This document shows, piece after piece, positions 1 to 64,000 of a stretch of DNA of 64,000 nucleotides. The stretch's first letter is position 1. Each line of letters starts with the position of its first letter. The stretch is from Euglena gracilis. Taxonomy: Eukaryota. Location: contig CP154954.1 of NCBI GenBank assembly GCA_039621445.1, positions 10,621,521-10,685,520 on the forward strand, given 5' to 3'. The notes under the pieces are model-generated. The model was not told the DNA's origin and ran no database searches. It saw nothing but the letters and a program-made list of their open reading frames with translations. The position numbers and the translations under genes were made by a program.

Positions 1-610
1 CATGGCTCTGCCCCCCATAAAGCTGTCACCTGAGCACAAGCCTGGGTAACAACTTCCCAACATTGCAAATCAACGAGTCCGGGAATGGAAGGTGGTAACT
101 TCAGGGGGGGGGGGGATGACAGCTTTTGGGGAACCTAGTTTCGACCCAAATAAAATCTTTTTTGATGATGGGACGTGTGTCTTGCATTTATTTGGAGGTG
201 CATGTCAGGTTTTGGCAAAACACACACACACAAACACACGCGCGCACACACGCACGCACGCACGCACGCACGCACGTTGTATTCAGTCGAGCAGGCCGAA
301 TTTACGCAAAAATGAATTAAAAAAAATCCTGATCCCCCGTGAGAGGCATCAAAAAACATTTTCGACGTTGTTACTCAGCAGGTGCGGCCCCAGGTGATAC
401 CTTTCCAACATGGCAAGTCCGCCAGTACAGCCCAAGGGGCTTCCGGAACACGAAGGCGACTGGAAACCCCAAAGGGGGGCGGGGGCGTTCAATGCTTCGA
501 GGAGCGACAGTTGTTGAAATTCATGTTCAAAAATGTATATATAAATATGAGTATATAATATAAAAAATATATATTTTCAAAAAAAATGTGTGTGTGCCAG
601 AAGCGCCATG

Positions 611-1336
611 CCCCTGCTCGGGGGGGACAGCCACTGGGGGGCGCTGGCTTTCGACGGGGGCCACGGCGGCTCCGGCAAGCGACTGGGGTCGCTTGCCAGG
701 CTCCGCGGGAGGTCGCGAGGTCGGCCCCGCGGGCTTCACGGGCAGGGGCGTCGGAAAGGTTTGAAGGGGTCAGCCCGACTGCACGTGTTGCCCATTCCAC
801 GTGGGGAGTCCCACATCACATCATCCATTTACGGCAAACCCAAAGAATAACACCCCCGTTGGATTGAACTCAAGCTTGAATTCAGGCCCGATGGACCGAT
901 AGACATTGTTAGTGTTCCACCCCATCCTTGCGCATCACTTGCTAATGTTGCCAGAATGTGGGGTGAACGCCGGAAACGGTGCCCCCCCCCAAATAACCCC
1001 CCCCCCCCGAGGCCCGACTTCGGTGGCCCATACAATACCCCCCCTCAGCAGTGCGTGAAGAAAAACCACCAAAAAGTATGGCAAGATCAAAAAAAAAAAA
1101 GACGAAATCTGGTCAGAAAAATGTTTCACAAAAATATTTGACCAAATATTGACTTTGAAACCAGTGCCCAAAATTCCAAACTCCCCCAAATAATACCTGT
1201 GGGAGGTCAGACCCCCCAGTTCAGTTCACACCCATATGCTTCCGACCCCGGTCAACCCTGGATGCCGGAGGGCCTGTGGGAGGCAGCTTGGGGGCCGGCG
1301 GGGCGACCGCGGCCACCGCTGGACGCCCACCATCCG
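611..1336 (-). CDS. Candidate Pro/Ala-rich exons (~1265-1336 and ~621-737) of a gene running off the left edge
   Basis: GC-rich islands. Junction CCG GC|ATC CAG GG...CCC CTG CCCGT|G AAG fits nonconventional geometry and gives ...APPAPKLPPTGPPA-KPAGPTSRPPAEPGKRPQ. Other frames are also open, so frame and strand are uncertain. Confidence 0.35.
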
Positions 1337-1402
1337 TTTCCACAACTAGCCAGAGAACGATTGTGAATGCAGTTATTCATTTTATTCTTTCATTCATATA
1401 TA

Positions 1403-1690
1403 TGGCAGCCTCCAACTAAAGGGACCCCCCCAGGGGGGGGTCCCTATAATTGGATCAGGGGGTCAAAATAGTTTTTTTGTGTTAATGATGGAATAGGGTT
1501 AGGTGCGCGACTTAGGGTTAGGGTTAGGCCCAACTTATAGACGGGTGTTAGGTGTACAAGTTAGGCCTGAAGTTAGGCCAGAATAGCACACCTAACCCTA
1601 TTCCATCAATAACACAAAAAAAAATTGCCGCCCCCTGATCCAACTATAGGGACCCCCCCTGGGGGGGGTCCCTTTAGTTGGAGGCTGCCA
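1403..1690. mobile_element. MITE with long TIRs (TGGCAGCCTCC...GGAGGCTGCCA), flanked by TA
   Basis: About 60-bp imperfect inverted termini, TA on both sides, internal TTAGGG-like motifs. An end fragment recurs at ~2624-2641. Confidence 0.85.
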
Positions 1691-1815
1691 TATATCCATA
1701 TATCATATATCAATATATATATATATATATCACAATATATCTATATATACATATATATGTATATATATATGTCCATATATATGGATATATATATATATAT
1801 CCATATATATATATA

Positions 1816-2112
1816 TGGCAGGTGAGAACTTTAGGACCCCCCCCTCCCGGGGGGGGGTCCTAAAGTTCTCACCACAATGGCCACCCCCATTATTGAGGGA
1901 GCAGGGTTAGGTGCGCACATGCTAATTTGCGCTAATTGGCTATGTTGCGCTACATGGCTATGTTGCGCAAACATAGCCATGTAGCGCAACATAGCCAATT
2001 AGCACAACATTGCATGTGCGCACCTAACCCTACTCCTTCAATAATGGGGGTGGCCATCGTGGTGAGAACTTTAGGACCCCCCCCCGGGGGGTCCTAAAGT
2101 TCTCACCTGCCA
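1816..2112. mobile_element. Foldback MITE (TGGCAGGTGAGAAC...GTTCTCACCTGCCA), flanked by TA
   Basis: Near whole-length palindrome with an internal hairpin in each arm; TA on both sides. Confidence 0.85.
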
Positions 2113-2119
2113 TACCCGC

Positions 2120-2596
2120 CCCCCCCCCCGGGCAATTGTCACGCGACAAATCGGGCAGCACGGAGGGGGGTGACAATTTCCCAGGGTGACAATTTGGCCG
2201 GCACAGAGGGGGGTGACAATTGCCCGGGGGCGTCAATTGCCCGGGGGCGTCAATTGCCCACCCATGTAGGCCACATGAAATCCAAATGACCAAGAACACC
2301 ATCTGAAACACCAGTGAACACGCAAAAATGCAGCTATTGGTTGTGATATTGTGCAGAGCATTTGGTATGTGACATTTCTCAGCACGTTGTAGCGAAATAG
2401 AGGATCAATCGAGTCGTGTCGGCGAAAAGAAAATTCGCAAACATCTTCTGTGGGGGGGGGGTGACAAATTGGGCAGCACGGAAGGGGGTGACAATTTCCC
2501 AGGGTGACAAATTGGCCGGCACAGCCAGGGGTGACAATTGCCTGGGGGCGTCAATTGCCCGGGGGCGTCAATTGCCCGGGGGGGGGGGGGGGGGGG
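2120..2596. mobile_element. MITE family with GGGGTGACAATT/CAATTGCCC subrepeats
   Basis: Poly-C...poly-G ends with repeated motifs; second copy at ~5875-6297. Confidence 0.7.
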
Positions 2597-2666
2597 TATA
2601 TATAAATATATATAGTTGGAGACTTTAGTTGGAGGCTGCCATATATCCATATATATACATATATGC

Positions 2667-2697
2667 ATGTATGTATGTATGTATGTATGTATGTATG

Positions 2698-2728
<31 letters not shown>

Positions 2729-3015
2729 GTATGTATGTATGTATGTATGTATGTATGTATGTATGTATGTATGTATGTATGTATGTATGTATGTATGTAT
2801 GTATGTATGTATGTATGTATGTATGTATGTATGTATGTATGTATGTATGTATGTATGTATGTATGTATGTATGTATGTATGTATGTATGTATGTATGTAT
2901 GTATGTATGTATGTATGTATGTATGTATGTATGTATGTATGTATGTGTGTGTGTATGTATGTATGTATGTATGTCTGTATGTATGTATGTATGTATGTGT
3001 GTGTACATGTATACT

Positions 3016-3074
<59 letters not shown>

Positions 3075-3230
3075 TTTGTTTTGTTTGTTTGTTTGTTTGT
3101 TTGTTTGTTTGTTTATTGGTTGGTTCATTCATTCATTCATTCATTCATTCATTCATTCATTCATTCATTCATTCATCCATTCATTCATTCATTTATTCAT
3201 TCATTCCTTCCTTCCTTCCTTCCTTCCTTC
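2667..3230. repeat. Compound tetranucleotide microsatellite (TATG)n-(TATT)n-(TGTT)n-(TCAT)n-(TCCT)n
   Basis: Directly visible. Confidence 0.97.
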
Positions 3231-3546
3231 ATTTGTGCATCTATTTAACAAATTGTTCATTTATGCTTGATTTGTCTATCTATCTATCTATTTACGTATT
3301 TGTTTATTTGTTTGTTTTTATTTGTGGCGGAACCCAAAGGATGATCCCCGTAAATCACACAAAAAAACACTCCCTGAGGATGTGACCTTTAAAACCATGG
3401 GAAAGAAACAGCGGGGTGGTGCCTGGACAAGGATGGTGCTTGGACGGGGGGAGGGGGGTCAATGAGGGCCTGACGGCTATCCTTGTAAACCGGCATTCAC
3501 ACCCAGCCCCAACTCCCATGCACTCCACGGACAAGGGTTGCAGACG

Positions 3547-3604
3547 CTATCGGCCAGCGGGGGGCATCGGCTTCTCCTGCTGCCTCGCGTCTGAATTCTC
3601 TGGT
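3547..3604 (-). CDS. OTU gene exon 14 (PENSDARQQEKPMPPAGR*)
   Basis: CACCCTG CATGC|A acceptor pairs with donor GCC CAGGGTG at 6418; phase consistent; TAG stop. Confidence 0.75.
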
Positions 3605-6600
3605 GCATGCAGGGTGCGGCCTGGGGTGAATGTGTAGTGGGGGTAGGTGGGGAGGGGAACAGGGTTTTTTTTTTGAAGCGCGGGGGGGGGGCGGTCCCCA
3701 CCCCCCCGCCCCCGGGGGGGGGCCCCCCTCTGGGGGGGGGGGGTCCCAGGGGACCCACCCACTTCGGCCGAAAATGGCCAAAATGCTAAAAATAGCATCC
3801 ATTTCTATAAGATGTTTCGTGTTCTGATCCCGCTTTTTTACCAGGAAAACCGGGGGCGCCGAAGGCGCCCCCGGTTTTCCTGGTAAAAAAGCGGGATCAG
3901 AACACGAAACAATTTTGAAACCGTGTTAAGAGACCACGATGTACACCGGTAGTGAAAACCGTGTTCAAGTCCACGTGATTCGCGCAAAAAAAATGCCGAT
4001 TATAATAAACACGTGTACAAAAATGGGGTACCTTGGTACATTGCAATTGTACCGTGTTACAAACACGGTACAATGCAAATGTACTGTGTTTGTAACACGT
4101 GTACATTGTACGGAAAGCGTGTTTACTCTTTTGGTAACACGTGTACATTGTACGGAAAGTGTGTTTACTCCTTTTGGTAACACGTATACACTGCAGGAAA
4201 GCGTGCTTACTTTTTTGGTAACACGTGTACTTTTACGGAAAGCGTGTTTAGACTTTTGGTGACACGTGTGCATTATGCTAAAACGTGTTTCAAAAACGCC
4301 TTCACACCCTTCACAGCCATGATGCGCCTGGCTAACCTCGCTGAGGCCCGCATGCCTGCCCCTCCCACTGTTAAGCAGTTTGTGGAATCCCTCCAAAAGG
4401 TGAAATCTCCATCTGAGGAAGTTGATGCTTTGTTCCCCCCCCCAGATCTGGTCTCGGCAAAAGATTACCGTCGCGACCGCATGGCTGCCCTGAATTGTTT
4501 TACAGAATACATGGGGGTTTGCGCAGCCCATGGGGTACAACACGCGACGTTGGACGACTGTTTTTTGGGGTGGGCCCGCTGGTGCATTGATGCTCGGGTG
4601 TTGTACGTGACACCCGAGCAACAAGTCGCCTGCGTTGCTGCCCGTACGGAGAGAGCTGGAACAGATTTTCGGGTTCGTTCCATGCCTGTTTTGTCTTTCC
4701 GTACATACCTCAATGCCCTTGTTTTTTTGTATAAAGTGTCAGACCGTGACGGACCTCCAATTGTGGCCTCCTCTGCTTCTCAATTCCCCAAATTCCTTGC
4801 TTTCTTTGCCCCTATGGTGACGAAAACGTGCTTCCCCACCACCTCCGACGTAGCTCGGTCTGTTCCTTGTGTGAGTTGTGCGGACACCTACCATTTTGTG
4901 TGTGCTGACCTGTGCCGAGCTCCCAAACGTCCCTGGAAATGCCCGGGATGTTTGTGATGCCTTTCATGATGTGCTATTGTTCTTGGCCAACAGGCCACGA
5001 GGTGTTTGCAGCATGCGTCTGCATACCCCCCCCCCAAATACACCAACTTCCCGCCGCCGTGTTGCTTCTTGCTTCCGTTGAGCAGTATGTCCATCGTTTC
5101 ATGCATTCTAGTTATGCTGTAACCCTACAGAATATTTTTCATTTATAACACGGAACAATGCAAATGTACCGTGTTTGTAACACGTGTACATTGTACGGAA
5201 AGTGTGTTTACTCTTTTTGGTAACACGTGTACACTGCAGGAAAGCGTGTTTACTCTTTTGGTAACACGTGTACATTGTACGGAAAGCGTGTTTACACTTT
5301 TTGGTAACACATGTACATTGTACGGAAAGCGTGTTACAAACACGTTTTCCACCGCTGAACACGTGGACTGAACACGGTTTTCACGGCCGGTGTACATCGT
5401 AGACTTAACACGGTTTCAAAAAATTCGGCGCCTGCGGCGCCGAAAAAAGATATACCCACCAGCCCCTGCCCCCCCCCCCGGGGGGGAGGGGGTCCAAAAG
5501 ACCCACCCATCCTACCCCCCCCCAGGGGAGGGGATCCAAGACTAAAAAAAAACCACCAGAGGGGAAGCAGGCGTAACGGTGGTTGGGTCGGTCTGATTGG
5601 GGGATGTCGACTCCGTCGAAAGCAGAGTTTCGAGTTCCATGACAAAAAAAAACTCAAAGGGTGAGGGTGGAAGGATTCAGGATTCGGGATTGGTGGATGA
5701 CAAGAAACAGAAAACATTATATATGTAACATATGCATATTATATATAATATAATATATAATATAATACAATAAATTAAACATAATACATATATATAATTT
5801 TATGTATAATAATATATTTTATTCATCTTTTTTATTTATAATATATATGATATAATATATGTATAAATACCCGCCCCCCCCCCAGGCAATTGTCGCGCGA
5901 CAAATCGGGCAGCACGGACGGGGGTGACAATTTCCCGGGGTGACAATTTGGCCGGCACAGAGGGGGGTGACCATTGCCTGGGGGCGTCAATTGCTCGGGG
6001 GCGTCAATTGCCCACCCATGTAAGCCACATTTTAAACCAAATGGCCAAAAACACCATCTGAAACACAAGTGAACGCAGGGAAAATGCAGCTACGATCGCG
6101 ATATTGTGCAGAGCGTTTGGTATGCAAAAATTCCAGCACATTGCAGCGAAATAGAAGATCACAGAACAATGCTGCAAATGGGGGGTGACAAATTGGGCAG
6201 CACAGAGGGGGGGTGACAATTTCCCAGGGTGACAAATTGGCCGGCACAGCCAGGGGTGACAATTGCCCGGGGGTCAATTGCCTGGGGGTGGGGGGGAGTA
6301 TGGAACTTGCATGGTTGAGCAATGAGAGGAGCATGAGTAAAAGAAGTGAGTTGAGTCGATGGGCCTTTCCCACCCCTGCACGAGGCTGTCGTTCGGCCCG
6401 GCCCGGCCCACCCTGGGCGTCTGCGACCGCCGCCGGGAGAACGGCGACTTGCCCGCGCTGCGCTCGCGGCTCGCGGACCGGAACGGGGACGTGGCGCGGC
6501 GCCACGCCCCCTTCAGCCGCGCGCCGGCGGACGACGGCGTGGTGGACGTGGCCAGGCAAAGACAGTCATCCCCAGTTATTGGTCTCCGGTGGGTTCCGGT

Positions 6601-9600
6601 GGGTTGCCTTGGGGGGGGGCAGGGTTGTATGGGAATCTCCGAGGGGGGGACCCCCCCCCTTCCGAAACTAGGGGAGGGGGGTGGGAGACCCCCCCCCTCC
6701 TACCTCCAGTTTTCGGTCGCCGAAATTTCGGCCGCTTTTGGGGGTCAAAAGGTCAATTTTTCTGAAATTTCTCAAAAATGGTGGTGAATCAAAAGAAATG
6801 TCCAAAACCTAAATTGAAGCCCTTAAAATGCCAGATCTAACAGTATTTTGATTTCCTGGCAACTCCCCACCTGTCCCGATTTATGGTCATTTTTGGCCAT
6901 TTTGCCAAAATTTCACGTTGAGCCCCCAAAAAAGTCCTAAAATACAGTCCCAGCGCGAAGCGCCAGAAAATTTTTTTGCCCCCCCAGAGGAAGGGGAGGG
7001 GGGTGGGGGAGGACCCCCTTCCGAAACTAGGGGGGGGGGGACCCCCCTACCACCTTACCCCCCAAGGGGGGGGTGACCAGGGTGTGACGTAGAGCTGAGC
7101 TCTTTGGGAGACCACCCCGGCCCGGCCCGCGAAAAACGCTCATTTTCGGCTCAAAAACAGTTTTTCTGGGTCAGGGAGGCCAAAAAACACGGTTTTGGGG
7201 CCAAAAATTTTTTTCGATTTTTTTCGACTTTTTTGACCGGTTTTGACCCAAAGTCATGGGTTGGTGGCCCAAAACGGGGCGCCGGCGGGTCGAAAAACGC
7301 TCAATTTTGGCTTGAAAACACTTTTTTCGGGTCCAGGAGGTCAAAAATCATGGTTTTGGGGAAAAAAAATTTTTTCGAATTTTTTCGACTTTTTGACCCA
7401 AAAATGGCCAAGTCCACCGGCCAGCGGGGCGGGCCCCAGCCACGGGGGGGCATGGGGGGGGGGGGGGTCCAGGTCGGAAAAAATTTTTTCGCTCAAAAAA
7501 CACTTTTTTTGATGTTCTGAAGTGAAAAAAAGTGCTTTTGAGCGAAAAAATTTTTTCGAAATTTTGGGTCCCGACCTGCCACCCGACCCCCCCTAGCCCA
7601 GCCGCCCTGACGGCGCCCGGTGGGGTCCCCAAATACCCAAAACTGGCCCAAAATCGCACAACCAGGCCCCGGGAACCCCAAAAAACGGTCAACCCCCCCC
7701 CCTAAACCTAATGATTGACCCCCTGGTTTGGGTCCCAACTCCTCGTCTAGCCCGAGATACGGCCAATTTACGGTTTCGGGCCCCGAAATGGCCAGAACTG
7801 GCCAAACTGGCCCAAAACCCCCAAAACGGCCATATCTCGGGCTAGGCGAGGAGTTGTCCCAAACCGCGCATACCGATCGATAGGGCGTTCCAAGGTCGTC
7901 AAATGAGGTCGCCATCACTTTTCCTCAACTCCGCAGCGTTTTCGAGATATTTTGAATTTTTCGATTTTTGGACCCCAGCCCGGCCGCCCTCGAACCCCCG
8001 CCGGGGTCCCCGAATACCCAAAACTGGCCCAAAATCGCACAACCAGACCCCGGGAACCCCAAAAAACGGTCAAAACCCCCCCCTAAACCTAATGATTGAC
8101 CCCCTGGTTTGGGCTCCAACTCCCCGTCTAGCCCGAGATACGGGCAAATTACGGTTTCGGGCCCCGAACGGGCCCGAAATGGCCAAAACTGCCAAACCTG
8201 CCCCAAACCCCCAAAACGGCCGTATCTCGGGCTAGGCGGGGAGTCGGCCCAAACCGCGCATACCGATCGATCGGGCGTCCCAAAGTTGAGGAATGACGTC
8301 CTCTTTACTTTTTCGTAACTCCGCGGCGTTTTCGAGATATTTAAAATTTTTAATTTTTTTGACCCAAAAATAAACTGAAAATTTCCCAGAAAAAAAAAAA
8401 CGGTAGACAACTTTTTTGCTCGGGCCATATCTCCAGACTGGCGGGGAGTTGCGGGTAACCGAAGGGCTCTGGAGGTACTAGGGACCGTCCCTAACCTATA
8501 GGCCATTAACTTTGGGGGCCACGAAATCCAGTCACATCGACGGGGGGGGGGGGGGGGGTGGGGGGGGGGGGGGGGGGGGGGGGGGGCGGGGGGGTCCGAC
8601 CCCCCCTCCGGCCCCGGTGGTAAGCTAAAGAGATAAGAGCTCAGCGACCCCCCCCTACCACCTACCTCATGTCTGCGGAGCTCCCCATACAACCCTGGGG
8701 GGGGGACTGGGAAAAAAACATCCAACAAGGCGATCTGACCGGATACTCTTTTTGCATCATGCAGTTGGTGCACAGCATAACCACATGCATGGCCCCCGGG
8801 GTCAGGATCTTGGCCTCCTTTTTGTCCCACATGAGGCACCTTTTGGCTCTGTTTAATGGCCCAGCCAGGTGCTCAAAATATTTTGCCCCATCGCCACGTG
8901 GGATACCACATGATGTGATGTACTCACCCCAATGGCCACCAAATATTGGTCATCGCGAATCATATCCTGCAACCTGTTTAAACCTGAAGGAAAGGGTCTT
9001 TTGAATAATCATAAAAAGGCAACCTGTTGTTCTGCATCCCTCTTTGCAGCATGAGACTATGGGGCCATAAATCCAGCAGAAAAATATGTGCATGGGAAAA
9101 AATCTCCAGTGGGATCCGGTGGGATCCGGTGGCTGTCCTTGCCTGGACGTGGCAGGGGGCTCCGAGGGGGGCTCGGAGGCGGGCCGGTGGGGCACAGCCA
9201 TCCTCCCCCGGAAATTGTTGCCGTGCCAGCCGGAGACCCTTACAGCTAGGCGGGGCCAGTTGCACATACTTGGAAAGTGGATTTCCTGGACAGATGCCCA
9301 CCCTCCCCTGCGTGACGTGACGGGGACAGGGGTGTGTGAATGTGGACATGTGGATACGCGGAAAATATGCAATTGATGCCATAATTGGCGATTTTCCGGA
9401 CCCCCTCTTGCAAAGTCATTTCGGCCATCTTGGGCCCATTTAAAGGGCCATTTCGGGCTGTTATCGGTCATTTTCCACCATTTTTTTGACCATTTTCGAA
9501 CACTTGGCCATCTTCGGGCCATTTGGGGGCCATTTTAGTCAGGACCATTTTTGGGGCCATTTTTTGGCAAAAGCCATTCATAGGGTCATTTGGGGCTGAA

Positions 9601-12600
9601 AATTACCCAAAATTGCTAAAAAAAAACGGCTTACAATTGCCCAAAACGACCAAAATTAAAAATCCCAAACGTATGGGAATATCTTAAAATAGTCAAAAAT
9701 AAGCTGAGCTATTCAGGAATGGACAAATTTGCAACTGAAAACCTGTGAAAACCTCAAATTATGCACCAATCAGATATATGTGCCCTTTGGTGGAAAAAAA
9801 AATGCACAAAACAAATCCACCAAAACAAAAACACTCTTAGTTCATTATTTGGACACCGACTTTTATTAGACTGCGGGGTAAATATTTTGTAGATTACAAC
9901 AAAATTTTCAAAACCAAACAAGAATGCCCATAAAAGCAGTTCCCCTTTTCCTTTGCATTTTGGGGCTTTTTGCTGTCGTTTGGGCAGCCCGGGTTGTTCC
10001 TGGGGGGGGCATGTGGGGGGTATGCAAAACAGTGCTACAAATACAGTGCTAACAAGTCTACGCCCTGATACGCCCCCCCCCCCAGACCACCAGCCCGGGC
10101 GGGCGGCGGCTGCCAGGCTACGATGCGGGCCACGATGGACTCGTACTTCGCTACGACCTCCTGGAAGCTGCGGGCAGCCGTTTGGTGGCGTGCACCGCCA
10201 GGGAAACCACTTGACGAGGTGAGCACACCAATCCCACTACCAAAAGCGTCCCATCCCATCCAGAGCAGGTGGTTTGAAGGGGAATACTCATGGGGGGGGA
10301 TGCAACAATGCCCCTCAAAATGCGCTACGCAAAAAAATGAAAATTAAAAAATTTGAATGCAAGGAAAAAAAACGGCGACGGTGCAAGTGGCATGTAACTT
10401 ACCCAATCCCATTGCATTCTGAATGACACATTGTCGTGGACGGAAGGGGTAATTTGGGAACTGTGAGAAAGCATTTAGAAAGCGACGGGAAAGCAGCGCT
10501 CAAGAGTGATGCACAAACAAGGGACAGCAAAGAGTGCAAAATGGCTGTGTGGAGACGTCCAGAAGGTAGAATTTGGCACCGGGGGTGGTGACGCCGGACT
10601 TGATCCCGACTTCGATGGAATACGGCATAGGGGGGAGGGGAGGCCAGATACTCTCAGATACACGCAAACGGACATGCCATACATCGCCAGCTGCTGTAAT
10701 ATTGAGAGGATGAGTGAGTATGCGTGCAGCTGTGTGAAAAATTCTGTGTGTTTGGACTGTGTCTCTGCCCAATCTCTCGGCCAGATCCCATCCCAGAAGG
10801 TATCCAGCCGTGGCAGAGTTTTTCCTTCCCTGCAATTCCCTGATTTTGGGGCTTGTTTCTCAGCCCCTCTGCCCCATGGGAGGGTGTAGCCGAGCCAACT
10901 TGTAACCGTCTGCACCACACAGTCAGCAGTTGAGGACATGAACAAAGGTCCCTGTCCTGTCTCTGCTCCTGTCTGCTCCTGTGTTACACCTGACGATGCT
11001 GCCCTTGAGTCAAAGACCAGAACACAAACCACACACCGACACACCGACCGACAACACACTCCTCACAGGCAGAAGCACACTTCCGAGCCCCCCACAGAAC
11101 AGAGGGACATGGGCGTAAAAAAAAAAACACAACCACAGAGGGCTAAGCTGATCACTAAAACCCCATGTCATCATTTTCATATGTCCCAAGTCCAGCCACA
11201 GAGGTGGACTGTTCTTTGCTTTTGCTGCACAACTGGTGTACCCCCCCCTTGTCCTTGACACGCCAAAGTACAGGCAAAATGCGGTTGACACAGGGGGTGT
11301 GTCATGGACATGCCATGTCATGTGCACTGTACCATAATAAATTGGCATTTTGGGTCGGGAAAAGTGCGGTTGACACGGGGGGGGGAGGGGGTGCCATGGA
11401 CCAGCCATCTCAAGGACAAGGGGGGGGGGGTACCTTTCATATTAAAAAAAAAAAACAATTACGATGTTGGTCAGGTTTGTTTAGCGGTTCTGGTGCCAGC
11501 AGGACCAGAAGCGGGCCACCCCTCGCCTGGACCCGCCAGGCCGGGTCGTTGCCATGCTGCTGGAGGAGGTCGTCCAGGATGCTGTACAGGCAGGCGTCGT
11601 CGTACAGCTCCACGCGGAGGTTCTGCTTCAGCTGCGAGAGGGGAGGGGGGGGTCGACCTCGTCAGGAAACACCCCAAAAATGACACCCGTGCCTTGTTGT
11701 TGGATCCGATGCTGGAAACCACCTGGGTGGAGGTCGTTCGTTTTACCCCCAAATAGCAAAGAAGACCCATTGCTGGCCCCATTTTTTTCTTGACCGAACC
11801 CGCCACAAATTATTTTGGGCTCCCCAAAAAACGCGAGAAAGACAGTTTGCACCATAATCCAATTGGGTCAGATTAAGGTATAACACAACACTTTTCTTAA
11901 AATCCCAAAAAAATCAGATTTTTCCTCATTTTCATGTTCATAATTGGGGTTGGGGGAAAATGTGTAGGCAATTGTTAGGCTATTTGGAGGGGGGGGTTGG
12001 ATGAGACCTGTTATGTCTGTGAGGATGCGACTATGGAGGTATGAGTTGGTGAGTGAGTGAATGAGTGAGTGCGCACACTCACCTGTGTGCTTGTGTATGC
12101 TTAAGGATCTGTGTGTTTGTGCGATTTTGGAGGTGTATTCAATGCCCACCCTATGGGTCCAGCTCAGAGGTTGGCTCGCTGGGAAATGGAGAAATAAGTC
12201 CCCAGCAGTTAGGGGCCAAAAAACATCGTTTCGGGCAAAAAAAAATTTCGATTTTTTTCGACTTTTTTGACCTGTTTTGACCCAAAGTCTATGGCCCAAA
12301 ACGGGGCGCCGGGGGGGTCGAAAAACGCTCATTTTCGGCTCGAAAACAGGTTTTCCAGGTCTGGGAGGCCAAAAAAAAACATGGTTCCGCAAAAAAAAAT
12401 CGATTTTTCTCAACTTCTTTTGACCCGAAAATGGCCCAAAACGGCTAAGTCAAATTAGGCCAAAACTGTACAAAATGGCCAAAATCGGCCGAAAAAAAAT
12501 TGCCGCAAACTCGGGCAGGGCAGGGAGTTGCGAGGAAATGAAAATACTGTTTGATGGGGCATTTTAAGGGCTTCAATTTAGGTCTCCAGACATTTCCTTT

Positions 12601-15600
12601 GATTCCCCCTGAACAAGGGTTGAACTGGGTAGGAAACCCCCGGAACTGCAAATAGTCCCCAATGTTAAAATTTTCTGCAAAGGTTGTTTGTTTGAAACTG
12701 GAAAGCCCATTTTCGACCCATTTCTGTCCACAAGGCACTGGAAGCAGCAGACAGGAATATTAATTTGTCCACGGGGGTGGAGGGAACAGGGCTAAAACCA
12801 CACACACCACACGCACACACACACACACACACACACAATCCATAAATCATAACCAGGGAGAAAAGGGTGAACGTGGGGACCAGGCGCAATATGGAACAAA
12901 AAAAAATTAACAATCTGTATAAAAAAAATCTTCAAAATAAAACACATTATCGGAGCCATCCCCTAGTTGCATCAGAGTTTGCAGACCTGAGGCAGGGCAG
13001 TTAAGGGACCTGAGGCAGGGCATACCACAGCTTGTGGGGTCTCCACTTGCAAAATGCGGACGAAGGGGGACGGGATCCGAAACTTGTGCGAGCCCAGCGC
13101 AACGACGGAGTCATAATGATTGAGATCAGTGGCAAATATGCTTACATTGAGGTGGACGACGTTATTGAAAAGCGGTGTTATCATCTTGGCATATGCACGA
13201 GCAGTTGGGTTCACAAGATTCACGGGAAGCGCTGCAAAAAAAAGCAGCTGATTGTGAGGACATCTTTACCGATGCAAAAATATGTCATCAAAGACAAAAT
13301 ATTTTGCAGTGGACAGCTTGAGGTACATCACATTTTTTTTAAATATAAATAGTTTTTAGTTTAAAAGAAAACGTATCTTTGCACTGTTGTCCTTTCAGGA
13401 TTTTTGGTTTCCTGTTCAAAGAATTTTCCTGGCTACTGTTCAAGTTAGTAATTATTATATATTTTTTCATGGAATTATGGAGTACCCCTAAATCCAGCTA
13501 CCGGAAATATCTGTCCTCCCAACTGGGGGGGGGGGGTTGACATAGGGTTCTGACCAAAAAGGTGTCCTCCAAACGAGGGTCGGTTGTTCGACAAGGTCCA
13601 AAAAAAAAAAGTCCGCAGACTGGGGGTACGCAGGACCACCCCCAAAAGGTCAATTTTTTCAGCATTTGCCAAACCTTTTGGCGTCTTTGATTTTTCTCCC
13701 AAAAAAATACTAAAACTTCATTTTTGGCCAATTTTGGGGGGCAGAATTTTTCAGCTCGGCGCTTTGCTCCATGCCAAAAAAATCCGGCCAAAACATCCGA
13801 AAATCCGTTTCTGTCCGGGGTGGTCGTTAGAAGAAGTGCGTCGTTGGACGTAGGGGGGGGATACCTTGATAACAAAAATTTATAATGCATGGCACACCAG
13901 TCCGAACTTTGCTGTGATTCACGAGTTCTCTCTCGCACATGCCAACCGTGAACAAGTGAACTTGGAAGCTCTCAGCGGCGATTTCCTCGCGCGCCAGCGG
14001 AGTTGCCACCGGCTTTGCCCGACGTACGCAATCAGCAGGGCGTTGCCCGCCGGGGGTCCCACGGAGGGGGACGGGTCCATGTGGAACGAGCTGTTGTGCA
14101 TGAACGGGGCCAGCCCCACTGCCAAACCCGCACCAATGACCCCGACACATCAGCCTGGTGGACCCCGAGGGCCAAACCCTGGAGGGGGCGTATCGAGAAT
14201 TAGACCTCAAGACGGGACGTCCGGGGCAAGTCTGGGGGTCCCGCCAAGTTCACTCTACACAGAAATTCGGGGGGGAAAGGTTCTGTACAAAAATTGTATC
14301 GCAGACCGTGGTCGATGTGATGCGAGAGGAGGGGATGGTCGTGGCATTCCCTCCCTGGGGCTGCCATGACTCCGCGCAGTTCAGGGGGGCGGGGGCAACC
14401 GTGCAGAGATGCACAGAGTAGAGAGTGAACCAAAACCTCTGATGTGCCAGGCTCGGATTGTGAGGCCCTTCATAGAAAAGTTTAAATTCCCAACGGGACA
14501 TCTCTAGCACCGTTTTTCTTTTGAGCTTCCTGCACTTTTCCATGCTAGGTGTTTTGCTGAGCGGTGGGCTCGTACACGAATGGCATGAAGAATGTCTGCC
14601 GGAAACAGGATCAGCAGTGAGCAGGGTGTCGCCCTACAGCAAGCCCTTCAGGCAATCAATTATGAGAAACTTGGTCAGCAAGCTTTCACGTTGTGTCGCA
14701 TCGCTGTATCCACAGCTGTCACTCTCCACTGTAAATCACAGGCTTTCCCAAAAAAAATGGTCACCTGACCCCCCCCCCTCGGATTCATTGTCCACAAAGT
14801 TTGCCTTCTCAGGCAGTCCCTTCTTTCGAAAAGCGTGAGCAGAAGGTGGCTGGGGGGGGGGGGGGGTTAAGACAGAAATACCTGGGGCTGGGCAGACAAG
14901 CACGCCGCTGAAACTCATCGCAGAAGACGATGACCTCCGGCAGGCAGTTTTGGACGAAACCCGGGGAGAATTTTGACACTTGACACACCTGTGAGTGCAG
15001 GCCAAGCAATAACTTCCTCTGCCGACCCCCTCCCGGCAACGCATCGGACAAAACACATGAAACGCTGGAGCGAAACTCGACGTATCCAGATTCTTTACAC
15101 GCACATTCTCTACACTCTACACATTCTCTACACATATTCCGCCGGCGTCATCCATCCATCATCCGAGGTAATCCATCCAGACCGTTCAATAATTCCATCC
15201 CACCATAAAACATCAAAATATGGTTTTTCTTGACACTGAAATTTTTCGGCCCTGAACCGGCCATTGGCTGGCCCTGGCTATAGGGCAGTCCGCAAACAAG
15301 ACCCCTGAACTGACCACAAAGCTGCCTGGGCTCCGGCAGGCCGCCCCACGCAACCTGCCCCGTCCCGAATTCCTTCACCTGGGGGCGGAGCCAGGGGGAG
15401 GGGGAACTCTGGGTCTGTGGAAAATGCCCTGCCGAGGGAGAGCATACGAGGTTATTCCGTTGGTGGGATGAACTCAGCCTGTCTCAGCAAACGTTTGCCA
15501 GCATCCTAAAGCAGTATGTACACACGAACCATGTTTTTTAAAAAATGTCTGTCAATAATAAAGTTTGTTAAGTTGTAAAGTTTGAGCATGCAAACACGTG

Positions 15601-17385
15601 TAAAAAGATAGCACACATCCAAAAATCTCTTGAAGAACAACATGCAAAAAGAGATGCAGTATGTGAATCATCCATGCCACGAACACCCGTACATCAAACA
15701 TCCTCGGATGGGAATCCACAGTCTTTTGGGTTCCACAGGTTGTTATCACCGACCCCGGGTGCAGGTACTCATTGAAGCTGCCGAAATCCATGATGACTTC
15801 CGCTTCGAAGAGGTGTCGGTACGATTCTTGGGTCCGCATCCGGTGGAATATCCGTCAAGGCAGTGCCTCCCGGTGGGAAGGGTGTTGTGGCGGTGATGAT
15901 AACAAGGATGGATCACAAAAAGCCTTTCATCAAGCCAGACCAAGGGATTGAAAAGGCCAAAGAAATGGAAAAAAACCTCGTACCGAGGCAAACCAGATAT
16001 AAAAAGTTAAAGAGGTGTAATATGTTGCTTTAGTATAATAAAAAAAACCATGACCGAAAAAAAATTCAATAATATTTTGAAAAAAATGCAAATGCAAATG
16101 CAAATGCAAATGCAAATGCAAATGCAAACCTTCAAAAAATCTGACAATGCAAATTTGTTCGCTGGAAAATCCTCACAAACGAGAAAAACATTGCTGAAAA
16201 CATCCATTATCGCAAATATCTCCCAGAACTGTTCCCACAAGGGAGGTTCACCCTTTCCCATGCACTAAAGGAAACAGACGTCTTCAAAACCTCATTCCTG
16301 TGTGCTTTTCTGGGCTCCGCACTTCAGCCCCGCATGTCCAACGAAGCAACCAGGCGGGGGGTGGGGGCGGGGCAGGCAGCGGTCGCTTCACCTCCAGGGG
16401 GCTGATGGCAACATTGGCCTGGATCATAGGTCCACTTAAACACCCGCCCAAATATAAAAGCCCCCCGGGCTTTATATTTGGGCAGGATTTCAAAACCCTC
16501 GGGGGGGGGGGGCTTTATATTTAAGGGGAGAAATCAAACCTGTCTGGGTAGCCTTCAGATGCAGTCAAATATCAAATTATACCCCAAAATTTGGTTGTGC
16601 ACTTTCTGATTTACCCCAAAAATGTGCAATGTTTGTCTGAAAAATGGAGAAATTCTACTGGAAAACTGTTATATACCCAAAAAAATTTCCTGCTTTTTCC
16701 TGAATGGGCTTTTCATCAAGGGAGCTTTATATTTGGGTGGCAAAAACAAACCGACAGGCGGGAATAGAGGGGGCAGGGGGATGGGATATAAATGGGGGGG
16801 GGGGGGGGGGGGGGTTCCAAACCGGCGAGAGTGGGGTGCCAGGGGCAGGCATTTTCCCCCTGGCCCAAACCCACCCACCCTCTCTCGAAAGGGGGGGAGG
16901 AAAGTGAATCTCTGGGCTGGATCTCCAGCTGGTGGCTGAGGGCGCCGTAGAGGCAGTTGCCGTCCCCAGGGATGGGGTAGCGCATCAGCCCGATCATCTG
17001 CAGCTGCAGGCCGGGCCGGGTCCGCACGCCCTCCCCCCAATGCCGAAATCTGCCAACCTGTACCTCCTGTGTGGTGTCCCGTGCTGTCCTGTCTTGGTGG
17101 TGATCTGGTGACGGGGGAACCAACAAAAGGGTCGTGCCGGTCCTCGAGTGTGGGAGAGGCTACATTGGTGTCCAAAAACAAATCACAGGGGGGAATACGT
17201 GCGGGCACCAAGGCAAGTAAACAATGCATGAATGCGTGCGTATGCACCATGATTATGAGCACACACCCACACCCAACACTCAGGCAAACAGACACCCACC
17301 CACCCAACACACACACACACACACACACCCAACACACACACACACACACCCACCCAACACACACACACACACACCCACCCAACAC

Positions 17386-17420
<35 letters not shown>

Positions 17421-19350
17421 CACAAACACACAAACGCATGCACCATTCATACAAACTCACACAGAAGAAAGATAGAGAAATAGAGCATGTGACTGCATCT
17501 GTGACTTGGGGCCAGGCTGAATTTTAAGGCGGTGCCGACCCCGCCCCGCCCCGGGGGGGGGGCCTGCCTGGGCAGGTACCAGGTACTCCGCGCACCCAGA
17601 TCCCCCTCAGGGGGGGGGGGGGGCAGAACACATGGGCAAAAGTGCCTGGGCACTTGGCCAAGGCACTTCCGGCGAAGGCGTCGAAGCCCAGAAAAGGCCA
17701 TTTTCGTGCATTTTTTGGCCATGTGCAGGCAGGCACCCCCCCCCAGGGGTTGCCTGCCTGCCCAGGCACTCCGAGGCTCTCCGAGACCCCTTCCTCCCTC
17801 CGGGGTTGGTCAATTTCAACCAGCTCAGGGTGAAAATCGTTTCAAGCTGGTTTCCATTTGTTCCTGGGGGGAAAAAAATTGCAGATTCCCAAGCGGGTTT
17901 CTTCACACTTAGCTCACAAAAGTGAACTTTGCCTTGCACAATCGCGCAATCCAAGACTCATTCCGGGATTTTAGCCTTTTTGGGGTCGTTTTGGGGTCCC
18001 TTTTTTTTGGGTGAAATCACGTGCCTCAAAACCAGACATCGAGTGCGAAGGGAATTCGAAGGTTCCAATTCAAATCGTGAGAACAGCGTTGCACAGTTCT
18101 GAAAGCACAGCCTGTCACTCCATGTACTTTGTGATCTCACACATTCCACCATCTGGGAGCTGATCGACATGTTCACACCTCCGAGGGTATCCACCTGGTG
18201 ATGGCTGCTGCCAGAATGCCTGCTTTTTGGGGCCGAAATGATGAGTTTGGGGGTGTCCGTAATTCTAACGCCCTTTCGTCGCCTATTGGAAGGCTCTAAT
18301 TTGCAGAGCAAATCAAGCGCATACAACCCCGGCCAGAAAAGCAACCGAATTAAGGGCTCCGCGAACACCCAAAATTCCTCTGGGGGTGGGTCCTAACCCA
18401 CCGAATTAATGCACAGAGTCAGGTGGCACTTTTCCACATGCCCAAACTTACTTTTTGACCCCCCCCCCAGAGGTCCACCCACCCACCCAGTCAGACGGGC
18501 CCTGGGGTCTAGCCACCCACACACCTCCCACCAACTCTCAAAACCCATGCACCCCCACTGGCAGCTGCGGTCACAACAGGATGAAGTGAAATGAATCCAC
18601 GACAGAGAGAGATAGAGAGGGGAGGGGTCGAGGCTGCTGTGGTTGTGGTTGCGCAAGTGAGTGTTTAATTTGCTCAATTGCGCAAGCAATTGAAATTTGC
18701 ACCCTTTTGCGCAGTTGCGCATGGGACTCTTTAACTTTTGCCTGCGCAATTGCAAGTGGTGCAGTTGGCTCACTGGTACCTTCCATTGACTTGTCTTTTT
18801 GCTTATCAGAAATGGATGCACGATAGGGTGTCGTCTGCCATGTTCCCATGAAATGTATTTTCAACCCTGTTACATACCATTCCATCAGCCGTTGGACAGG
18901 TGTGATTTCGATGGTATACAGTCTGATGAAAAAGGAGTCTTTGCAACCCCTTCGTTGGACGCCTCATTTACATGCCTTAAAATGCATCTGAAAATAGCAC
19001 TCGTTCCAGTGTGTGAAATCAGACCCCAACTACGTCCCATTAATGGCCGAGGATTCAAGCCTTTTTGGGTTGGTGAAAAATACCTCCGAAGGCATATGGG
19101 AACACCAAACATATACACGCGCACATGCGCACAGTCGAACACAAACCGATTCCCCAACCAATCAGCCAGTCAACGAGGCAAGCAGAGCCTGGCAAATCGG
19201 CTCATGCAGTCAGGGACACCCCCCGGGCCGCTTGTCCAGCCGGATCGCCTCCCCGCGGCGGGAGGTGTGGTGGTCCGTGGGGGCGAGGGTCTGCTTGAAG
19301 GCCCGCGTCACGGACGCCTCCGGCTTGGGGGCTCGGCCGGAGCGATCCAT
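3547..19350 (-). CDS. OTU-domain cysteine protease (deubiquitinase), 14 exons, ~354 aa from Met at 19350 (may extend further 5')
   Basis: Spliced product: MDRSGR...EAIRLQMIGLMRYPIPGDGNCLYGALSHQLEIQANVAISPLEVKRRIFHRMRTQESYRHLFEAEVIMDFGSFNEYLRPQVKEFGTGQVAWGGLPEVIVFCDEFQRRACLFMH...LLIAYVGQNHYDSVV...PPAGR*. The Cys loop, WG and His loop of the OTU family are in order, and all junction phases are consistent. Confidence 0.9.
3813..5421 (+). mobile_element. TIR-bounded element with a left terminal hairpin and a tyrosine-recombinase-like ORF remnant
   Basis: Inverted ends 3913-3977 / 5360-5421, ~43-bp AACACGTGTAC subterminal repeats, 48-bp perfect hairpin, ORF 4319-4957. Second copy at 50593-54509. 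Confidence 0.75.
4319..4957 (+). pseudogene. Truncated Crypton-like tyrosine recombinase (core-binding region plus start of catalytic domain)
   Basis: SFRTYLNALVFLYK and VSCADTYHFVCADL resemble YR motifs. Internally deleted relative to copy 2. Family call is by eye only. Confidence 0.5.
6419..6547 (-). CDS. OTU gene exon 13 (STTPSSAGARLKGAWRRATSPF...SQ)
   Basis: High GC3; both flanking introns have paired CAG/CTG ends. Confidence 0.85.
7078..8648. mobile_element. Non-autonomous element with subterminal inverted repeat (GCTGAGCTCT/AGAGCTCAGC), Helentron/HINE-like
   Basis: Homologous, in opposite orientation, to the tandem units at 56877-60451. A fragment lies at ~12210-12540. Confidence 0.7.
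9149..9189 (-). CDS. OTU gene exon 12 (HRPASEPPSEPPA)
   Basis: GGCTG TGCCC| acceptor; |GTC CAG GCAAGGACAG donor pairs with 6553-6565. Confidence 0.75.
10116..10169 (-). CDS. OTU gene exon 11 (SFQEVVAKYESIVARIVA)
   Basis: AAACGGCTG CCCGC| pairs with upstream donor ACA CAGCCATTT. Confidence 0.8.
10551..10622 (-). CDS. OTU gene exon 10 (YSIEVGIKSGVTTPGAKFYLLDVS)
   Basis: Coding-like codons; clear nonconventional donor; 5' boundary approximate. Confidence 0.75.
11241..11431. mobile_element. MITE (CCCCCTTGTCCTTGA...TCAAGGACAAGGGGG)
   Basis: Inverted ends; relatives at ~36490-36590 and ~40996-41130. Confidence 0.7.
11533..11631 (-). CDS. OTU gene exon 9 (LKQNLRVELYDDACLYSILDDLLQQHGNDPAWR)
   Basis: Polypyrimidine plus CAG acceptor. 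3' end is 11533 (GTC CAG donor) or 11527 (GC donor). Confidence 0.85.
13026..13121 (-). CDS. OTU gene exon 8 (NHYDSVV...QAV; catalytic His)
   Basis: TTGCCACTG ATCTC| pairs with AGC CGGTGGCAA; GTATG donor. Confidence 0.9.
14015..14105 (-). CDS. OTU gene exon 7 (FMHNSS...LLIAYVGQ)
   Basis: TGGGGCTG GCCCC| pairs with GCC CAGCCCCA. Confidence 0.9.
14894..14935 (-). CDS. OTU gene exon 6 (VIVFCDEFQRRAC)
   Basis: CTGCCTG CCGGA| pairs with GCC CAGGCAG. Confidence 0.88.
15332..15386 (-). CDS. OTU gene exon 5 (PQVKEFGTGQVAWGGLP)
   Basis: WGGxxE motif; CCCTG GCTCC| acceptor. Confidence 0.88.
15761..15855 (-). CDS. OTU gene exon 4 (RIFHRM...FNEYL)
   Basis: OTU helical region; phases consistent with neighbours. 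Confidence 0.88.
16384..16419 (-). CDS. OTU gene exon 3 (ANVAISPLEVK)
   Basis: Ends of the upstream intron pair over ~13 nt; the downstream junction can slide within GAC. Confidence 0.8.
16918..17001 (-). CDS. OTU gene exon 2 (QMIGLMRYPIPGDGNCLYGALSHQLEI; catalytic Cys)
   Basis: Classic GDGNCL motif. Confidence 0.93.
17275..17432. repeat. (CA)n-rich microsatellite
   Basis: Directly visible. Confidence 0.95.
17520..17805. mobile_element. Dispersed repeat with GCCTGCCTGGGCAGG motifs
   Basis: Inverted relative at ~43520-43800. Confidence 0.6.
19238..19350 (-). CDS. OTU gene exon 1 (MDRSGRAPKPEASVTRAFKQTLAP...EAIR)
   Basis: Pyrimidine tract plus CAG acceptor at 19369-19368, 17 nt before the ATG. 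Confidence 0.8.
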
Positions 19351-20994
19351 ATGAGGAGGAGGAGAGCCTGTGGGGAGGAGGGGGTGCACTCCCACCAGGA
19401 GCCCGCTTTTTGCATTTTTGGCCAAAAAAAATCTCGAATTTCAAAATATCACAAAAAAATGAAGTGAAACTGAATTAAATTGATTTAATTTTTTTCTATT
19501 TTATTTCATTTCATCAAATTATTAAAATCAAAACAAATTAAAATCAAAATCAATTGCCTGCACTGGACAATTAAAAGAGTCCAGCGCAGACAATTTACGC
19601 CCTGAAACACCCCCCCCCCCAAAGAGGACCTCCTGCCCACTCAAAAACGCCGATGGGATGAATTCAAGCCCCCTTGGGGTTGGGTCGGCAACGCCTTAAA
19701 CCTCAACCAGACTCCCACCATCAAGGATTAGGGCCCCCGAAAAACACCTCCTGCTCGCTCCCAGAATCAATCCAACTTCAGGGATGGAAATCATCAAAAT
19801 GCAGGCTTTTGGGGTGGAGGATACTGAAGGACTACATTTTAACCATCAATCCGAGAAATGTTGCTTTCTTGTGCTGCCCAAGAAATGTCACCGGTTGTCA
19901 CCAGTCACCCAGAAACAGGAAAACAAAAATGGGACAGACAAATAAATTGTTCTCAAAAATGGAGTATAATACCAGGGTCTCAGAAAAGGGCATGCCAATG
20001 GTGACGGCCAAAAATGTCACATTTGCCAACATTCCAATATTTACAACTCTTGAAATATTTATTTCCAGTCTGATTGGAAATTGATCAAATTACTTTTCAC
20101 TTCCGATGGGGTCGACCCTCCTCAGCTCCTCGGGATCAGGAAAAGGCACCTGGTATCACGATCTGAATACAAGGCTGCATGAGGTTTCCTGTTCAGCCCC
20201 AACAATATGAATTGCAGGAGGAAGCTTGTCGCCAGACATTTGCTTTGATTCCCAGTCATTGTGTGCCCATTTCAAACAAATTGAAACCTCCCCCCCCCAC
20301 CTCATACCAATAATTTGAACAAAAGAAAAGCAAAATTTCATTTCTTCAATACAAATCGAAGTCCAATTCAAAGCAACTTTCATTTGAAAAAATTTTCTTT
20401 GAGAAAAGGGGTGAGATGGTGAGTAGATATATGTCAAAGGGGGGTGACTGTACAGCTGGTTTGGGAGGCCAGAGATGACGTTGAGTCTTGTCACTAATAA
20501 GTACAAGTGCGGCATGTCACACGAAAGCAGGCCACCTTGGAGGTCAGCATCACACATCAAGAGTGCCTTTTGAACAAGCAAAAAACGCATTCCTCAGGAA
20601 AACAGCAATTGGAAATAAGAAAACCTGGCAGTTGGTGGGGCAAAATAAAAAAACTCGACAAAAGAGCAGGTGGGGGGTCTTGATCTCTCAAGGAGTGGGG
20701 AGGAGGGGTGGACAAAATGAGCCATTTCTGCCTGGCACGCAGCAGCACTGAGCCGATAATAATCAAAATCAATCAAAAATGTTATGTTAGGCACTTTTTG
20801 GGCAAAATATGTTAAACTTGATGAAAAAAAATGTCCCAGGTCCTCCCCCAGAGTCGGTACACACCCCTGTTGACAGGTGGGAGGGGGAGGTGCGGTCAAG
20901 CCTCGGGGGAAGGGGTGCTCTCCACCTTTTAAAAAAAGCCACAACGACCTCCTTACACCAATCCCTGGTCCGATCCCACCCCTAGTGGGTGCCT

Positions 20995-21522
20995 CCCCCC
21001 TTGTCCAACGACCACCAATGTTCATCTCCGACCAGCGGGTGGGGGGGGGGTAATCAAAACCGCCAATGTTCGTCTCCAACCGGGGGGGGGGGGGGGGGGC
21101 CAAGGGGGTATATGGCCATTTTGGCTGTTTGTTGCCATTTTTGGCCATATTGGCTCTGCAGTGGCTGTTTCTGGCCATTTCGACCATTTTGGCCATATTT
21201 TTTTTACCAATTTTAGCAACTTTCCACCGTTTGTCACAATCTCGCACACTTACATCAATTTGAGGGATTTGGGTAACTTGTCGCCATTTTGGGAGCTACT
21301 GACCTTTCTTCTATTTTGGGGGCATTTTCAACCATTTTATGGTAGAATGATCTTCCCAACAAACTGCAACAACAAACTTTCTCTGAAACTTGCAATGAAA
21401 AAAAAACTAAATTGAATCACACAATTCTTTCAAATAATTTTATGTAAAAAAAATGAACCTATATCCTGTACAAAATGGTCGCATCTGACCGGGGGCAAGC
21501 CTGGTCGTTGGACAAGGGGGGG
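20995..21522. mobile_element. MITE (CCCCCCTTGTCCAACGACC...GGTCGTTGGACAAGGGGG)
   Basis: Inverted ends; short copy at ~23290-23395, variant at ~13545-13860. Confidence 0.7.
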
Positions 21523-24500
21523 TGGGAGGTTGGCCACACCCTGGGAGCTACATTTTATTCTGCAACACGACCACACGAAACAGAACAAAAGGGAAACCCT
21601 CGGTTACAACAAAACCAATCACCTGCCTCAGAAAAAAAAAAGATGGGAAGAGATGGCCGGGAGGTCAAACCCAGAATCGGAAGAATCAGAATAGCGTTCG
21701 CTGATGGAGGACCGGTCCGACGATACTGGGGCAGTTGTGATCTCTGGTACGGTTGGCGTCTCTTGCACTTGCATCTGCAGCTACAAAAACAACATATAGA
21801 GGAATCAAAAATGAACTTCATAAAAGGAAAATGATCCAAAGAAGATCAATTTTTAAAAAAAAAAATGTTTCTTGTGCGACAACGAAATGCGAAACAGGAA
21901 TTTCAGCTTTTTTTTGAGATTGACCCATTCAAAGAGCGATTATTTCGTTCCTTTTGCTTTAAAAGAGAGGAAACACCCTGCTAAAGCATGGTATTTGTTA
22001 CTGCGCTCATAAAAATTATATGCATATATACACACACATATGTGTATATACATTTTTAGTCTGTGGTTAGAATGCCGGAATCAAACCATCTCAATGAGAC
22101 CTGGTCTGACCTCATACCAGTGAGCATGGTGCTTGTGAGCTGGTTCTGGCAGATTTATCCCCCTTTTACTGACAAACTAGGCACCCCAAAAACAAAACAA
22201 TTGGGGAAGGTCCTTTTTTTCACCATCAGTTGAAGATTGGAGTCAAAAATTGAATGGAAAACAGGTGAATTTGGTTTCATTTTGGGGGAAATTGGGTGGT
22301 TCCCGTCATGTCTTTGTTTCGCATTATTTTTGTCCAGACTGTGATCACAGAACATATTTGACAATTTTTGTCAAATATGTCAGTAACACAATAGAACAAT
22401 TACGTATACATCAACATAATGATGCATATAGGATTTTAACATGTGTATGTTGCATATATTGCAACAAAGCCCTTGTATTTCCAAAGTTCCTTTTGCATTG
22501 AAAAAGTGAAATAGAAAACAAAAATCATCAAGTGCCCCTTGCCACTCATTTCTTCCATCATTTTCCCCCACCTTTTCCACCCATGCCCTTTTGGAGGAGC
22601 CACGTTCAAGGGCAGTCAAATTTCACACACAAAAAGATGGGGGTATGGTATATGGTCAAATTTGGGGTCTGTTCGAAGAAAATCACAAAAAAAACACCCC
22701 AGAAGACACCATTGTTGGAGCTTGTTCACACCCAGAAGACCACCAGTTTGAAATTTTGAACTCCCTTTTACCAAAAAAAAAAAATCATCACCAGTGGAAA
22801 AACTACCGCTGTTTTCCATGACAAATTTATTTTTGCCATCATTAATTTCCCCAAATTAAAAAATTACCATCATTTTTTCATCATTTTTGTTTCTTGTCAT
22901 TTATGTCCGGACTGTAAACATGAAACTGCGTGGACTAAACACAAAAAGAGATAGGTGGTAAAAAAAACTATAAGGAGGAAAATTGGTTGGCAGGGAGGTA
23001 GGAAAATGCACATAAAGACATAAATTTAATGCAAATCTGACATTCACTTGAAAAACACTGTTTGGTTACTCTGCACCATTTCCACCTGCTTGTGCATCAT
23101 GTGTGCTCCACTTTGCTTTTCGCATGATTGTGGTTTTGTGGCTCTCACAAATCGCAATTAAAAATGTCTTTTGAAGAAACGCTTGCATCCCTTTTGCCCC
23201 TTAAAACACCTGTAACCAAAAAAATGCAAAGAAAATCCCTGGAAGATTGGTGCACTCCGTCCCCACTTGCTTTCGCGGGGCACCGTTCTCCCCCCTCCCT
23301 TGTCCAACGACCACCGATGTTCGTCTCCAACCGGGCGGTCGCTCAAATAGCCAATGTTCATCTCCGACCGGGGGGGGGTCGTTAGACAAGGGGGTGCGGA
23401 CCCCAGATCGACAGAAAATTGACAATACATGGGAGGAATGAACATTTTTAGCTGTTTTTTGCTATTTTTGGCCACTTTTGACCATTTTTTGGCCATTTTA
23501 GAACACTTTTGGCCACTTCTAAATGTCTTTGGCCACCTTTGGCCATTTTTGGCCACTTTTTTTTATCATTTTTGGCCACCTGAGGGTTGCCATGTAAAGT
23601 CCCACTCATTGCCATGCGAGGTATGCGAGGTTTGAACACAGCTGTATGAGACACATGCAAGAAACTACCTTCAGAAAAAATGACCACCCGAAAAACTGTG
23701 GAACGATGCCACGTTAAAGAAAGTGGAGCGGAGTGTAAACTGCCCCTACAATTTAAGTGCTCAGCGTCTGAAGGGTACAACACCCTGAGCAGGGGTTTTC
23801 TTAAGGACCCCCCCCCTTGGGGGTGGTCCAGCCTTCGGCTGGCAAAAAGGCAGCTGGCTGGAAACGAGCTGCTGGATGGAACCCCAGGGAGATAGGGGGG
23901 TCCGGGGCTGGAGGGGGCTGCTGGGCTTGGTCGATGAAAAGCAAAAAAATTTAACGCATTTTTGCCTTCTCGACATTTTGATGGATGGAGCTAGATCAAG
24001 GCTGGGGGGCTGTGATAGAGGAAGCTGTGATGAGAAAAAAAATGCAGGGATAGGTGAGCTGGGCAGCCCAGTTGGCTGGCCAGCCTGAGGCCGGCTGGCC
24101 CGGCCTCCGGCCGGGCTGGACCCAACTTTATGTCACTCAACCCCCCCGGGGGGGGGGGGGGCTCCCAGCCCGAATTTGGGCTGCTGGCTGGATTTGAGCT
24201 GCTGGCTGGCTGGACCCCCGGGGGTAGGGTCCCCTCCGGCTGACCCTGAAGCCCCTGACCCTGAGCCTCCAAAAATGAAATCCAAAAAAGTGAACACGCC
24301 TGAGGGTCCGAAACCACCCTCCAAAAATGTGACCACCCGTGTGTCTTAAATGGAAAGGGGAAGTTGGGAAGCCTTGAGGGGTCGGACCCCCCTCGAAACT
24401 GAGGGGGCCCGAAGAATTTTCGGTTTTGTGCAAAGGGCCGGAAATCGACCAAAATTGTTCAAAAATCATTGATTTTTCTTTGAAAATTAACCCAAAAATG

Positions 24501-25368
24501 CTGATTCTTTGAAATTCTTTGAACATTTTATCTGGAAAACACCAAGACATCAAAAGATGGGCAATATGCTCAAAGTTAAAGGAAAGGGGGCGTTTTTGGC
24601 TCATTTTCTGGCGCGCAGCGCCGGAGGAAAAAATTCTCTATTTTTGGAACCTGCTGAGGAGGGGATGGGGGTCCGGACCCCCCTTACAACATCTAGGGGA
24701 GGGGGGTCCAGGGCAGAAGAGAAGGCCTGGTGGAGGGGTCGACCCCCCACCCGGGAGGTGGGGGGGGTCGACCCACCCCCCACCCACCACAGAATTTCCA
24801 CCAACTTTGGGAAAATGGGGATTTTGGCTGGGGAAAATTTTTGAAATTATTTTGAAAAATGAATCTAAAATACATGATTTTTTGATGGAAAACCACAATT
24901 TTTTCACAAAAAAACTCCAGATTTTCAGGTTTGAAAATTGGTAGTTTTTAGGAGGGGGGCAAAAAAAACGAAGGTCAAAAAATTGGACCAAATTTTGGCA
25001 CAGTAATTTACTGACGTTTTTTCTCTTGGAAATTTTTTGCATTTCCAAGAGCATTTTTTGCTTCAAAAACCTCTCAAAATCAAAATTTTGAGAAAATGTT
25101 AAAAATTTGGAAGGTGTGGAAAAAATGGGGTTTTTAGGGTTTTTGGGGGGACCTCCTATATGGGTCCCAAAATGGGTCCAAAATACACCCAGCGCCGAAG
25201 GCACCAAAAAAAATGGGGTCCAAAAACTGGTGCTCCCGGAAATACAGGAAGTGGTGGGGGGGTCGACCCCCCCCACCACCCACCACTCTGGCTGTTTGGC
25301 CGATTCCTGTTCTGCCCTGGAATGGTCTGGACCCCCCTGCCATCTATCGCTGGGGTCGGCGGGCACAC

Positions 25369-25455
25369 CCGCTGCTTCGCGAGGTAGCGGCGGTACTTCG
25401 CGGGGGGCATCCACTCGTGCGCCGCGAACACGTCGCCCGCCTGGAGCTGGGCCAT
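25369..25455 (-). CDS. First coding exon MAQLQAGDVFAAHEWMPPAKYRRYLAKQR (either true 5' exon of the OTU gene or a separate gene)
   Basis: GCCGCCATGG context, very high GC3, CAG acceptor at 25490-25489, GTGTGC donor. Downstream exons between 19400 and 25300 could not be chained reliably. Confidence 0.7.
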
Positions 25456-25496
25456 GGCGGCCCGCGCCGTGGTGGAGGAGTGCGAGAACTGCCGGA

Positions 25497-25570
25497 ATCC
25501 CAAGAATCCCAGAATCCCAAGAATCCCCAAGAATCCCAAGAATCCCAAGAACCCCAAGAATCCCAAGAAT
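25497..25570. repeat. 9-bp minisatellite (CCCAAGAAT)n
   Basis: About 8 copies. Confidence 0.9.
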
Positions 25571-27422
25571 CAATTCATTCAACAATCAAGAATTGCTGGG
25601 GCGGAAGGGACCTCACTCACCAGCAGGGCACGAAGTGAGAGGGGGGGAGGGGGGAGGGGGCTGGTCCAGGACCCCCCTCCCCCCTTTGCGTCAAAAAAAA
25701 AAAACGCAAAGCACCGGAAAATTTTTTTGATGGGCTTCAAACAGTGCGCAAAATTATCCCCCAAACCGGCTGTCACACAATGCACAGAAGCAGCAAGGGG
25801 GTATGGGGAGGACAAAGATAGAGCAAAAAAGGCTGGTTGGGGGGGGGGGACTTTGCTTATGGTGTATTTTTATTTTTTGGATTACAGCCGTCGCAAGGCG
25901 TCCTCCATATAGATGGCGCATTTGAAGGGTGGAGGAAAGGTAGTACACTGGATGGAAAGGGGGGAAATGCTGAATAAACAGCTTGATCTCCCATTAGATC
26001 ATTTTGTCTCCCGTCATTTTTTCCCACTCAGAACTCTGCCTACAAATTTGCAGTACCTCCTCCCTGGACTGCAGCTTATCCAAAATCGGCCAATCGCTGT
26101 CCAATTGGAAAATGGGTCAAACTACAGTGGCGTGATCAGAAATGCAATCACAGGCACGGTCGCCACACACTACACATTTGAGTGTGGTTTGACCATCACA
26201 CTCACACGGAAACAAAGCCTCAGGTGCACATTGTGTCTGACGTGCTGCACCCGAGGCTTTGTCCTTGATCCTATTAGCGCCGGGGACACGGCTTTAGAAA
26301 ATCTCTGAAGCTCAAAGTTCAAATATAATATTTTTCCCATGATTTTTCTTCCTGTAATTCTTCCCATAATGATTGTCTCTGACGTTTATCTGCACTGTAT
26401 CAGTGTAGGGGTGACAAATTAGCCACCACCATGCCCACTCAATTTTCCCGGAAAATGGCCAAAAGGTTGGGAAAATGCTAAAATAGCCCAGTTTTCAAAA
26501 ATTCTCGGCGCTTTCCGAAAAGTATACCCCCCCTGTGCGGACCCCCCAGGGGGGAGGCTCGGCCATGCACCCACCCAACCCCCCTCTCCCCCCAGGGGTC
26601 CAAGACTAAAAGAAAAACCCCTGTCCTCCACAGACACCACCACGGTGATGTGAGGTGGTCTGCGGTGCCACAGCCGGGGTCGGAGAGTGCCGCCCATGCG
26701 TGTTGAGGGCTCTGCTTTCGCCCATAGCATTTCTGGTTCAGACCAGAGATGTTTTTTTTTGAAACCTCTGCTTGCCATCCCTTGCCGAGGGAGGGGGTGG
26801 CACCTGGACCCCGGGGTATGAATGCAAATGTTATTTGCCAGAAATTTCCATGTTTTTATAAAAATTAATATCTGACATTATATATTATTAATATTATATA
26901 TAATATAAAAATTTCCATCCATATGTTTCTGGAGACAGAATTTTGGCCACAAAACGAGTTGCGGGTGCAATTTTTGAAACGTGCAATTTGCTATTTCCCG
27001 TCCATTCCTTCCATTGTTTAATCCAATCATGATTTGAGGTTAGGAAAGTGTTTTTCCAGTCGTTGCGGCGTTTTTTTTTTCGCCGACGTTGCCGATACAA
27101 TCACCCTGCCCATAGCTTTTTGGCCCAAGAAGCCAAAAAAGAAAAACGTTTGGTTCACTTTGGGTAAATGTTGTGCCCCTTTCGCTCAGCCAAATATCGG
27201 TTGCTGCGTTGGGCGAACTGTCCACATACCGGTGGGAAACTGCCTTTTCCGACTCTCCTCATCCCAAAAAGTCCCCACAATCCCCCCTGTAACCCACAGA
27301 ATATCTAACCCCGAGGCTTTGGGAGGCCTAAACAGCTGAGGTCTGTCATCATCCAACAGAGTGCGCCAACAAATGAATTGGCCCACAGAAAGTGCTGGGG
27401 GAAGAGGGGTCAGCCCCTGGCT

Positions 27423-27497
27423 GTTCGTCTTCATCGTTGCGCTGCCGCTTCCCGTTGTTACCGCCTTCGCCCTTCGTCTGCTTTGTGAGTTGGATGT
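27423..27497 (-). CDS. EAF6: Eaf6-like exon 4
   Basis: GAGCCTG AGGCC| pairs perfectly with donor GCT CAGGCTC. Confidence 0.72.
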
Positions 27498-30400
27498 GGC
27501 CTCAGGCTCTGCCAGCAGTTCAGCAAGCGAACGAAATCCTGCTTGCCGTGTTTATTATGGTTTGCAAGAGTCAACGTCAACTCCCCGGCCAAAAACGACA
27601 AATCAACTGCACAGGCCCCCCAGCATCAAAACAGTGGCATGGCCAAAATGACCAAATGCACCCATTCTACGCTATCGGTGAAGAGATTTAGGGCGTTTTG
27701 GGGCATTGGACAGAAGGTTATCAAATGAAAATTGCTGCAACAGAGCCAAAGAGAGAGAGGATAAAAAATTGAGAGACGAGAAAAAAAATCACTTCCAGGG
27801 AGCGAAATGACCTGGTGTGGCTGGAGGGATGGGATACAGCATCCGAGGACGAGCCTGAGCAGCCCTTCCAGCCGTTGAGGAGGCTGCGGAATGGGGACAG
27901 AGAGACGCGGGCAGGCAGGCGCTATGGCATGGCACTGTGCTCCTTTTGCTCTTGGTGGCGGTTGGCTGGTTGGTGGAAACCAGCTATCTGCGCTGTAGGA
28001 AGGAATGGCGGGTTGTTTGCTGCGCTTGAGTGCAGCGCTGGTAAAAACAAATTTTCCTTTGGGGGTTTCGGGATGGGGTTACAAAAAGAGTAGAGTCAGG
28101 CTGCTTTTTCTTCTGTTCACCAACCCTGGGGGGAGGGAGGAACTTTGTGCTATTTGGTGCCTGCCCATAGCAGGCACCCCCCCCCCAGTGCCTGCTAAAC
28201 CCCCCAAATAATACCCCCCCCCCCAATAATACCCCCCAAACAGAGGGGGGGGTATTCAACCAACCCAATTTTCCCTTGAAAATGGCCATTTTTGGACTCC
28301 CGACGCCGAAAGCACACTTCGCTGTTGGGGGGGGGGGGGGCTAGCCCAGCATCGAAAAAAGGAGCAAAAGAAAGCACAAAAAGACGCACATTTTTCGGGG
28401 AAAAAAATGTGCAAAAATAGTCAAATTTGAGAGAAAATGTGCAAAAATGACGAAAATGCAAAATTTGCCCAAACACCTGCAAAAAAAGGCACCAAATTTA
28501 CAATAATTGTGTGGAATTATGCGGTTTTTGAAAAAAAATTCAAAAAATTGCAAAAATTTACAAAAAATGGTTAAAAAATGCGGGAAAAAACAGTGAAACC
28601 CACAAAAAAAAAATACACCAAAAAGCAAAAAATGTGCTGAAAAAAAAGCGAAAAAAAAACGCAAAAATGCGAAACGCATTCCCCCCCTTGCACCGCCCAG
28701 GCCTGAAACCTGACCCCAGGCCTGCCTGAGGTGTGTTCTCTAAAAAGACTAAAAAAAAGAAGATGCTTAACAATTAAAAAAAAAACAGGGATAAGAAGAA
28801 GATAAGAAGTAGGTGGGCAAAGGGGCCAGCAATTTTGGGGCAGCGAAGGAGAGGAGCGACACAGTGGCAGCGCAAGGAGGGGTGACAATTGCTGGGGCGA
28901 CATAGCAATCATCTCGAGTATTTTCTTGTTTCATTTTTTTTGGATCATTACATTCTTGGGGTTTTTTTGGTAATGGGTCTGGTCAAAGGTTAACCAACGT
29001 TGAAAACAACAATATCTCAAAACTCCTTTTTTCGCACTGCTGTTCCTCATGAACAGCATGAGGAGGTGCCAAAACGGCTTGCACAAGACAGCAAGAGGGA
29101 GGTACCCATTGCCCGAGGGGGGGGGGGGGGGCAACTATTGTGCGGACAATAGGCTAAGGAAGTTTTTGGATCTTCTTCTGAAATTGCAATACTGGTTGCT
29201 GGTGTTTTCATCGACACAAACTGACCTGGGATCGCCAGCCAGCTCCGACAGATACTTCCCCTCCAGTTTATGGATCTGCTCCTCCAGCAGCAAGAGTTGT
29301 GCCCGATGTCGTTGGCCTTCTGGGTCACCAGCAAGCAGCTGATATGGTCAAGTGATTCCTCATGCACTTCTATGGATGCACTCCTGACCATTGAACCCCC
29401 CACACACAGACCCCCCAAATAAAAATGCTACAACAATAAAGCCCAGGGGGGCCACCGGCAGGCACCTATGGTCACTTCCCATTTTGGTGCTCTGGTCGGC
29501 CCTGGTCGGCCCTGGTCGGCCCTGGTCGGCCCTGGTCGGCCCTGGTCGGCCCTGGTCGGCAAATAGTCGGCCATAGGTGGGGGTATCTGTCACAGAAAAA
29601 GTGTGAAGGGATGCAATGATTTTCTGAATTGTCTCGCCAAGATCAAAAGGAAATGCTCCATAAGGCCTCCATTGGCTCCCCAAAAGCAACCAAAATGACC
29701 TAAAATGGCTTGAAATACCCAAAAATTGCCCAAAAACGCCAACAAAATCCACAAAAGATTGTGAAAAATGACCCAAAATTACCAAAAGGGCGCAAAATGG
29801 CCACAATGCCATAAAAAATGCTCAGATTGACCCAAATTAGCCCAATATTTGCCAAATCAGTGATAAATAGCCCCCAAATTAGCAAAAACTGGTCCATAAT
29901 GGCCAAAATGGGTGTAAAACTGGAGATTTGTGAGAAAATTATCCATGGAAGGGTACTGTGCACTTTCCTCCACTGAAGGACTCGCGACTCGCGACTTTGT
30001 GTATTAAATTCGCGGCTCGTTGGATGCCAATCCTGGCATCCAACAATCAGGGGTGCACAGTATGCGCACCCCTACAAGCATCCTCGGATTCACATGCCCC
30101 ACAAGCATCCACGGATGCACATGATCATGCACATGCCTACAACCGCGACCACAGTCGCCCGTTTATCCCACAACTTAAGATTCCCCCCATAACCTCCCTC
30201 TCCCACTGGAGCATCCACTCCAGGGAGTCACTCAGGGAGGGCCAGACGAGCCAGGGAGGAACACAGCACCAATGTGGAGGCTGTACCAGGGGTTTTTTTA
30301 AGACCGGGGGGGAGGGGGGGGTCCCCCCCACCCACCCACCCCCTGGGGGGGGCCCCCGGGGGGGGGTCCGGGGGTACCCACAAAAAAATGGCCGAAAAAT

Positions 30401-30673
30401 CGCGAAAAGTGCTAAAAATAGAATTTTTTCGGCGCCTGCGGCGCCGAAAAGTATATCCCACCCCCCTCCGGGGGGGGACCCCCCCCCCGGGGGGGGGGGC
30501 TCGGCCGGACCCACCCACCCTACCCCCCCCTCCCCACCCCGGGGGTCCAAACTTAAAAAATCCCTGGGCTGTACGCAGGTGTGCAACAGGGGCACGATAC
30601 CTTCGGCTCCAGGGGAGTCACACACCTCCCGGAGGGGGACGGAGAGGTCAGAGGCAGAGGCACGGGCCGACAT
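27423..30673 (-). CDS. EAF6: Eaf6/MEAF6-like histone acetyltransferase complex (NuA4) subunit; 3' exons unresolved (candidates ~27316-27352 and ~26627-26669)
   Basis: Exons 30673-30626, 29338-29226, 27883-27861 and 27497-27423 give MSARASASDLSVPLRELL...QLLLLEEQIHKLEGKYLSELAGDPSLLNGWKGYIQLTKQ...KRQRNDEDE. This matches the Eaf6 pattern LExQIxxxEGxYL...GWxxY. The DRLFS motif was not found. Confidence 0.72.
27861..27883 (-). CDS. EAF6: Eaf6-like 23-nt exon 3 (LLNGWKG)
   Basis: AG acceptor with pyrimidine tract; nonconventional donor. Confidence 0.75.
29226..29338 (-). CDS. EAF6: Eaf6-like exon 2
   Basis: LEEQIHKLEGKYL; GTCAGT donor; 5' part of the frame is uncertain. Confidence 0.75.
29493..29560. 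repeat. Decamer tandem repeat (GGTCGGCCCT)n
   Basis: Also at 30965-31018 and 31052-31108. Confidence 0.92.
30287..30566. mobile_element. hAT-like MITE (CAGGG...CCCTG) with perfect 8-bp TSD GGCTGTAC
   Basis: TSD at 30279-30286 and 30567-30574. Confidence 0.9.
30626..30673 (-). CDS. EAF6: Eaf6-like exon 1 (MSARASASDLSVPLRE)
   Basis: CCCTCCCCTGCAG acceptor 20 nt upstream of the ATG; GTGTGT donor. Confidence 0.65.
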
Positions 30674-31235
30674 GAAGGGCAGGCTGGAGTGGTCTGCAGG
30701 GGAGGGAGGGACGAGACAACAGAGGTGTACCCAGCAGTATGGGCCCAAATATGAACCCCACTTCAGCCATCCAAAATCCCCGCATCCAAAAAATCCCAAA
30801 AAAATCCCCGCATCGCCCTGCATCCCCCTGCATCGCCCTGCATCGCCGAAGGTGCTTGCCCAGCATCGCCCTGCATCGCCCAGCATCATCAGAGGTGCTT
30901 GTTCCAGAGGGAAAGCTGCCGAATTCCTTCATCCATTCCCCTTCGGTCGGCCAACCACATGCAAGTCGGCCCTGGTCGGCCCTGGTCGGCCCTGGTCGGC
31001 CCTGGTCGGCCCTGGTCGGAACCCCCACCTACGGGGGTCCTGATAACCATAGTCGGCCCTGGTCGGCCATGGTCGGCCCTGGTCGGCCCTGGTCGGCCCT
31101 GGTCGGCCGTAGGTGCCTGGCCACCGGCAACGCTTGGCCGCGATAAGCCATTTCTGCCCGCCTGAAAATATCCCCAAATTTGTCTGATTTCTCAAATTCA
31201 GTACCAAAAAAATCTCGTACAATTTGTGAGTAAAC

Positions 31236-33280
31236 CAGGTTTTGAATAGTGCTGAGCTCTTAAGATGCGCGCAAACGCGCATTTTTGATGCCCTATATGA
31301 ACTGGCTCCCTGGATAGACCCTCCAGGAAAGACCTGTGATGCCCATCATGACCCTTGATGCCCATCATGACCTGACGTAAAGTCCAAAGGGGGGGGGGGC
31401 TTATCCAGGGGGGGCGGGCCGATCTTAGACCCCTTCGCGCGTGAATAACTCGGGCCTGGCGGGGAGTTGGGGGTCAAACCCAGGTGATTCGAAAACTAGA
31501 AATCCAGTCGCTCGCGACCGAAATTTTTTTTTCCGGGAACGGGGCTGGGATGGTGGCCCCGAGGGGGGGGGAAAGGGGGAGGTTGGGGGGGTTTCCCCCA
31601 GGGGTAAGCTTCGCTCTTACCGATAAAGGGATAAGAGCTCAGCGACCAGGTTTTGAATAGTGCTGAGCTCTTAATAAGCGCGCACCCACCCCTTCATTGA
31701 CCCCTCCATACATACCGGCCCACTCCATGGAGCTCTTTTGCCTGAAATCCATGGGTTTTGTGCCAGAAACAGGGCGCCGGTGGGTCAAAAAAGGCTCATT
31801 TTCGGCTCCAAAACAGTTTTTCCGGGTCTGGGAGGCCAAAAAACATGGTTTTGGGCAAAAAAAAAATTTTCGATTTTTTTCGATTTGTTCGACCCGGTTT
31901 TGACCCAAAGTCAATGGGTCGGCGGCCCAAAACGGGTCGCTGGCGGGTCGAAAAACGCTCGTTTTCGGCTCAAAAACAGTTTTTCTGGGTCCGGGAGGCC
32001 AAAAAACATCGTTTCGGGCAAAAAAAAAATTCGATTTTTTTCGACTTTTTTGACCCGATTTTGACCCAAAGTCAATGGGTCGGCGGCCCAAAACGGGGCG
32101 CTGGCGGGTCGAAAAACGCTCGTTTTCGGCTCAAAAACAGTTTTTCTGGGTCCGGGAGGCCAAAAAACATTGTTTCGGGCAAAAAAAAAAATTTCGATTT
32201 TTTTCGACTTTTTTGACCCGGGTTTGACCCAAAGTCAACGGGTCGGCGGCCGAAAACGGGGCGCTGGCGGGTCGAAAAACGCTCGTTTTCGGCTCCAAAA
32301 CAGTTTTTCTGGGTGCGGGAGGCCCAAAAACATGGTTTCGGGCAAAAAATTTTTTTCGATTTTTTCGCCTTTTTCGACCCGGTTTTGACCCAAAATCAAT
32401 GGGTCGGCGGCCCAAAACGGGGCGCTGGCGGGTCGAAAAACGCTCGTTTTCGGCGCAAAAACAGTTTTTCCGGGTCCGGGAGGCCAAAAAACATCGTTTC
32501 GGGCAAAAAAAAATTTTCGATTTTTTTCGACTTTTTCGACCCGGTTTTGACCCAAAGTCAATGGGTCGGCGGCCCAAAACGGGGCGCTGGCGGGTCGAAA
32601 AACGCTCGTTTTCGGCTCAAAAAACAGTTTTTCTGGGAAAAGTGTACAAAACGGCCTGAAATGGCCCAAATTGGCCAAAAAATGCCCGTATCTCGGGCTG
32701 GGCGGGGAGTTGCGGGGAAACCAAAATCCCAGTAGATAGAGCGTTCCAAGGGCTTCAATATAGGTCTCCGAAGATTTCCTTTGATTTTGCATCCTTTTCG
32801 AGAAATTTTGGAAACATCGGTTTTTTTGACCCCCCACCCCCCGAAAACGGCTAAGTCGAACAGAGGGAAAAGTGTACAAAACGGCCATCTACACCGAAAA
32901 CGGCCGTATCTCGGGCTAGGCGGGGAGTTGCGGGGAAATCAAAATACGGCTTCAAATTAGGTCTCGGGACATTTCCTTTGATTTGGCTTCATTTTGGAGA
33001 TATTTTGAAAATTGACATTTTTTGGCCGAAATGGCAGAGTCCAAAGGGGGGGGGGGCTCATCCAGGGGGGGCGGGCAAATCCTACCGAGTTTGGACCCCT
33101 TCGCGCGTGAATAACTCGGGCCTGGCGGGGAGTTGGGGGTCAAACCCAGGTGATTCGGAAACTAGGAATCCAGTCGCTCGCGAGTGAGAAAAAAAATTCC
33201 GGGAACCGGGCCGGGATCATGGTGATAATTCGTCGGTTCTCCTGGTGGCCCCGACCCGGGGGGGGGGGGGTCGAGGGGGA
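31236..33280. mobile_element. Head-to-tail pair of Helentron/HINE-like units (31236-31646 and 31647-~33280)
   Basis: Both start CAGGTTTTGAATAGTGCTGAGCTCT; the junction reads TAAGAGCTCAGCGAC|CAGG. Confidence 0.7.
31770..32640. repeat. ~161-163-bp tandem repeat, ~5 copies, inside the element
   Basis: GGGTCGAAAAACGCTC recurs at 31945, 32106, 32269, 32430 and 32592. Confidence 0.92.
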
Positions 33281-34886
33281 CTGCATTTATTTTAGGTTGA
33301 CACTACCTGAAAAAAAAATTGGTACCAGTGGCACCAGTCATTTTTTCCAAAGTGTGCTGCTTTTTTGGAGGGAAATTGAGTATTTTCTGCCTTGCTTGAT
33401 TTCCTTCCCAGGGGAGTGGCAGGGGAGGGGAATATAATTTGGCAGCTGAAGTCCGGGGCCAGGGGGGATGATATTATTTGGGGTGGAAAATTGGTGGGGG
33501 GGGTTACGAGGGCCTATGAAGAGGTTACCAGGTTACGAGGGCCTTGCTCTTGATTTTTTCACCGGGCTGAAAATCTACAGGTTTCTGAAAACTTTTTGAA
33601 GCCTGATAAACAAATAAAAGCCTCCTAAACATAGAAACCCCCCAAATGGGGAAACCGACAAAATTATCGAATAGGAGATCGAATAGAACCCTCCTTCTAC
33701 AGAAGGGGGAGAAACAAAAGATGGAAGGGGGCGATGAAAAGATGCTCCAAGAGTGCCGACTTTTTGGAGTGACGTGGGCTTTCCATCACTTATTTTCTGA
33801 GAATATTGCCTTTTTGGACAAACAGATTCAAACCCCACCAGTTAAAACAGGGTCAAAAATGGGCCCAAAATGCATGAGGTGATCTCTAGGGAGAACCCCC
33901 CCCCCGGGGTCTTGAAACTCCGTTCAAATTTTGAAACAGTGGGGTTCTATATTGGGAAGTTTTTTTTCTTGTTGTCCGACGGTGGAGGATGTTTACTGTT
34001 TCCCGTAAACATGCTTCAAAACAAGTTCACGGGAAACTATAAACATGAACTTGCTTGGTTCCCGTAAACGAGCACAAAGTCCCCTTCACTCCTGAATGGA
34101 GTCTCGACTTTGTACCCTCACCTGCAGTTGGGCAGTGGACCACGACCTCCAACACCCCCCCTACCCCATGTGTCTGATGCAGCGACAGAATGGGTTAACG
34201 GGTTCCTGAAAGTTTGCTGGCTAAAAATTGATGCCATTTATTGGCATTGCATCACGGTCTCTACTTCCTGTAGGACAGGTTTGCTGGAAGAAAACGTGTG
34301 ATGACTATGTCGGTATGGTGGTGCACAGCTGAGGGGAGCGTTTCACCACAATATTTGACGGCGTATTTGAGGCGGTGGTCTCCTCTCAGCAAGGCAATTT
34401 CTGACTGAGTCGATATCTTTACAGGTTCCCGTAAACTGCATATCGTCTTGAAATCCCACCCAAATATTAAAGTGAGGGGGTAACACTTGGGGAGGTTAAC
34501 TTGAAGAAGGGCCATTTCAGGGTTTGAAATACGCGCCCAGTACAGGAAGGGGGGGGGGTGACATCCGTCCATCTAAACAGAAGTGTGACCCATTTTTATA
34601 TGGACCACAAGACCCTTTTTCGGGTTCGGAACAAGCAGCAGGCAGAGAAATCTCGCCACCGTGAACAAAAGGACAAAGTGATCACCCTTTGGCAAAATTT
34701 GCAAACAGGCTCAATTTTTCGGAACAAAGGGGTTTTTGTTTCATTTAAAGAATGGCTGAATTTTTCTTGTTCTGTTGCACCGCCCAACTACTTGGCGTGT
34801 AGGTTTATGGTGCGTTCTTCTGAAAAGTCAGCAGCTATATGATAATAGGAACAGGCTTTGAGACCGCCGGGGGAGGGGGTGTCACC

Positions 34887-35295
34887 CAGGGTTCGATATA
34901 AGGAGAGGAGGGGGGGTCCGGACCCCCCTGCGGGCCAGGAGGGGGGGGGGGGTGGGGGCCACCCCCCCCCACCTAAACAGTGGCGCGGTCAGGGTGACCG
35001 ATTTTCGGCCCGGCGCGAAGCACCGTGCCGAAATTTTTTGACCCCCCCAAATCGACCAAAAGTGCCATTTTGGGCACTTTTTGGGCAAAAATTGGCCAAA
35101 AATGCAAAAAAAATTCGGCGCAAAGCGCCGGAGGAGAAAATTGACCCTTTTTGGGGGGGTCCCGGGTACCCCCCCAGGGTCGGTCCGGACCCCCCTTGCA
35201 GGTGGGGGGGGTGGTCCGGACCCCCCTGCTGGCCAGGAGGGGGGGGGGACACCCCCCCACCTAAACCATGTACGCCCTCCTTATATCGAACCCTG
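34887..35295. mobile_element. hAT-like MITE (CAGGGTTCGATATAAGGAG TIR), degenerate 8-bp TSD
   Basis: Perfect ~19-bp TIR; flanks GTGTCACC / GGGTCGCC. Confidence 0.88.
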
Positions 35296-35879
35296 GGGTC
35301 GCCCCACTCATGGAGGCGTGGGACCCCCCCCAAAAAACCGGGTTGTCTGGAGGCATCCCCAAAAAATTTCTAGCAGGTACCCCTCTCAAAGTGAGTCCTC
35401 TGATCCTCGCTCCCCTCTGTGTGTGGTGGGTGCCACCTCCCAAAAGACATCACTGGTGGTGTTGTCGCTTTGTATGTGATTTTTCCCGGATCCTCAAAAA
35501 GCCAAATGCAGATGGTATCGACTGTGCAATTTCTCTCACACAATGCCTCAGCTGTTATGTGCCTGCTTGTGGCGTGCTTGCTTATGCTTTATTGTGGCAT
35601 CGAAATGTGAGCACCAATGCTGCCGATTTTCTTATTTCACGGTATGTCTTTTTTCATGTGTAAAATTCTCGGAAAATTCAAAAAAGAAGCAATGCAAGCA
35701 ATGTCAATCAAACTGACTGTTTTCTTTCGTTAGTTTCAGCGAAAAACGCGCAGTGCGCCGCCCGAGGGCCTGGGGCGACCCCCCAGGGGGTTGGTCCTGG
35801 ACCCACCCACCCCCCGGGGGTCTTCCGAGTAAAGAAGAAGCATGGGTGGGAAAGACTTGGACACAAACGGCCTCCGCGT

Positions 35880-38800
35880 GGGACCCCGCTTCCGACGTAC
35901 AGGTCCGCCAGTACGTGGCTGTGCCGCTGCAGTAGGGTCTTGTTGGAGAGGACAATGGTGGGGCCCCGCTGCGGGGATCCCGGCGGCTTTGAATAAGAAG
36001 TCCTGCCAATGTTCTGGGAAGGCGCTGCTCACGCGTTCAGGGGTGCAGTCGGGACCAGTTTTTTTCTTTTATCCAACAATGCCAATCTTCGCTTTTGGGG
36101 GGGACGTTCTTTTGGGGGATCACTGTTGTTGAGATTAGCATTAGCTGGCCCGCCCCAAAAGAATTTCTGCCTTCAAACCCCCCCTGCAGGGGCACTGTCG
36201 GCACTGTGGGGGCACTGTGGGGGCACTGCAGTGCACTGCACTGCACTGCACCATTCTCATCCGCAGGCTCCCGCGAGGCCCCAGATGTGGTCCATCCGGT
36301 CCGCGAAGGTGAACGCCGCCTGCTGGGCGGTGCTGGAGCCGCCCCACGCACTCTCCGCCGCCGCCCGGCAGGGCCTCCGCCATTGAGGCGAGCCCCGAGA
36401 AACGGGGCAGCGTTCCGCTCCGGCATCTCCGTTTCTGAGTTGCTGAAAACGGAGGTGTTTATTTTGAACTCCTCCGGCTTCGATCCGTTATCCCCCCCGA
36501 CCTTTGACACGCCACAGTACGGGGAAAGTGCAGTTGACACGGGGAGCTGTCATGGACCAGCCATGTCAAGGACAGCTCCCCCCCCCAGGAAGTTGTCGCT
36601 TGACAGTCAGCCAGTGCAAGCAGGTGATATTACCAGGTGATGACTTCCAGGGGGCCTGTGGTGGACTTTCCACCGTGAGAAGGCAGGTGGTTTGGGCTTG
36701 AGGTGGCAACTTCCAGGGTAGTTGGCAAACTTGTAGGGTGAATGTCTTAAAGAAACCTGCGAAAAAAATCAGCAATCATTCAGGCATTCTTGGATCATTG
36801 TCCATACAAACTTATCCAGTCACATTTGGAACATGGGGATTTAATTTCCGACCCCATTCGATGCCCAGATGGCCCTTGTCCCACCATTAAAACATAGAAT
36901 TTAAAAAAAACCTTAAAACAACGGAAAACCCTGCCTCAAAAACCTTCATTTTTGGGGGAAAAATTGCCTTGAAAATAATATCTCTTACAACTTCTACCAC
37001 TTTGCGCAAAAAAAATGGGTATGAATGCATTGGACCAGTCCCCCAACCTCATCAGGGTGTCAGTTTCGGAAGTTGCCAGCTGTCAGGTGACAGTTTCCTG
37101 GGGGGGGGGGTGCCGGGGGGGGGGGGCAGGGGTACCCTGCCGGAGGTGGGGTTTTCTATATTTGGCGCTTCGCCAAACACAGGGGAAGAACACAAGTTTT
37201 TGGACCCCGAATTGACCCCAAAAATTGGTTCCCTTCGACTCCCTCCCCCAGGGGGGTGGGTGGGTGGGTGGGTGGGTGGGTGGGTGGGTGGGTGGGTCCA
37301 ACGAGCTTTATGGGCTTAAAACTCACAATCCTGCATAATCCCACAAAATCCCGCATAAATTTCATGGTCAAAGGCGCTTCATCAGCACCACCAATGTGCT
37401 TTTCTGTTGTAATTTCAGATTTCTTTCCACGGTGAATTTCTTCTTTTTTCATTTTTTTCCTGACCCAAAGCCCAATTTTTTGTGATTTCTCCAATTTTTC
37501 ATTTTTCTGTTGGATTATCTTCTTTGTTTGTTTGGCTCACCGTAGTGCAGAGGACGGGGTTATTATTTGGTATTTGTCAAATGCATACAATTTACCTCGA
37601 AAATGCTTGCATTTGACCCCAAAGAGATATCTACACGTTTCGAAACGCAATGCGCCCTAATGTTTGCATTTTCCGATATTTTGTTTTCGTTTGGATCTGC
37701 CAATTTACACTGTTGTCCTTTTTTATCAGAAGGGATGGCATCAAGGTTATCAGGGAGAGGCCCAACCAGATTCACCAATTGCCCATGCTCCCATCCTACC
37801 TCAGGTCGAGAAAATTCTGGGACGGAAGCAGTTGTGTAAAAGTGTAATAAAAAAAACAATATATGCGCACAAAAATATCCAAAATTGAAGGAAAAAAACC
37901 TTTTGATACCCTGCCTTTTTTCAACCTCTTTTTGGAAATTGACCTTTTTTTTGGAAATCCAGCCTCTATTTTCCCTGTGATCTGCCAGCAGACACAATGG
38001 GAAACAACTTTCTGCTTCCAAAGAGACGCCCTGGGAACCAGACCGTCCACGGCCTCGACCTCCGGCGGCGCATCAACCCCCTCCGCCTCCAAGCTCTGCA
38101 TGCGGCTGAACTCCCGCTGGAGCTGCCTGAGCCAGGGGAGGACCCGGACAGGGCAATGCCAACGCCGCGCGAGGCACACCCTGCACGACACCGTGCACAT
38201 CGTGTGGCGCACGGCACGGTTTCGCTGAAATTACCCACCCCCCCCCGTGTCGTGCGACCGGGTTCCTGCAACCTGCGACCGGGGGGTGGTCGTAAATGAG
38301 GGGTGGTCGTACGACAAGGGGGGGGGGGGGGCGGGTACCTAAAAAAAAGCAATTCTCAGTTTCGGTCTGAATGAAAAAAATATTGCTTGCATTGCTTCTG
38401 AATTTTTCGAAAACTTTGGACACAAAAGACACATCATGAAGGAAAAAATCAGCAGAAGCATTTTGAACACAAAACCATTTCGTCCAGCCGCAATGTATTG
38501 AACCAATATTGCTCATTTATGTCACATCCGGCGCCACTGTTACCCACCCCCCGAACAATGGCCCCATGGGTAATTATTCAAACACGCAATTAAAAACTCG
38601 GGCAGGGGATGTTATTTGGGGGGGCTGTTTTTTGGGGGGGGAGGGCTGTTATTCAGAGTTTTGTGTCAGAAAATTGGCTCCCAACAGAACTCAAAACCCC
38701 ATTTCCCAAAAAAAATACCTTTCAGGGCCCTCTTGTCAAGATGAATGTCGCGGTTGTGCAAAAAAAAAAACAACAAAAGATTTCAGAAAATATTGCTTTT

Positions 38801-40092
38801 CCCCTGTGACAAGCTCTGGAATATATTTTTAGTGACTCCCCAAGGGGTGGGCATTTTTCCCCTGGCCCAAACCCCCACCCACTATTTTTGAAAACCCACC
38901 CATCCACGACCCCCCCCCGCCGTTGAGTGATCAACAAATAATTTGGGAATCACTTAAGAAGTGCACCTGCAGCCCAACGTTGATTGGTTTTCCCTAAACT
39001 GAACAGAACCTTCCATTTTGTGTTGTATGTGCGTACACACAGGAAATAAGCCATCACATGCGACATTTGCACGCACAAGCATCAATAAATAAAGAACTGT
39101 AAAAAAATCAGTCAACAACAACAGCTCAAAGAAACTTGGACAGATCCCGGGGAAACCCGGGAACACTTCGGCCTGGCGCAACCCCTCAGGGGGATCCGTC
39201 CGCCCCTGCCCGAGCCTCCGGCAGCTCCCAGTGCTCCGCCAGCAGGCCCACGGCGGCCCGCACGAGGTGGGTGCACGCCTGCATGTGGGCGGCATGGGTG
39301 CGGCGGCCGGTGGAGGACAGCCCCCGCGGGGGGCCGGGGCGGTGCGGGAAGGCCTGGCGGGGGGGGGGGGGGGGGCGGTCCGACCCCCCACCACCGATAG
39401 GGCTGCATGGATTCCCGGACAGCCCTGCGTGTGGCTAAGGGCCGAGCCCAGGCCGGTGCTTCAGACCACCATCAAGGGTGAGGGCTTCGGGCTGGCATTC
39501 TCAGTACCAGGGGCCCTCCCGACCCCCTGTCCATGGCACAGAAATGCGCCACGAACGGGCCAATAGCACATGAGTGTGCCACCGGTACAAATGCACAATA
39601 AAATAATATGGAGGGAGACAGATTGGGAATAATAATAATAATTAATATGAATAAGAATAAGAGAAGAAATAAAAAAGAAGAAAAAGAAGAAGAAGAAGAG
39701 AAGTGAGAAAAAGAAGAAGAAGAAGAAGAAGAAGAAGAAGAAGAAGAAGAAGAAGAAGAAGAAGAAGAAGATGAAGAAGAATAAGAAGATGAAGAAGAAG
39801 AAGAAGAATAAGTTGAAGAAGAAGAAGAAGAAGATGAAGAATAATAATAAGAAGAAGAAGATGAATAAGAAGAATAATAAGAATGAAGTAGAATAATAAG
39901 AAGAAGAAGAATAATAAGAAGAATAAGAAATAATAAAGAAGAATAATATAAGTAATAGGAAATAAGAAATAATAATAATATCACAACAACAAACAACAAC
40001 AACACCACAACAAGAAAACAAACAAACAACAACACAACAACAACAATAATAACATATATATAGTTAATAATGGCACATATATATGTTTAATA

Positions 40093-40155
<63 letters not shown>

Positions 40156-43100
40156 ATCAACGTTGTTTGAATGAGTCGGTGGAGTCTCGATGGGTAGCAG
40201 GTGGCAGGACGTTTTTCTGCGGAACACCCATTTTTGAAAAGGAAGGAAGCCTGCCGGGAGTTCCGCTGGGCCGCTTTTGGACCGGTGGGAGCGTCCTTCA
40301 GCAAGGACCTGGGTTGGATGGCCGCCACGAGGTCTCCCTTCAGCTGCAGGAGGGACTCGCTGAGGGCGGTGGCGGAGCTGCAGGGGGGCGCCAGGCCGCT
40401 GAGGACTCTCGCGTAACAAGTTGGATTTTCACGTCATCTCTAAGGCCACTTGTTCTCACAGAAGCCCAAACCAAAGCATGATTTTTCGCACTTCCGCCAA
40501 CCTGTCCTGCTCTGCGCCAAGTCCGTTCGAGCCCCCCAGCCCCCCCCTGCCCCCTTGTCAGGGCCCCTGGCTGGAAGTGGCCCGACTGAGGGTCAACCAA
40601 TGTACCCAAAAAATCGACGTGTCAAAAATGAACAAAAGAACTTCGACGTGTGCAAAATATGGATTTTACGACCCCAAATTTGCCCAGGCCATCCTTATAG
40701 ACCTGTTTTCGCTCATTTTTTTTCATTTTTTTTTTGCACACCCAGAAGGGGAAAAAAAAAACTGCTGCAGCCCAGCCAACCTTCGGGTGACTGAAAAACA
40801 AATTTAAACTTGTCGATGGGGGGAGCGGGTCCGCAGCTGGAAAAGAGCTGCTGGCTGTGAATGGGGTCCACTTTGATTTATGCGACACCATGCCCCCCAC
40901 CCACCACAATGCTTTGCCCCCCAATCTGAAATTTACTATAGAGGAGTTTCCAAAACCCGTCAGACAGAAAAAAAACCCAAATCCAGTCAGCTAACTCCCC
41001 CCCCCCTTGTACTTGACACGCCAAAATACGGGGAAAGTGCGGTTGACAAGGGGGATGTCATGGATACGCCGTGTCATGTGCACTGTACCCCGTGTGTCAT
41101 AGACCAGCCGTGCAAAGACAAAGTGGGGGAAGGTACCCCATGGATACACGAAAGGGGGGAATGGGCAGAAGCACTTGTGTTCCCTGTGCCAATACTCCCT
41201 TTACACCGCTGCTGTAGCCGTGCCGGTCGCAGCCGCAGCCGTGCCAAAAAAACAGTAGCACGGTAGTAGTACTACCGTGCTACTCATGATGCACGGTAGG
41301 CATCATGAGCATCTACCGTGCTCATGATGCTGCCGTATCATGAGCCCGGCAGTGATACTACCGTGCTCACTCGTACGGTAGTGAGCACGGTGGTATCGTG
41401 CTCACTACCGGAGCACGATAGCGAGCCCGAGCCCGTGCAGCCGGCCTGGGCGGGTTGTACATGCGGGCCTGGAGGCGGGCGAACACGTCGAAGAACGACT
41501 GGGGGGACAGGTCCACGGAGACCGGCGGGACCTTCACCGGCTTGTCGGCCTTGAGCCGCTGGGGGCAGGGGGCTTTCACTGGGAGCTCGGTGGCCGTTGA
41601 AACGAGTAATGGGTCGGACAACGAGGAGCTGGTCACCGTCCCGTTGACCGAGGCAGGGTCACATGGCAGGTACAGAAGCGCATGCTCCGCACCCGGGCGT
41701 ATTGATCCCTCCAGACAAGTCAGCGAGAGTGCAGAAGGACAGCTTCGCAATCGGGTTGGGTCAGGGTGTAAAGAAAAAAGGCCCGCTTTCATTACACACT
41801 GGATCCCTGAGATCAAGATGGGGAAGTTTCTCAAAAAAAAAAGAAAGAAACACCTGGCCGGTGCTCATGGGTCAACAGGACCCACCAGACGACGATGTGG
41901 AGGTGGGCCTGGAACGTCTCGAGGGGGACGGCCTTCACGAGAGGAGGACAAATGACGGTGGCCGCTGGACAGTGCCCAGGAAGGAGGGTGGAACCGGAGC
42001 AGCGCACCAGCGTCGGGGTTTTTTTTTTAAGACCAGGGGGGGTCCCGGAAGACCCACTCACTTTTCTCTGAAAATGGCCAAAAAAGCGAAAATGCCAAAA
42101 ATAGCACTTTTTTAACAATTTTCGGCGCCGAAAAGTGTATCTCCGGGGGGGGGGGGGAGGGCTCGGCCGGACCCACCCACCCTGCCCCCCCCGGGGTCCA
42201 AGGCTAAAAAAAACCCTGGCCAGCGTATTTTAAAGTTCAATCAGTCAACGGCTTCCAGGATTCCTGCGAAGCCTCTCCCAATGGCTGCTGCCTGAATTTG
42301 TGTGATGCTGACAATGGACACTGACCCCGAGGGGTTCAATGATACTGCACAAAACAATCAACACAAAACTACACAAAAAGTTCAAAGCTGCACGAAAATT
42401 GCATTGCAAATTTCATCACTTTCAGGGCCCTTTGAGACTATACACAATTTCTGGAAAAAAATAGCTCCTTCTGATTTTTTGACGGATTTTCCGTATGAAA
42501 ACACTAAACTGGAAGGGGAAAACAAACTGCAAGAGCAATTTGAATCTCATTTCTTAAGAAAAATGCAGATAAAAAAAATATCTCCGGGCTGGGAGGAATC
42601 CTGGCGAGGGATGCCGGGCTCAGGAGGTTCTCCCTGGTGACGACGCTGGTGGTGCAAACTCAGAGGCAAAGGACTAGCATTTTTTTAAAGGCCGGGGGTC
42701 CCCCCCACCCAACCCCTGTGGGGGGGGGGGGGGCCGAGGGGGGGGGGCTCCCGGGAGGCCCGCTCACGTTTCCCTGAAAATGGCCAAAAAACGTAAAAAT
42801 TGCTTAAAAATAGCAACTTTTTAAAGCAATTATATATAAAGCCGGAAAGTACATCCTACCCACCCCCGGGGGGGCTCGGCCGGAGCCATCAACCCTACCC
42901 CCCCCCCGGGGCCTAAGACTAAAAAAAACCCCTGCGCAGTACCAATTGTAAATGCTAGAATTGACCAACCCCGTGGGGTCTCAGACTGCCCACCCGGTCC
43001 ACAAGGGAAATCCGTGGCCCCAAATTTGGCCAAAAAAGCCCTTTTCAGGGCTTCCTGAGCCTGTGGTGCCCGGTGCCCAGGCGCTTTTGGCTGTTGTTTT

Positions 43101-46100
43101 CATTCACAAAACTTGGACTCCCGTGCCTCCCAAAAACCGAAACCTGTCCTCCCACTCCCGTCACAAAACGCTGGATCCCACGTTTGCGTCCCACACCCTT
43201 TTGTGGAAAAGCCTGGTCAGGGCTCGAGGCGTCCGACTTGCTCACACTGATGCGGCGGAGGTGCACGCTGTCCCGGCGCTCTCCACCAATTTCAATGACG
43301 CTGCGCCGGTCGAACGAGCGCCGGTCGGAGGAGCCGCCAGGACCAGGACTGACTGCGGGAATGCCTTTTGTCCCATCTGGCACTGGAATCAAAAGAGGAA
43401 AAAACCCGAGAAACGTTTGAGCAGAAAACAAAGGATGCAGTGCTTGAAAAAGAACTGCTAACACATGCTCAAAATGAAAAATGTATCGCTGAAAAAAGAG
43501 CGGCATAGAGCAGACAGTTTTTAACCAACCCCGGGGGGGTCCGGAGTGCCCTTGAGTGCCTGCCCAGGCAGGCACACCCCCCCCCTCCCCGGCGGGGGTC
43601 GGATTTCAGCCTGTGCCCAGGAACTTTCCTCAGAAAATAGGCCATTTTCCTTGAAAATAGGCCCTTTTTGAGCCTTCCGGCGCCTTTGGCGCCGGAGTGC
43701 CTGCTAGGTACTTTTGGCCAAGCCCTACCAGTCCCCCCGGGGGAGTTGGATTTGGAGTGCCTTGGAGTGCCTGCCCAGCAGGCAACCCCCCCCCCCTAGT
43801 TGCACTAAGGCTTCTTGTCTGTTTATGGCCGGCGCTAACTTCGCTTCTGGCCCAGCTGGCTGTGTGGCCCCCTTAGTGGTACCCCTTACGCCAGTGCTCT
43901 TTTGCTCCGCCTGGCCGGGTGAGCAACTCTGGTGCAATTCCAGCACTGTAAAGCAACCCCCCCCCCCGGGGTGGGGTTGGCACCCAACTAAAATGCAGCC
44001 TGGCATAGAGGCAGTTGGTTGGTTCCTCAAAAAAGCAGGAAAACATTTCAAAATGAGGTTTAAGCTGAACCATTTGGACGGAAGAAACAACGTGATGATC
44101 TGATTGGCGGGTTGAAAAGGCAAACAAAATGAGGGGAAATGATCATCCAGTGTTTTTCAGGGCTGAGTGATGAGTCCTGATCGGCAGAGACGCTGATGCT
44201 CGGGCGGCGGTCAGGGACAGATTCCAACCCAACAGCGGACTGGCGCCGAAGATTTCCGTCCCGGGGGCGATTCGGGGCAGCAGGAGGGGTTATCCACCTC
44301 CGACCAATTCGAGCAAAACAAAAACTCATTTCAAAAATCCTGAGTGCCAAATTTTGATTTGAAAAAGGTTCAAGATTGTCCCTTGCACCAAAAATATAGG
44401 GGGAACTGTCCCCACTTTGACGGTGTACCCGTGAGGAGGGTATTAAAGGAGGGTAAAATAAGTGGGAAAGGAGGGGCCTTGGGCCTCCTCCTCTACAGAA
44501 AACTTTGGTCCGAAATGAAAATAATTTGGGTCAAAAAAACCCTAACGCATTTTCGCGGACGTTTATGAAAAAAAAGGCCTTTCTTCGCCCTTCTTCTGGC
44601 CTGGTGCTGTTTACTTTTTTCGCCCATGTTTTTTTTTTTTGCTTTGCCTCTCGTCCCTTTTGGTTGTGTATGTGGAGATGGCCGGAGCCTGGCGGGACTC
44701 CGGACACCCCCCCCCCAGCCAGATCAAAAGGGGGTGGTCTGAACTGTCTCCCCCCTGGGGGGGGGGGCTGACCCCTTACCCCCCATGCAGGACCAACGCT
44801 CACTCAATATTAAAGAAAATGAAACACAACCACAACACCAATCCACTGGCCAAAGGATGGTTGTGAGGCGCTTGCTTGCCATCATAAGGGGAATAGTTAT
44901 GCCATGAAAAGAAGCCTGTTTTGTCCGCTTTTTCCCCCTTTTGACACAAAGATTTCTGCAGGGTATGTGCACCATCAGCATTTCATCGCCAAATGCTTAT
45001 GGAAACGACTGATGCAAAGAGGAATTTTCACAAAGGTTTCATCGTGAAAATAATGCAAAATATAAAAAAAAGTAAAAAAGAAGCCAAAGCCAACAAAAAA
45101 AATGTGAAACAGAAAAATATATAATTCAAAAGGATCCTTCTTCAAAAGGCAGCTTTTCGATGACAAACAAATGAAAAGATGTGGGACCCTCCACCTGACT
45201 GGTATAGAGCCACTCCAGGTAAGCCTTGACCCAGTGGGCCAATCCCACAGAGGACAAGTGGGTGAGGAGCTCCATCGCCAGGTCTATGATGCAAGCAATG
45301 GGAAACGGAATGCCAGAAGTCTTCCACATACAGCATATGGACTGAAAGACTTCATGCTTTCCATTGGGGTGGAGGTCGGAGGAGAGTTCAAACAACTCTG
45401 CAAGTGTCGATGGTATGAAGACTTATAACTCACCAAAGGTGACATGCTTGGATAACAACCCGGGATGGGGCACCCTGCAGCTTAACAAGCCTTCAGGTGT
45501 AAAATCACGAACTGAATTGGAGGGCGGGTGTGTGCGCCGCAAACCTTGCCGCAGCCCGACCATGAGGCCCGTCAGCCGCTGCAGCAGCTTGCGGTGCACC
45601 TCCCCGCTCTGCGAATTTGCCGCTGTCTCCAACACCAGCTCCAGTGACTTGGGACTGGTGCGGATTTGCTGTGTAGAAGCAGAAGTAGGGGGGGGAGAAA
45701 ATACAAAAAATGATAAGATGCAAAAGAAACAAAACAAAAAAACAAACAAAACAAACAAAACAAAACAAACAAAACAAAACAAAACAAAACCGTTTTGGCC
45801 ATCAAATGCCAAGTATCTCGAAAACGAAGCAAAAAAAAATTAAGCAAAACACCCGGATACCTAAATTGAAACCCTATAGCCCATTGAACGGTTTTTTGAT
45901 TTCGCTAAACTTGCTGCCTGGCCAGAGATATTGCTTATTACTTTTCGGCCATTTTTTTGGCTGAAAAATGAATGTACCAAAAAAATTCTCAAAAATAGGA
46001 CCCGGGCCACTGGCGCCAGGCCGCCAGGCCGGGCCACACCGGTCCCCTGGGCCGCTGGCCGGGCCACCAGACCGACGACTGGGCATGTTGCTTTTGGAAA

Positions 46101-47001
46101 CCAGGAGCAATGATCAAAACCTGGGGAAAGGTCTTGCCTTTTTTTTTGCTTTCTGTGCCTCTGGTAAGCTTCGCTCTCATCCAGTCGATTTCAAAATCCA
46201 ATGCTTTTCCTCAAGCCACTGTTGGAGGCTAGGCGCGCCCCCCGGGGGGGGGGGGTCCGGGACCCCCCCCGCGGCCCCCACACGCCGCCCGCGCGGCCAC
46301 TCGCCCCCTCCTCGACCCCCCCCCTCCCCCACTGTGCCTAGCATGCCAAAGAAAAAAAATTGTGAAAAAAACGCGACTTTTTGAGGCCCAAAAATGGTCA
46401 AAAATGACCACTTTTGGACATAAAATGGCAAATTTGGGGTCGCACGCTGCCCAAAAAGCATTTTTTAGCTCAAAAACGGCCCAAAAATGGCCAAAAATGA
46501 CCACTTTCCGGACCCGAAAATCACCGATTTTAGGACGCGCGTCGCCCGCGCGGCCGCCCTCAACCCCCCTCCCCCCCCCCCCCTGCGGCTGCCCGCGCGG
46601 CCGCTCGCCCCCCTCACCCCCCCCCCCCGCTGTGCCTAACCTCCGTTGACTGAGGCATTGGAAAAGGGGGACTCGCCCTTTTGTTTCCAAACGTCCCTGG
46701 AAATGTTCGGGGCGTTTGTCTTTTGTGACTCATGCTCTCCACCATGGAAACCACCAAAGCTTTTTGTCCACCGCTGGTGTGAGAACATACATCTCTTTGT
46801 GAGGTTTGTGGACCCCCCCCCGGGGGGGGGAGGCTGCAGCTGCTAGGTCTGATTTTGGCCAAGCCCAACCATAGGCACCCCCCAGGTTCAAGACACACGG
46901 ATGCAGAGAAGAAGCAGATACCTGCTGTAGCAGGACAATGGCATCCGAGGATGCGAGACAGGCGAGCACTCGGAGCATCGCCTCGTCCTTGGCCAGGTCT
47001 C
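35880..47001 (-). CDS. Large multi-exon protein of unknown function (helical, with a low-complexity middle); true 5' and 3' ends unresolved
   Basis: Exons: 47001-46922 (DLAKDEAMLRVLACLASSDAIVLLQQ), 45668-45545, 45490-45434, 45397-~45200 (..LAMELLTHLSSVGLAHWVKAYLEWLY), 44275-44183, 43338-43219, ~41943-41864 (LVKAVPLETFQAHLHIVVWWVLL), ~41686-41452, 40386-40315, 39443-39409, 39295-~39210, 38143-~38037, ~36364-36280, ~35965-35880. Several junctions are phase-consistent with paired ends; others are unresolved. Probable further exons at ~47160-47350 and ~34300-35550. Confidence 0.7.
39630..40052. repeat. (GAA/TAA/CAA)n trinucleotide tract followed by (TA)n to ~40155
   Basis: Directly visible; intronic. 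Confidence 0.95.
42014..42218. mobile_element. CAGGGTTTTT-family MITE, 7/8 TSD
   Basis: ACCAGCGT|CGGGG...CCCTG|GCCAGCGT. Another copy at ~42675-42934. Confidence 0.85.
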
Positions 47002-49313
47002 CATGACAGGCAACCATTTAGAATTCTCACAAACAAGGGTTTATCAAACGACGACCCGGGGGGGGGGGGGGGGGCGGGCCGGCTGGAAAAAGGTGCTCGC
47101 TGGAAGAAAGGTTCTGGCTGGACCCCCCCCTTGGCACAATCTTCATGAGTTAAGCACCATCCCATCGAAACTCATCGAAGAGCTCATGTGGAAGCAAATG
47201 CACAAGATACCTTGGGTTGGCTATTCTCCACCTTTTCTTACATTTTTTGAAGAGAACTTCATCGCTTGTATTTTGTTTTTCATCTTTTGGGCTTTGAGTG
47301 CTATTTTGCACAGATACCCCGACAGGAGGCGGGAGACGCCGACTGCTCCACTGCCAAGGTCACAGAGAGGTCAGGGGGCCAGGAGGTCAGGGGCCAGGGG
47401 ACACAGGGGAACTGCCCCCACAAGTGAACACAAACATTTCTTTTGTTGGCAGGACTAACGTTTCTTTTATATAATATATTTGTAAACTTAATGATAATAT
47501 CTATATTTAATATCTATATTATTATATATTTATTAAATATTACAATAACCATTTTCTCCTCACAAGCATTCCACTGGAAGAACAAAAAAATATTTATGGG
47601 TTCTTGGCAACGTAGCTTTCTGATGTTTTAAGTTTTGTTGAAGGTTGATTCCGCATTTGAGATCTGGAGCTCATGTGGGGCAGCTTTATTGCTTGCCAAA
47701 TTTTATTGCCTCAGAAAAAAATTGTCTGGCGAATGTTTGGTCAAAAGCCAAGGTGTGAACTTGTTGGCTTTTTTTTAATTTTGGAGTTAGTAATTGGGAA
47801 TTTGGATTTGGTTTAAGGGAGGGGTCCACTCCTGTCCTTTTCTCTTTTGGCATTTCTTGCTGTTTCAGCAAGTGCCTTTGCTTTTGTTTCCTTTCATTTG
47901 GTGAGGCGAACTTCCACGGAGGGGAGGCGTACGGAGGGGAGTCGTGGGCTCGGTTTTTTTTCTTCAGGGCGGGGGACATTTCTCAATTTTTTTTGTTGCT
48001 TATTTTTTGAAAGTAAGATTCTGTAGACTTTCATGCATTTTATGAAACCTCTCACACGAACAGAAGGGTGGGTTCCCCCGGAAATTCTGCACAAAGTGCC
48101 TCTTTTCTTTGACAGCCCGAAATTCAGCCCGAAATTTCGATGGGAAACCCAAATGCACAGCAGAAAAATCCAATTTTTTGAAATAAGGCCAATGGGAAAC
48201 TCAAATGGTGGAGAGCTTATCCCCGTTGCAGCGGGTGGGGGGTGGTAATTGGCCTGGAGAAAAATTGCATAGAATTGCGGAAATTGCAGGAAAAAATGCT
48301 GAAAAATGCGGAAACTGTGCATTTGGGAATATGTACACTTCTGCTGCAGGGGAATTTGAAAAAGTTAACAAATTTGCCATTCTGTGCGGTTTGAGTTGTT
48401 ACACTCACACATTTTCCAACAAAAAAGTCAAAAAAAAATGCAACAAAAAACCTGATTTTTGTGACTTTGGGAATTTTCTTAATTTTTAGAAATATGGAAT
48501 TTGTTGGCCGAAAAAAAAACACAAAAAAAAAGTCAAGATTTGCAAATTCTGGCAAATTGCAACAACAACAAAGCACCTGTTCTTCCCCTTGTTTGTGAAG
48601 CGTTCAAAAAGTTCCAAAGCCCATTCCCCCTTTCGTTTCAGGTTCATGCGGGAAAATAGCGGAAGGGAAAAAAAACTGAGAAACAAACTGTGAAAAATTT
48701 TTGCAAATTGCGGGAGAATTGGGGGGAAATCGGAAATTGTGGGAAAACCGCAGAAACAATCCCCCTGCGTTGCATACCATTGATCACGGGATTTTACAGA
48801 CCAAGAACAGTGCTTTGGCCAAATTTTTAGGATGGCGCGGGGGCAATACGGCACCTTCGGTGCCGTAGTCCCCGCCTCGGGTTGGAGCAAACACATTAAT
48901 TAATTAAAATTATTGACACATGGGAGGAGATCATCCTGTCAATGTCTTGCCTCACTTGTTCAACCCAAAATTGACCAAGAAGTCTTGCCGACCATCTTGC
49001 CCTTTGGGCAGCAAACTATCGTCCAACACGTAGAGAAAAAATTCATTCTTCACACATGTCACGCCGATGAATTCTCAGTCTCGCCCCCCCCTCTCAAGAA
49101 TCCATCAAAAACAAGTGAATGTCTGCTCCATGAGCGTTGGCCACTTGCTGGTATAACGTAGCCAATGCCCCTGATCAAAATGATCAAACGAGGAAAAGAA
49201 CACACGCACGCACGCACGCACGCACGCACACATGCATGCGCGCTCACACATCCGCGTGCACACACATGTGCGCTCACACATCCGCGTGCACACACATGTG
49301 CGCGCGTGTGTAC

Positions 49314-49697
49314 CAGGCTTTTGCTTAAGGCTTTTTCTTGCCCGGGGGGTACTGGCTGGACACTGGAAAAAATGGACTAGCTAGACCCCCCTCCGTCGTT
49401 GGGGGGTCTGGGGGTCCCCCCAACTGTAAAAAAAATTCCCTTCGGCGCTGTGCGCCGAGGTGAAAATGAGGTTTTTAATGTTTTTTGGATGATTTTGTTC
49501 CAAAAATTCCCAAAAATGGCCAAAAACGGGCATTTTTGGCAATTTTCCGGCGCTTCGCACCGGTCACTGGAAAAAAAGTTCCACTAGTTAGCGCTGCCAG
49601 CAGACAGGTCTGCTAGAAATCCCACCAGCCAAATCAGGACTAGCTGCAGTCCAGCCCCCCCCCGGGGGGGTACTGCAATCCCTGAAGCAAAAGCCTG
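49314..49697. mobile_element. hAT-like MITE (CAGGCTTTTGCTT TIR) with perfect 8-bp TSD GTGTGTAC
   Basis: TSD at 49306-49313 and 49698-49705. Confidence 0.92.
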
Positions 49698-51026
49698 GTG
49701 TGTACAAGCACAGAAGCGGGCATTGATCATGTGTATATGTGGAGGTGCACAAGGCAAAGAGAAGCACGCAAAAGAACAAACATCGTCAGTGTAGAGCTAC
49801 ATGGTTCGTATTTGAAGCTACACAAATATGTGCCCCCGTCCCAAACTGGGTTGCTGCTGTACCAAAAAAAAAATTGAAGAATTGCACCTTTCCAAACAAA
49901 GTTCTGACCAAGTTGTCAAAATTTTTGCCCCCTGTCTTTGCAAATCTTGCCCCAGTTGAATAAAACTTAGGCAACAGCATGTTTCACTTCTTGAATTTCA
50001 CATTGCAAAATTCAGAATGGCGGTGGGTCAAAAAACCAAGCCCGCTCAAAAAATCCATTCCCAAACTGTTTTTGGAAATTAATGATGACGGCAAGGCACC
50101 ATATATAATCACACATCTCTTGCAACTCTTGCCAGACACTTTCTTCTGACTTCGTTTTTGTTCATTTCTCATTGCTTAATGTCATCCTTCATGAGATCCA
50201 TGAGATTAACTTCGGCAACTGCTACTTGAAGGGCTACAAATTTTTTTTAACGGAAATGGGAAATAATAATGGGAAATGGGCCGAAAATTATGAATTTAAT
50301 TTCAAAAATGAAATTTCATTTAACTTACACTGGAAGAATTTTGCTTCAAATCCGTTTCTAAGGCACATGGACTTTGGGCGGAGTCTGTGTTTAAGACACA
50401 CGGCTTCGGGCATGACAGAGTCTACGGCACAGGACACAGACTCTGTCCTTTGAATGCTGAGTTTGCCGGAGCCTCCCAAAAAATCGTGCAAAAAGCTAAA
50501 AAATGATACTGAAGTGGAAATCTGCAAAAAGCAATAACCTTGGATTTGTCGCACTCACTGTTGACAGCAAACTGAATTCGAGAAATACGTTTTGTGTTTC
50601 GTGATCTGAAACTGCTTTTTCACCGAAAAAGCGGTTTCAGATCATGACACACATTTGAAACCATGTTCAGAGTACACAATGTACAGCGTCAGGTGAAAAA
50701 CCGTGTTCAAGTCCACGTGATTCGCGCAAAAAATGGCAATTATGGTGAACACGTGTACAAAAATGGGGCAACACGTTTATTGGTAATAAACGTGTTCAGA
50801 TCAGGATGTTTGGCAGATAAACGTGTTCAGTCCACGTGTACAGTGTCAATAAGCGCAAAAGATTATTGTTGGGACCGAATGGCTGCCCTAAATTGTTTTA
50901 CAGAATACATCGGGGTATGCGCAGCCCATGGGGCACAGCACGCCAAGTTGGATGACTGTTTTTGTGGGTGGGCACGCTGGTGAATTGATGCTCGGGAGTT
51001 GTACTCAACTCCTCAGCAACGGCTGG

Positions 51027-53145
51027 CAAGGTTGACGGCTTGTTTTTTTTTTGAAACAAAAAAAGCATGTTTCTTTAATAAAAAAAACGTCATGGAGGGT
51101 TTGGGGTAAATTTTTTTGCAATGTTTTTTTGGAAAAAAGTTCATTTTTTATCTCTGCAGCATTCATTTTTTGTCTTTTTTTGGGGTTGAAACCGTGTATT
51201 GGGGCTCTGGCTTCACGCCCGAACCGGCGTTCTGGACGCCGGTTTGGCGCAGAAATTTCTGCGCCGAACCGGTGTCCAGGAAGCCGGATCGGCGCAGAAA
51301 TTTCTGCGCCGAACCGGTGTCCAGAACGCCGGTTCGGGCGGGAAAACGGCGTCCTGGGGACCGAAAATGAAAAGTGCCAAAAAGTGTCCAAAATGGTTTG
51401 TAGACATGAGGCAATCATATCTGAGCACTTTTTGGGGGGTATTTGGCCAGAAATTGGGGTATTTTGTGCAACAACAATTTCCATTTGGCCAAATCTGGGG
51501 ATTTTCTGAAATAGAATACCATGCAGCAGGCCTGAAATCTAAGGCCATCTAAAACCCTAGAGAAGGGTTATCGATCAAGGGGCAACATGGCAGGTGAACA
51601 GTGTATTTTGGAATTTGCGAAAAGGGTCCAAAAATCGTAATTCTGAAAAACCCAAGGGGTCCAGCTAAAATTTCCTAACCATAATTCTGAAAAACCCAGG
51701 GGAGGGTCCAACCAATTTTGAAAACACCCAGGGGGACCAAAATTTCCCAACTGTAATTAACATTTCCCAACAATTTTGAAAAATTCCCGGGGGGGGGGGT
51801 CCAGCCAAAATTTCCCAACCGTACTTCTGAAAAACCCTAGGGGGGGCTCCAGCCAAAAAAAAATTTTCAACCGTGTTTGTGAAGAAATCCAGCCAAAATT
51901 TCTGAACCGGAATTCTGAAAAAAAGGGGGATCAAATCCCAACCATAATTCTGGAAGAAAAAAAAACCAGCGGGGTCCAACCGAAAATTCGGCATTGCAAA
52001 TCTGAAAAAATCTGGGGGGGGTCCAGCCAAAATTTCACAACCGAGATTCTGAAAAAACCTAGGGGTGGTCCAACCAAAATTTTTTTCCAAATCGTAATTC
52101 TGAAAAAAAACCTTTCGATTGATGGGTAACCTGGCATCAGACAGATGAAAACTTCAATCGGCCGATCGACATGGCCATGAGCCCAAAGGATCCCAAAAAT
52201 GCCCAAAAATGTTCAGAAACTGGATATTTAGGGCGAAATTGGCCTTTATTCCTTGAACGCCGGTTTGGGCGTGAAGCCAGAGCCCCTAATCCACGGTTTC
52301 AACAACTGTGTCCAGAACGCCGGTTCGGGCGTGAAGCCGTGTTCCAGAACGCCGGTTCGGACTGCCGCCCGAACCGGCGTTCTGGAACACGGCTTCACGC
52401 CCGAACCGGCGTTCTGGACACAGTTTTCGTATCAGAAAGCGTGATTTTTTGCACCAGAAAACACAGATTTGGAAGCACTTTCACACATAAAAAAAACTTT
52501 AGAGGGGGTGTTCCCCCCTGTGACCCCCCCCCCGACCCGACCTGAGACCCTTTTCGGCCCATTTTTTTCTGAAAAATAACTTGGCTAGTGATGCCTAGTT
52601 TGACAAAATATTCAGGTAGATTAATAATTTTGAGGCATAAATTTTGCAAAATTTGGAGTGGTGATGCCAAATTTGGGGTCAAAATACCCCCCCTTATTGT
52701 CCCACCGACCTCCCCCCGGGAGGCCCGACCGGACAATATGGGGGGGGGGGGACAATATGGGGGTACCAAAGGAATTTCATTGGCCGAGCCAAAAAAACCC
52801 CCCGTCGGCCGGGGCCGAGGGACAATATGGGGGGGGGGACAATATGGGGGGGGGGTACTAATTTTAAGTTTGGGGATTCCTAATTTGGAGCCTAAAAAGG
52901 ATTTTCCCCAAAAAAAATTCGTTTTCGTTGATTCCTAATTTGGCCACCGAAAATGTGATGTTCCCCGTGACCCCCCCCCCCGTGACCCGAACCACCCCCG
53001 AAAAATTTTCCTCAAAAATGGCGATTTCGCAAGGAAAAAGGTCAATTTTTGCTTTTTCAAAAAAAACATGTTTTTTGTGTTTTTCCCCACAAAATCATGT
53101 TTTTTTGTTGTTTTTTTAAAAAAAACAAAAAAAACGTCAACCCTG
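51027..53145. mobile_element. 2.1-kb composite hAT-like insertion (CAAGGTTGACG...CGTCAACCCTG), perfect 8-bp TSD ACGGCTGG
   Basis: TSD at 51019-51026 and 53146-53153. Removing it restores colinearity with copy 1. Confidence 0.88.
52687..52856. mobile_element. Small MITE (CCCCATATTGTCCC...GGACAATATGGGG)
   Basis: Very similar copies at ~61392-61563 and ~62215-62386. Confidence 0.85.
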
Positions 53146-53522
53146 ACGGCTGGCATGCGTTGCTGTACGAACGGAGAGGGCTGGCACCAATTTTCGGGTG
53201 CATTCCATGCCAATCTCCACTTTCCGTACGTACCTGAACCCCCTTGTGTTTTTGCACAAGGTGTCAGATTGCAACAGTTCACCAATCGTGGCCTCCTCCG
53301 TCTCTCAGTTCTCCAAGTTCACAGCCTTCTTTGCCCCTCTGGCAGCGAAGGCTTTGGATGAGAAGCTGCTAGATGGAAGGGGCATCCATCCAACAACGTT
53401 CTCACCAAGGAGGAATTGATTACGGTGGTGGCCGCGGTACAGGAGAAAAGCATTTTGGATGTCCAACGACGCACTGTGCCTTGGTTTTACCATTGCGTTT
53501 CGTGTATCTCATCCAACGGCAC

Positions 53523-53989
53523 CAGGGTTGGATGGGAAGCCTTGAGGGGGGGGGGGTCGGACCCCCCCCCCCGACACGGAGGGGGGGTCGGACCCCCCCC
53601 CTCCTACCTCGAAACTGAGGGGGGGCCGAAAAATTTCGATTCCATGGACGGGCAAAGGGCCGGAAATCGGGTCGAAATTGGTTAAAAAAACCCAAATCCA
53701 AAAATGCTCATTTTTTGAAATTTTTTGAATATTTTTTGGGGGGAAAACGCCAACACATCAAAAAATGGGCATTATGTCCAAAAGTGAGCAAAAGGGGTGT
53801 TTTTTGCTCATTTTCCTGCGCACAGCGCCGGAAGAAAATTTTCTGCAATTTTTGGCACCTGGGGTGGGGGTCCGGACTCCCCCTCCCAACATCTGGGGGG
53901 GGGGGTCCAGACCCCCCCCCCCCCCCACCTTACCCCCCTAGTGGGGGGGGGGGGGGTTGGGACCCCCCTACCACCTACCTCAATAGCTG
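53523..53989. mobile_element. CAG...CTG insertion with perfect 8-bp TSD AACGGCAC
   Basis: TSD at 53515-53522 and 53990-53997; related sequence at ~24360-24790. Confidence 0.85.
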
Positions 53990-55292
53990 AACGGCACTTA
54001 TCATTTTGTGTGCGCTGACCTCCGCCGGGCTCCCAAACGTCCCTGGAGATGCCTGGGATGTTTGTGATGCGGTGTGTCCGTAGTGTGTCCTGGCCGTCGA
54101 GCCACGAGGTGTTTGCAATATGTTTGCATATATCCTCCCCTATTCCTCCCCCACTGTCGTTGGCGACCCTTGGAGACACTCAACAATCATCTGGTATGAT
54201 GATCTTTCTGTCCGGTTCCCTTTGGGTAGTGAACACAGTTTTTTTGGCAGATAAATGTGTTCAGTCCACGTGTGCAATGTCAATAAATGCGTTCAGATCA
54301 CGATTTTTTTGTGCAGGAAACCGTGTTCAGTCCACGTTTACAGTGTCAATAAACGTGTTCAGATCACGATTTTTTGTGCAATAAAACGTGTTCAGTCCAC
54401 GTGTGCAGTGTCAACAAACGTGTTCAGTCCACGTTTATCGTCGCTGCACACGTGGACTAAACACAGTTTTTCACGACGCTGTACATCGTGGACTGAACAC
54501 AATTTCAAACGCCCTTTTGCATAGCTCCAAAGGTTTGAAAAACTGCTCAAAGAAGGTTCGCAATGAGATCCAAAATGGACAGAGCTGGGTTCAAGAGTTG
54601 TGACCATTTTTGGTAAATTTTCGGGCAGTTTTTCAATCATTTCAGGCCGTTTTTTGAGATAGTCGACCATTTTTGGATATCTTACAGTTTGGACTATTTT
54701 GGGTTATGGTTGGGCCATTCTTCGAACAATTTTTTCAAACCATGTCAGTCCATTTCGGGTCATTTTTGTCATTCGCCACAACTCATTTTTTTCAATTTGT
54801 ACAGGTTTGATGATTCAAAACACAGTTCTCACAACATTAAAAGAAGAATTTTGTTCCGAAACACAAATTATCAGGGTGTCTAGAGGAGGATGTTTGAGGG
54901 TGGCAAAAAAATAACTTGTGCGGACACCTAAATTCTGGCGCTTAAATTTCCATCTCGCTTCTCGGCCACTCACTACCTCGTTGTGGGCACCACAGTGGTG
55001 AAATGCAATGAACATTTTCTTGTTTCATCCGTTGGCAAGACACCAACTCCGTTCTGAGTCCATGTGCCTTACAAGCTTTTAAAATTTGTGTCTCAGGGTG
55101 AAGTGTTTGCTACAAAAAACTTTAAGCAAGTGGTTTTTTATTTCCAAAAACTTGCCCCCCCCCCCCAGCTCACCCCTTTGACTCCTAAAAAAATGGGAAA
55201 TTTTCTACAACTGATTGTGATCAACAAAATTATCAAATTGGCATTCAACGTGTTTCCCAAAAAAATGCCCCACCACCAAAATGTTTCCAGAC

Positions 55293-55626
55293 CATTGTTG
55301 GGGCGACGGCAGTACAGCTGGGGTTTTTTTGGGGACCCCCCCTCCCCCCCCCCTGAACAGTTGGGATTTTCGGGACCCCCCCCCTGGTGCTGCCCCCCCC
55401 CCGAGACAGATGAAAATTTTGGCACCAAAAATGGCCTTTTTAGACCAAAAAAAGGCCTTAAAATTTTTTTCCGGCGCCTTCGTGGTTTTTGGCCGATTTT
55501 TGAGGGGGGGTTGGCAGTACAGTTGGGACCCCAGGACCCCGCCACCGGTGTTGAGACAGTACAGCAAAAAAGGTGCCAAAAATGCAAAAAAAACCTGACT
55601 CGGGACCCCCCCCTGCCAACGCTCCG
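55293..55626. mobile_element. Dispersed repeat with GGCAGTACAG motifs
   Basis: Copies at ~58918-59260 (nested) and ~62641-62810. Confidence 0.75.
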
Positions 55627-56504
55627 TTGTACTTGCTTGGGGTGGTTCGGGTCACGGGGGTCACGGGGGGGGGGGGGTCACGTGGTGGGGGGATCACGGG
55701 GGGAACACCGCATTTTTGGTGGCCAAATTAGGAATCACCGAGCACAATTTTTTTGGGAAAAATCCATAAATTAGGAATCCCAACACCTAAAATTGGGATT
55801 TTGACACCAAATTAAAAATCACCAACCCCAAATTTGAAAAATTCATGCTTCAAAATTAGGAATCTACCTGAAAATATCATGAAATTAGGCATCACTGGCC
55901 AAATTTCTTCCTGTAAAAATTTGGCTGAAAAGGGTCGTAGGTCGGGTCACGGGGGGTCACGGGGGGGGGGTCATGGGGGGGTAACGGGGAGACACCCCCC
56001 TTTGAAGGGAAAACCTTTGGGAGGGGACATGGTCGTTCAGAGCCATTCCCGCCCCCCGGAGCTTTACGGCCTGGTGGGAACAGGGGGGGTGAAAATCCAA
56101 CGCCCCACAAAAATTGACAAACAGTGGCGTTTTTGACGACGTTTGTTCACATGCAAATTGCCAAAAAGCTTTTCGGCATTTTGTTGCCGGTTATTCGTCC
56201 CGGTTTTTCTGGGGGGGTTATAAGTCAAGGTTGGTGGTTCTGGGGGGGGTCACAATGTGGGGACAGCTCACTATCATAGCACTTTTTTTGAAAGAACTTC
56301 CCCACACTGTTCCCATTGGGCCGCAAAGGGTCCCCGGGGAAAATAGGTCGGGGTGAACATCTTGGAGGGGGGGGGCATGGTATACCTCAAAATGGCCACC
56401 CGTGGAATCCCAAAAACGGCCACTCTGAAGGGGGGACATTTGGGGGGGGGTCAAATTCGGCTTCGGCGCCAAAAGAAAGTGGCCACTTTGAGGAGGGTAC
56501 CCTC

Positions 56505-56868
56505 ACCCCCCCCCTATTTGGCTAATGGCCGGGCTCCTTCAGACCCCCAATTAGCCAATTAGGGGGGGGGGACAATTAGGGGGGGGGCTCGAGGACCCCG
56601 ACCCCATATTTTTTGACGTGTGCAAAATTGGTCGATTTTTTGTGCATTTTTGGATTGGTCATGACTTTTTCGTATCCGGCAATTTTTAACATTTTCAAAA
56701 CGGACGTTTTTGGAGGTTTTCTGAGCCCTTGCCGAAATTGGCCAAAGTAGGCCAAGGGAACGTCCATTGGCCAATTGGGCTAACCCCCCCCCCCTAATTG
56801 GCTAATGGACCTCCCTTAAGGACCCCCCAATTAGCCAATTAGGGGGGGGGGCAATTAGGGGGGGGTGA
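56505..56868. mobile_element. MITE-like element built from CCCCTAATTGGCTAAT/ATTAGCCAATTAGGGG inverted motifs
   Basis: Duplicated hairpin blocks at both ends. Confidence 0.65.
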
Positions 56869-56876
56869 GGAGCCCA

Positions 56877-59800
56877 TAGGTTAGGGGACGATCCCTAGTA
56901 TCTCTGGAGCCTTTAGTTTACCCGCAACTCCGCGCCAGTCCGGAGATATGGCCCGAGCAAAAAAGTTGTCTACCGTTTTTTTTCCGGGAAAATTGCAGGG
57001 TCATTCGACAATTTCAAAATATCTCGAAAACGCTGTGGAGTTGAGAAAAAGTAAAGAGTACCTCATCCCACAACTTTGGGACGCCCGATCGATCGGTATG
57101 CGCGGTTTGGGCCAACTCCTCGCCTAGCCCGAGATACGGCCGTTTTGTGGTTTTGGGCCAGTTTTGGCCAGTTTTGGCCGTTTCGGGCCCATTTGGGGCC
57201 CGAAACCGTAATTTGCCCGTATCTCGGGCTAGACGAGGAGTTGGAACCCAAACCAGGGGGTCAATCATTAGGTTTAGAGGGGGGTTTTGACCGTTTTTGG
57301 GGGTTCCCGGGGTCTGGTTGTGCGATTTTGGGCCATTTTTGGATGTTCGGGGACCCCTGCAGGGGTTCGAGGGCTGCCGGGCTGGGGTCAAAAAATCGAA
57401 AAATTCAAAATATCTCGAAAACACTGTGGAGTTGAGGAAAAGTAAAGAGGACGTCCCTCCACAACTTTTGGACGCCCTATCGATCGGTATGCGCGGTTTG
57501 GGCCAACTCCTCGCCTAGCCCGAGAGTTTTGGGGTTTTGGGCCAGTTTTGGCCATTTCGGGCCTGTTTGGGCCCGAAACCGTATATTGGCCGTATCTCGG
57601 GCTAGACGGGGAGTTGGGACCCAAACCAGGGGTCAATCATTAGGTTCAGGGGGGGAGTTTGACCGTTTTTTTGGGGTTCCCGGGGTCTGGTTGTGCGATT
57701 TTGGGCCAGTTTTGGGTATTCGGGGACCCAGCGGGCGGCGTGAGGGCGGCTGGGCGACGGGGGGTCGGGTGGCAGGTCGGGACCCAAAATTTTGAAAAAA
57801 AATTTTCGCTCAAAAATACTTTCTTTCACTTCAGAACATCGAAAAAAGTGTTTTTGAGCGAAAAAAAAAATTTCCGACCCGGACCCCCCCCCCAGGCCCC
57901 CCCAGGTCCACCTGTCCCACTAGCCGGTGGACTTGGCCAATTTTGGGTCAAAAAGTCAAACAAATTCAAAAAAAAATTGCCCAAAACCATGTTTTTTGAC
58001 CTCCCGGACGCGAAAAAAGTGTTTTCGAGCCAAAAATGAACGTTTTTCGACCCGCCAGCGCCCCGTTTTGGGCCGCCAACCCATTGACTTTGGGTCAAAA
58101 CCGGGCGGGCCGGGCCGGGCCGCCGGCCGGGCCGGGCCGTGCCGGGCCGCCGGCCGGGCCGGGCCGGGCCGCCGGGCCGCCGAGCCGGGCCGGGCCGGGT
58201 CGCCGAGCCGGGTCGCTGAGCCGGGGTGGTCTTCCAAAGAGCTCAGCTCTCGTCACACCCTGGGTCGCTGAGCTCTTATCTCTTTAGAGTAAGAGCGAAG
58301 CTTACCACCCCCCCCCCCAAACCCCCCTGACCCCCCCCGCCCCCCCCCCTGAGTAGGCTCGGGCCTCCGCGGATTATCGATGTGACCTGATTTCCGGACC
58401 CGAAAAGTTAATAGCCTATAGGTTAGGAGAGGGTCCCTAGGTTGTCCAGAGCCCTCACTTTGCCCGCAACTCCACGCTAGGCCGGAGATATGGCCGGAGC
58501 AAAAAAGTTGTCTACCGTTTTTTTTTTCAAAGAAAGTTTGTTGGACCGGCAACAGGGGGTCATTTTTGGGGTCAAAAAATCGAAAAATTCAAAATATCTC
58601 GAAAACACTGGGGAGTTGAGAAAAAGTAAAGAGTACCTCATTCCACAACTTTGGGACGCCCCATCCACCGGTGTTCGCAGTTTGGGCCAACTCCGCGCCT
58701 GGGCCGAGATATGGCCGTTTTTCGGTCCAAATGGCCGTTTTGTACACTTTTCCCACTGTCCGACTTAGCCGTTTTCGGGCCAAAAAGTCAAAAAAAAATC
58801 GAAAAAAAATTTTCGCCCAAAACCATGTTTTTTGGCCACCCGGACCCGGAAAAAGTGTTTTTGAGCTGAAAATGAGCGTTTTTCGACCCGCCAGGGCCCC
58901 TTTTTGGTTCGCCACCCCATTGGGGCGACGGCAGTACAGTTGGGGTTTTTTGGGGACCCCCCCCTCCCCCCCCCCCCTGTACAGTTGGGATTTTTGGGAC
59001 CCCCCCCCTGGTGCCGAACGGTCCGAGACAGATGAAAATTTGACACCAAAAATGGCCTTTTTGGACCAAAAAAAGGCCCTAAAAAATTTTTCCGGCGCCT
59101 TCGGCGCCGGTTTTTGGCCAACTTTTGAGGGGGGGGGTTGGCAGTACAGTTGGGACCCCAGGACCCCCCCCCCTGTGTTGAGACAGTACAGCAAAAAGTG
59201 CCAAAAAATGCAAAAAAAACTGACCTCGGGACCCCCCCTCCCCCCCCCCTGCCAAAGCTCCATTGATTTTGGGTCAAAACCGTGTCAAAAAAGTCGAAAA
59301 AAAGCGAAAGTTTTTTTGGCCCAAAACGATGTTTTATGGTCTCCCGGACCCAGAAAACATGTTTTTGAGCCTAAAATGAGCGTTTTTCGCGGGCCGGGCC
59401 GGAGTGGTCCCCCAAAGAGCTCAGCTCTACGTCACACCCTGGTCGCTGAGCTCTTATCTCTTTAGAGTAAGAGCGAAGCTTACCACCCCGGCGACGGGCC
59501 CCCCCCCCCCCCCCGCCCCCCCCCACACCCCCCCCCCCCCTGGGTAGGTCCGGAAACCCCGGGATTATCGATGTGACTGGATTTCGTGGCCCCCAAAGTG
59601 AATAGCCTGTGGTATGCGCGGTTTGGGCCAACTCCTCGCCTAGCCCGAGATACGGCCGTTTTGGGGGTTTTGGTCCGTTTTGCCAGTTTTGGCCATTTCG
59701 GGGCCCGAAACCGTAAATTGGCCGTATCTCGGGCTAGACGGGGAGTTGGGACCCAAACCAGGGGGTCAATCAATTAGGTTCAGGGGGGGGGTTGACCGTT

Positions 59801-60451
59801 TTTTGGGGTTCCCGGGGTCTGGTTGTGCGATTTTGGGCCAGTTTTGGGTAATAGGGGACCCCTGCAGGGGTTCAAGGGCGGTTGGGCGGGGGGGGTCGGG
59901 TGGCAGGTCGGGACCCAAAATTTTGAAAAAAATTTTCGCTCAAAAACACTTTTTTCACTTTAGAACATCAAAAAAAGTGTTTTTGGGCGAAAAAAATTTT
60001 CCGACCTGAACCCCCCCCCTGCCCCCCCTGTCTGGGGCCCGCCCCCCTGGCCGGTGGACTTAGCCATTTTTGGGTCAAAAAGTCAAAAAAATTCAATTTT
60101 TTTTCAACCAAAACCATGTTTTTTGACCTCCCGGACCTTGAAAAAGTGGTTTCGAGCCAAAAAAATGAGCGTTTTTCGACCCTCCAGTGCCCCGTTTTGG
60201 GCCACCAACCCATTGACTTTGGGTCAAAACCGGCCAAAAAAGTCGAAAAAAATCGAAAAAAAATTTTGCCCAGAACAATGTTTTTTGGCCTCCAGGACCC
60301 GTAAAACCTGTTTTTGAGCCGAAAATGAGCGGTTTTCGACCCGCCAGCCGGGCCGGGCCGCCGGGCCGCAGGGCCGTGCCGCCGGGCCGCGCCGGGCGCC
60401 GGGCCGGGCTGGGGTGGTGTCCCAAAGAGCTCAGCTCTACGTCACACCCTG
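56877..60451. mobile_element. Three head-to-tail Helentron/HINE-like units
   Basis: Junctions at 58262/58263 and 59441/59442 read GTCACACCCTG|(G)GTCGCTGAGCTCTT. Confidence 0.75.
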
Positions 60452-61963
60452 GTGAGGGTAATCCACATTTGCCAAAAAAAATTGGTCACCTTGGGTGGAG
60501 GCACTTTGAGGGGGGTGAGGGTAAGTTGGGGGGGGGGGGTTAGATGGTGCTGGCTCAGGGAAAAAGGCTTGGAAAAAAAATGGTTTTTTATCCCACGACA
60601 TTGACCAGGAAAAGGGAGATTCCTTCGGTTGGCTTGGCGCTTTTTTCATGGTTTTCCATGGCCTGCTCAATGTTGTATGCTAGAGGTGGGGCAGGCATGC
60701 AGGCACACCGGGCCCGCTTGAGGCACCAGCTCCCATTGTAGCACCTCAAATGTGTCGGCAGTGGAAGTGCAAAAAAGGATGTGGGGCCGCCATACTGAAC
60801 TTAAAAAGTCTGTGTGTGGAATTATAAACACTTTAAACAAGGTCAGTTTACAACGTTTTTGAAGGTTGCAAAAATAACTGCTCACTGTCTGCCATCAGTC
60901 TCAAAATGACTTGCCACCCGTCTCAAAATCCTTTCCATTGTCTCAAAACGTAACTGCAATTTTCTCAAAAGCAATTGCCACTTGTCTCACAATGAAATGC
61001 CAGATCCGATAAAGAAACACACCATCCCGGTTGGAGGGAACACTTGCTGGCTACAGAAAAGTTCAAAATGCTGTTTGAAGTCCCGCCAAATTACCTGTAC
61101 AATTTGAAAGATCAGAGGTGATCTACCAAAGTGGAGGGAGTGCAGCAGCAACACTAGTCACACATGCATTTGTAACGTTAACGGCTTGCATTGTTTCTGC
61201 AGTACATAAATTTAACTTGCTTTCCAAATTGGAACAGCGCAACTCGGGAACCTTGTCCAACACGACAGTTTCCCGTGACAGGGTTGTTCAATTTGTGAAA
61301 ACTGCTCTGAAAGAAAGATAAAATCCGTGAAACCTTTCCTTTCATTTTCGGTACATGAAAGTTAGGAAACACCTTGAGCACGTGAGTCCTACCCCCCCCC
61401 CCATATTGTCCCACCGACCTCTCCCCAGGAGGCCCGACGGGACAATATGGGGGGGGGACAATATGGGGGTACCAAAGGAAATTTCATTGGCCGAGCCAAA
61501 AAAACCCCTCGTCGGCCGGGCCGAGGGACAATATGGGGGGGGACAATACGGGGGGGGGGGGGGGACATTCGAGTCTCGGTAGGACTTTCCTCCAGGCGTA
61601 GGCCACCTCCCTGCGTTTTTCCAAAGCGCCCATAGGTAGCATTGCGAATTTCGCGTAATTTAAGATTTATAAATTACATTATGGTAACTTACTGAAATTT
61701 ATGAAATTTATGAAATTTATGAATTTATTTTGTTTGAACAATTCACCTTAGCCCCCTCCCCCAACCTCAAAAACCATATACCCTCACCCCCCCCCAAAGT
61801 GGCCAGGGTGCCGTGGGACCCTGAAATGGCCACCCTCGGGGGGGGGGGGGGCACGGACACTTTGGGGGGTGACAAGGGAGAAGGCACTGGCCACTTTGTT
61901 TGGGGGGGACAAATTCTGTCGTCCAAAGGTCCTTTATCTATTCAGACGCTTTTGATAGGCATC

Positions 61964-62041
61964 GTACATGTAGCTCAGTTGGTACTGCTGCGCTCGTTGA
62001 GTAAGCGAGCGGTCGTGGGTTCGAACCCCACCGTGTGTGCA
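61964..62041 (+). pseudogene. tRNA-like sequence (pseudo-tRNA or SINE head)
   Basis: A box TAGCTCAGTTGG, B box GGTTCGAACCC, T arm intact, aberrant anticodon arm, T5 downstream. Confidence 0.7.
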
Positions 62042-62110
62042 CTTTTTAACCATATTTGTAGGAGAAAAATCTTTTAATATTATACATTAGGCAAAAATAT
62101 GAGGAAAAGG

Positions 62111-62183
62111 TGCACACAGCAGGGTTCGAACCCGCGACCTCCCTGTCATGAAGCAAGCACTGTACCAACTGAGCTATGTGAGC
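62111..62183 (-). pseudogene. tRNA-like sequence, nominal anticodon CAT
   Basis: A and B boxes, acceptor and T stems present; anticodon stem pairs poorly; T4 downstream. Confidence 0.7.
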
Positions 62184-62546
62184 GATGCATACATTCTCAG
62201 AATCATCACTACCACCCCCCCCCCCCATATTGTCCCACCGACCTCTCCCCCGGAGGCCCGAAGGGACAATATGGGGGGGGGACAATATGGGGGTACCAAA
62301 GGAAATTTCATTGACCGAGCCAAAAAAACCCCTCGTCGGCCGGGCCGAGGGACAATATGGGGGGGGGGACAATATGGGGGGGGGGGTAAAGGGTGTCAGC
62401 CATATTTTATGGAATTTGGATTTTGTGGAAGCCATCAACTCCAGCCAGTGGGGGGGGGGGGTGAAAAAAATGAAATAGGGGTGGGTGGTTAAAAAACAAA
62501 ACCAAAATAGGGGGGGCGATTTTTACCACAAAAGTGGAACCAAAAA

Positions 62547-62617
62547 AGACGAGGTGGGAATCGAACCCACGACCACACGGTTGACAGACAAACGCTGTAC
62601 CACTATGCCACTCGCCT
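62547..62617 (-). pseudogene. tRNA-like sequence, nominal anticodon GTC
   Basis: AGGCGAG/CTCGTCT acceptor stem, GTGGG TTCGATT CCCAC T arm, poor anticodon stem, T-run terminator. Confidence 0.65.
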
Positions 62618-63585
62618 TGTGATTCTAAGAGCTGCTTTTACATTGGGGACAAGGCAGTACAGTTGGTCAAACCTTGGGACCCCCCCTCCCCCTGTACAGT
62701 TCCAACCCCCCCCCTCCCGGGACCCCCCCCTTCCCCCCCCCATTCCAACCCCCCCCCCGCGACAGGTGAAAAAAAAAATATTAAAAAACGGGTTGTTGTT
62801 TTTGAAACAAAAAAACATGCTTTTTTAAGGGGGTGGTGCGGGTCGCGGGGGGGGGGGTCATGGGGGGGGTCACGGGGCGGGGGGGGGGGGTCACGGGGGA
62901 AGTATGCCACTTTGCAGGTGGCCCGGAGGCAACATCCATGACGTTGCGTGATAAAATTGGTCATTTTTTTGAAAGGGAATTTTGTTAGGATTTTCTTGAC
63001 CAACACGTCTTTGGGATGAAGTTTGGGCCATTTTTGAGAAAATTCCGTTTTGGGTGGGGAAATGCACCAGTTTTTGGCACTTCTTTCAAAGGAAAAGTTT
63101 TTTGGCCATTTTTGGGTATGAAGGTGCATTGGGCGGATGCATGAAAGTTCATTGTTTTTTTAAAAAAATGCTTTAAAAAAAGAATGGCGAAGGATCGATT
63201 CTCGGGTCACGGGGAAAACAAAAAACCGTAATGACAACCGTAATTACCATGCCCCCCCATATAAGACCCCCCCTGGGATTTTGGCTCCCAAGGGAGATCA
63301 GGCAGTGAACTTTGGGTTTTTCGGGCGGGACCCCCCCCACCCCCCCGTCTTCATTGGAAATACATGGCGGTGAACTTCACCGGTGAACTTCACCGGTGAA
63401 GTTTCTCATTGAAATTCCTTTAGGGGCGAAGCCCCCAACCCCCCCCCCCCCCACCCCTGCCTAACCTCCGAGGGGGGGTCTTATATGGGGGGTCTCTGAG
63501 CCCTTATCCCTTTATGGGTAAGAGCGAAGCTTACCCGTGGGGGAAACACCCCCCCCCCCGAACCCCCCCTCCCCCCCTCGGAGCC

Positions 63586-63873
63586 ATGATGGCCATCATG
63601 ACCCATGATGCCCATCATGACCCATGATGGCCATCATGACCCATGATGGCCATCATGACCAATGATGCCCATCATGCCCCATGACGCCCATCATGACCAA
63701 TGATGCCCATCATGACCCATGATGCCAATCATGGCCAATGATGGCCATCACGACCCATGATGCCCATCATGACCCATGATGGCCATCACGACCCATGATG
63801 GCCATCAGGCCCCATGATGGCCATCATGACCCATGATGGCCATCAGGCCCCATGATGGCCATCATGACCCATG
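63586..63873. repeat. 18-bp semi-palindromic minisatellite (ATGATGGCCATCATGACCC-type) inside a HINE-like unit starting ~63491
   Basis: About 16 copies; 2 copies of the same motif at ~31337-31372. Confidence 0.92.
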
Positions 63874-64000
63874 TACCCCCTAAGAAAAATAGTAGTACCC
63901 CCTTAAAAAAAAACCTCATGGAGGGTTTGGGGGAATTTTTTTGAAACTTGTTTTTTTTTAGAAAAAAGGTCCTTTTTTCATCTCTACAGCTTCGTAGTCC

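Follow-up and report, generated by a model that had tools for sequence, protein, structure and literature searches.

The origin and the removal of euglenid nonconventional introns have stood as open questions since the 1990s, and an earlier consensus for these introns is reportedly due to Milanowski et al. (2014/2016). The nonconventional intron code of Euglena has since been given as N3-CDG...CH'G-N5-6|R (Nomura et al. 2025, PMC12501133), and 61.2% of nonconventional introns follow it. In the knock-in work of that paper the spacers are fixed at 3 nt and 5(-6) nt, any change in length of the 5' spacer is not tolerated, and pairing beside CAG/CTG is required for splicing; fully artificial 50-bp introns on the same plan, with 12-bp complementary arms, were spliced. 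Flanking direct repeats were found at 84.4% of E. agilis introns, and conventional introns have such repeats too (PMC12501133). The available text of the paper leaves these 'slidable' direct-repeat introns out of the motif work and does not tie N3 plus N5 to a TSD length.

A transposon origin for these introns has been proposed in general terms, as the original prediction for this DNA correctly stated. Milanowski et al. 2014 (PMC3935182) suggested a MITE-like origin at a time when, by their account, not one transposable element had been recognised in a euglenid genome, and a 2024 review (PMC11282704) describes 'TIR ... TSD-like sequences' at nonconventional introns. According to this hypothesis, inverted-repeat elements in exons turn into introns and the direct repeats at the junctions are TSD-like; neither a TSD length nor a family or superfamily is given in the accessible parts of the two sources. 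The idea is the same for the present locus, which adds defined element families, a TSD of exactly 8 bp and a single case of splicing. The link between 3+5 and 8, and the element families described here, were not found in print.

The introners of Micromonas and Aureococcus, reportedly described by Huff et al. in 2016 (as cited in PMC11170887 and PMC7789003), and those of dinoflagellates follow a related plan, in which an inverted-repeat DNA transposon and its TSD make an intron and splicing takes the element with one TSD copy. Those introns are removed by the spliceosome at GT-AG sites formed from the TSD and the element (PMC7789003), whereas removal at the present locus would fall to a non-GT-AG, stem-measuring system. 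The introner elements of Amoebophrya (Farhat et al. 2021, PMC7789003) are, as here, non-canonical introns with inverted repeats (8-20 nt, forming hairpins that join the exon ends) and with direct repeats that overlap the exon/intron borders. The Amoebophrya repeats are variable and 3-5 nt long, in contrast to a fixed 8 bp here, equal to the added lengths of two spacers that experiments have fixed.

Nonconventional introns in two transcribed genes

RNA contigs and raw RNA reads were mapped to positions 34500-54499 (20 kb) of the window, the 64,000-nucleotide stretch of Euglena gracilis DNA that was analysed. Run X21 is on record as RNA and X20 is a DNA run, while the RNA status of X1 and X2 was guessed rather than recorded. 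Eight joints agree between RNA contigs from two runs and the raw reads of the run recorded as RNA, and none occurs in the DNA run. The contigs and reads reveal two minus-strand genes that carry nine nonconventional introns (A1-A8 and B2). The spliced reading frame is open over the nine exons of gene A, where minus frame 0 is the sole frame open through all 703 nt, and likewise over gene B. SNPs, for example at 35933 and 35948, separate both the DNA and the RNA runs from the window, and hence the runs represent another strain or haplotype.

29314..41962, minus strand: part of gene A seen, with nine exons and eight nonconventional introns (RNA joints)
..29343, 35863-35953, 36287-36362, 38037-38125 and 39210-39328, minus strand: exons of gene A (RNA joints)
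39430-39443 (14 nt), 40315-40386, 41452-41560 and 41860-41962, minus strand: further exons of gene A (RNA joints)
29344-35862 (A1), 35954-36286 (A2), 36363-38036 (A3) and 38126-39209 (A4), minus strand: introns of gene A (RNA joints)
39329-39429 (A5), 39444-40314 (A6), 40387-41451 (A7) and 41561-41859 (A8), minus strand: further introns of gene A (RNA joints)
45669..46921, minus strand: conventional GT..AG intron (B1) in gene B, the contrast case to the nonconventional introns
46922..46998, minus strand: exon of 77 nt in gene B, flanked by introns B1 and B2
47007..49125, minus strand: intron B2 of gene B, a CAG...CTG element of 2119 bp whose 8-bp TSD is perfect, CTCCATGA on the plus strand, at 46999-47006 and 49126-49133
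..45668 and 49126 to ~49171, minus strand: neighbouring exons of gene B (RNA joints)

Introns of this region had been described as having 3 nt before CAG and 5 nt after CTG, and five of the nine RNA-verified nonconventional introns do (A4, A6, A7, A8 and B2). Intron A3 has 3/6 spacing, and thus six of nine fit the strict code. In A1 (CAA..TTG) and A2 (TGG..CCA) the triplets differ but the 3/5 spacing is preserved, and A5 does not fit the N3-CDG...CH'G-N5-6 spacing. GT/GC-AG ends are absent from every register of all nine. In seven of eight introns the acceptor exon opens with a purine, the exception being A7 with C. For the duplex near CAG/CTG, z is at most -3 in A1, A2, A6 and A7 and lies between -0.9 and -1.7 in A3, A4, A5 and A8. 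The introns seen in RNA share spacers, triplets, acceptor purine and, in part, end-pairing with the code of Nomura et al. Judged by this intron code, the window would be nuclear DNA of a euglenid-type organism.

CAG...CTG elements and their probable superfamily

Non-autonomous DNA transposons of the cut-and-paste type are present in the window in ten or more copies. They belong to several families, which have in common CAGG(G/C)...CTG termini and exact 8-bp TSDs, a hAT-like pattern. The six insertions that had been listed from the sequence are all present where they were placed, and at least five further CAG...CTG elements lie within the window. The TSDs ascribed to the six are perfect over 8 bp in four cases and amount to 7/8 and 6/8 in the other two. 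CAA is indeed the first triplet at 51027-53145; the element at 42014-42218 has the predicted CTG end, but its first triplet is CGG and not CAG. The elements are given below without strand.

30287..30566: MITE, 280 bp, CAGGGG...CCCTG, TSD GGCTGTAC 8/8 at 30279-30286 and 30567-30574, terminal duplex z -4.3; nested within 29459-31119, inside intron A1 of gene A
29459..31119: non-autonomous element, 1661 bp, CAGGCACCTA ends (11/12), TSD GCCACCGG 8/8, z -5.5; inside intron A1
34887..35295: MITE, 409 bp, perfect 19-bp inverted repeat, TSD 6/8 (GTGTCACC / GGGTCGCC), z -10.2; inside intron A1
42014..42218: MITE, 205 bp, of the 30287 family, CGG start, CTG end, TSD 7/8; 52 nt beyond exon 41860-41962
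49314..49697: MITE, 384 bp, CAGGCTTTTGCTT ends, 17/20 inverted repeat, TSD GTGTGTAC 8/8, z -5.6
51027..53145: element, 2119 bp, ends CAAGGTTGACG / CAGGGTTGACG, TSD ACGGCTGG 8/8
53523..53989: CAG...CTG element, 467 bp, TSD AACGGCAC 8/8, ends otherwise pairing poorly (z +0.9)
6553..9145: element, 2593 bp, TSD GACGTGGC 8/8, containing the nested element 6620-8697
6620-8697: nested element, perfect 12/12 ends, TSD G8 and so uninformative
14941-15328: element, TSD 6/8
23790..24257: element, 468 bp, CAGGGG ends, TSD ACCCTGAG 8/8
43511..44002: CAG...CTG element, 492 bp, TSD GCATAGAG 8/8, weak terminal pairing

The sequence of 43511-44002 is high-copy in both DNA and RNA runs, and depth in the DNA run is very high over 34887-35295.

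Identical 8-mers flank 14 CAG...CTG pairs lying 60-4000 bp apart (three of them homopolymers), whereas 50 Markov shuffles gave 3.0 such pairs on average (between 0 and 6). Where terminal complementarity is at least 10/12, flanks of 8/8 are found at 5 of 188 CAG...CTG pairs and at none in each of 40 shuffles. The repeat stops at 8 bp, as the ninth base agrees in 5/14 cases at each of the two sides, which is about chance, and nine TSDs in the window are perfect and informative. Terminal duplexes have a z of -2.4 or lower in 8 of 11 folded elements, intron B2 having been folded on its own.

The end motif of hAT transposons is YARNG, which the CAGGG and CAAGG ends match and which the CAGGC and CAGAC ends miss at the fifth base. 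Splicing of Ds uses cryptic spliceosomal sites and usually leaves a footprint. Maize Ds has reportedly been seen to behave as an intron (Giroux et al. 1994, as cited in PMC3935182). The elements share with hAT-superfamily MITEs of the Ac/Ds type an 8-bp TSD, short imperfect inverted repeats starting CAG or CAA, and non-autonomous copies (0.2-2.6 kb). They differ in that removal, in the one spliced copy, is exact and that a transposase was not found among the window ORFs scanned. The hAT assignment of the original prediction draws on TSD length and end motif. Neither a transposase domain nor any credible Pfam family was found in the 245 of 423 window ORFs of at least 75 aa that were scanned. 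Judged from their termini and target sites, the elements probably belong to the hAT superfamily.

It is unlikely, if conceivable, that the elements are not hAT and were moved by another superfamily with 8-bp TSDs (Merlin, P or an undescribed one). The missing hAT transposase among the scanned ORFs would fit such a source, and so would the two Merlin families with 8-bp TSDs reported in E. gracilis (PMC8101967). However, Merlin inverted repeats end 5'-GG with a TSD of 8-9 bp (PMC8101967), and membership was rejected on this ground, as the TSD length agrees but the termini here are CAG. Moving the boundary to GG abolishes the flanking repeat. Agreement of CAGGG and CAAGG with the hAT motif also speaks for the hAT superfamily.

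Removal of intron B2 from RNA

The RNA joint 46998->49126 skips 2127 nt, which is the 2119 nt of the element plus one 8-bp TSD copy. Hence, in this single case, the element at 47007-49125 is spliced out together with one copy of its TSD and the coding sequence is restored. The joint has exactly 8 ambiguous positions and the minus-strand frame remains open across it, with the reservation that extra letters between the joined ends are formally possible. Its depth is 160.5 in X1 and 107.2 in X2, with only three raw reads in X21 and none in X20. On the mRNA strand B2 reads GAG-CAG...CTG-TCATG|G, that is, N3/N5/purine, fitting the published code; unlike in the description by Nomura et al., the eight spacer nucleotides of this element are a single copy of its 8-bp TSD. 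GT-AG, GC-AG or AT-AC ends occur in none of the nine possible registers of the joint, and removal of B2 is therefore probably not spliceosomal. The ends of B2 pair weakly (-5.5 kcal/mol, z +0.5), a point against the mechanism proposed below, given the pairing that PMC12501133 requires.

The same joint would arise if the strains behind the RNA runs carried an empty site and their mRNA were collinear with their DNA. The 8-position ambiguity would be identical, and the SNPs at 35933 and 35948 do mark the runs as another strain or haplotype than the window. This polymorphism is nevertheless very improbable. Low-depth RNA contigs (depth ~3, as in other introns) lie inside the element at 47954-48138 and 48498-48696 with no differences, whereas depth is ~0 over the unique stretch 49841-50507 outside the joint-supported transcripts, and thus the element is transcribed and then removed. 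Moreover, the DNA run lacks the joint, and its depth over the unique parts of the element is 183-214, not under the single-copy level of ~60. Other parts of B2 are high-copy in this run.

Spacer lengths and the 8-bp target site

We propose that nonconventional (non-GT-AG) splicing recognises a stem closed by CAG/CTG, and that it would cut 3 nt ahead of CAG and, on the far side of CTG, after 5 nt or at times 6. As 3 and 5 add up to the length of the TSD, an element in a transcribed exon would leave with exactly one TSD copy, restoring the original mRNA, and its orientation should be irrelevant if, on the mRNA strand, a purine occupies position 6 of the TSD. Insertions removed in this way would therefore be born as scar-free introns. 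We consider it probable that CAG...CTG elements with 8-bp TSDs become scar-free introns through matching nonconventional splicing. The 8-bp match between TSD and spacer sum is presumably not a coincidence, and the same route may have given rise to other nonconventional introns. Scar-free removal was the central idea of the original prediction; its arithmetic is correct and has a natural instance in B2. Of the six elements listed there, two sit inside one 6.5-kb intron, and no RNA joint was found for any of the six among the 15 joints listed (964 further joints exist). The first intron base, said usually to equal the first base of the next exon, does so in only two of eight introns.

A wider reading, possible though on balance doubtful, is that the 3-nt and 5-nt spacers of the splicing code are the halves of the 8-bp staggered cut of one CAG...CTG transposon lineage, with which the splicing machinery co-evolved. 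Every exonic insertion, in either orientation, would then be excised scar-free from RNA, and the tolerance so gained would have allowed the elements to supply the larger part of the nonconventional introns, which account for roughly 70% in Euglena. 'Slidable' repeats would be decaying TSDs, and the excised intron circles would have the target site restored at their RNA junction, as CTG + 8 nt + CAG; no back-joints were found among the 15 joints listed.

The window supplies pieces that the debate had lacked, namely element families with intron-type CAG...CTG ends, a fixed 8-bp TSD equal to the summed spacer lengths of the 2025 knock-in experiments, and one element caught in splicing with one TSD copy. 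The proposed mechanism makes the quantitative prediction that, in introns anchored at CAG/CTG, flank identity peaks at exactly 8. On the same view, the 'slidable' introns that genome-wide motif work left out would be the young and informative class. Should the mechanism prove general, it would represent the first introner system to act through a non-spliceosomal pathway.

Ordinary MITEs might instead happen to satisfy the splicing code, most nonconventional introns arising otherwise and B2 being a rare accident in the absence of any introner system. Several observations agree with such convergence. The flanking 8-mers of the other seven introns with this geometry are not more similar than chance (in-register matches of 3, 3, 3, 3, 2, 4 and 5 of 8; mean 3.29 versus a null of 2.52; permutation p = 0.24), so that a TSD signal above chance is missing in seven of eight introns. 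The termini of these introns form G/C-rich stems that do not resemble the element families of the window. Each of the listed elements sits either in an intron or in sequence for which transcript evidence is missing, and the direct repeats at conventional introns of E. agilis (PMC12501133) point the same way. We nonetheless regard coincidence as rather unlikely. The chance of an exact 8-mer repeat immediately flanking CAG and CTG is ~1.5e-5 per intron, yet one of eight introns has it, and old TSD halves would occupy spacers that are called random in PMC12501133, hence drift is expected. By our own arithmetic from counts in the available text of that paper, slidable introns make up ~81% of the nonconventional introns of E. 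agilis compared with ~44% by chance (1-(3/4)^2), an excess that is what decaying TSDs would leave.

Elements and their target-site duplications

Direct reading of the sequence confirmed the six CAG...CTG insertions of the original prediction, and a scan of the whole window added further elements.

Elements and their target-site duplications (TSDs), by window coordinates
6553-9145: whole-window scan
6620-8697: scan; nested, TSD of eight G residues and hence uninformative
14941-15328: scan; TSD 6/8
23790-24257: scan
29459-31119: scan; contains the nested element 30287-30566
30287-30566: predicted; CAG...CTG, perfect TSD
34887-35295: predicted; TSD 6/8, inverted repeat perfect over 19 bp
42014-42218: predicted; CGG start, TSD 7/8
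43511-44002: scan
47007-49125: scan
49314-49697: predicted; CAG...CTG, perfect TSD
51027-53145: predicted; CAA...CTG, perfect TSD
53523-53989: predicted; CAG...CTG, perfect TSD

The perfect 8-bp TSDs claimed for four insertions are present as identical 8-mers abutting the element ends. The near-perfect TSD at 42014-42218 also stands, but the CAG start assigned to that element does not; the TSD at 34887-35295 matches at 6/8 positions. Several families with differing inverted repeats are represented; CAGG(G/C) ends are common to them and, among the elements compared, internal sequence is common only to 30287-30566 and 42014-42218. Several MITE families have a common internal build (30300-30560, 34910-35270 and 53550-53980), in which long G-runs and C-runs form GGGGGGTCCGGACCCCCC-type palindromes together with a mid-element CGGCGC...GCGCCG hairpin.

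Identical flanking 8-mers were found at 14 CAG...CTG pairs spaced 60-4000 bp apart, of which 3 have homopolymer 8-mers; 50 second-order Markov shuffles averaged 3.0 such pairs (range 0-6). The duplication stops at 8 bp, the next base being identical in 5/14 on either side. Among 188 pairs with complementarity at 10 or more of their first 12 bases, the flanks match at 8/8 positions in five, 7/8 in one and 6/8 in three, and each of 40 shuffles gave zero 8/8 flanks at such pairs. With looser ends (8/12 complementarity, CDG/CHG permitted) there were 13 exact adjoining 8-mers, compared with 4-6 when the 8-mers were displaced by 8-20 nt as a control, a background raised by low-complexity runs. Terminal duplexes, in RNA or DNA, far exceed those of shuffles in 8 of 11 folded elements (z from -2.4 to -10.2); terminal pairing goes little beyond CAG/CTG in 43511-44002, 53523-53989 and, less so, the CAA-ended 51027-53145.

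A candidate at 52613-55870 (7/8 TSD) was dropped: part of it is shared with 51027-53145, and a longer inverted repeat of 130 nt encloses its "ends". The equal 2119-bp length of 47007-49125 and 51027-53145 was put down to coincidence, as the two have no mutual similarity. Searches of public sequence collections with the 19-mer end of the 34887-35295 MITE and the 18-mer end of the 49314-49697 MITE returned no euglenid copies: the former matched one viral contig, by chance, with no similarity past the 19-mer, and the latter 20 metagenome loci over only 18-20 nt, apart from one imperfect match of 28 nt. At 34860-35295 a contig of the DNA run X20 (depth 35.6) seems to span both flanks (~34800-34859 and 35295-35790) without the MITE, which may represent an empty or rearranged allele and would then hint at recent mobility.

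Transcripts and the geometry of the introns

Gene finding from open reading frames, GC3 and 3-periodicity across the window gave no clear exons. The sequencing runs were of three kinds: contig runs presumed to be RNA, raw-read runs with an RNA record, and a single run that is probably DNA. No RNA run was indexed for 44500-54499, and raw-read RNA runs were chosen by species label. Contig runs X1 and X2 (RNA by presumption), raw RNA reads X21 and DNA run X20 were aligned to 34500-54499. One transcript contig (1572 nt, depth 232 in X1; 1686 nt, depth 181 in X2) yields six joints and a second transcript contig two, with 2-7 raw reads of X21 per joint. None of the transcript-contig joints occurs in X20, and at several of those junctions its contigs follow the genome without a break. 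The RNA runs differ from the window at 35933, 35948, 38075 and 39252, and X20 carries identical differences at 35933, 35948 and 39252; the strain or haplotype sampled in these runs is not that of the assembly.

Introns of genes A (introns within 29344-41859) and B, both minus strand; sequences as on the mRNA strand
A1: GTC-CAAGT...ACTTG-ACCAT; 3/5 spacing, variant triplet
A2: ATC-TGGGGCC...GGCCCCA-CCATT; 3/5 spacing, variant triplet
A3: spacers of 3 nt and 6 nt
A4, A6, A7, A8: 3 nt + CAG...CTG + 5 nt, inside the sliding range
A5: 101 nt, outside the code
B1 (45669-46921): conventional, GT-AG
B2 (element 47007-49125 plus one TSD copy): 3 nt + CAG...CTG + 5 nt, inside the sliding range

When joined, gene A (703 nt) is open throughout in minus frame 0 alone and gene B in a minus frame, which places both genes on the minus strand. 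In gene A, the exon piece 29314-29343 appears as a loose end before 35863, and a micro-exon (39430-39443) as a 14-letter insert at one joint. This 14-nt exon has a non-fitting intron of 101 nt (39329-39429) on one side and a fitting intron of 871 nt on the other. The gene A transcript continues at least 255 nt upstream past 41962, and the first 30 nt beyond that point match nowhere in the 64-kb window; either the next upstream exon falls beyond the window, or it is broken into very small pieces, or its sequence is divergent in the RNA strain. Two X21 joints on opposite strands, 39375->47058 and 46564->47058, are accompanied by poly-G loose ends and were set aside as artefacts. They arise from hundreds of raw X21 reads that terminate in poly-G or poly-C where the genome has G-runs (39356-39375, 46564 and 47058-47078), probably a sequencing artefact.

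The predicted spacing of 3 nt before CAG and 5 nt after CTG is thus given by RNA joints in A4, A6, A7, A8 and B2. A purine opens the acceptor exon in 7/8, and together with the RNA-supported intron ends this corresponds to the euglenid code 5'-N3CDG-/-CH'GN5-6|R in the accessible text of PMC12501133. The pairing of positions +4..6 with -8..-6, taken in the original prediction as established, likewise agrees with that text and with PMC11282704. The further claim that an intron typically opens with the same base as the exon after it fails, being true in only 2/8 introns. According to the knock-in experiments described in PMC12501133, the length of the 5' spacer cannot change, the 3' spacer has an optimum of 5 with 6 tolerated, the CAG/CTG triplets are essential, and introns of 50 bp designed wholly artificially, with complementary arms of 12 bp, undergo splicing.

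Excision of an element with one TSD copy

The joint 46998->49126 omits 2127 nt, which correspond to the 2119-bp element 47007-49125 plus one perfect 8-bp TSD copy (CTCCATGA, plus strand), and the junction is ambiguous over 8 positions. It is carried at depth 160.5 in X1 and 107.2 in X2 and by three raw X21 reads with three distinct starts, and is absent from X20; the joint was flagged "between: not known". The element had already been picked by the blind TSD scan. On the mRNA strand the intron reads ...TCATG|GAG-CAG......CTG-TCATG|GAG..., with GAG as N3, TCATG as N5 and G opening the next exon, and none of its nine possible registers has GT-AG, GC-AG or AT-AC ends. Folded separately from the 11-element set, its ends pair weakly past CAG/CTG (z +0.5). 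Inside the element, at 47954-48138 and 48498-48696, there are low-depth RNA contigs free of mismatches, as there are in other introns, and RNA depth is ~0 in a unique stretch outside the joint-supported transcripts (49841-50507). These observations together indicate that the element is present in the RNA strains, transcribed and then removed.

Element insertion duplicates 8 bp, and host splicing, as observed here and in the published experiments, places its cuts 3 nt and 5 nt away from a stem closed by CAG/CTG. An insertion into an exon would accordingly be excised along with one TSD copy, no more and no less. The symmetry of the CAG...CTG ends should make orientation irrelevant, provided that the sixth TSD base, read on the mRNA strand, is a purine. 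An excised circle would be expected to join as CTG + 8 nt + CAG, which for B2 would be CTG + TCATGGAG + CAG.

The predicted removal of an element with exactly one TSD is thus realized in B2, a single natural case; however, the seven other introns of the same geometry have no TSD excess. Their in-register flanking 8-mers match at 3, 3, 3, 3, 2, 4 and 5 of 8 positions, compared with a mean of 2.52 when flanks of different introns are cross-paired (56 pairs; permutation p = 0.24 for the seven). A 6/7 flank match of A4 in a 7-nt register was given no weight. Old TSD halves would sit in the spacers that PMC12501133, in its accessible text, calls random, and would be expected to decay; such decay would account for the seven introns without a TSD. 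Within the window, intron ends and element ends have no family-level similarity. Of the 15 RNA joints listed (964 others exist), none belongs to any of the six predicted elements: 30287-30566 and 34887-35295 lie within the 6.5-kb intron A1, 42014-42218 lies 52 nt past an exon, and around the three at 49.3-54.0 kb there is almost no raw RNA depth except in repeats.

The interpretation as a whole is partly supported: the geometry is sound, agrees with the published experiments and has one direct natural instance. The transposon route may have supplied a large population of nonconventional introns. In E. agilis, ~81% of these are "slidable" versus ~44% by chance, as calculated from counts in the accessible part of PMC12501133.

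Origin of the elements and relation to published work

The elements are DNA transposons. Each copy has its own TSD, in keeping with the sequence around it, a pattern that an RNA-borne route, in which an excised intron inserts again, would not give. The DNA transposons of the window are non-autonomous. The window contains 423 stop-to-stop open reading frames of at least 75 aa; after 178 low-complexity ones were left out, the remaining 245 gave no transposase in Pfam, the sole matches being three weak unrelated families (E 0.001-0.01). hAT transposons have the terminal motif YARNG. The hAT assignment of the window elements is suggested by the 8-bp TSD and by ends that partly fit this motif, with no transposase found. 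Merlin, reported in E. gracilis in the accessible text of PMC8101967, also has 8-bp TSDs; it is unfit for the window elements because its ends are GG and theirs CAG.

The original prediction stated correctly that a transposon origin had been proposed in general terms: a MITE-like origin was put forward in 2014 (PMC3935182), in text noting that euglenids had as yet yielded no identified transposable elements. A 2024 review describes terminal inverted repeats whose CAG/CTG occupy +4..6 and -8..-6, together with "TSD-like sequences" at intron borders (PMC11282704, accessible part), and a 2025 paper, as far as its accessible text goes, restates the MITE suggestion and leaves direct-repeat introns out (PMC12501133). 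TSD length, element family, superfamily and the 3+5=8 link appear in the accessible text of no open full-text paper found, subscription journals lying outside the search. The supplements listed for PMC12501133 include a sliding-distance distribution and intron datasets, in which the 8-bp signal may already be present. With the 8-bp geometry, the old MITE-origin hypothesis becomes sharply and cheaply testable. Introners of Micromonas and Aureococcus are, in the accounts accessible, close analogues and are spliceosomal; those of Amoebophrya are close analogues and non-canonical, with direct repeats of 3-5 nt (PMC7789003, accessible part). Transposon-born introns removed by the non-spliceosomal euglenid pathway are a variant on a known theme.

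Other features of the window include three closely spaced tRNA-like genes at 61964-62618 (Ser(tga), plus strand; His with the unusual anticodon atg, minus strand; Gln(ctg), minus strand), which could be either tRNA genes proper or repeats that derive from tRNAs. Large tandem arrays are present at 2662-3002 ((TATG)x85), at 31767-32637 within intron A1 (161-bp unit, 5.4 copies), at 39649-39929 within intron A6 ((GAA)x94) and at 63584-63873 (19-bp self-complementary unit, 15 copies).

Follow-up and report, generated by a model that had tools for sequence, protein, structure and literature searches.

In an OTU gene of Euglena gracilis, a non-autonomous DNA transposon has probably inserted into a coding exon for the C-terminal protein tail, and is probably now excised as a euglenid nonconventional (NC) intron. 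The locus, found in a window of 64,000 nucleotides (the whole stretch analysed), presents in one piece an intermediate that had been hypothesised: an intron with the features of the splicing code, which also bears an 8-bp duplication, subterminal repeats, extended inverted ends and, inside it, a second element of like build. A transposon origin of such introns is already a published hypothesis, to which the locus adds a clean new example and no new kind of intron. The features on which this reading rests are collected in Table 1.

Table 1. Features of the element, the intron and the host gene, in window coordinates
Feature	Position	Strand	Remarks
Outer transposon-like element	6553..9145		2593 bp
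Left direct-repeat copy, TGGACGTGGC	6543..6552		last 8 nt (6545-6552) form the target-site duplication (TSD); slide range 10
Right direct-repeat copy	9144..9153		9146-9153 is the 8-bp TSD
Left terminal inverted repeat, CAGGCAAAGACAGTCATC	6553..6570	+	18 bases directly after the left repeat copy
Right terminal inverted repeat	9128..9145	-	reverse complement 15/18 identical to left
Subterminal 10-bp tandem repeats, CCGGTGGGTT type, left arm	6580..6611	+	family D6
Subterminal 10-bp tandem repeats, CCGGTGGGAT type, right arm	9100..9141	+	family D6; orientation same as left
Nested element, CAG...CTG ends	6620..8697		2078 bp; 22-nt inverted repeat, 91%
Predicted intron, nonconventional register GTC + CAG...CTG + GCCAC	6548..9148	-	2601 nt
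Downstream exon, 124 nt	6419..6542	-	X15 record 9 and X16 record 14; low-complexity C-terminal OTU tail
Probable upstream micro-exon, 30 nt including one repeat copy	9144..9173	-	depth arithmetic and stem geometry
Preceding exon, 69 nt	10100..10168	-	joint 10168>10550 and bin depths
Exon with OTU Cys box DGNCLY (at about 16964)	16917..17007	-	same transcript, RNA contigs

Structure of the element

The first-pass annotation had described a perfect 8-bp TSD and terminal inverted repeats matching at 15 of 18 positions, and comparison of the two ends bears out both. GACGTGGC forms a perfect (8/8) direct repeat on either side of the element and, with TG preceding both copies, the full repeat reaches 10 nt. 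The inverted repeats, which give the element its CAG...CTG ends, are mismatched at 3 of 18 positions. With up to 3 mismatches allowed, the 18-nt end matches only these two sites in the 64-kb window (chance expectation 0.03), and none of 100 shuffled windows held two or more matches. When the nested element and one of its two flanking G8 copies are subtracted, the outer element measures 507 bp. No second copy of its arms was found within the window by BLAST, and the right terminal 24-mer had no match in a metagenome scan. No transposase was found: Pfam was blank for three ORFs in the element and for ORF 8953-9534, which overlaps the right end. Elsewhere in the window, ORF 4181-4957 had no Pfam family, and an atlas look-up for ORF 4322-4954 gave no usable match. 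DNA contig depth summed over bin 8898-9278, which holds part of the right arm, is 88,749 against about 140 for single-copy sequence; this sum is not a copy count. The flanks of the element are GC-rich and of low complexity.

The nested element is bordered on both sides by GGGGGGGG (6612-6619 and 8698-8705), a low-complexity 8-bp duplication (G8/G8), and its interior is made up of repeats that have further copies in the window. It was probably the later of the two insertions. A scan of the window for CAG...CTG ends, a perfect 8-bp flanking repeat and terminal complementarity of at least 11/14 returned five elements, a number that exceeds chance: each of 30 block shuffles gave none, as did the reversed sequence. 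This result bears on the notion that the repeats arose by chance, or as a by-product of nonconventional intron recognition, and are not scars of transposition. Short direct repeats do end 84.4% of E. agilis introns (PMC12501133), the composition of the flanks would favour fortuitous matches, and the downstream exon holds a third copy of GGACGTGGC (6487-6495, repeat family D20). A chance origin nevertheless sits poorly with five perfect cases where shuffled and reversed sequences give none, and with a nested element that has the same CAG...CTG ends and its own 8-bp repeat; this element touches no exon, so its flanking repeat is not explicable by splicing. In addition, artificial introns with arbitrary spacers were spliced (PMC12501133), so a flanking repeat is not required for splicing. 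An origin of the repeats other than transposition is therefore very improbable.

Host gene and RNA evidence

The insertion had been placed inside coding sequence on its first reading, and its flanks are indeed coding exons of a gene on the minus strand for which RNA contigs give 13 exons. Besides the DGNCLY motif, this gene carries NHYDSV in exon 13026-13120; we take the two to be the Cys and His boxes of OTU. The assembled exons form an open frame that runs from the Cys box through the His box to a stop, and the frame proposed across the joint, PPAT-STTP, equals the one carried over from the Cys-box exon. The length of the element plus one repeat (2601 = 3 x 867) is uninformative taken alone, since a number divisible by 3 keeps the frame whichever strand is read. 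A Pfam search with a single-exon ORF outside the element matched OTU at E=0.056 and 14.4 bits, below the cut-off of 23.3. When homologues of the translated exon 6419-6540 were sought in longer proteins, none of 52 candidates reached E <= 0.01, so no database protein is able to show the junction.

The RNA data consist of contigs from two runs, X15 and X16 (presumed RNA), and of the raw RNA run X21. Two contigs, X15 record 9 and X16 record 14, extend on the minus strand from the exon with the Cys box, through eight listed pieces, to 6419-6542. The last piece stops at 6542, which is both the exact edge of the 10-nt repeat and the point where the convention of the tool would place a joint across such a repeat; the same convention is visible at 14934>15331, where 11 letters are shared. 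Between 11528 and 6542 the contigs hold 179 bases. Depth arithmetic (contig depth times bases, divided by bin width), which reproduces eight other bins within about 0.2 depth units, assigns 80 and 69 bases to exons around 10169-10549 in both runs and leaves 30. Only one of 3480 positions between 10060 and 6581, namely 9173-9144, gives these 30 nt stems in both flanking introns with the +4/-6 geometry. The stems there comprise 11 and 13 pairs, against 5 at the runner-up position. A split of 53 + 46 bases, with a CAG/CTG-type intron from 10116 to 9189, was rejected, as both runs give 69 bases in bin 10041-10421.

The joint 6542>9144, absent among the 15 of 420 joints listed, is thus the predicted one, and the intron would consist of the element and one repeat copy. 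The length of the RNA contigs fits one repeat copy and not two, in contigs that carry the letters of another allele (see below). In X21, the first-mate excess of minus-strand type in bin 8898-9278 is 1.09 vs 0.39, as in exon bins, and no RNA reads fall in the single-copy intron bins 9279-10040. The element could alternatively be an ordinary intronic transposon within a larger, pre-existing intron reaching from 6543 to about 10050. Such an intron would account for the zero RNA depth over 9279-10040 and for the lack of a 9144-9173 piece among those listed, but it leaves contig bases over, as the two exons near 10100-10629 explain just 149 of the 179 in both runs. It also offers no place for the missing 30 bases, which fit 9144-9173 uniquely, and it runs counter to the end of the contig piece at the repeat boundary 6542 and to the exon-like first-mate excess in bin 8898-9278. 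A larger intron, with exon 6419-6542 joined directly to about 10050, is accordingly given very little weight.

The RNA contigs and the window differ at four positions in exon 6419-6542, with 6454, 6484 and 6496 among those listed. The contigs read T, T and A at these three, and the window and DNA run X1 read C, C and G. The depth of X1 over the exon is 74.2 vs about 140 elsewhere, about half, which together with the differing RNA letters indicates two alleles. The RNA contigs may derive from an allele that lacks the element. In X21, 5 of 7 RNA reads carry the window letter at 6454, which means that part of the RNA over this exon comes from the allele with the element. Splicing of the window allele itself is something we infer, since the contigs carry the letters of the other allele. 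An insertion that is polymorphic, with the RNA coming from an element-free allele and the window allele mis-spliced, null or truncated, would agree with the presence of two alleles, the contrasting letters, the halved X1 depth and the lack of a junction read with window letters among those listed. It is unlikely, however, because the element has every feature that sufficed for excision in knock-in experiments (PMC12501133), and because the X21 reads with the window letter, combined with the empty intron bins 9279-10040, indicate that the exon of the window allele behaves as mature mRNA. Excision of the element as an intron remains the preferred reading.

Intron register

According to the published Euglena code, a CD'G motif at +4 to +6 is matched by a complementary CH'G motif at -8 to -6, with spacers of 3 nt before the 5' motif and 5-6 nt after the 3' motif (PMC12501133). 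The exon on the acceptor side starts with a purine, and about 12 nt behind CAG pair with those before CTG. Introns of this class have no GT/GC-AG register, are absent from mature mRNA and are released as circular RNA (PMC12501133). In the OTU gene, the 10-nt repeat permits 11 equivalent registers, and the ten others yield the same mRNA as the one in Table 1. In that register, read from 9148 to 6548 on the minus strand, CAG falls at +4 to +6 and CTG at -8 to -6. The spacers GTC (3 nt) and GCCAC (5 nt) reproduce the spacing of the code, in one of the 11 equivalent registers, and the first base of the acceptor exon is G, a purine. Behind CAG and CTG, 11 of 12 positions pair, with 13 consecutive pairs counted from +4/-6 and 16 of 18 when one G-U is included. 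The end-to-end duplex is predicted at -35.8 kcal/mol vs a shuffle mean of -19.2 (sd 3.8); none of 1000 shuffles reached this value, and the minimum of a separate set of 500 equalled it.

The splice originally proposed for this intron, GCCAC/GTC CAG...CTG GCCAC/GTC, therefore coincides with the published 3-nt/5-nt euglenid register (PMC12501133) at the presumed joint. None of the repeat registers is of the GT/GC-AG type: a GT start is paired with an AC end, and a GC start with a TG end. Of the 11 NC introns of the OTU gene, 8 fit the CD'G/CH'G code and 10 have the acceptor purine.

Proposed mechanism and implications

In the proposed sequence of events, a non-autonomous DNA transposon would have entered a coding exon in the OTU C-terminal tail and duplicated 8 bp of its target. 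The original element would have measured about 507 bp; its termini would have begun CAGG... and formed an imperfect inverted repeat of 18 bp, with subterminal repeats of 10 bp. As its ends are CAG...CTG and pair together, the pre-mRNA would hold a ready-made nonconventional intron. The excision system is expected to cut 3 nt upstream of CAG and 5 nt downstream of CTG, thus removing the element and exactly 8 nt (one copy of the duplication) and returning the coding sequence to its state before the insertion. Another element of this build, with CAG...CTG ends and an 8-bp duplication, may then have landed inside, enlarging the intron to 2601 nt. On account of the 8-bp duplication, the superfamily is putatively hAT-like.

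The locus suggests a simple rule, in which the spacers of 3 and 5 nt add up to the 8 bp of the duplication. This rule is checkable on any annotated euglenid genome, and would turn "slidable" introns from a nuisance into key evidence. A broader and more tentative proposal, to which we assign somewhat less than an even chance, is that most NC introns (about 70% of E. agilis introns) are scars of one still-mobile class of CAG...CTG transposons with 8-bp TSDs, and that the 3 + 5 register is tuned to this class. Every exonic insertion would then be born a perfect intron, and the "slidable" introns set aside by genome-wide studies would be those still bearing the duplication. The excision machinery, in turn, may have co-evolved with the transposon's own machinery or descended from it.

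Comparison with known systems

Non-autonomous hAT elements make 8-bp target duplications and have short inverted ends starting with CAG, short subterminal repeats and no coding capacity; the hAT terminal motif is YARNG. The 8-bp duplication is common to both elements of this locus, perfect (8/8) in the outer one and of low complexity (G8/G8) in the nested one. The outer element likewise has CAG-starting inverted ends and subterminal repeats, and lacks coding capacity. Its terminus CAGGC matches the motif at 4 of 5 positions, with C in place of G at the fifth, and CAGGG of the nested element matches at 5 of 5. The six ORFs compared with Pfam revealed neither a transposase nor an autonomous relative, and other superfamilies with 8-bp duplications are possible sources. 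Maize Ds, an example of a non-autonomous hAT element, can reportedly serve as an intron (Giroux et al. 1994, cited in PMC3935182).

Introners are spliceosomal introns derived from transposons, described from Micromonas, dinoflagellates and others (PMC11282704). As proposed for the OTU locus, a DNA transposon that has inverted ends and duplicates its target turns into an intron upon insertion, and thanks to the duplication the frame is restored by cutting (PMC11282704). However, the spliceosome cuts introners at GT-AG-type sites, and the OTU intron has no canonical register. A further mark of introners is the occurrence of many nearly identical copies across unrelated genes. Within the window, the outer arms here have a single copy. 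The first-pass annotation had offered this intron as evidence for the introner model, and part of that claim stands: transposon scars do coincide with the build of an intron. The strict form does not, since without a GT-AG register the intron belongs to the nonconventional class.

The closest likeness is to the NC introns of euglenids. The OTU intron shares with them the positions of CAG and CTG, the 3- and 5-nt spacers, the acceptor purine, the pairing behind CAG and CTG, the lack of a GT-AG register and a junction repeat that makes the intron "slidable" (PMC12501133, PMC3935182, PMC11282704). How euglenids came by their very large load of non-spliceosomal introns is described as unclear in the Discussion of PMC12501133, and the hypothesis of a MITE-like origin dates from 2013 (Milanowski et al., PMC3935182). 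Literature searches yielded no explicit link between NC introns and an 8-bp duplication or hAT elements, and no duplication length for these introns. Fig. 1B of PMC12501133, on sliding distances, may bear on the point. What sets the OTU intron apart is its perfect 8-bp (10-bp) repeat, its 18-bp inverted ends, its subterminal repeats and its nested sister element. The perfect repeat, the extended ends and the nested element together leave the transposon still recognisable within the intron.

Ends of the element and the splicing code

On the plus strand, GACGTGGC occurs at 6545-6552 and 9146-9153, on either side of a transposon-like insertion in the minus-strand OTU gene (the outer element, 6553-9145). 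The two preceding bases match too, so that the direct repeat is really 10 nt (6543-6552 and 9144-9153) and the perfect 8-bp TSD of the first-pass annotation is contained within it. Just inside the repeats, CAGGCAAAGACAGTCATC (6553-6570) and CAGGCAAGGACAGCCACC (9128-9145, reverse-complemented) agree at 15 of 18 positions, as that annotation had claimed for the TIR. A search for the end sequence with at most 3 mismatches hit the window at these two sites and nowhere else (0.03 expected by chance), and two or more matches were seen in none of 100 shuffles. BLAST of the outer arms against the window found no second copy within 64 kb, and a Pfam scan of three ORFs inside the element and one overlapping its right end gave no family. 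Its transposon superfamily is putative, drawn solely from the 8-bp duplication.

Nonconventional introns form a euglenid class outside GT-AG splicing. Their code, which the text of PMC12501133 defines by means of knock-in experiments, has four features: 3 nt of spacer followed by a CAG-type motif, a CTG-type motif followed by 5-6 nt of spacer, an acceptor exon that begins with a purine, and base pairing over about 12 nt behind the two motifs. The register GTC-CAG...CTG-GCCAC, then G, yields a 2601-nt intron with all four features, and GT-AG boundaries occur in it in no register. Its end duplex of -35.8 kcal/mol compares with a shuffle mean of -19.2 (sd 3.8) and was reached by 0 of 1000 shuffles; in a separate set of 500 shuffles, the best equalled it. 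The spacers sum to the duplication length (3 + 5 = 8), and excision in this register thus takes out the transposon together with precisely one copy of the duplication. Outer element and one repeat copy together span 2601 nt, a multiple of three, a length that holds for every strand and frame and alone proves nothing.

Host gene and transcript

The minus strand carries DGNCLY, which we take to be the OTU Cys box, near 16964; NHYDSV is presumably the His box. At the DGNCLY site, Pfam aligns positions 1-16 of its OTU model, sub-threshold (E 0.056). One raw RNA run (X21), two contig runs that behave as RNA (X15, X16) and one DNA run (X1) were aligned to 5850-17250. RNA contigs of 1241 and 1266 nt match in small pieces on the minus strand and continue past 6419 for 173 and 218 letters, matched to the window from 3604 downward. 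Among the joints listed, at least six are RNA-only, with 11-14 raw reads each; one of these six is GT-AG and the others are non-GT-AG, sharing 1-11 letters across their sides. The frame of the Cys-box exon runs without interruption through the His-box exon (13026-13120), and its stop lies within the exon at 3604; in the assembled exons it is the very frame (PPAT-STTP) that the first-pass annotation claimed.

The gene has tiny exons at 9144-9173 (30 nt, putative), 16382-16418 (37), 14893-14934 (42) and 15331-15379 (49), with intervening nonconventional introns 380-2601 nt long. Inside the 381-nt intron 10169-10549 sits an RNA contig of low depth (X15 record 11, 10303-10446; depth 3.5, where the mRNA contig has 130), a sign that some of the RNA may be unprocessed or may retain the intron.

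Probable correspondence of intron and element

The contig piece 6419-6542 ends exactly one base short of the 10-nt repeat. Joints are reported at their leftmost position with shared letters assigned to the right-hand piece (e.g. 14934>15331, 11 shared), so removal of 2601 nt would appear as the joint 6542>9144. Contig sequence between 11528 and 6542 amounts to 179 bases. Binned contig depth equals contig depth times aligned bases divided by bin width, a rule that reproduces eight other bins within about 0.2 depth units (e.g. 5 bases give 1.71). By this arithmetic, the bins around joint 10168>10550 account for 80 and 69 bases, identically in the two runs, and 30 bases remain. A 30-nt exon, tried at all 3480 positions from 10060 to 6581, has a single fit at 9173-9144, judged by terminal stems in both neighbouring introns with euglenid geometry (pairing from +4 with -6); its stems reach 11 and 13 consecutive pairs, the runner-up position 5. 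Over 9279-10040, X21 and X15 have no RNA depth and X16 has almost none (0.38 and 0), and the first-mate excess in bin 8898-9278 is the same as in exon bins. Because of the contig end at 6542, the 30-base remainder, the unique stem fit, the frame and the RNA depth, we take the intron to consist of the element and a single copy of the repeat; the joint 6542>9144, absent among the joints listed, is one that we infer.

In exon 6419-6542, X1 DNA carries window letters only, at about half single-copy depth (74 vs ~140), and the RNA contigs depart from the window sequence at 4 positions. DNA contig depth is ~73-74 at the allele-marking positions vs ~120-145 elsewhere. The differing letters and half DNA depth show that two alleles are present, and the RNA contigs, carrying non-window letters in this exon, could derive from one that lacks the element. 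However, RNA includes the window allele's version of the exon, since the raw RNA run carries both letter sets (the other letters at 6454 in 2 of 7 reads), and all the features shown to suffice for excision are present in the element.

Other introns and related elements

Eleven of the 12 OTU gene introns are nonconventional and one is GT-AG. The CD'G/CH'G motif with 3/5 spacers is present in 8 of the 11, and a purine starts the acceptor exon in 10. Placed in the 3/5 register, their two putative duplication 8-mers agree at 7, 3, 4, 6, 2, 2, 2, 3, 4, 8 and 5 of 8 positions (mean 4.18), vs a mean of 2.6 for 110 mismatched pairings (at least 6 in 4 of 110). Within this sample of one gene, the agreements look like a decay series with the 2601-nt intron youngest. 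Intron 3605-6418 (5/8 alike) holds on its opposite strand a 258-codon ORF (4181-4957) with a Cys-rich motif at its end, situated between 42-bp tandem arrays (4092-4290 and 5177-5335) and without match in Pfam or Atlas. A 341-bp TATG microsatellite (2662-3002) lies further left in the window.

A window scan for CAG...CTG ends flanked by perfect 8-bp repeats, with terminal complementarity of 11/14 or better, found 5 elements, whereas none arose in any of 30 block shuffles or in the reversed sequence; the observation is real and beyond chance. Element 29459-31119 and its nested CAG...CTG element 30287-30566 each have perfect 8-bp flanking repeats (GCCACCGG; GGCTGTAC). The former resembles the outer element in its CAGGCA-type ends, 10-bp subterminal repeats, 8-bp duplication and nested element. 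In 52613-55870, 34 of the first 40 terminal bases are alike.

The element nested in the outer one is bordered by eight G per side, an 8-bp duplication whose target was of low complexity. The nested element is filled with repeats that recur many times elsewhere in the window, and its subtraction leaves 507 bp of outer element. It may have inserted after the outer element, or the composite may have moved as a unit. It contains a 53-G run (8542-8594), and reads are cut at 8533-8601.

Positions of elements, introns, transcript pieces and allele markers in the window
Feature	Position	Strand	Details
Outer element, both arms			10-bp subterminal tandem repeats, same orientation
Nested element	6620-8697		22-nt inverted repeat (91%); starts CAG, ends CTG
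Element	29459-31119		CAGGCA-type ends; 10-bp subterminal tandem repeats (CTGGTCGGCC), oriented alike at the two ends
CAGG-ended element	49314-49697		384 bp; perfect 8-bp repeat GTGTGTAC
CAGG-ended element	52613-55870		3258 bp; flanking repeat 7/8, AAAATATT/C
Nonconventional intron	16419-16916	minus	flanking repeat kept at 7/8
Nonconventional intron	14935-15330	minus	6/8 flanking repeat; starts CAGGCAG; junctions share 11 letters
Next intron after 6419 exon	3605-6418	minus	2814 nt; GCC-CAG...CTG-CATGC, fits nonconventional code
RNA contig pieces	16917-17007; 15760-15853; 14014-14104; 13026-13120; 11528-11631; 6419-6542	minus	contig alignment
Allele-marking positions	6454, 6484, 6496, 14083, 15819, 16923, 16968		RNA contigs and part of raw RNA reads differ from window

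Relation to known introns

In 2013, these introns were suggested to have a MITE-like origin (text of PMC3935182), and the text of a 2024 review (PMC11282704) describes TIRs (+4..+6 / -8..-6) and, at the junctions, 'TSD-like' repeats. In the text of the 2025 paper (PMC12501133), the origin of nonconventional introns is still called unclear, and introns with flanking direct repeats (84.4%) were set aside. The passages of text searched state no duplication length, name no transposon family and offer no worked example with an intact duplication for these introns. Beside these accounts, the OTU intron is a new, unusually clean case of an already known intron kind, and it comes with a testable numerical rule, in which the 3 + 5 spacers equal the 8-bp duplication.
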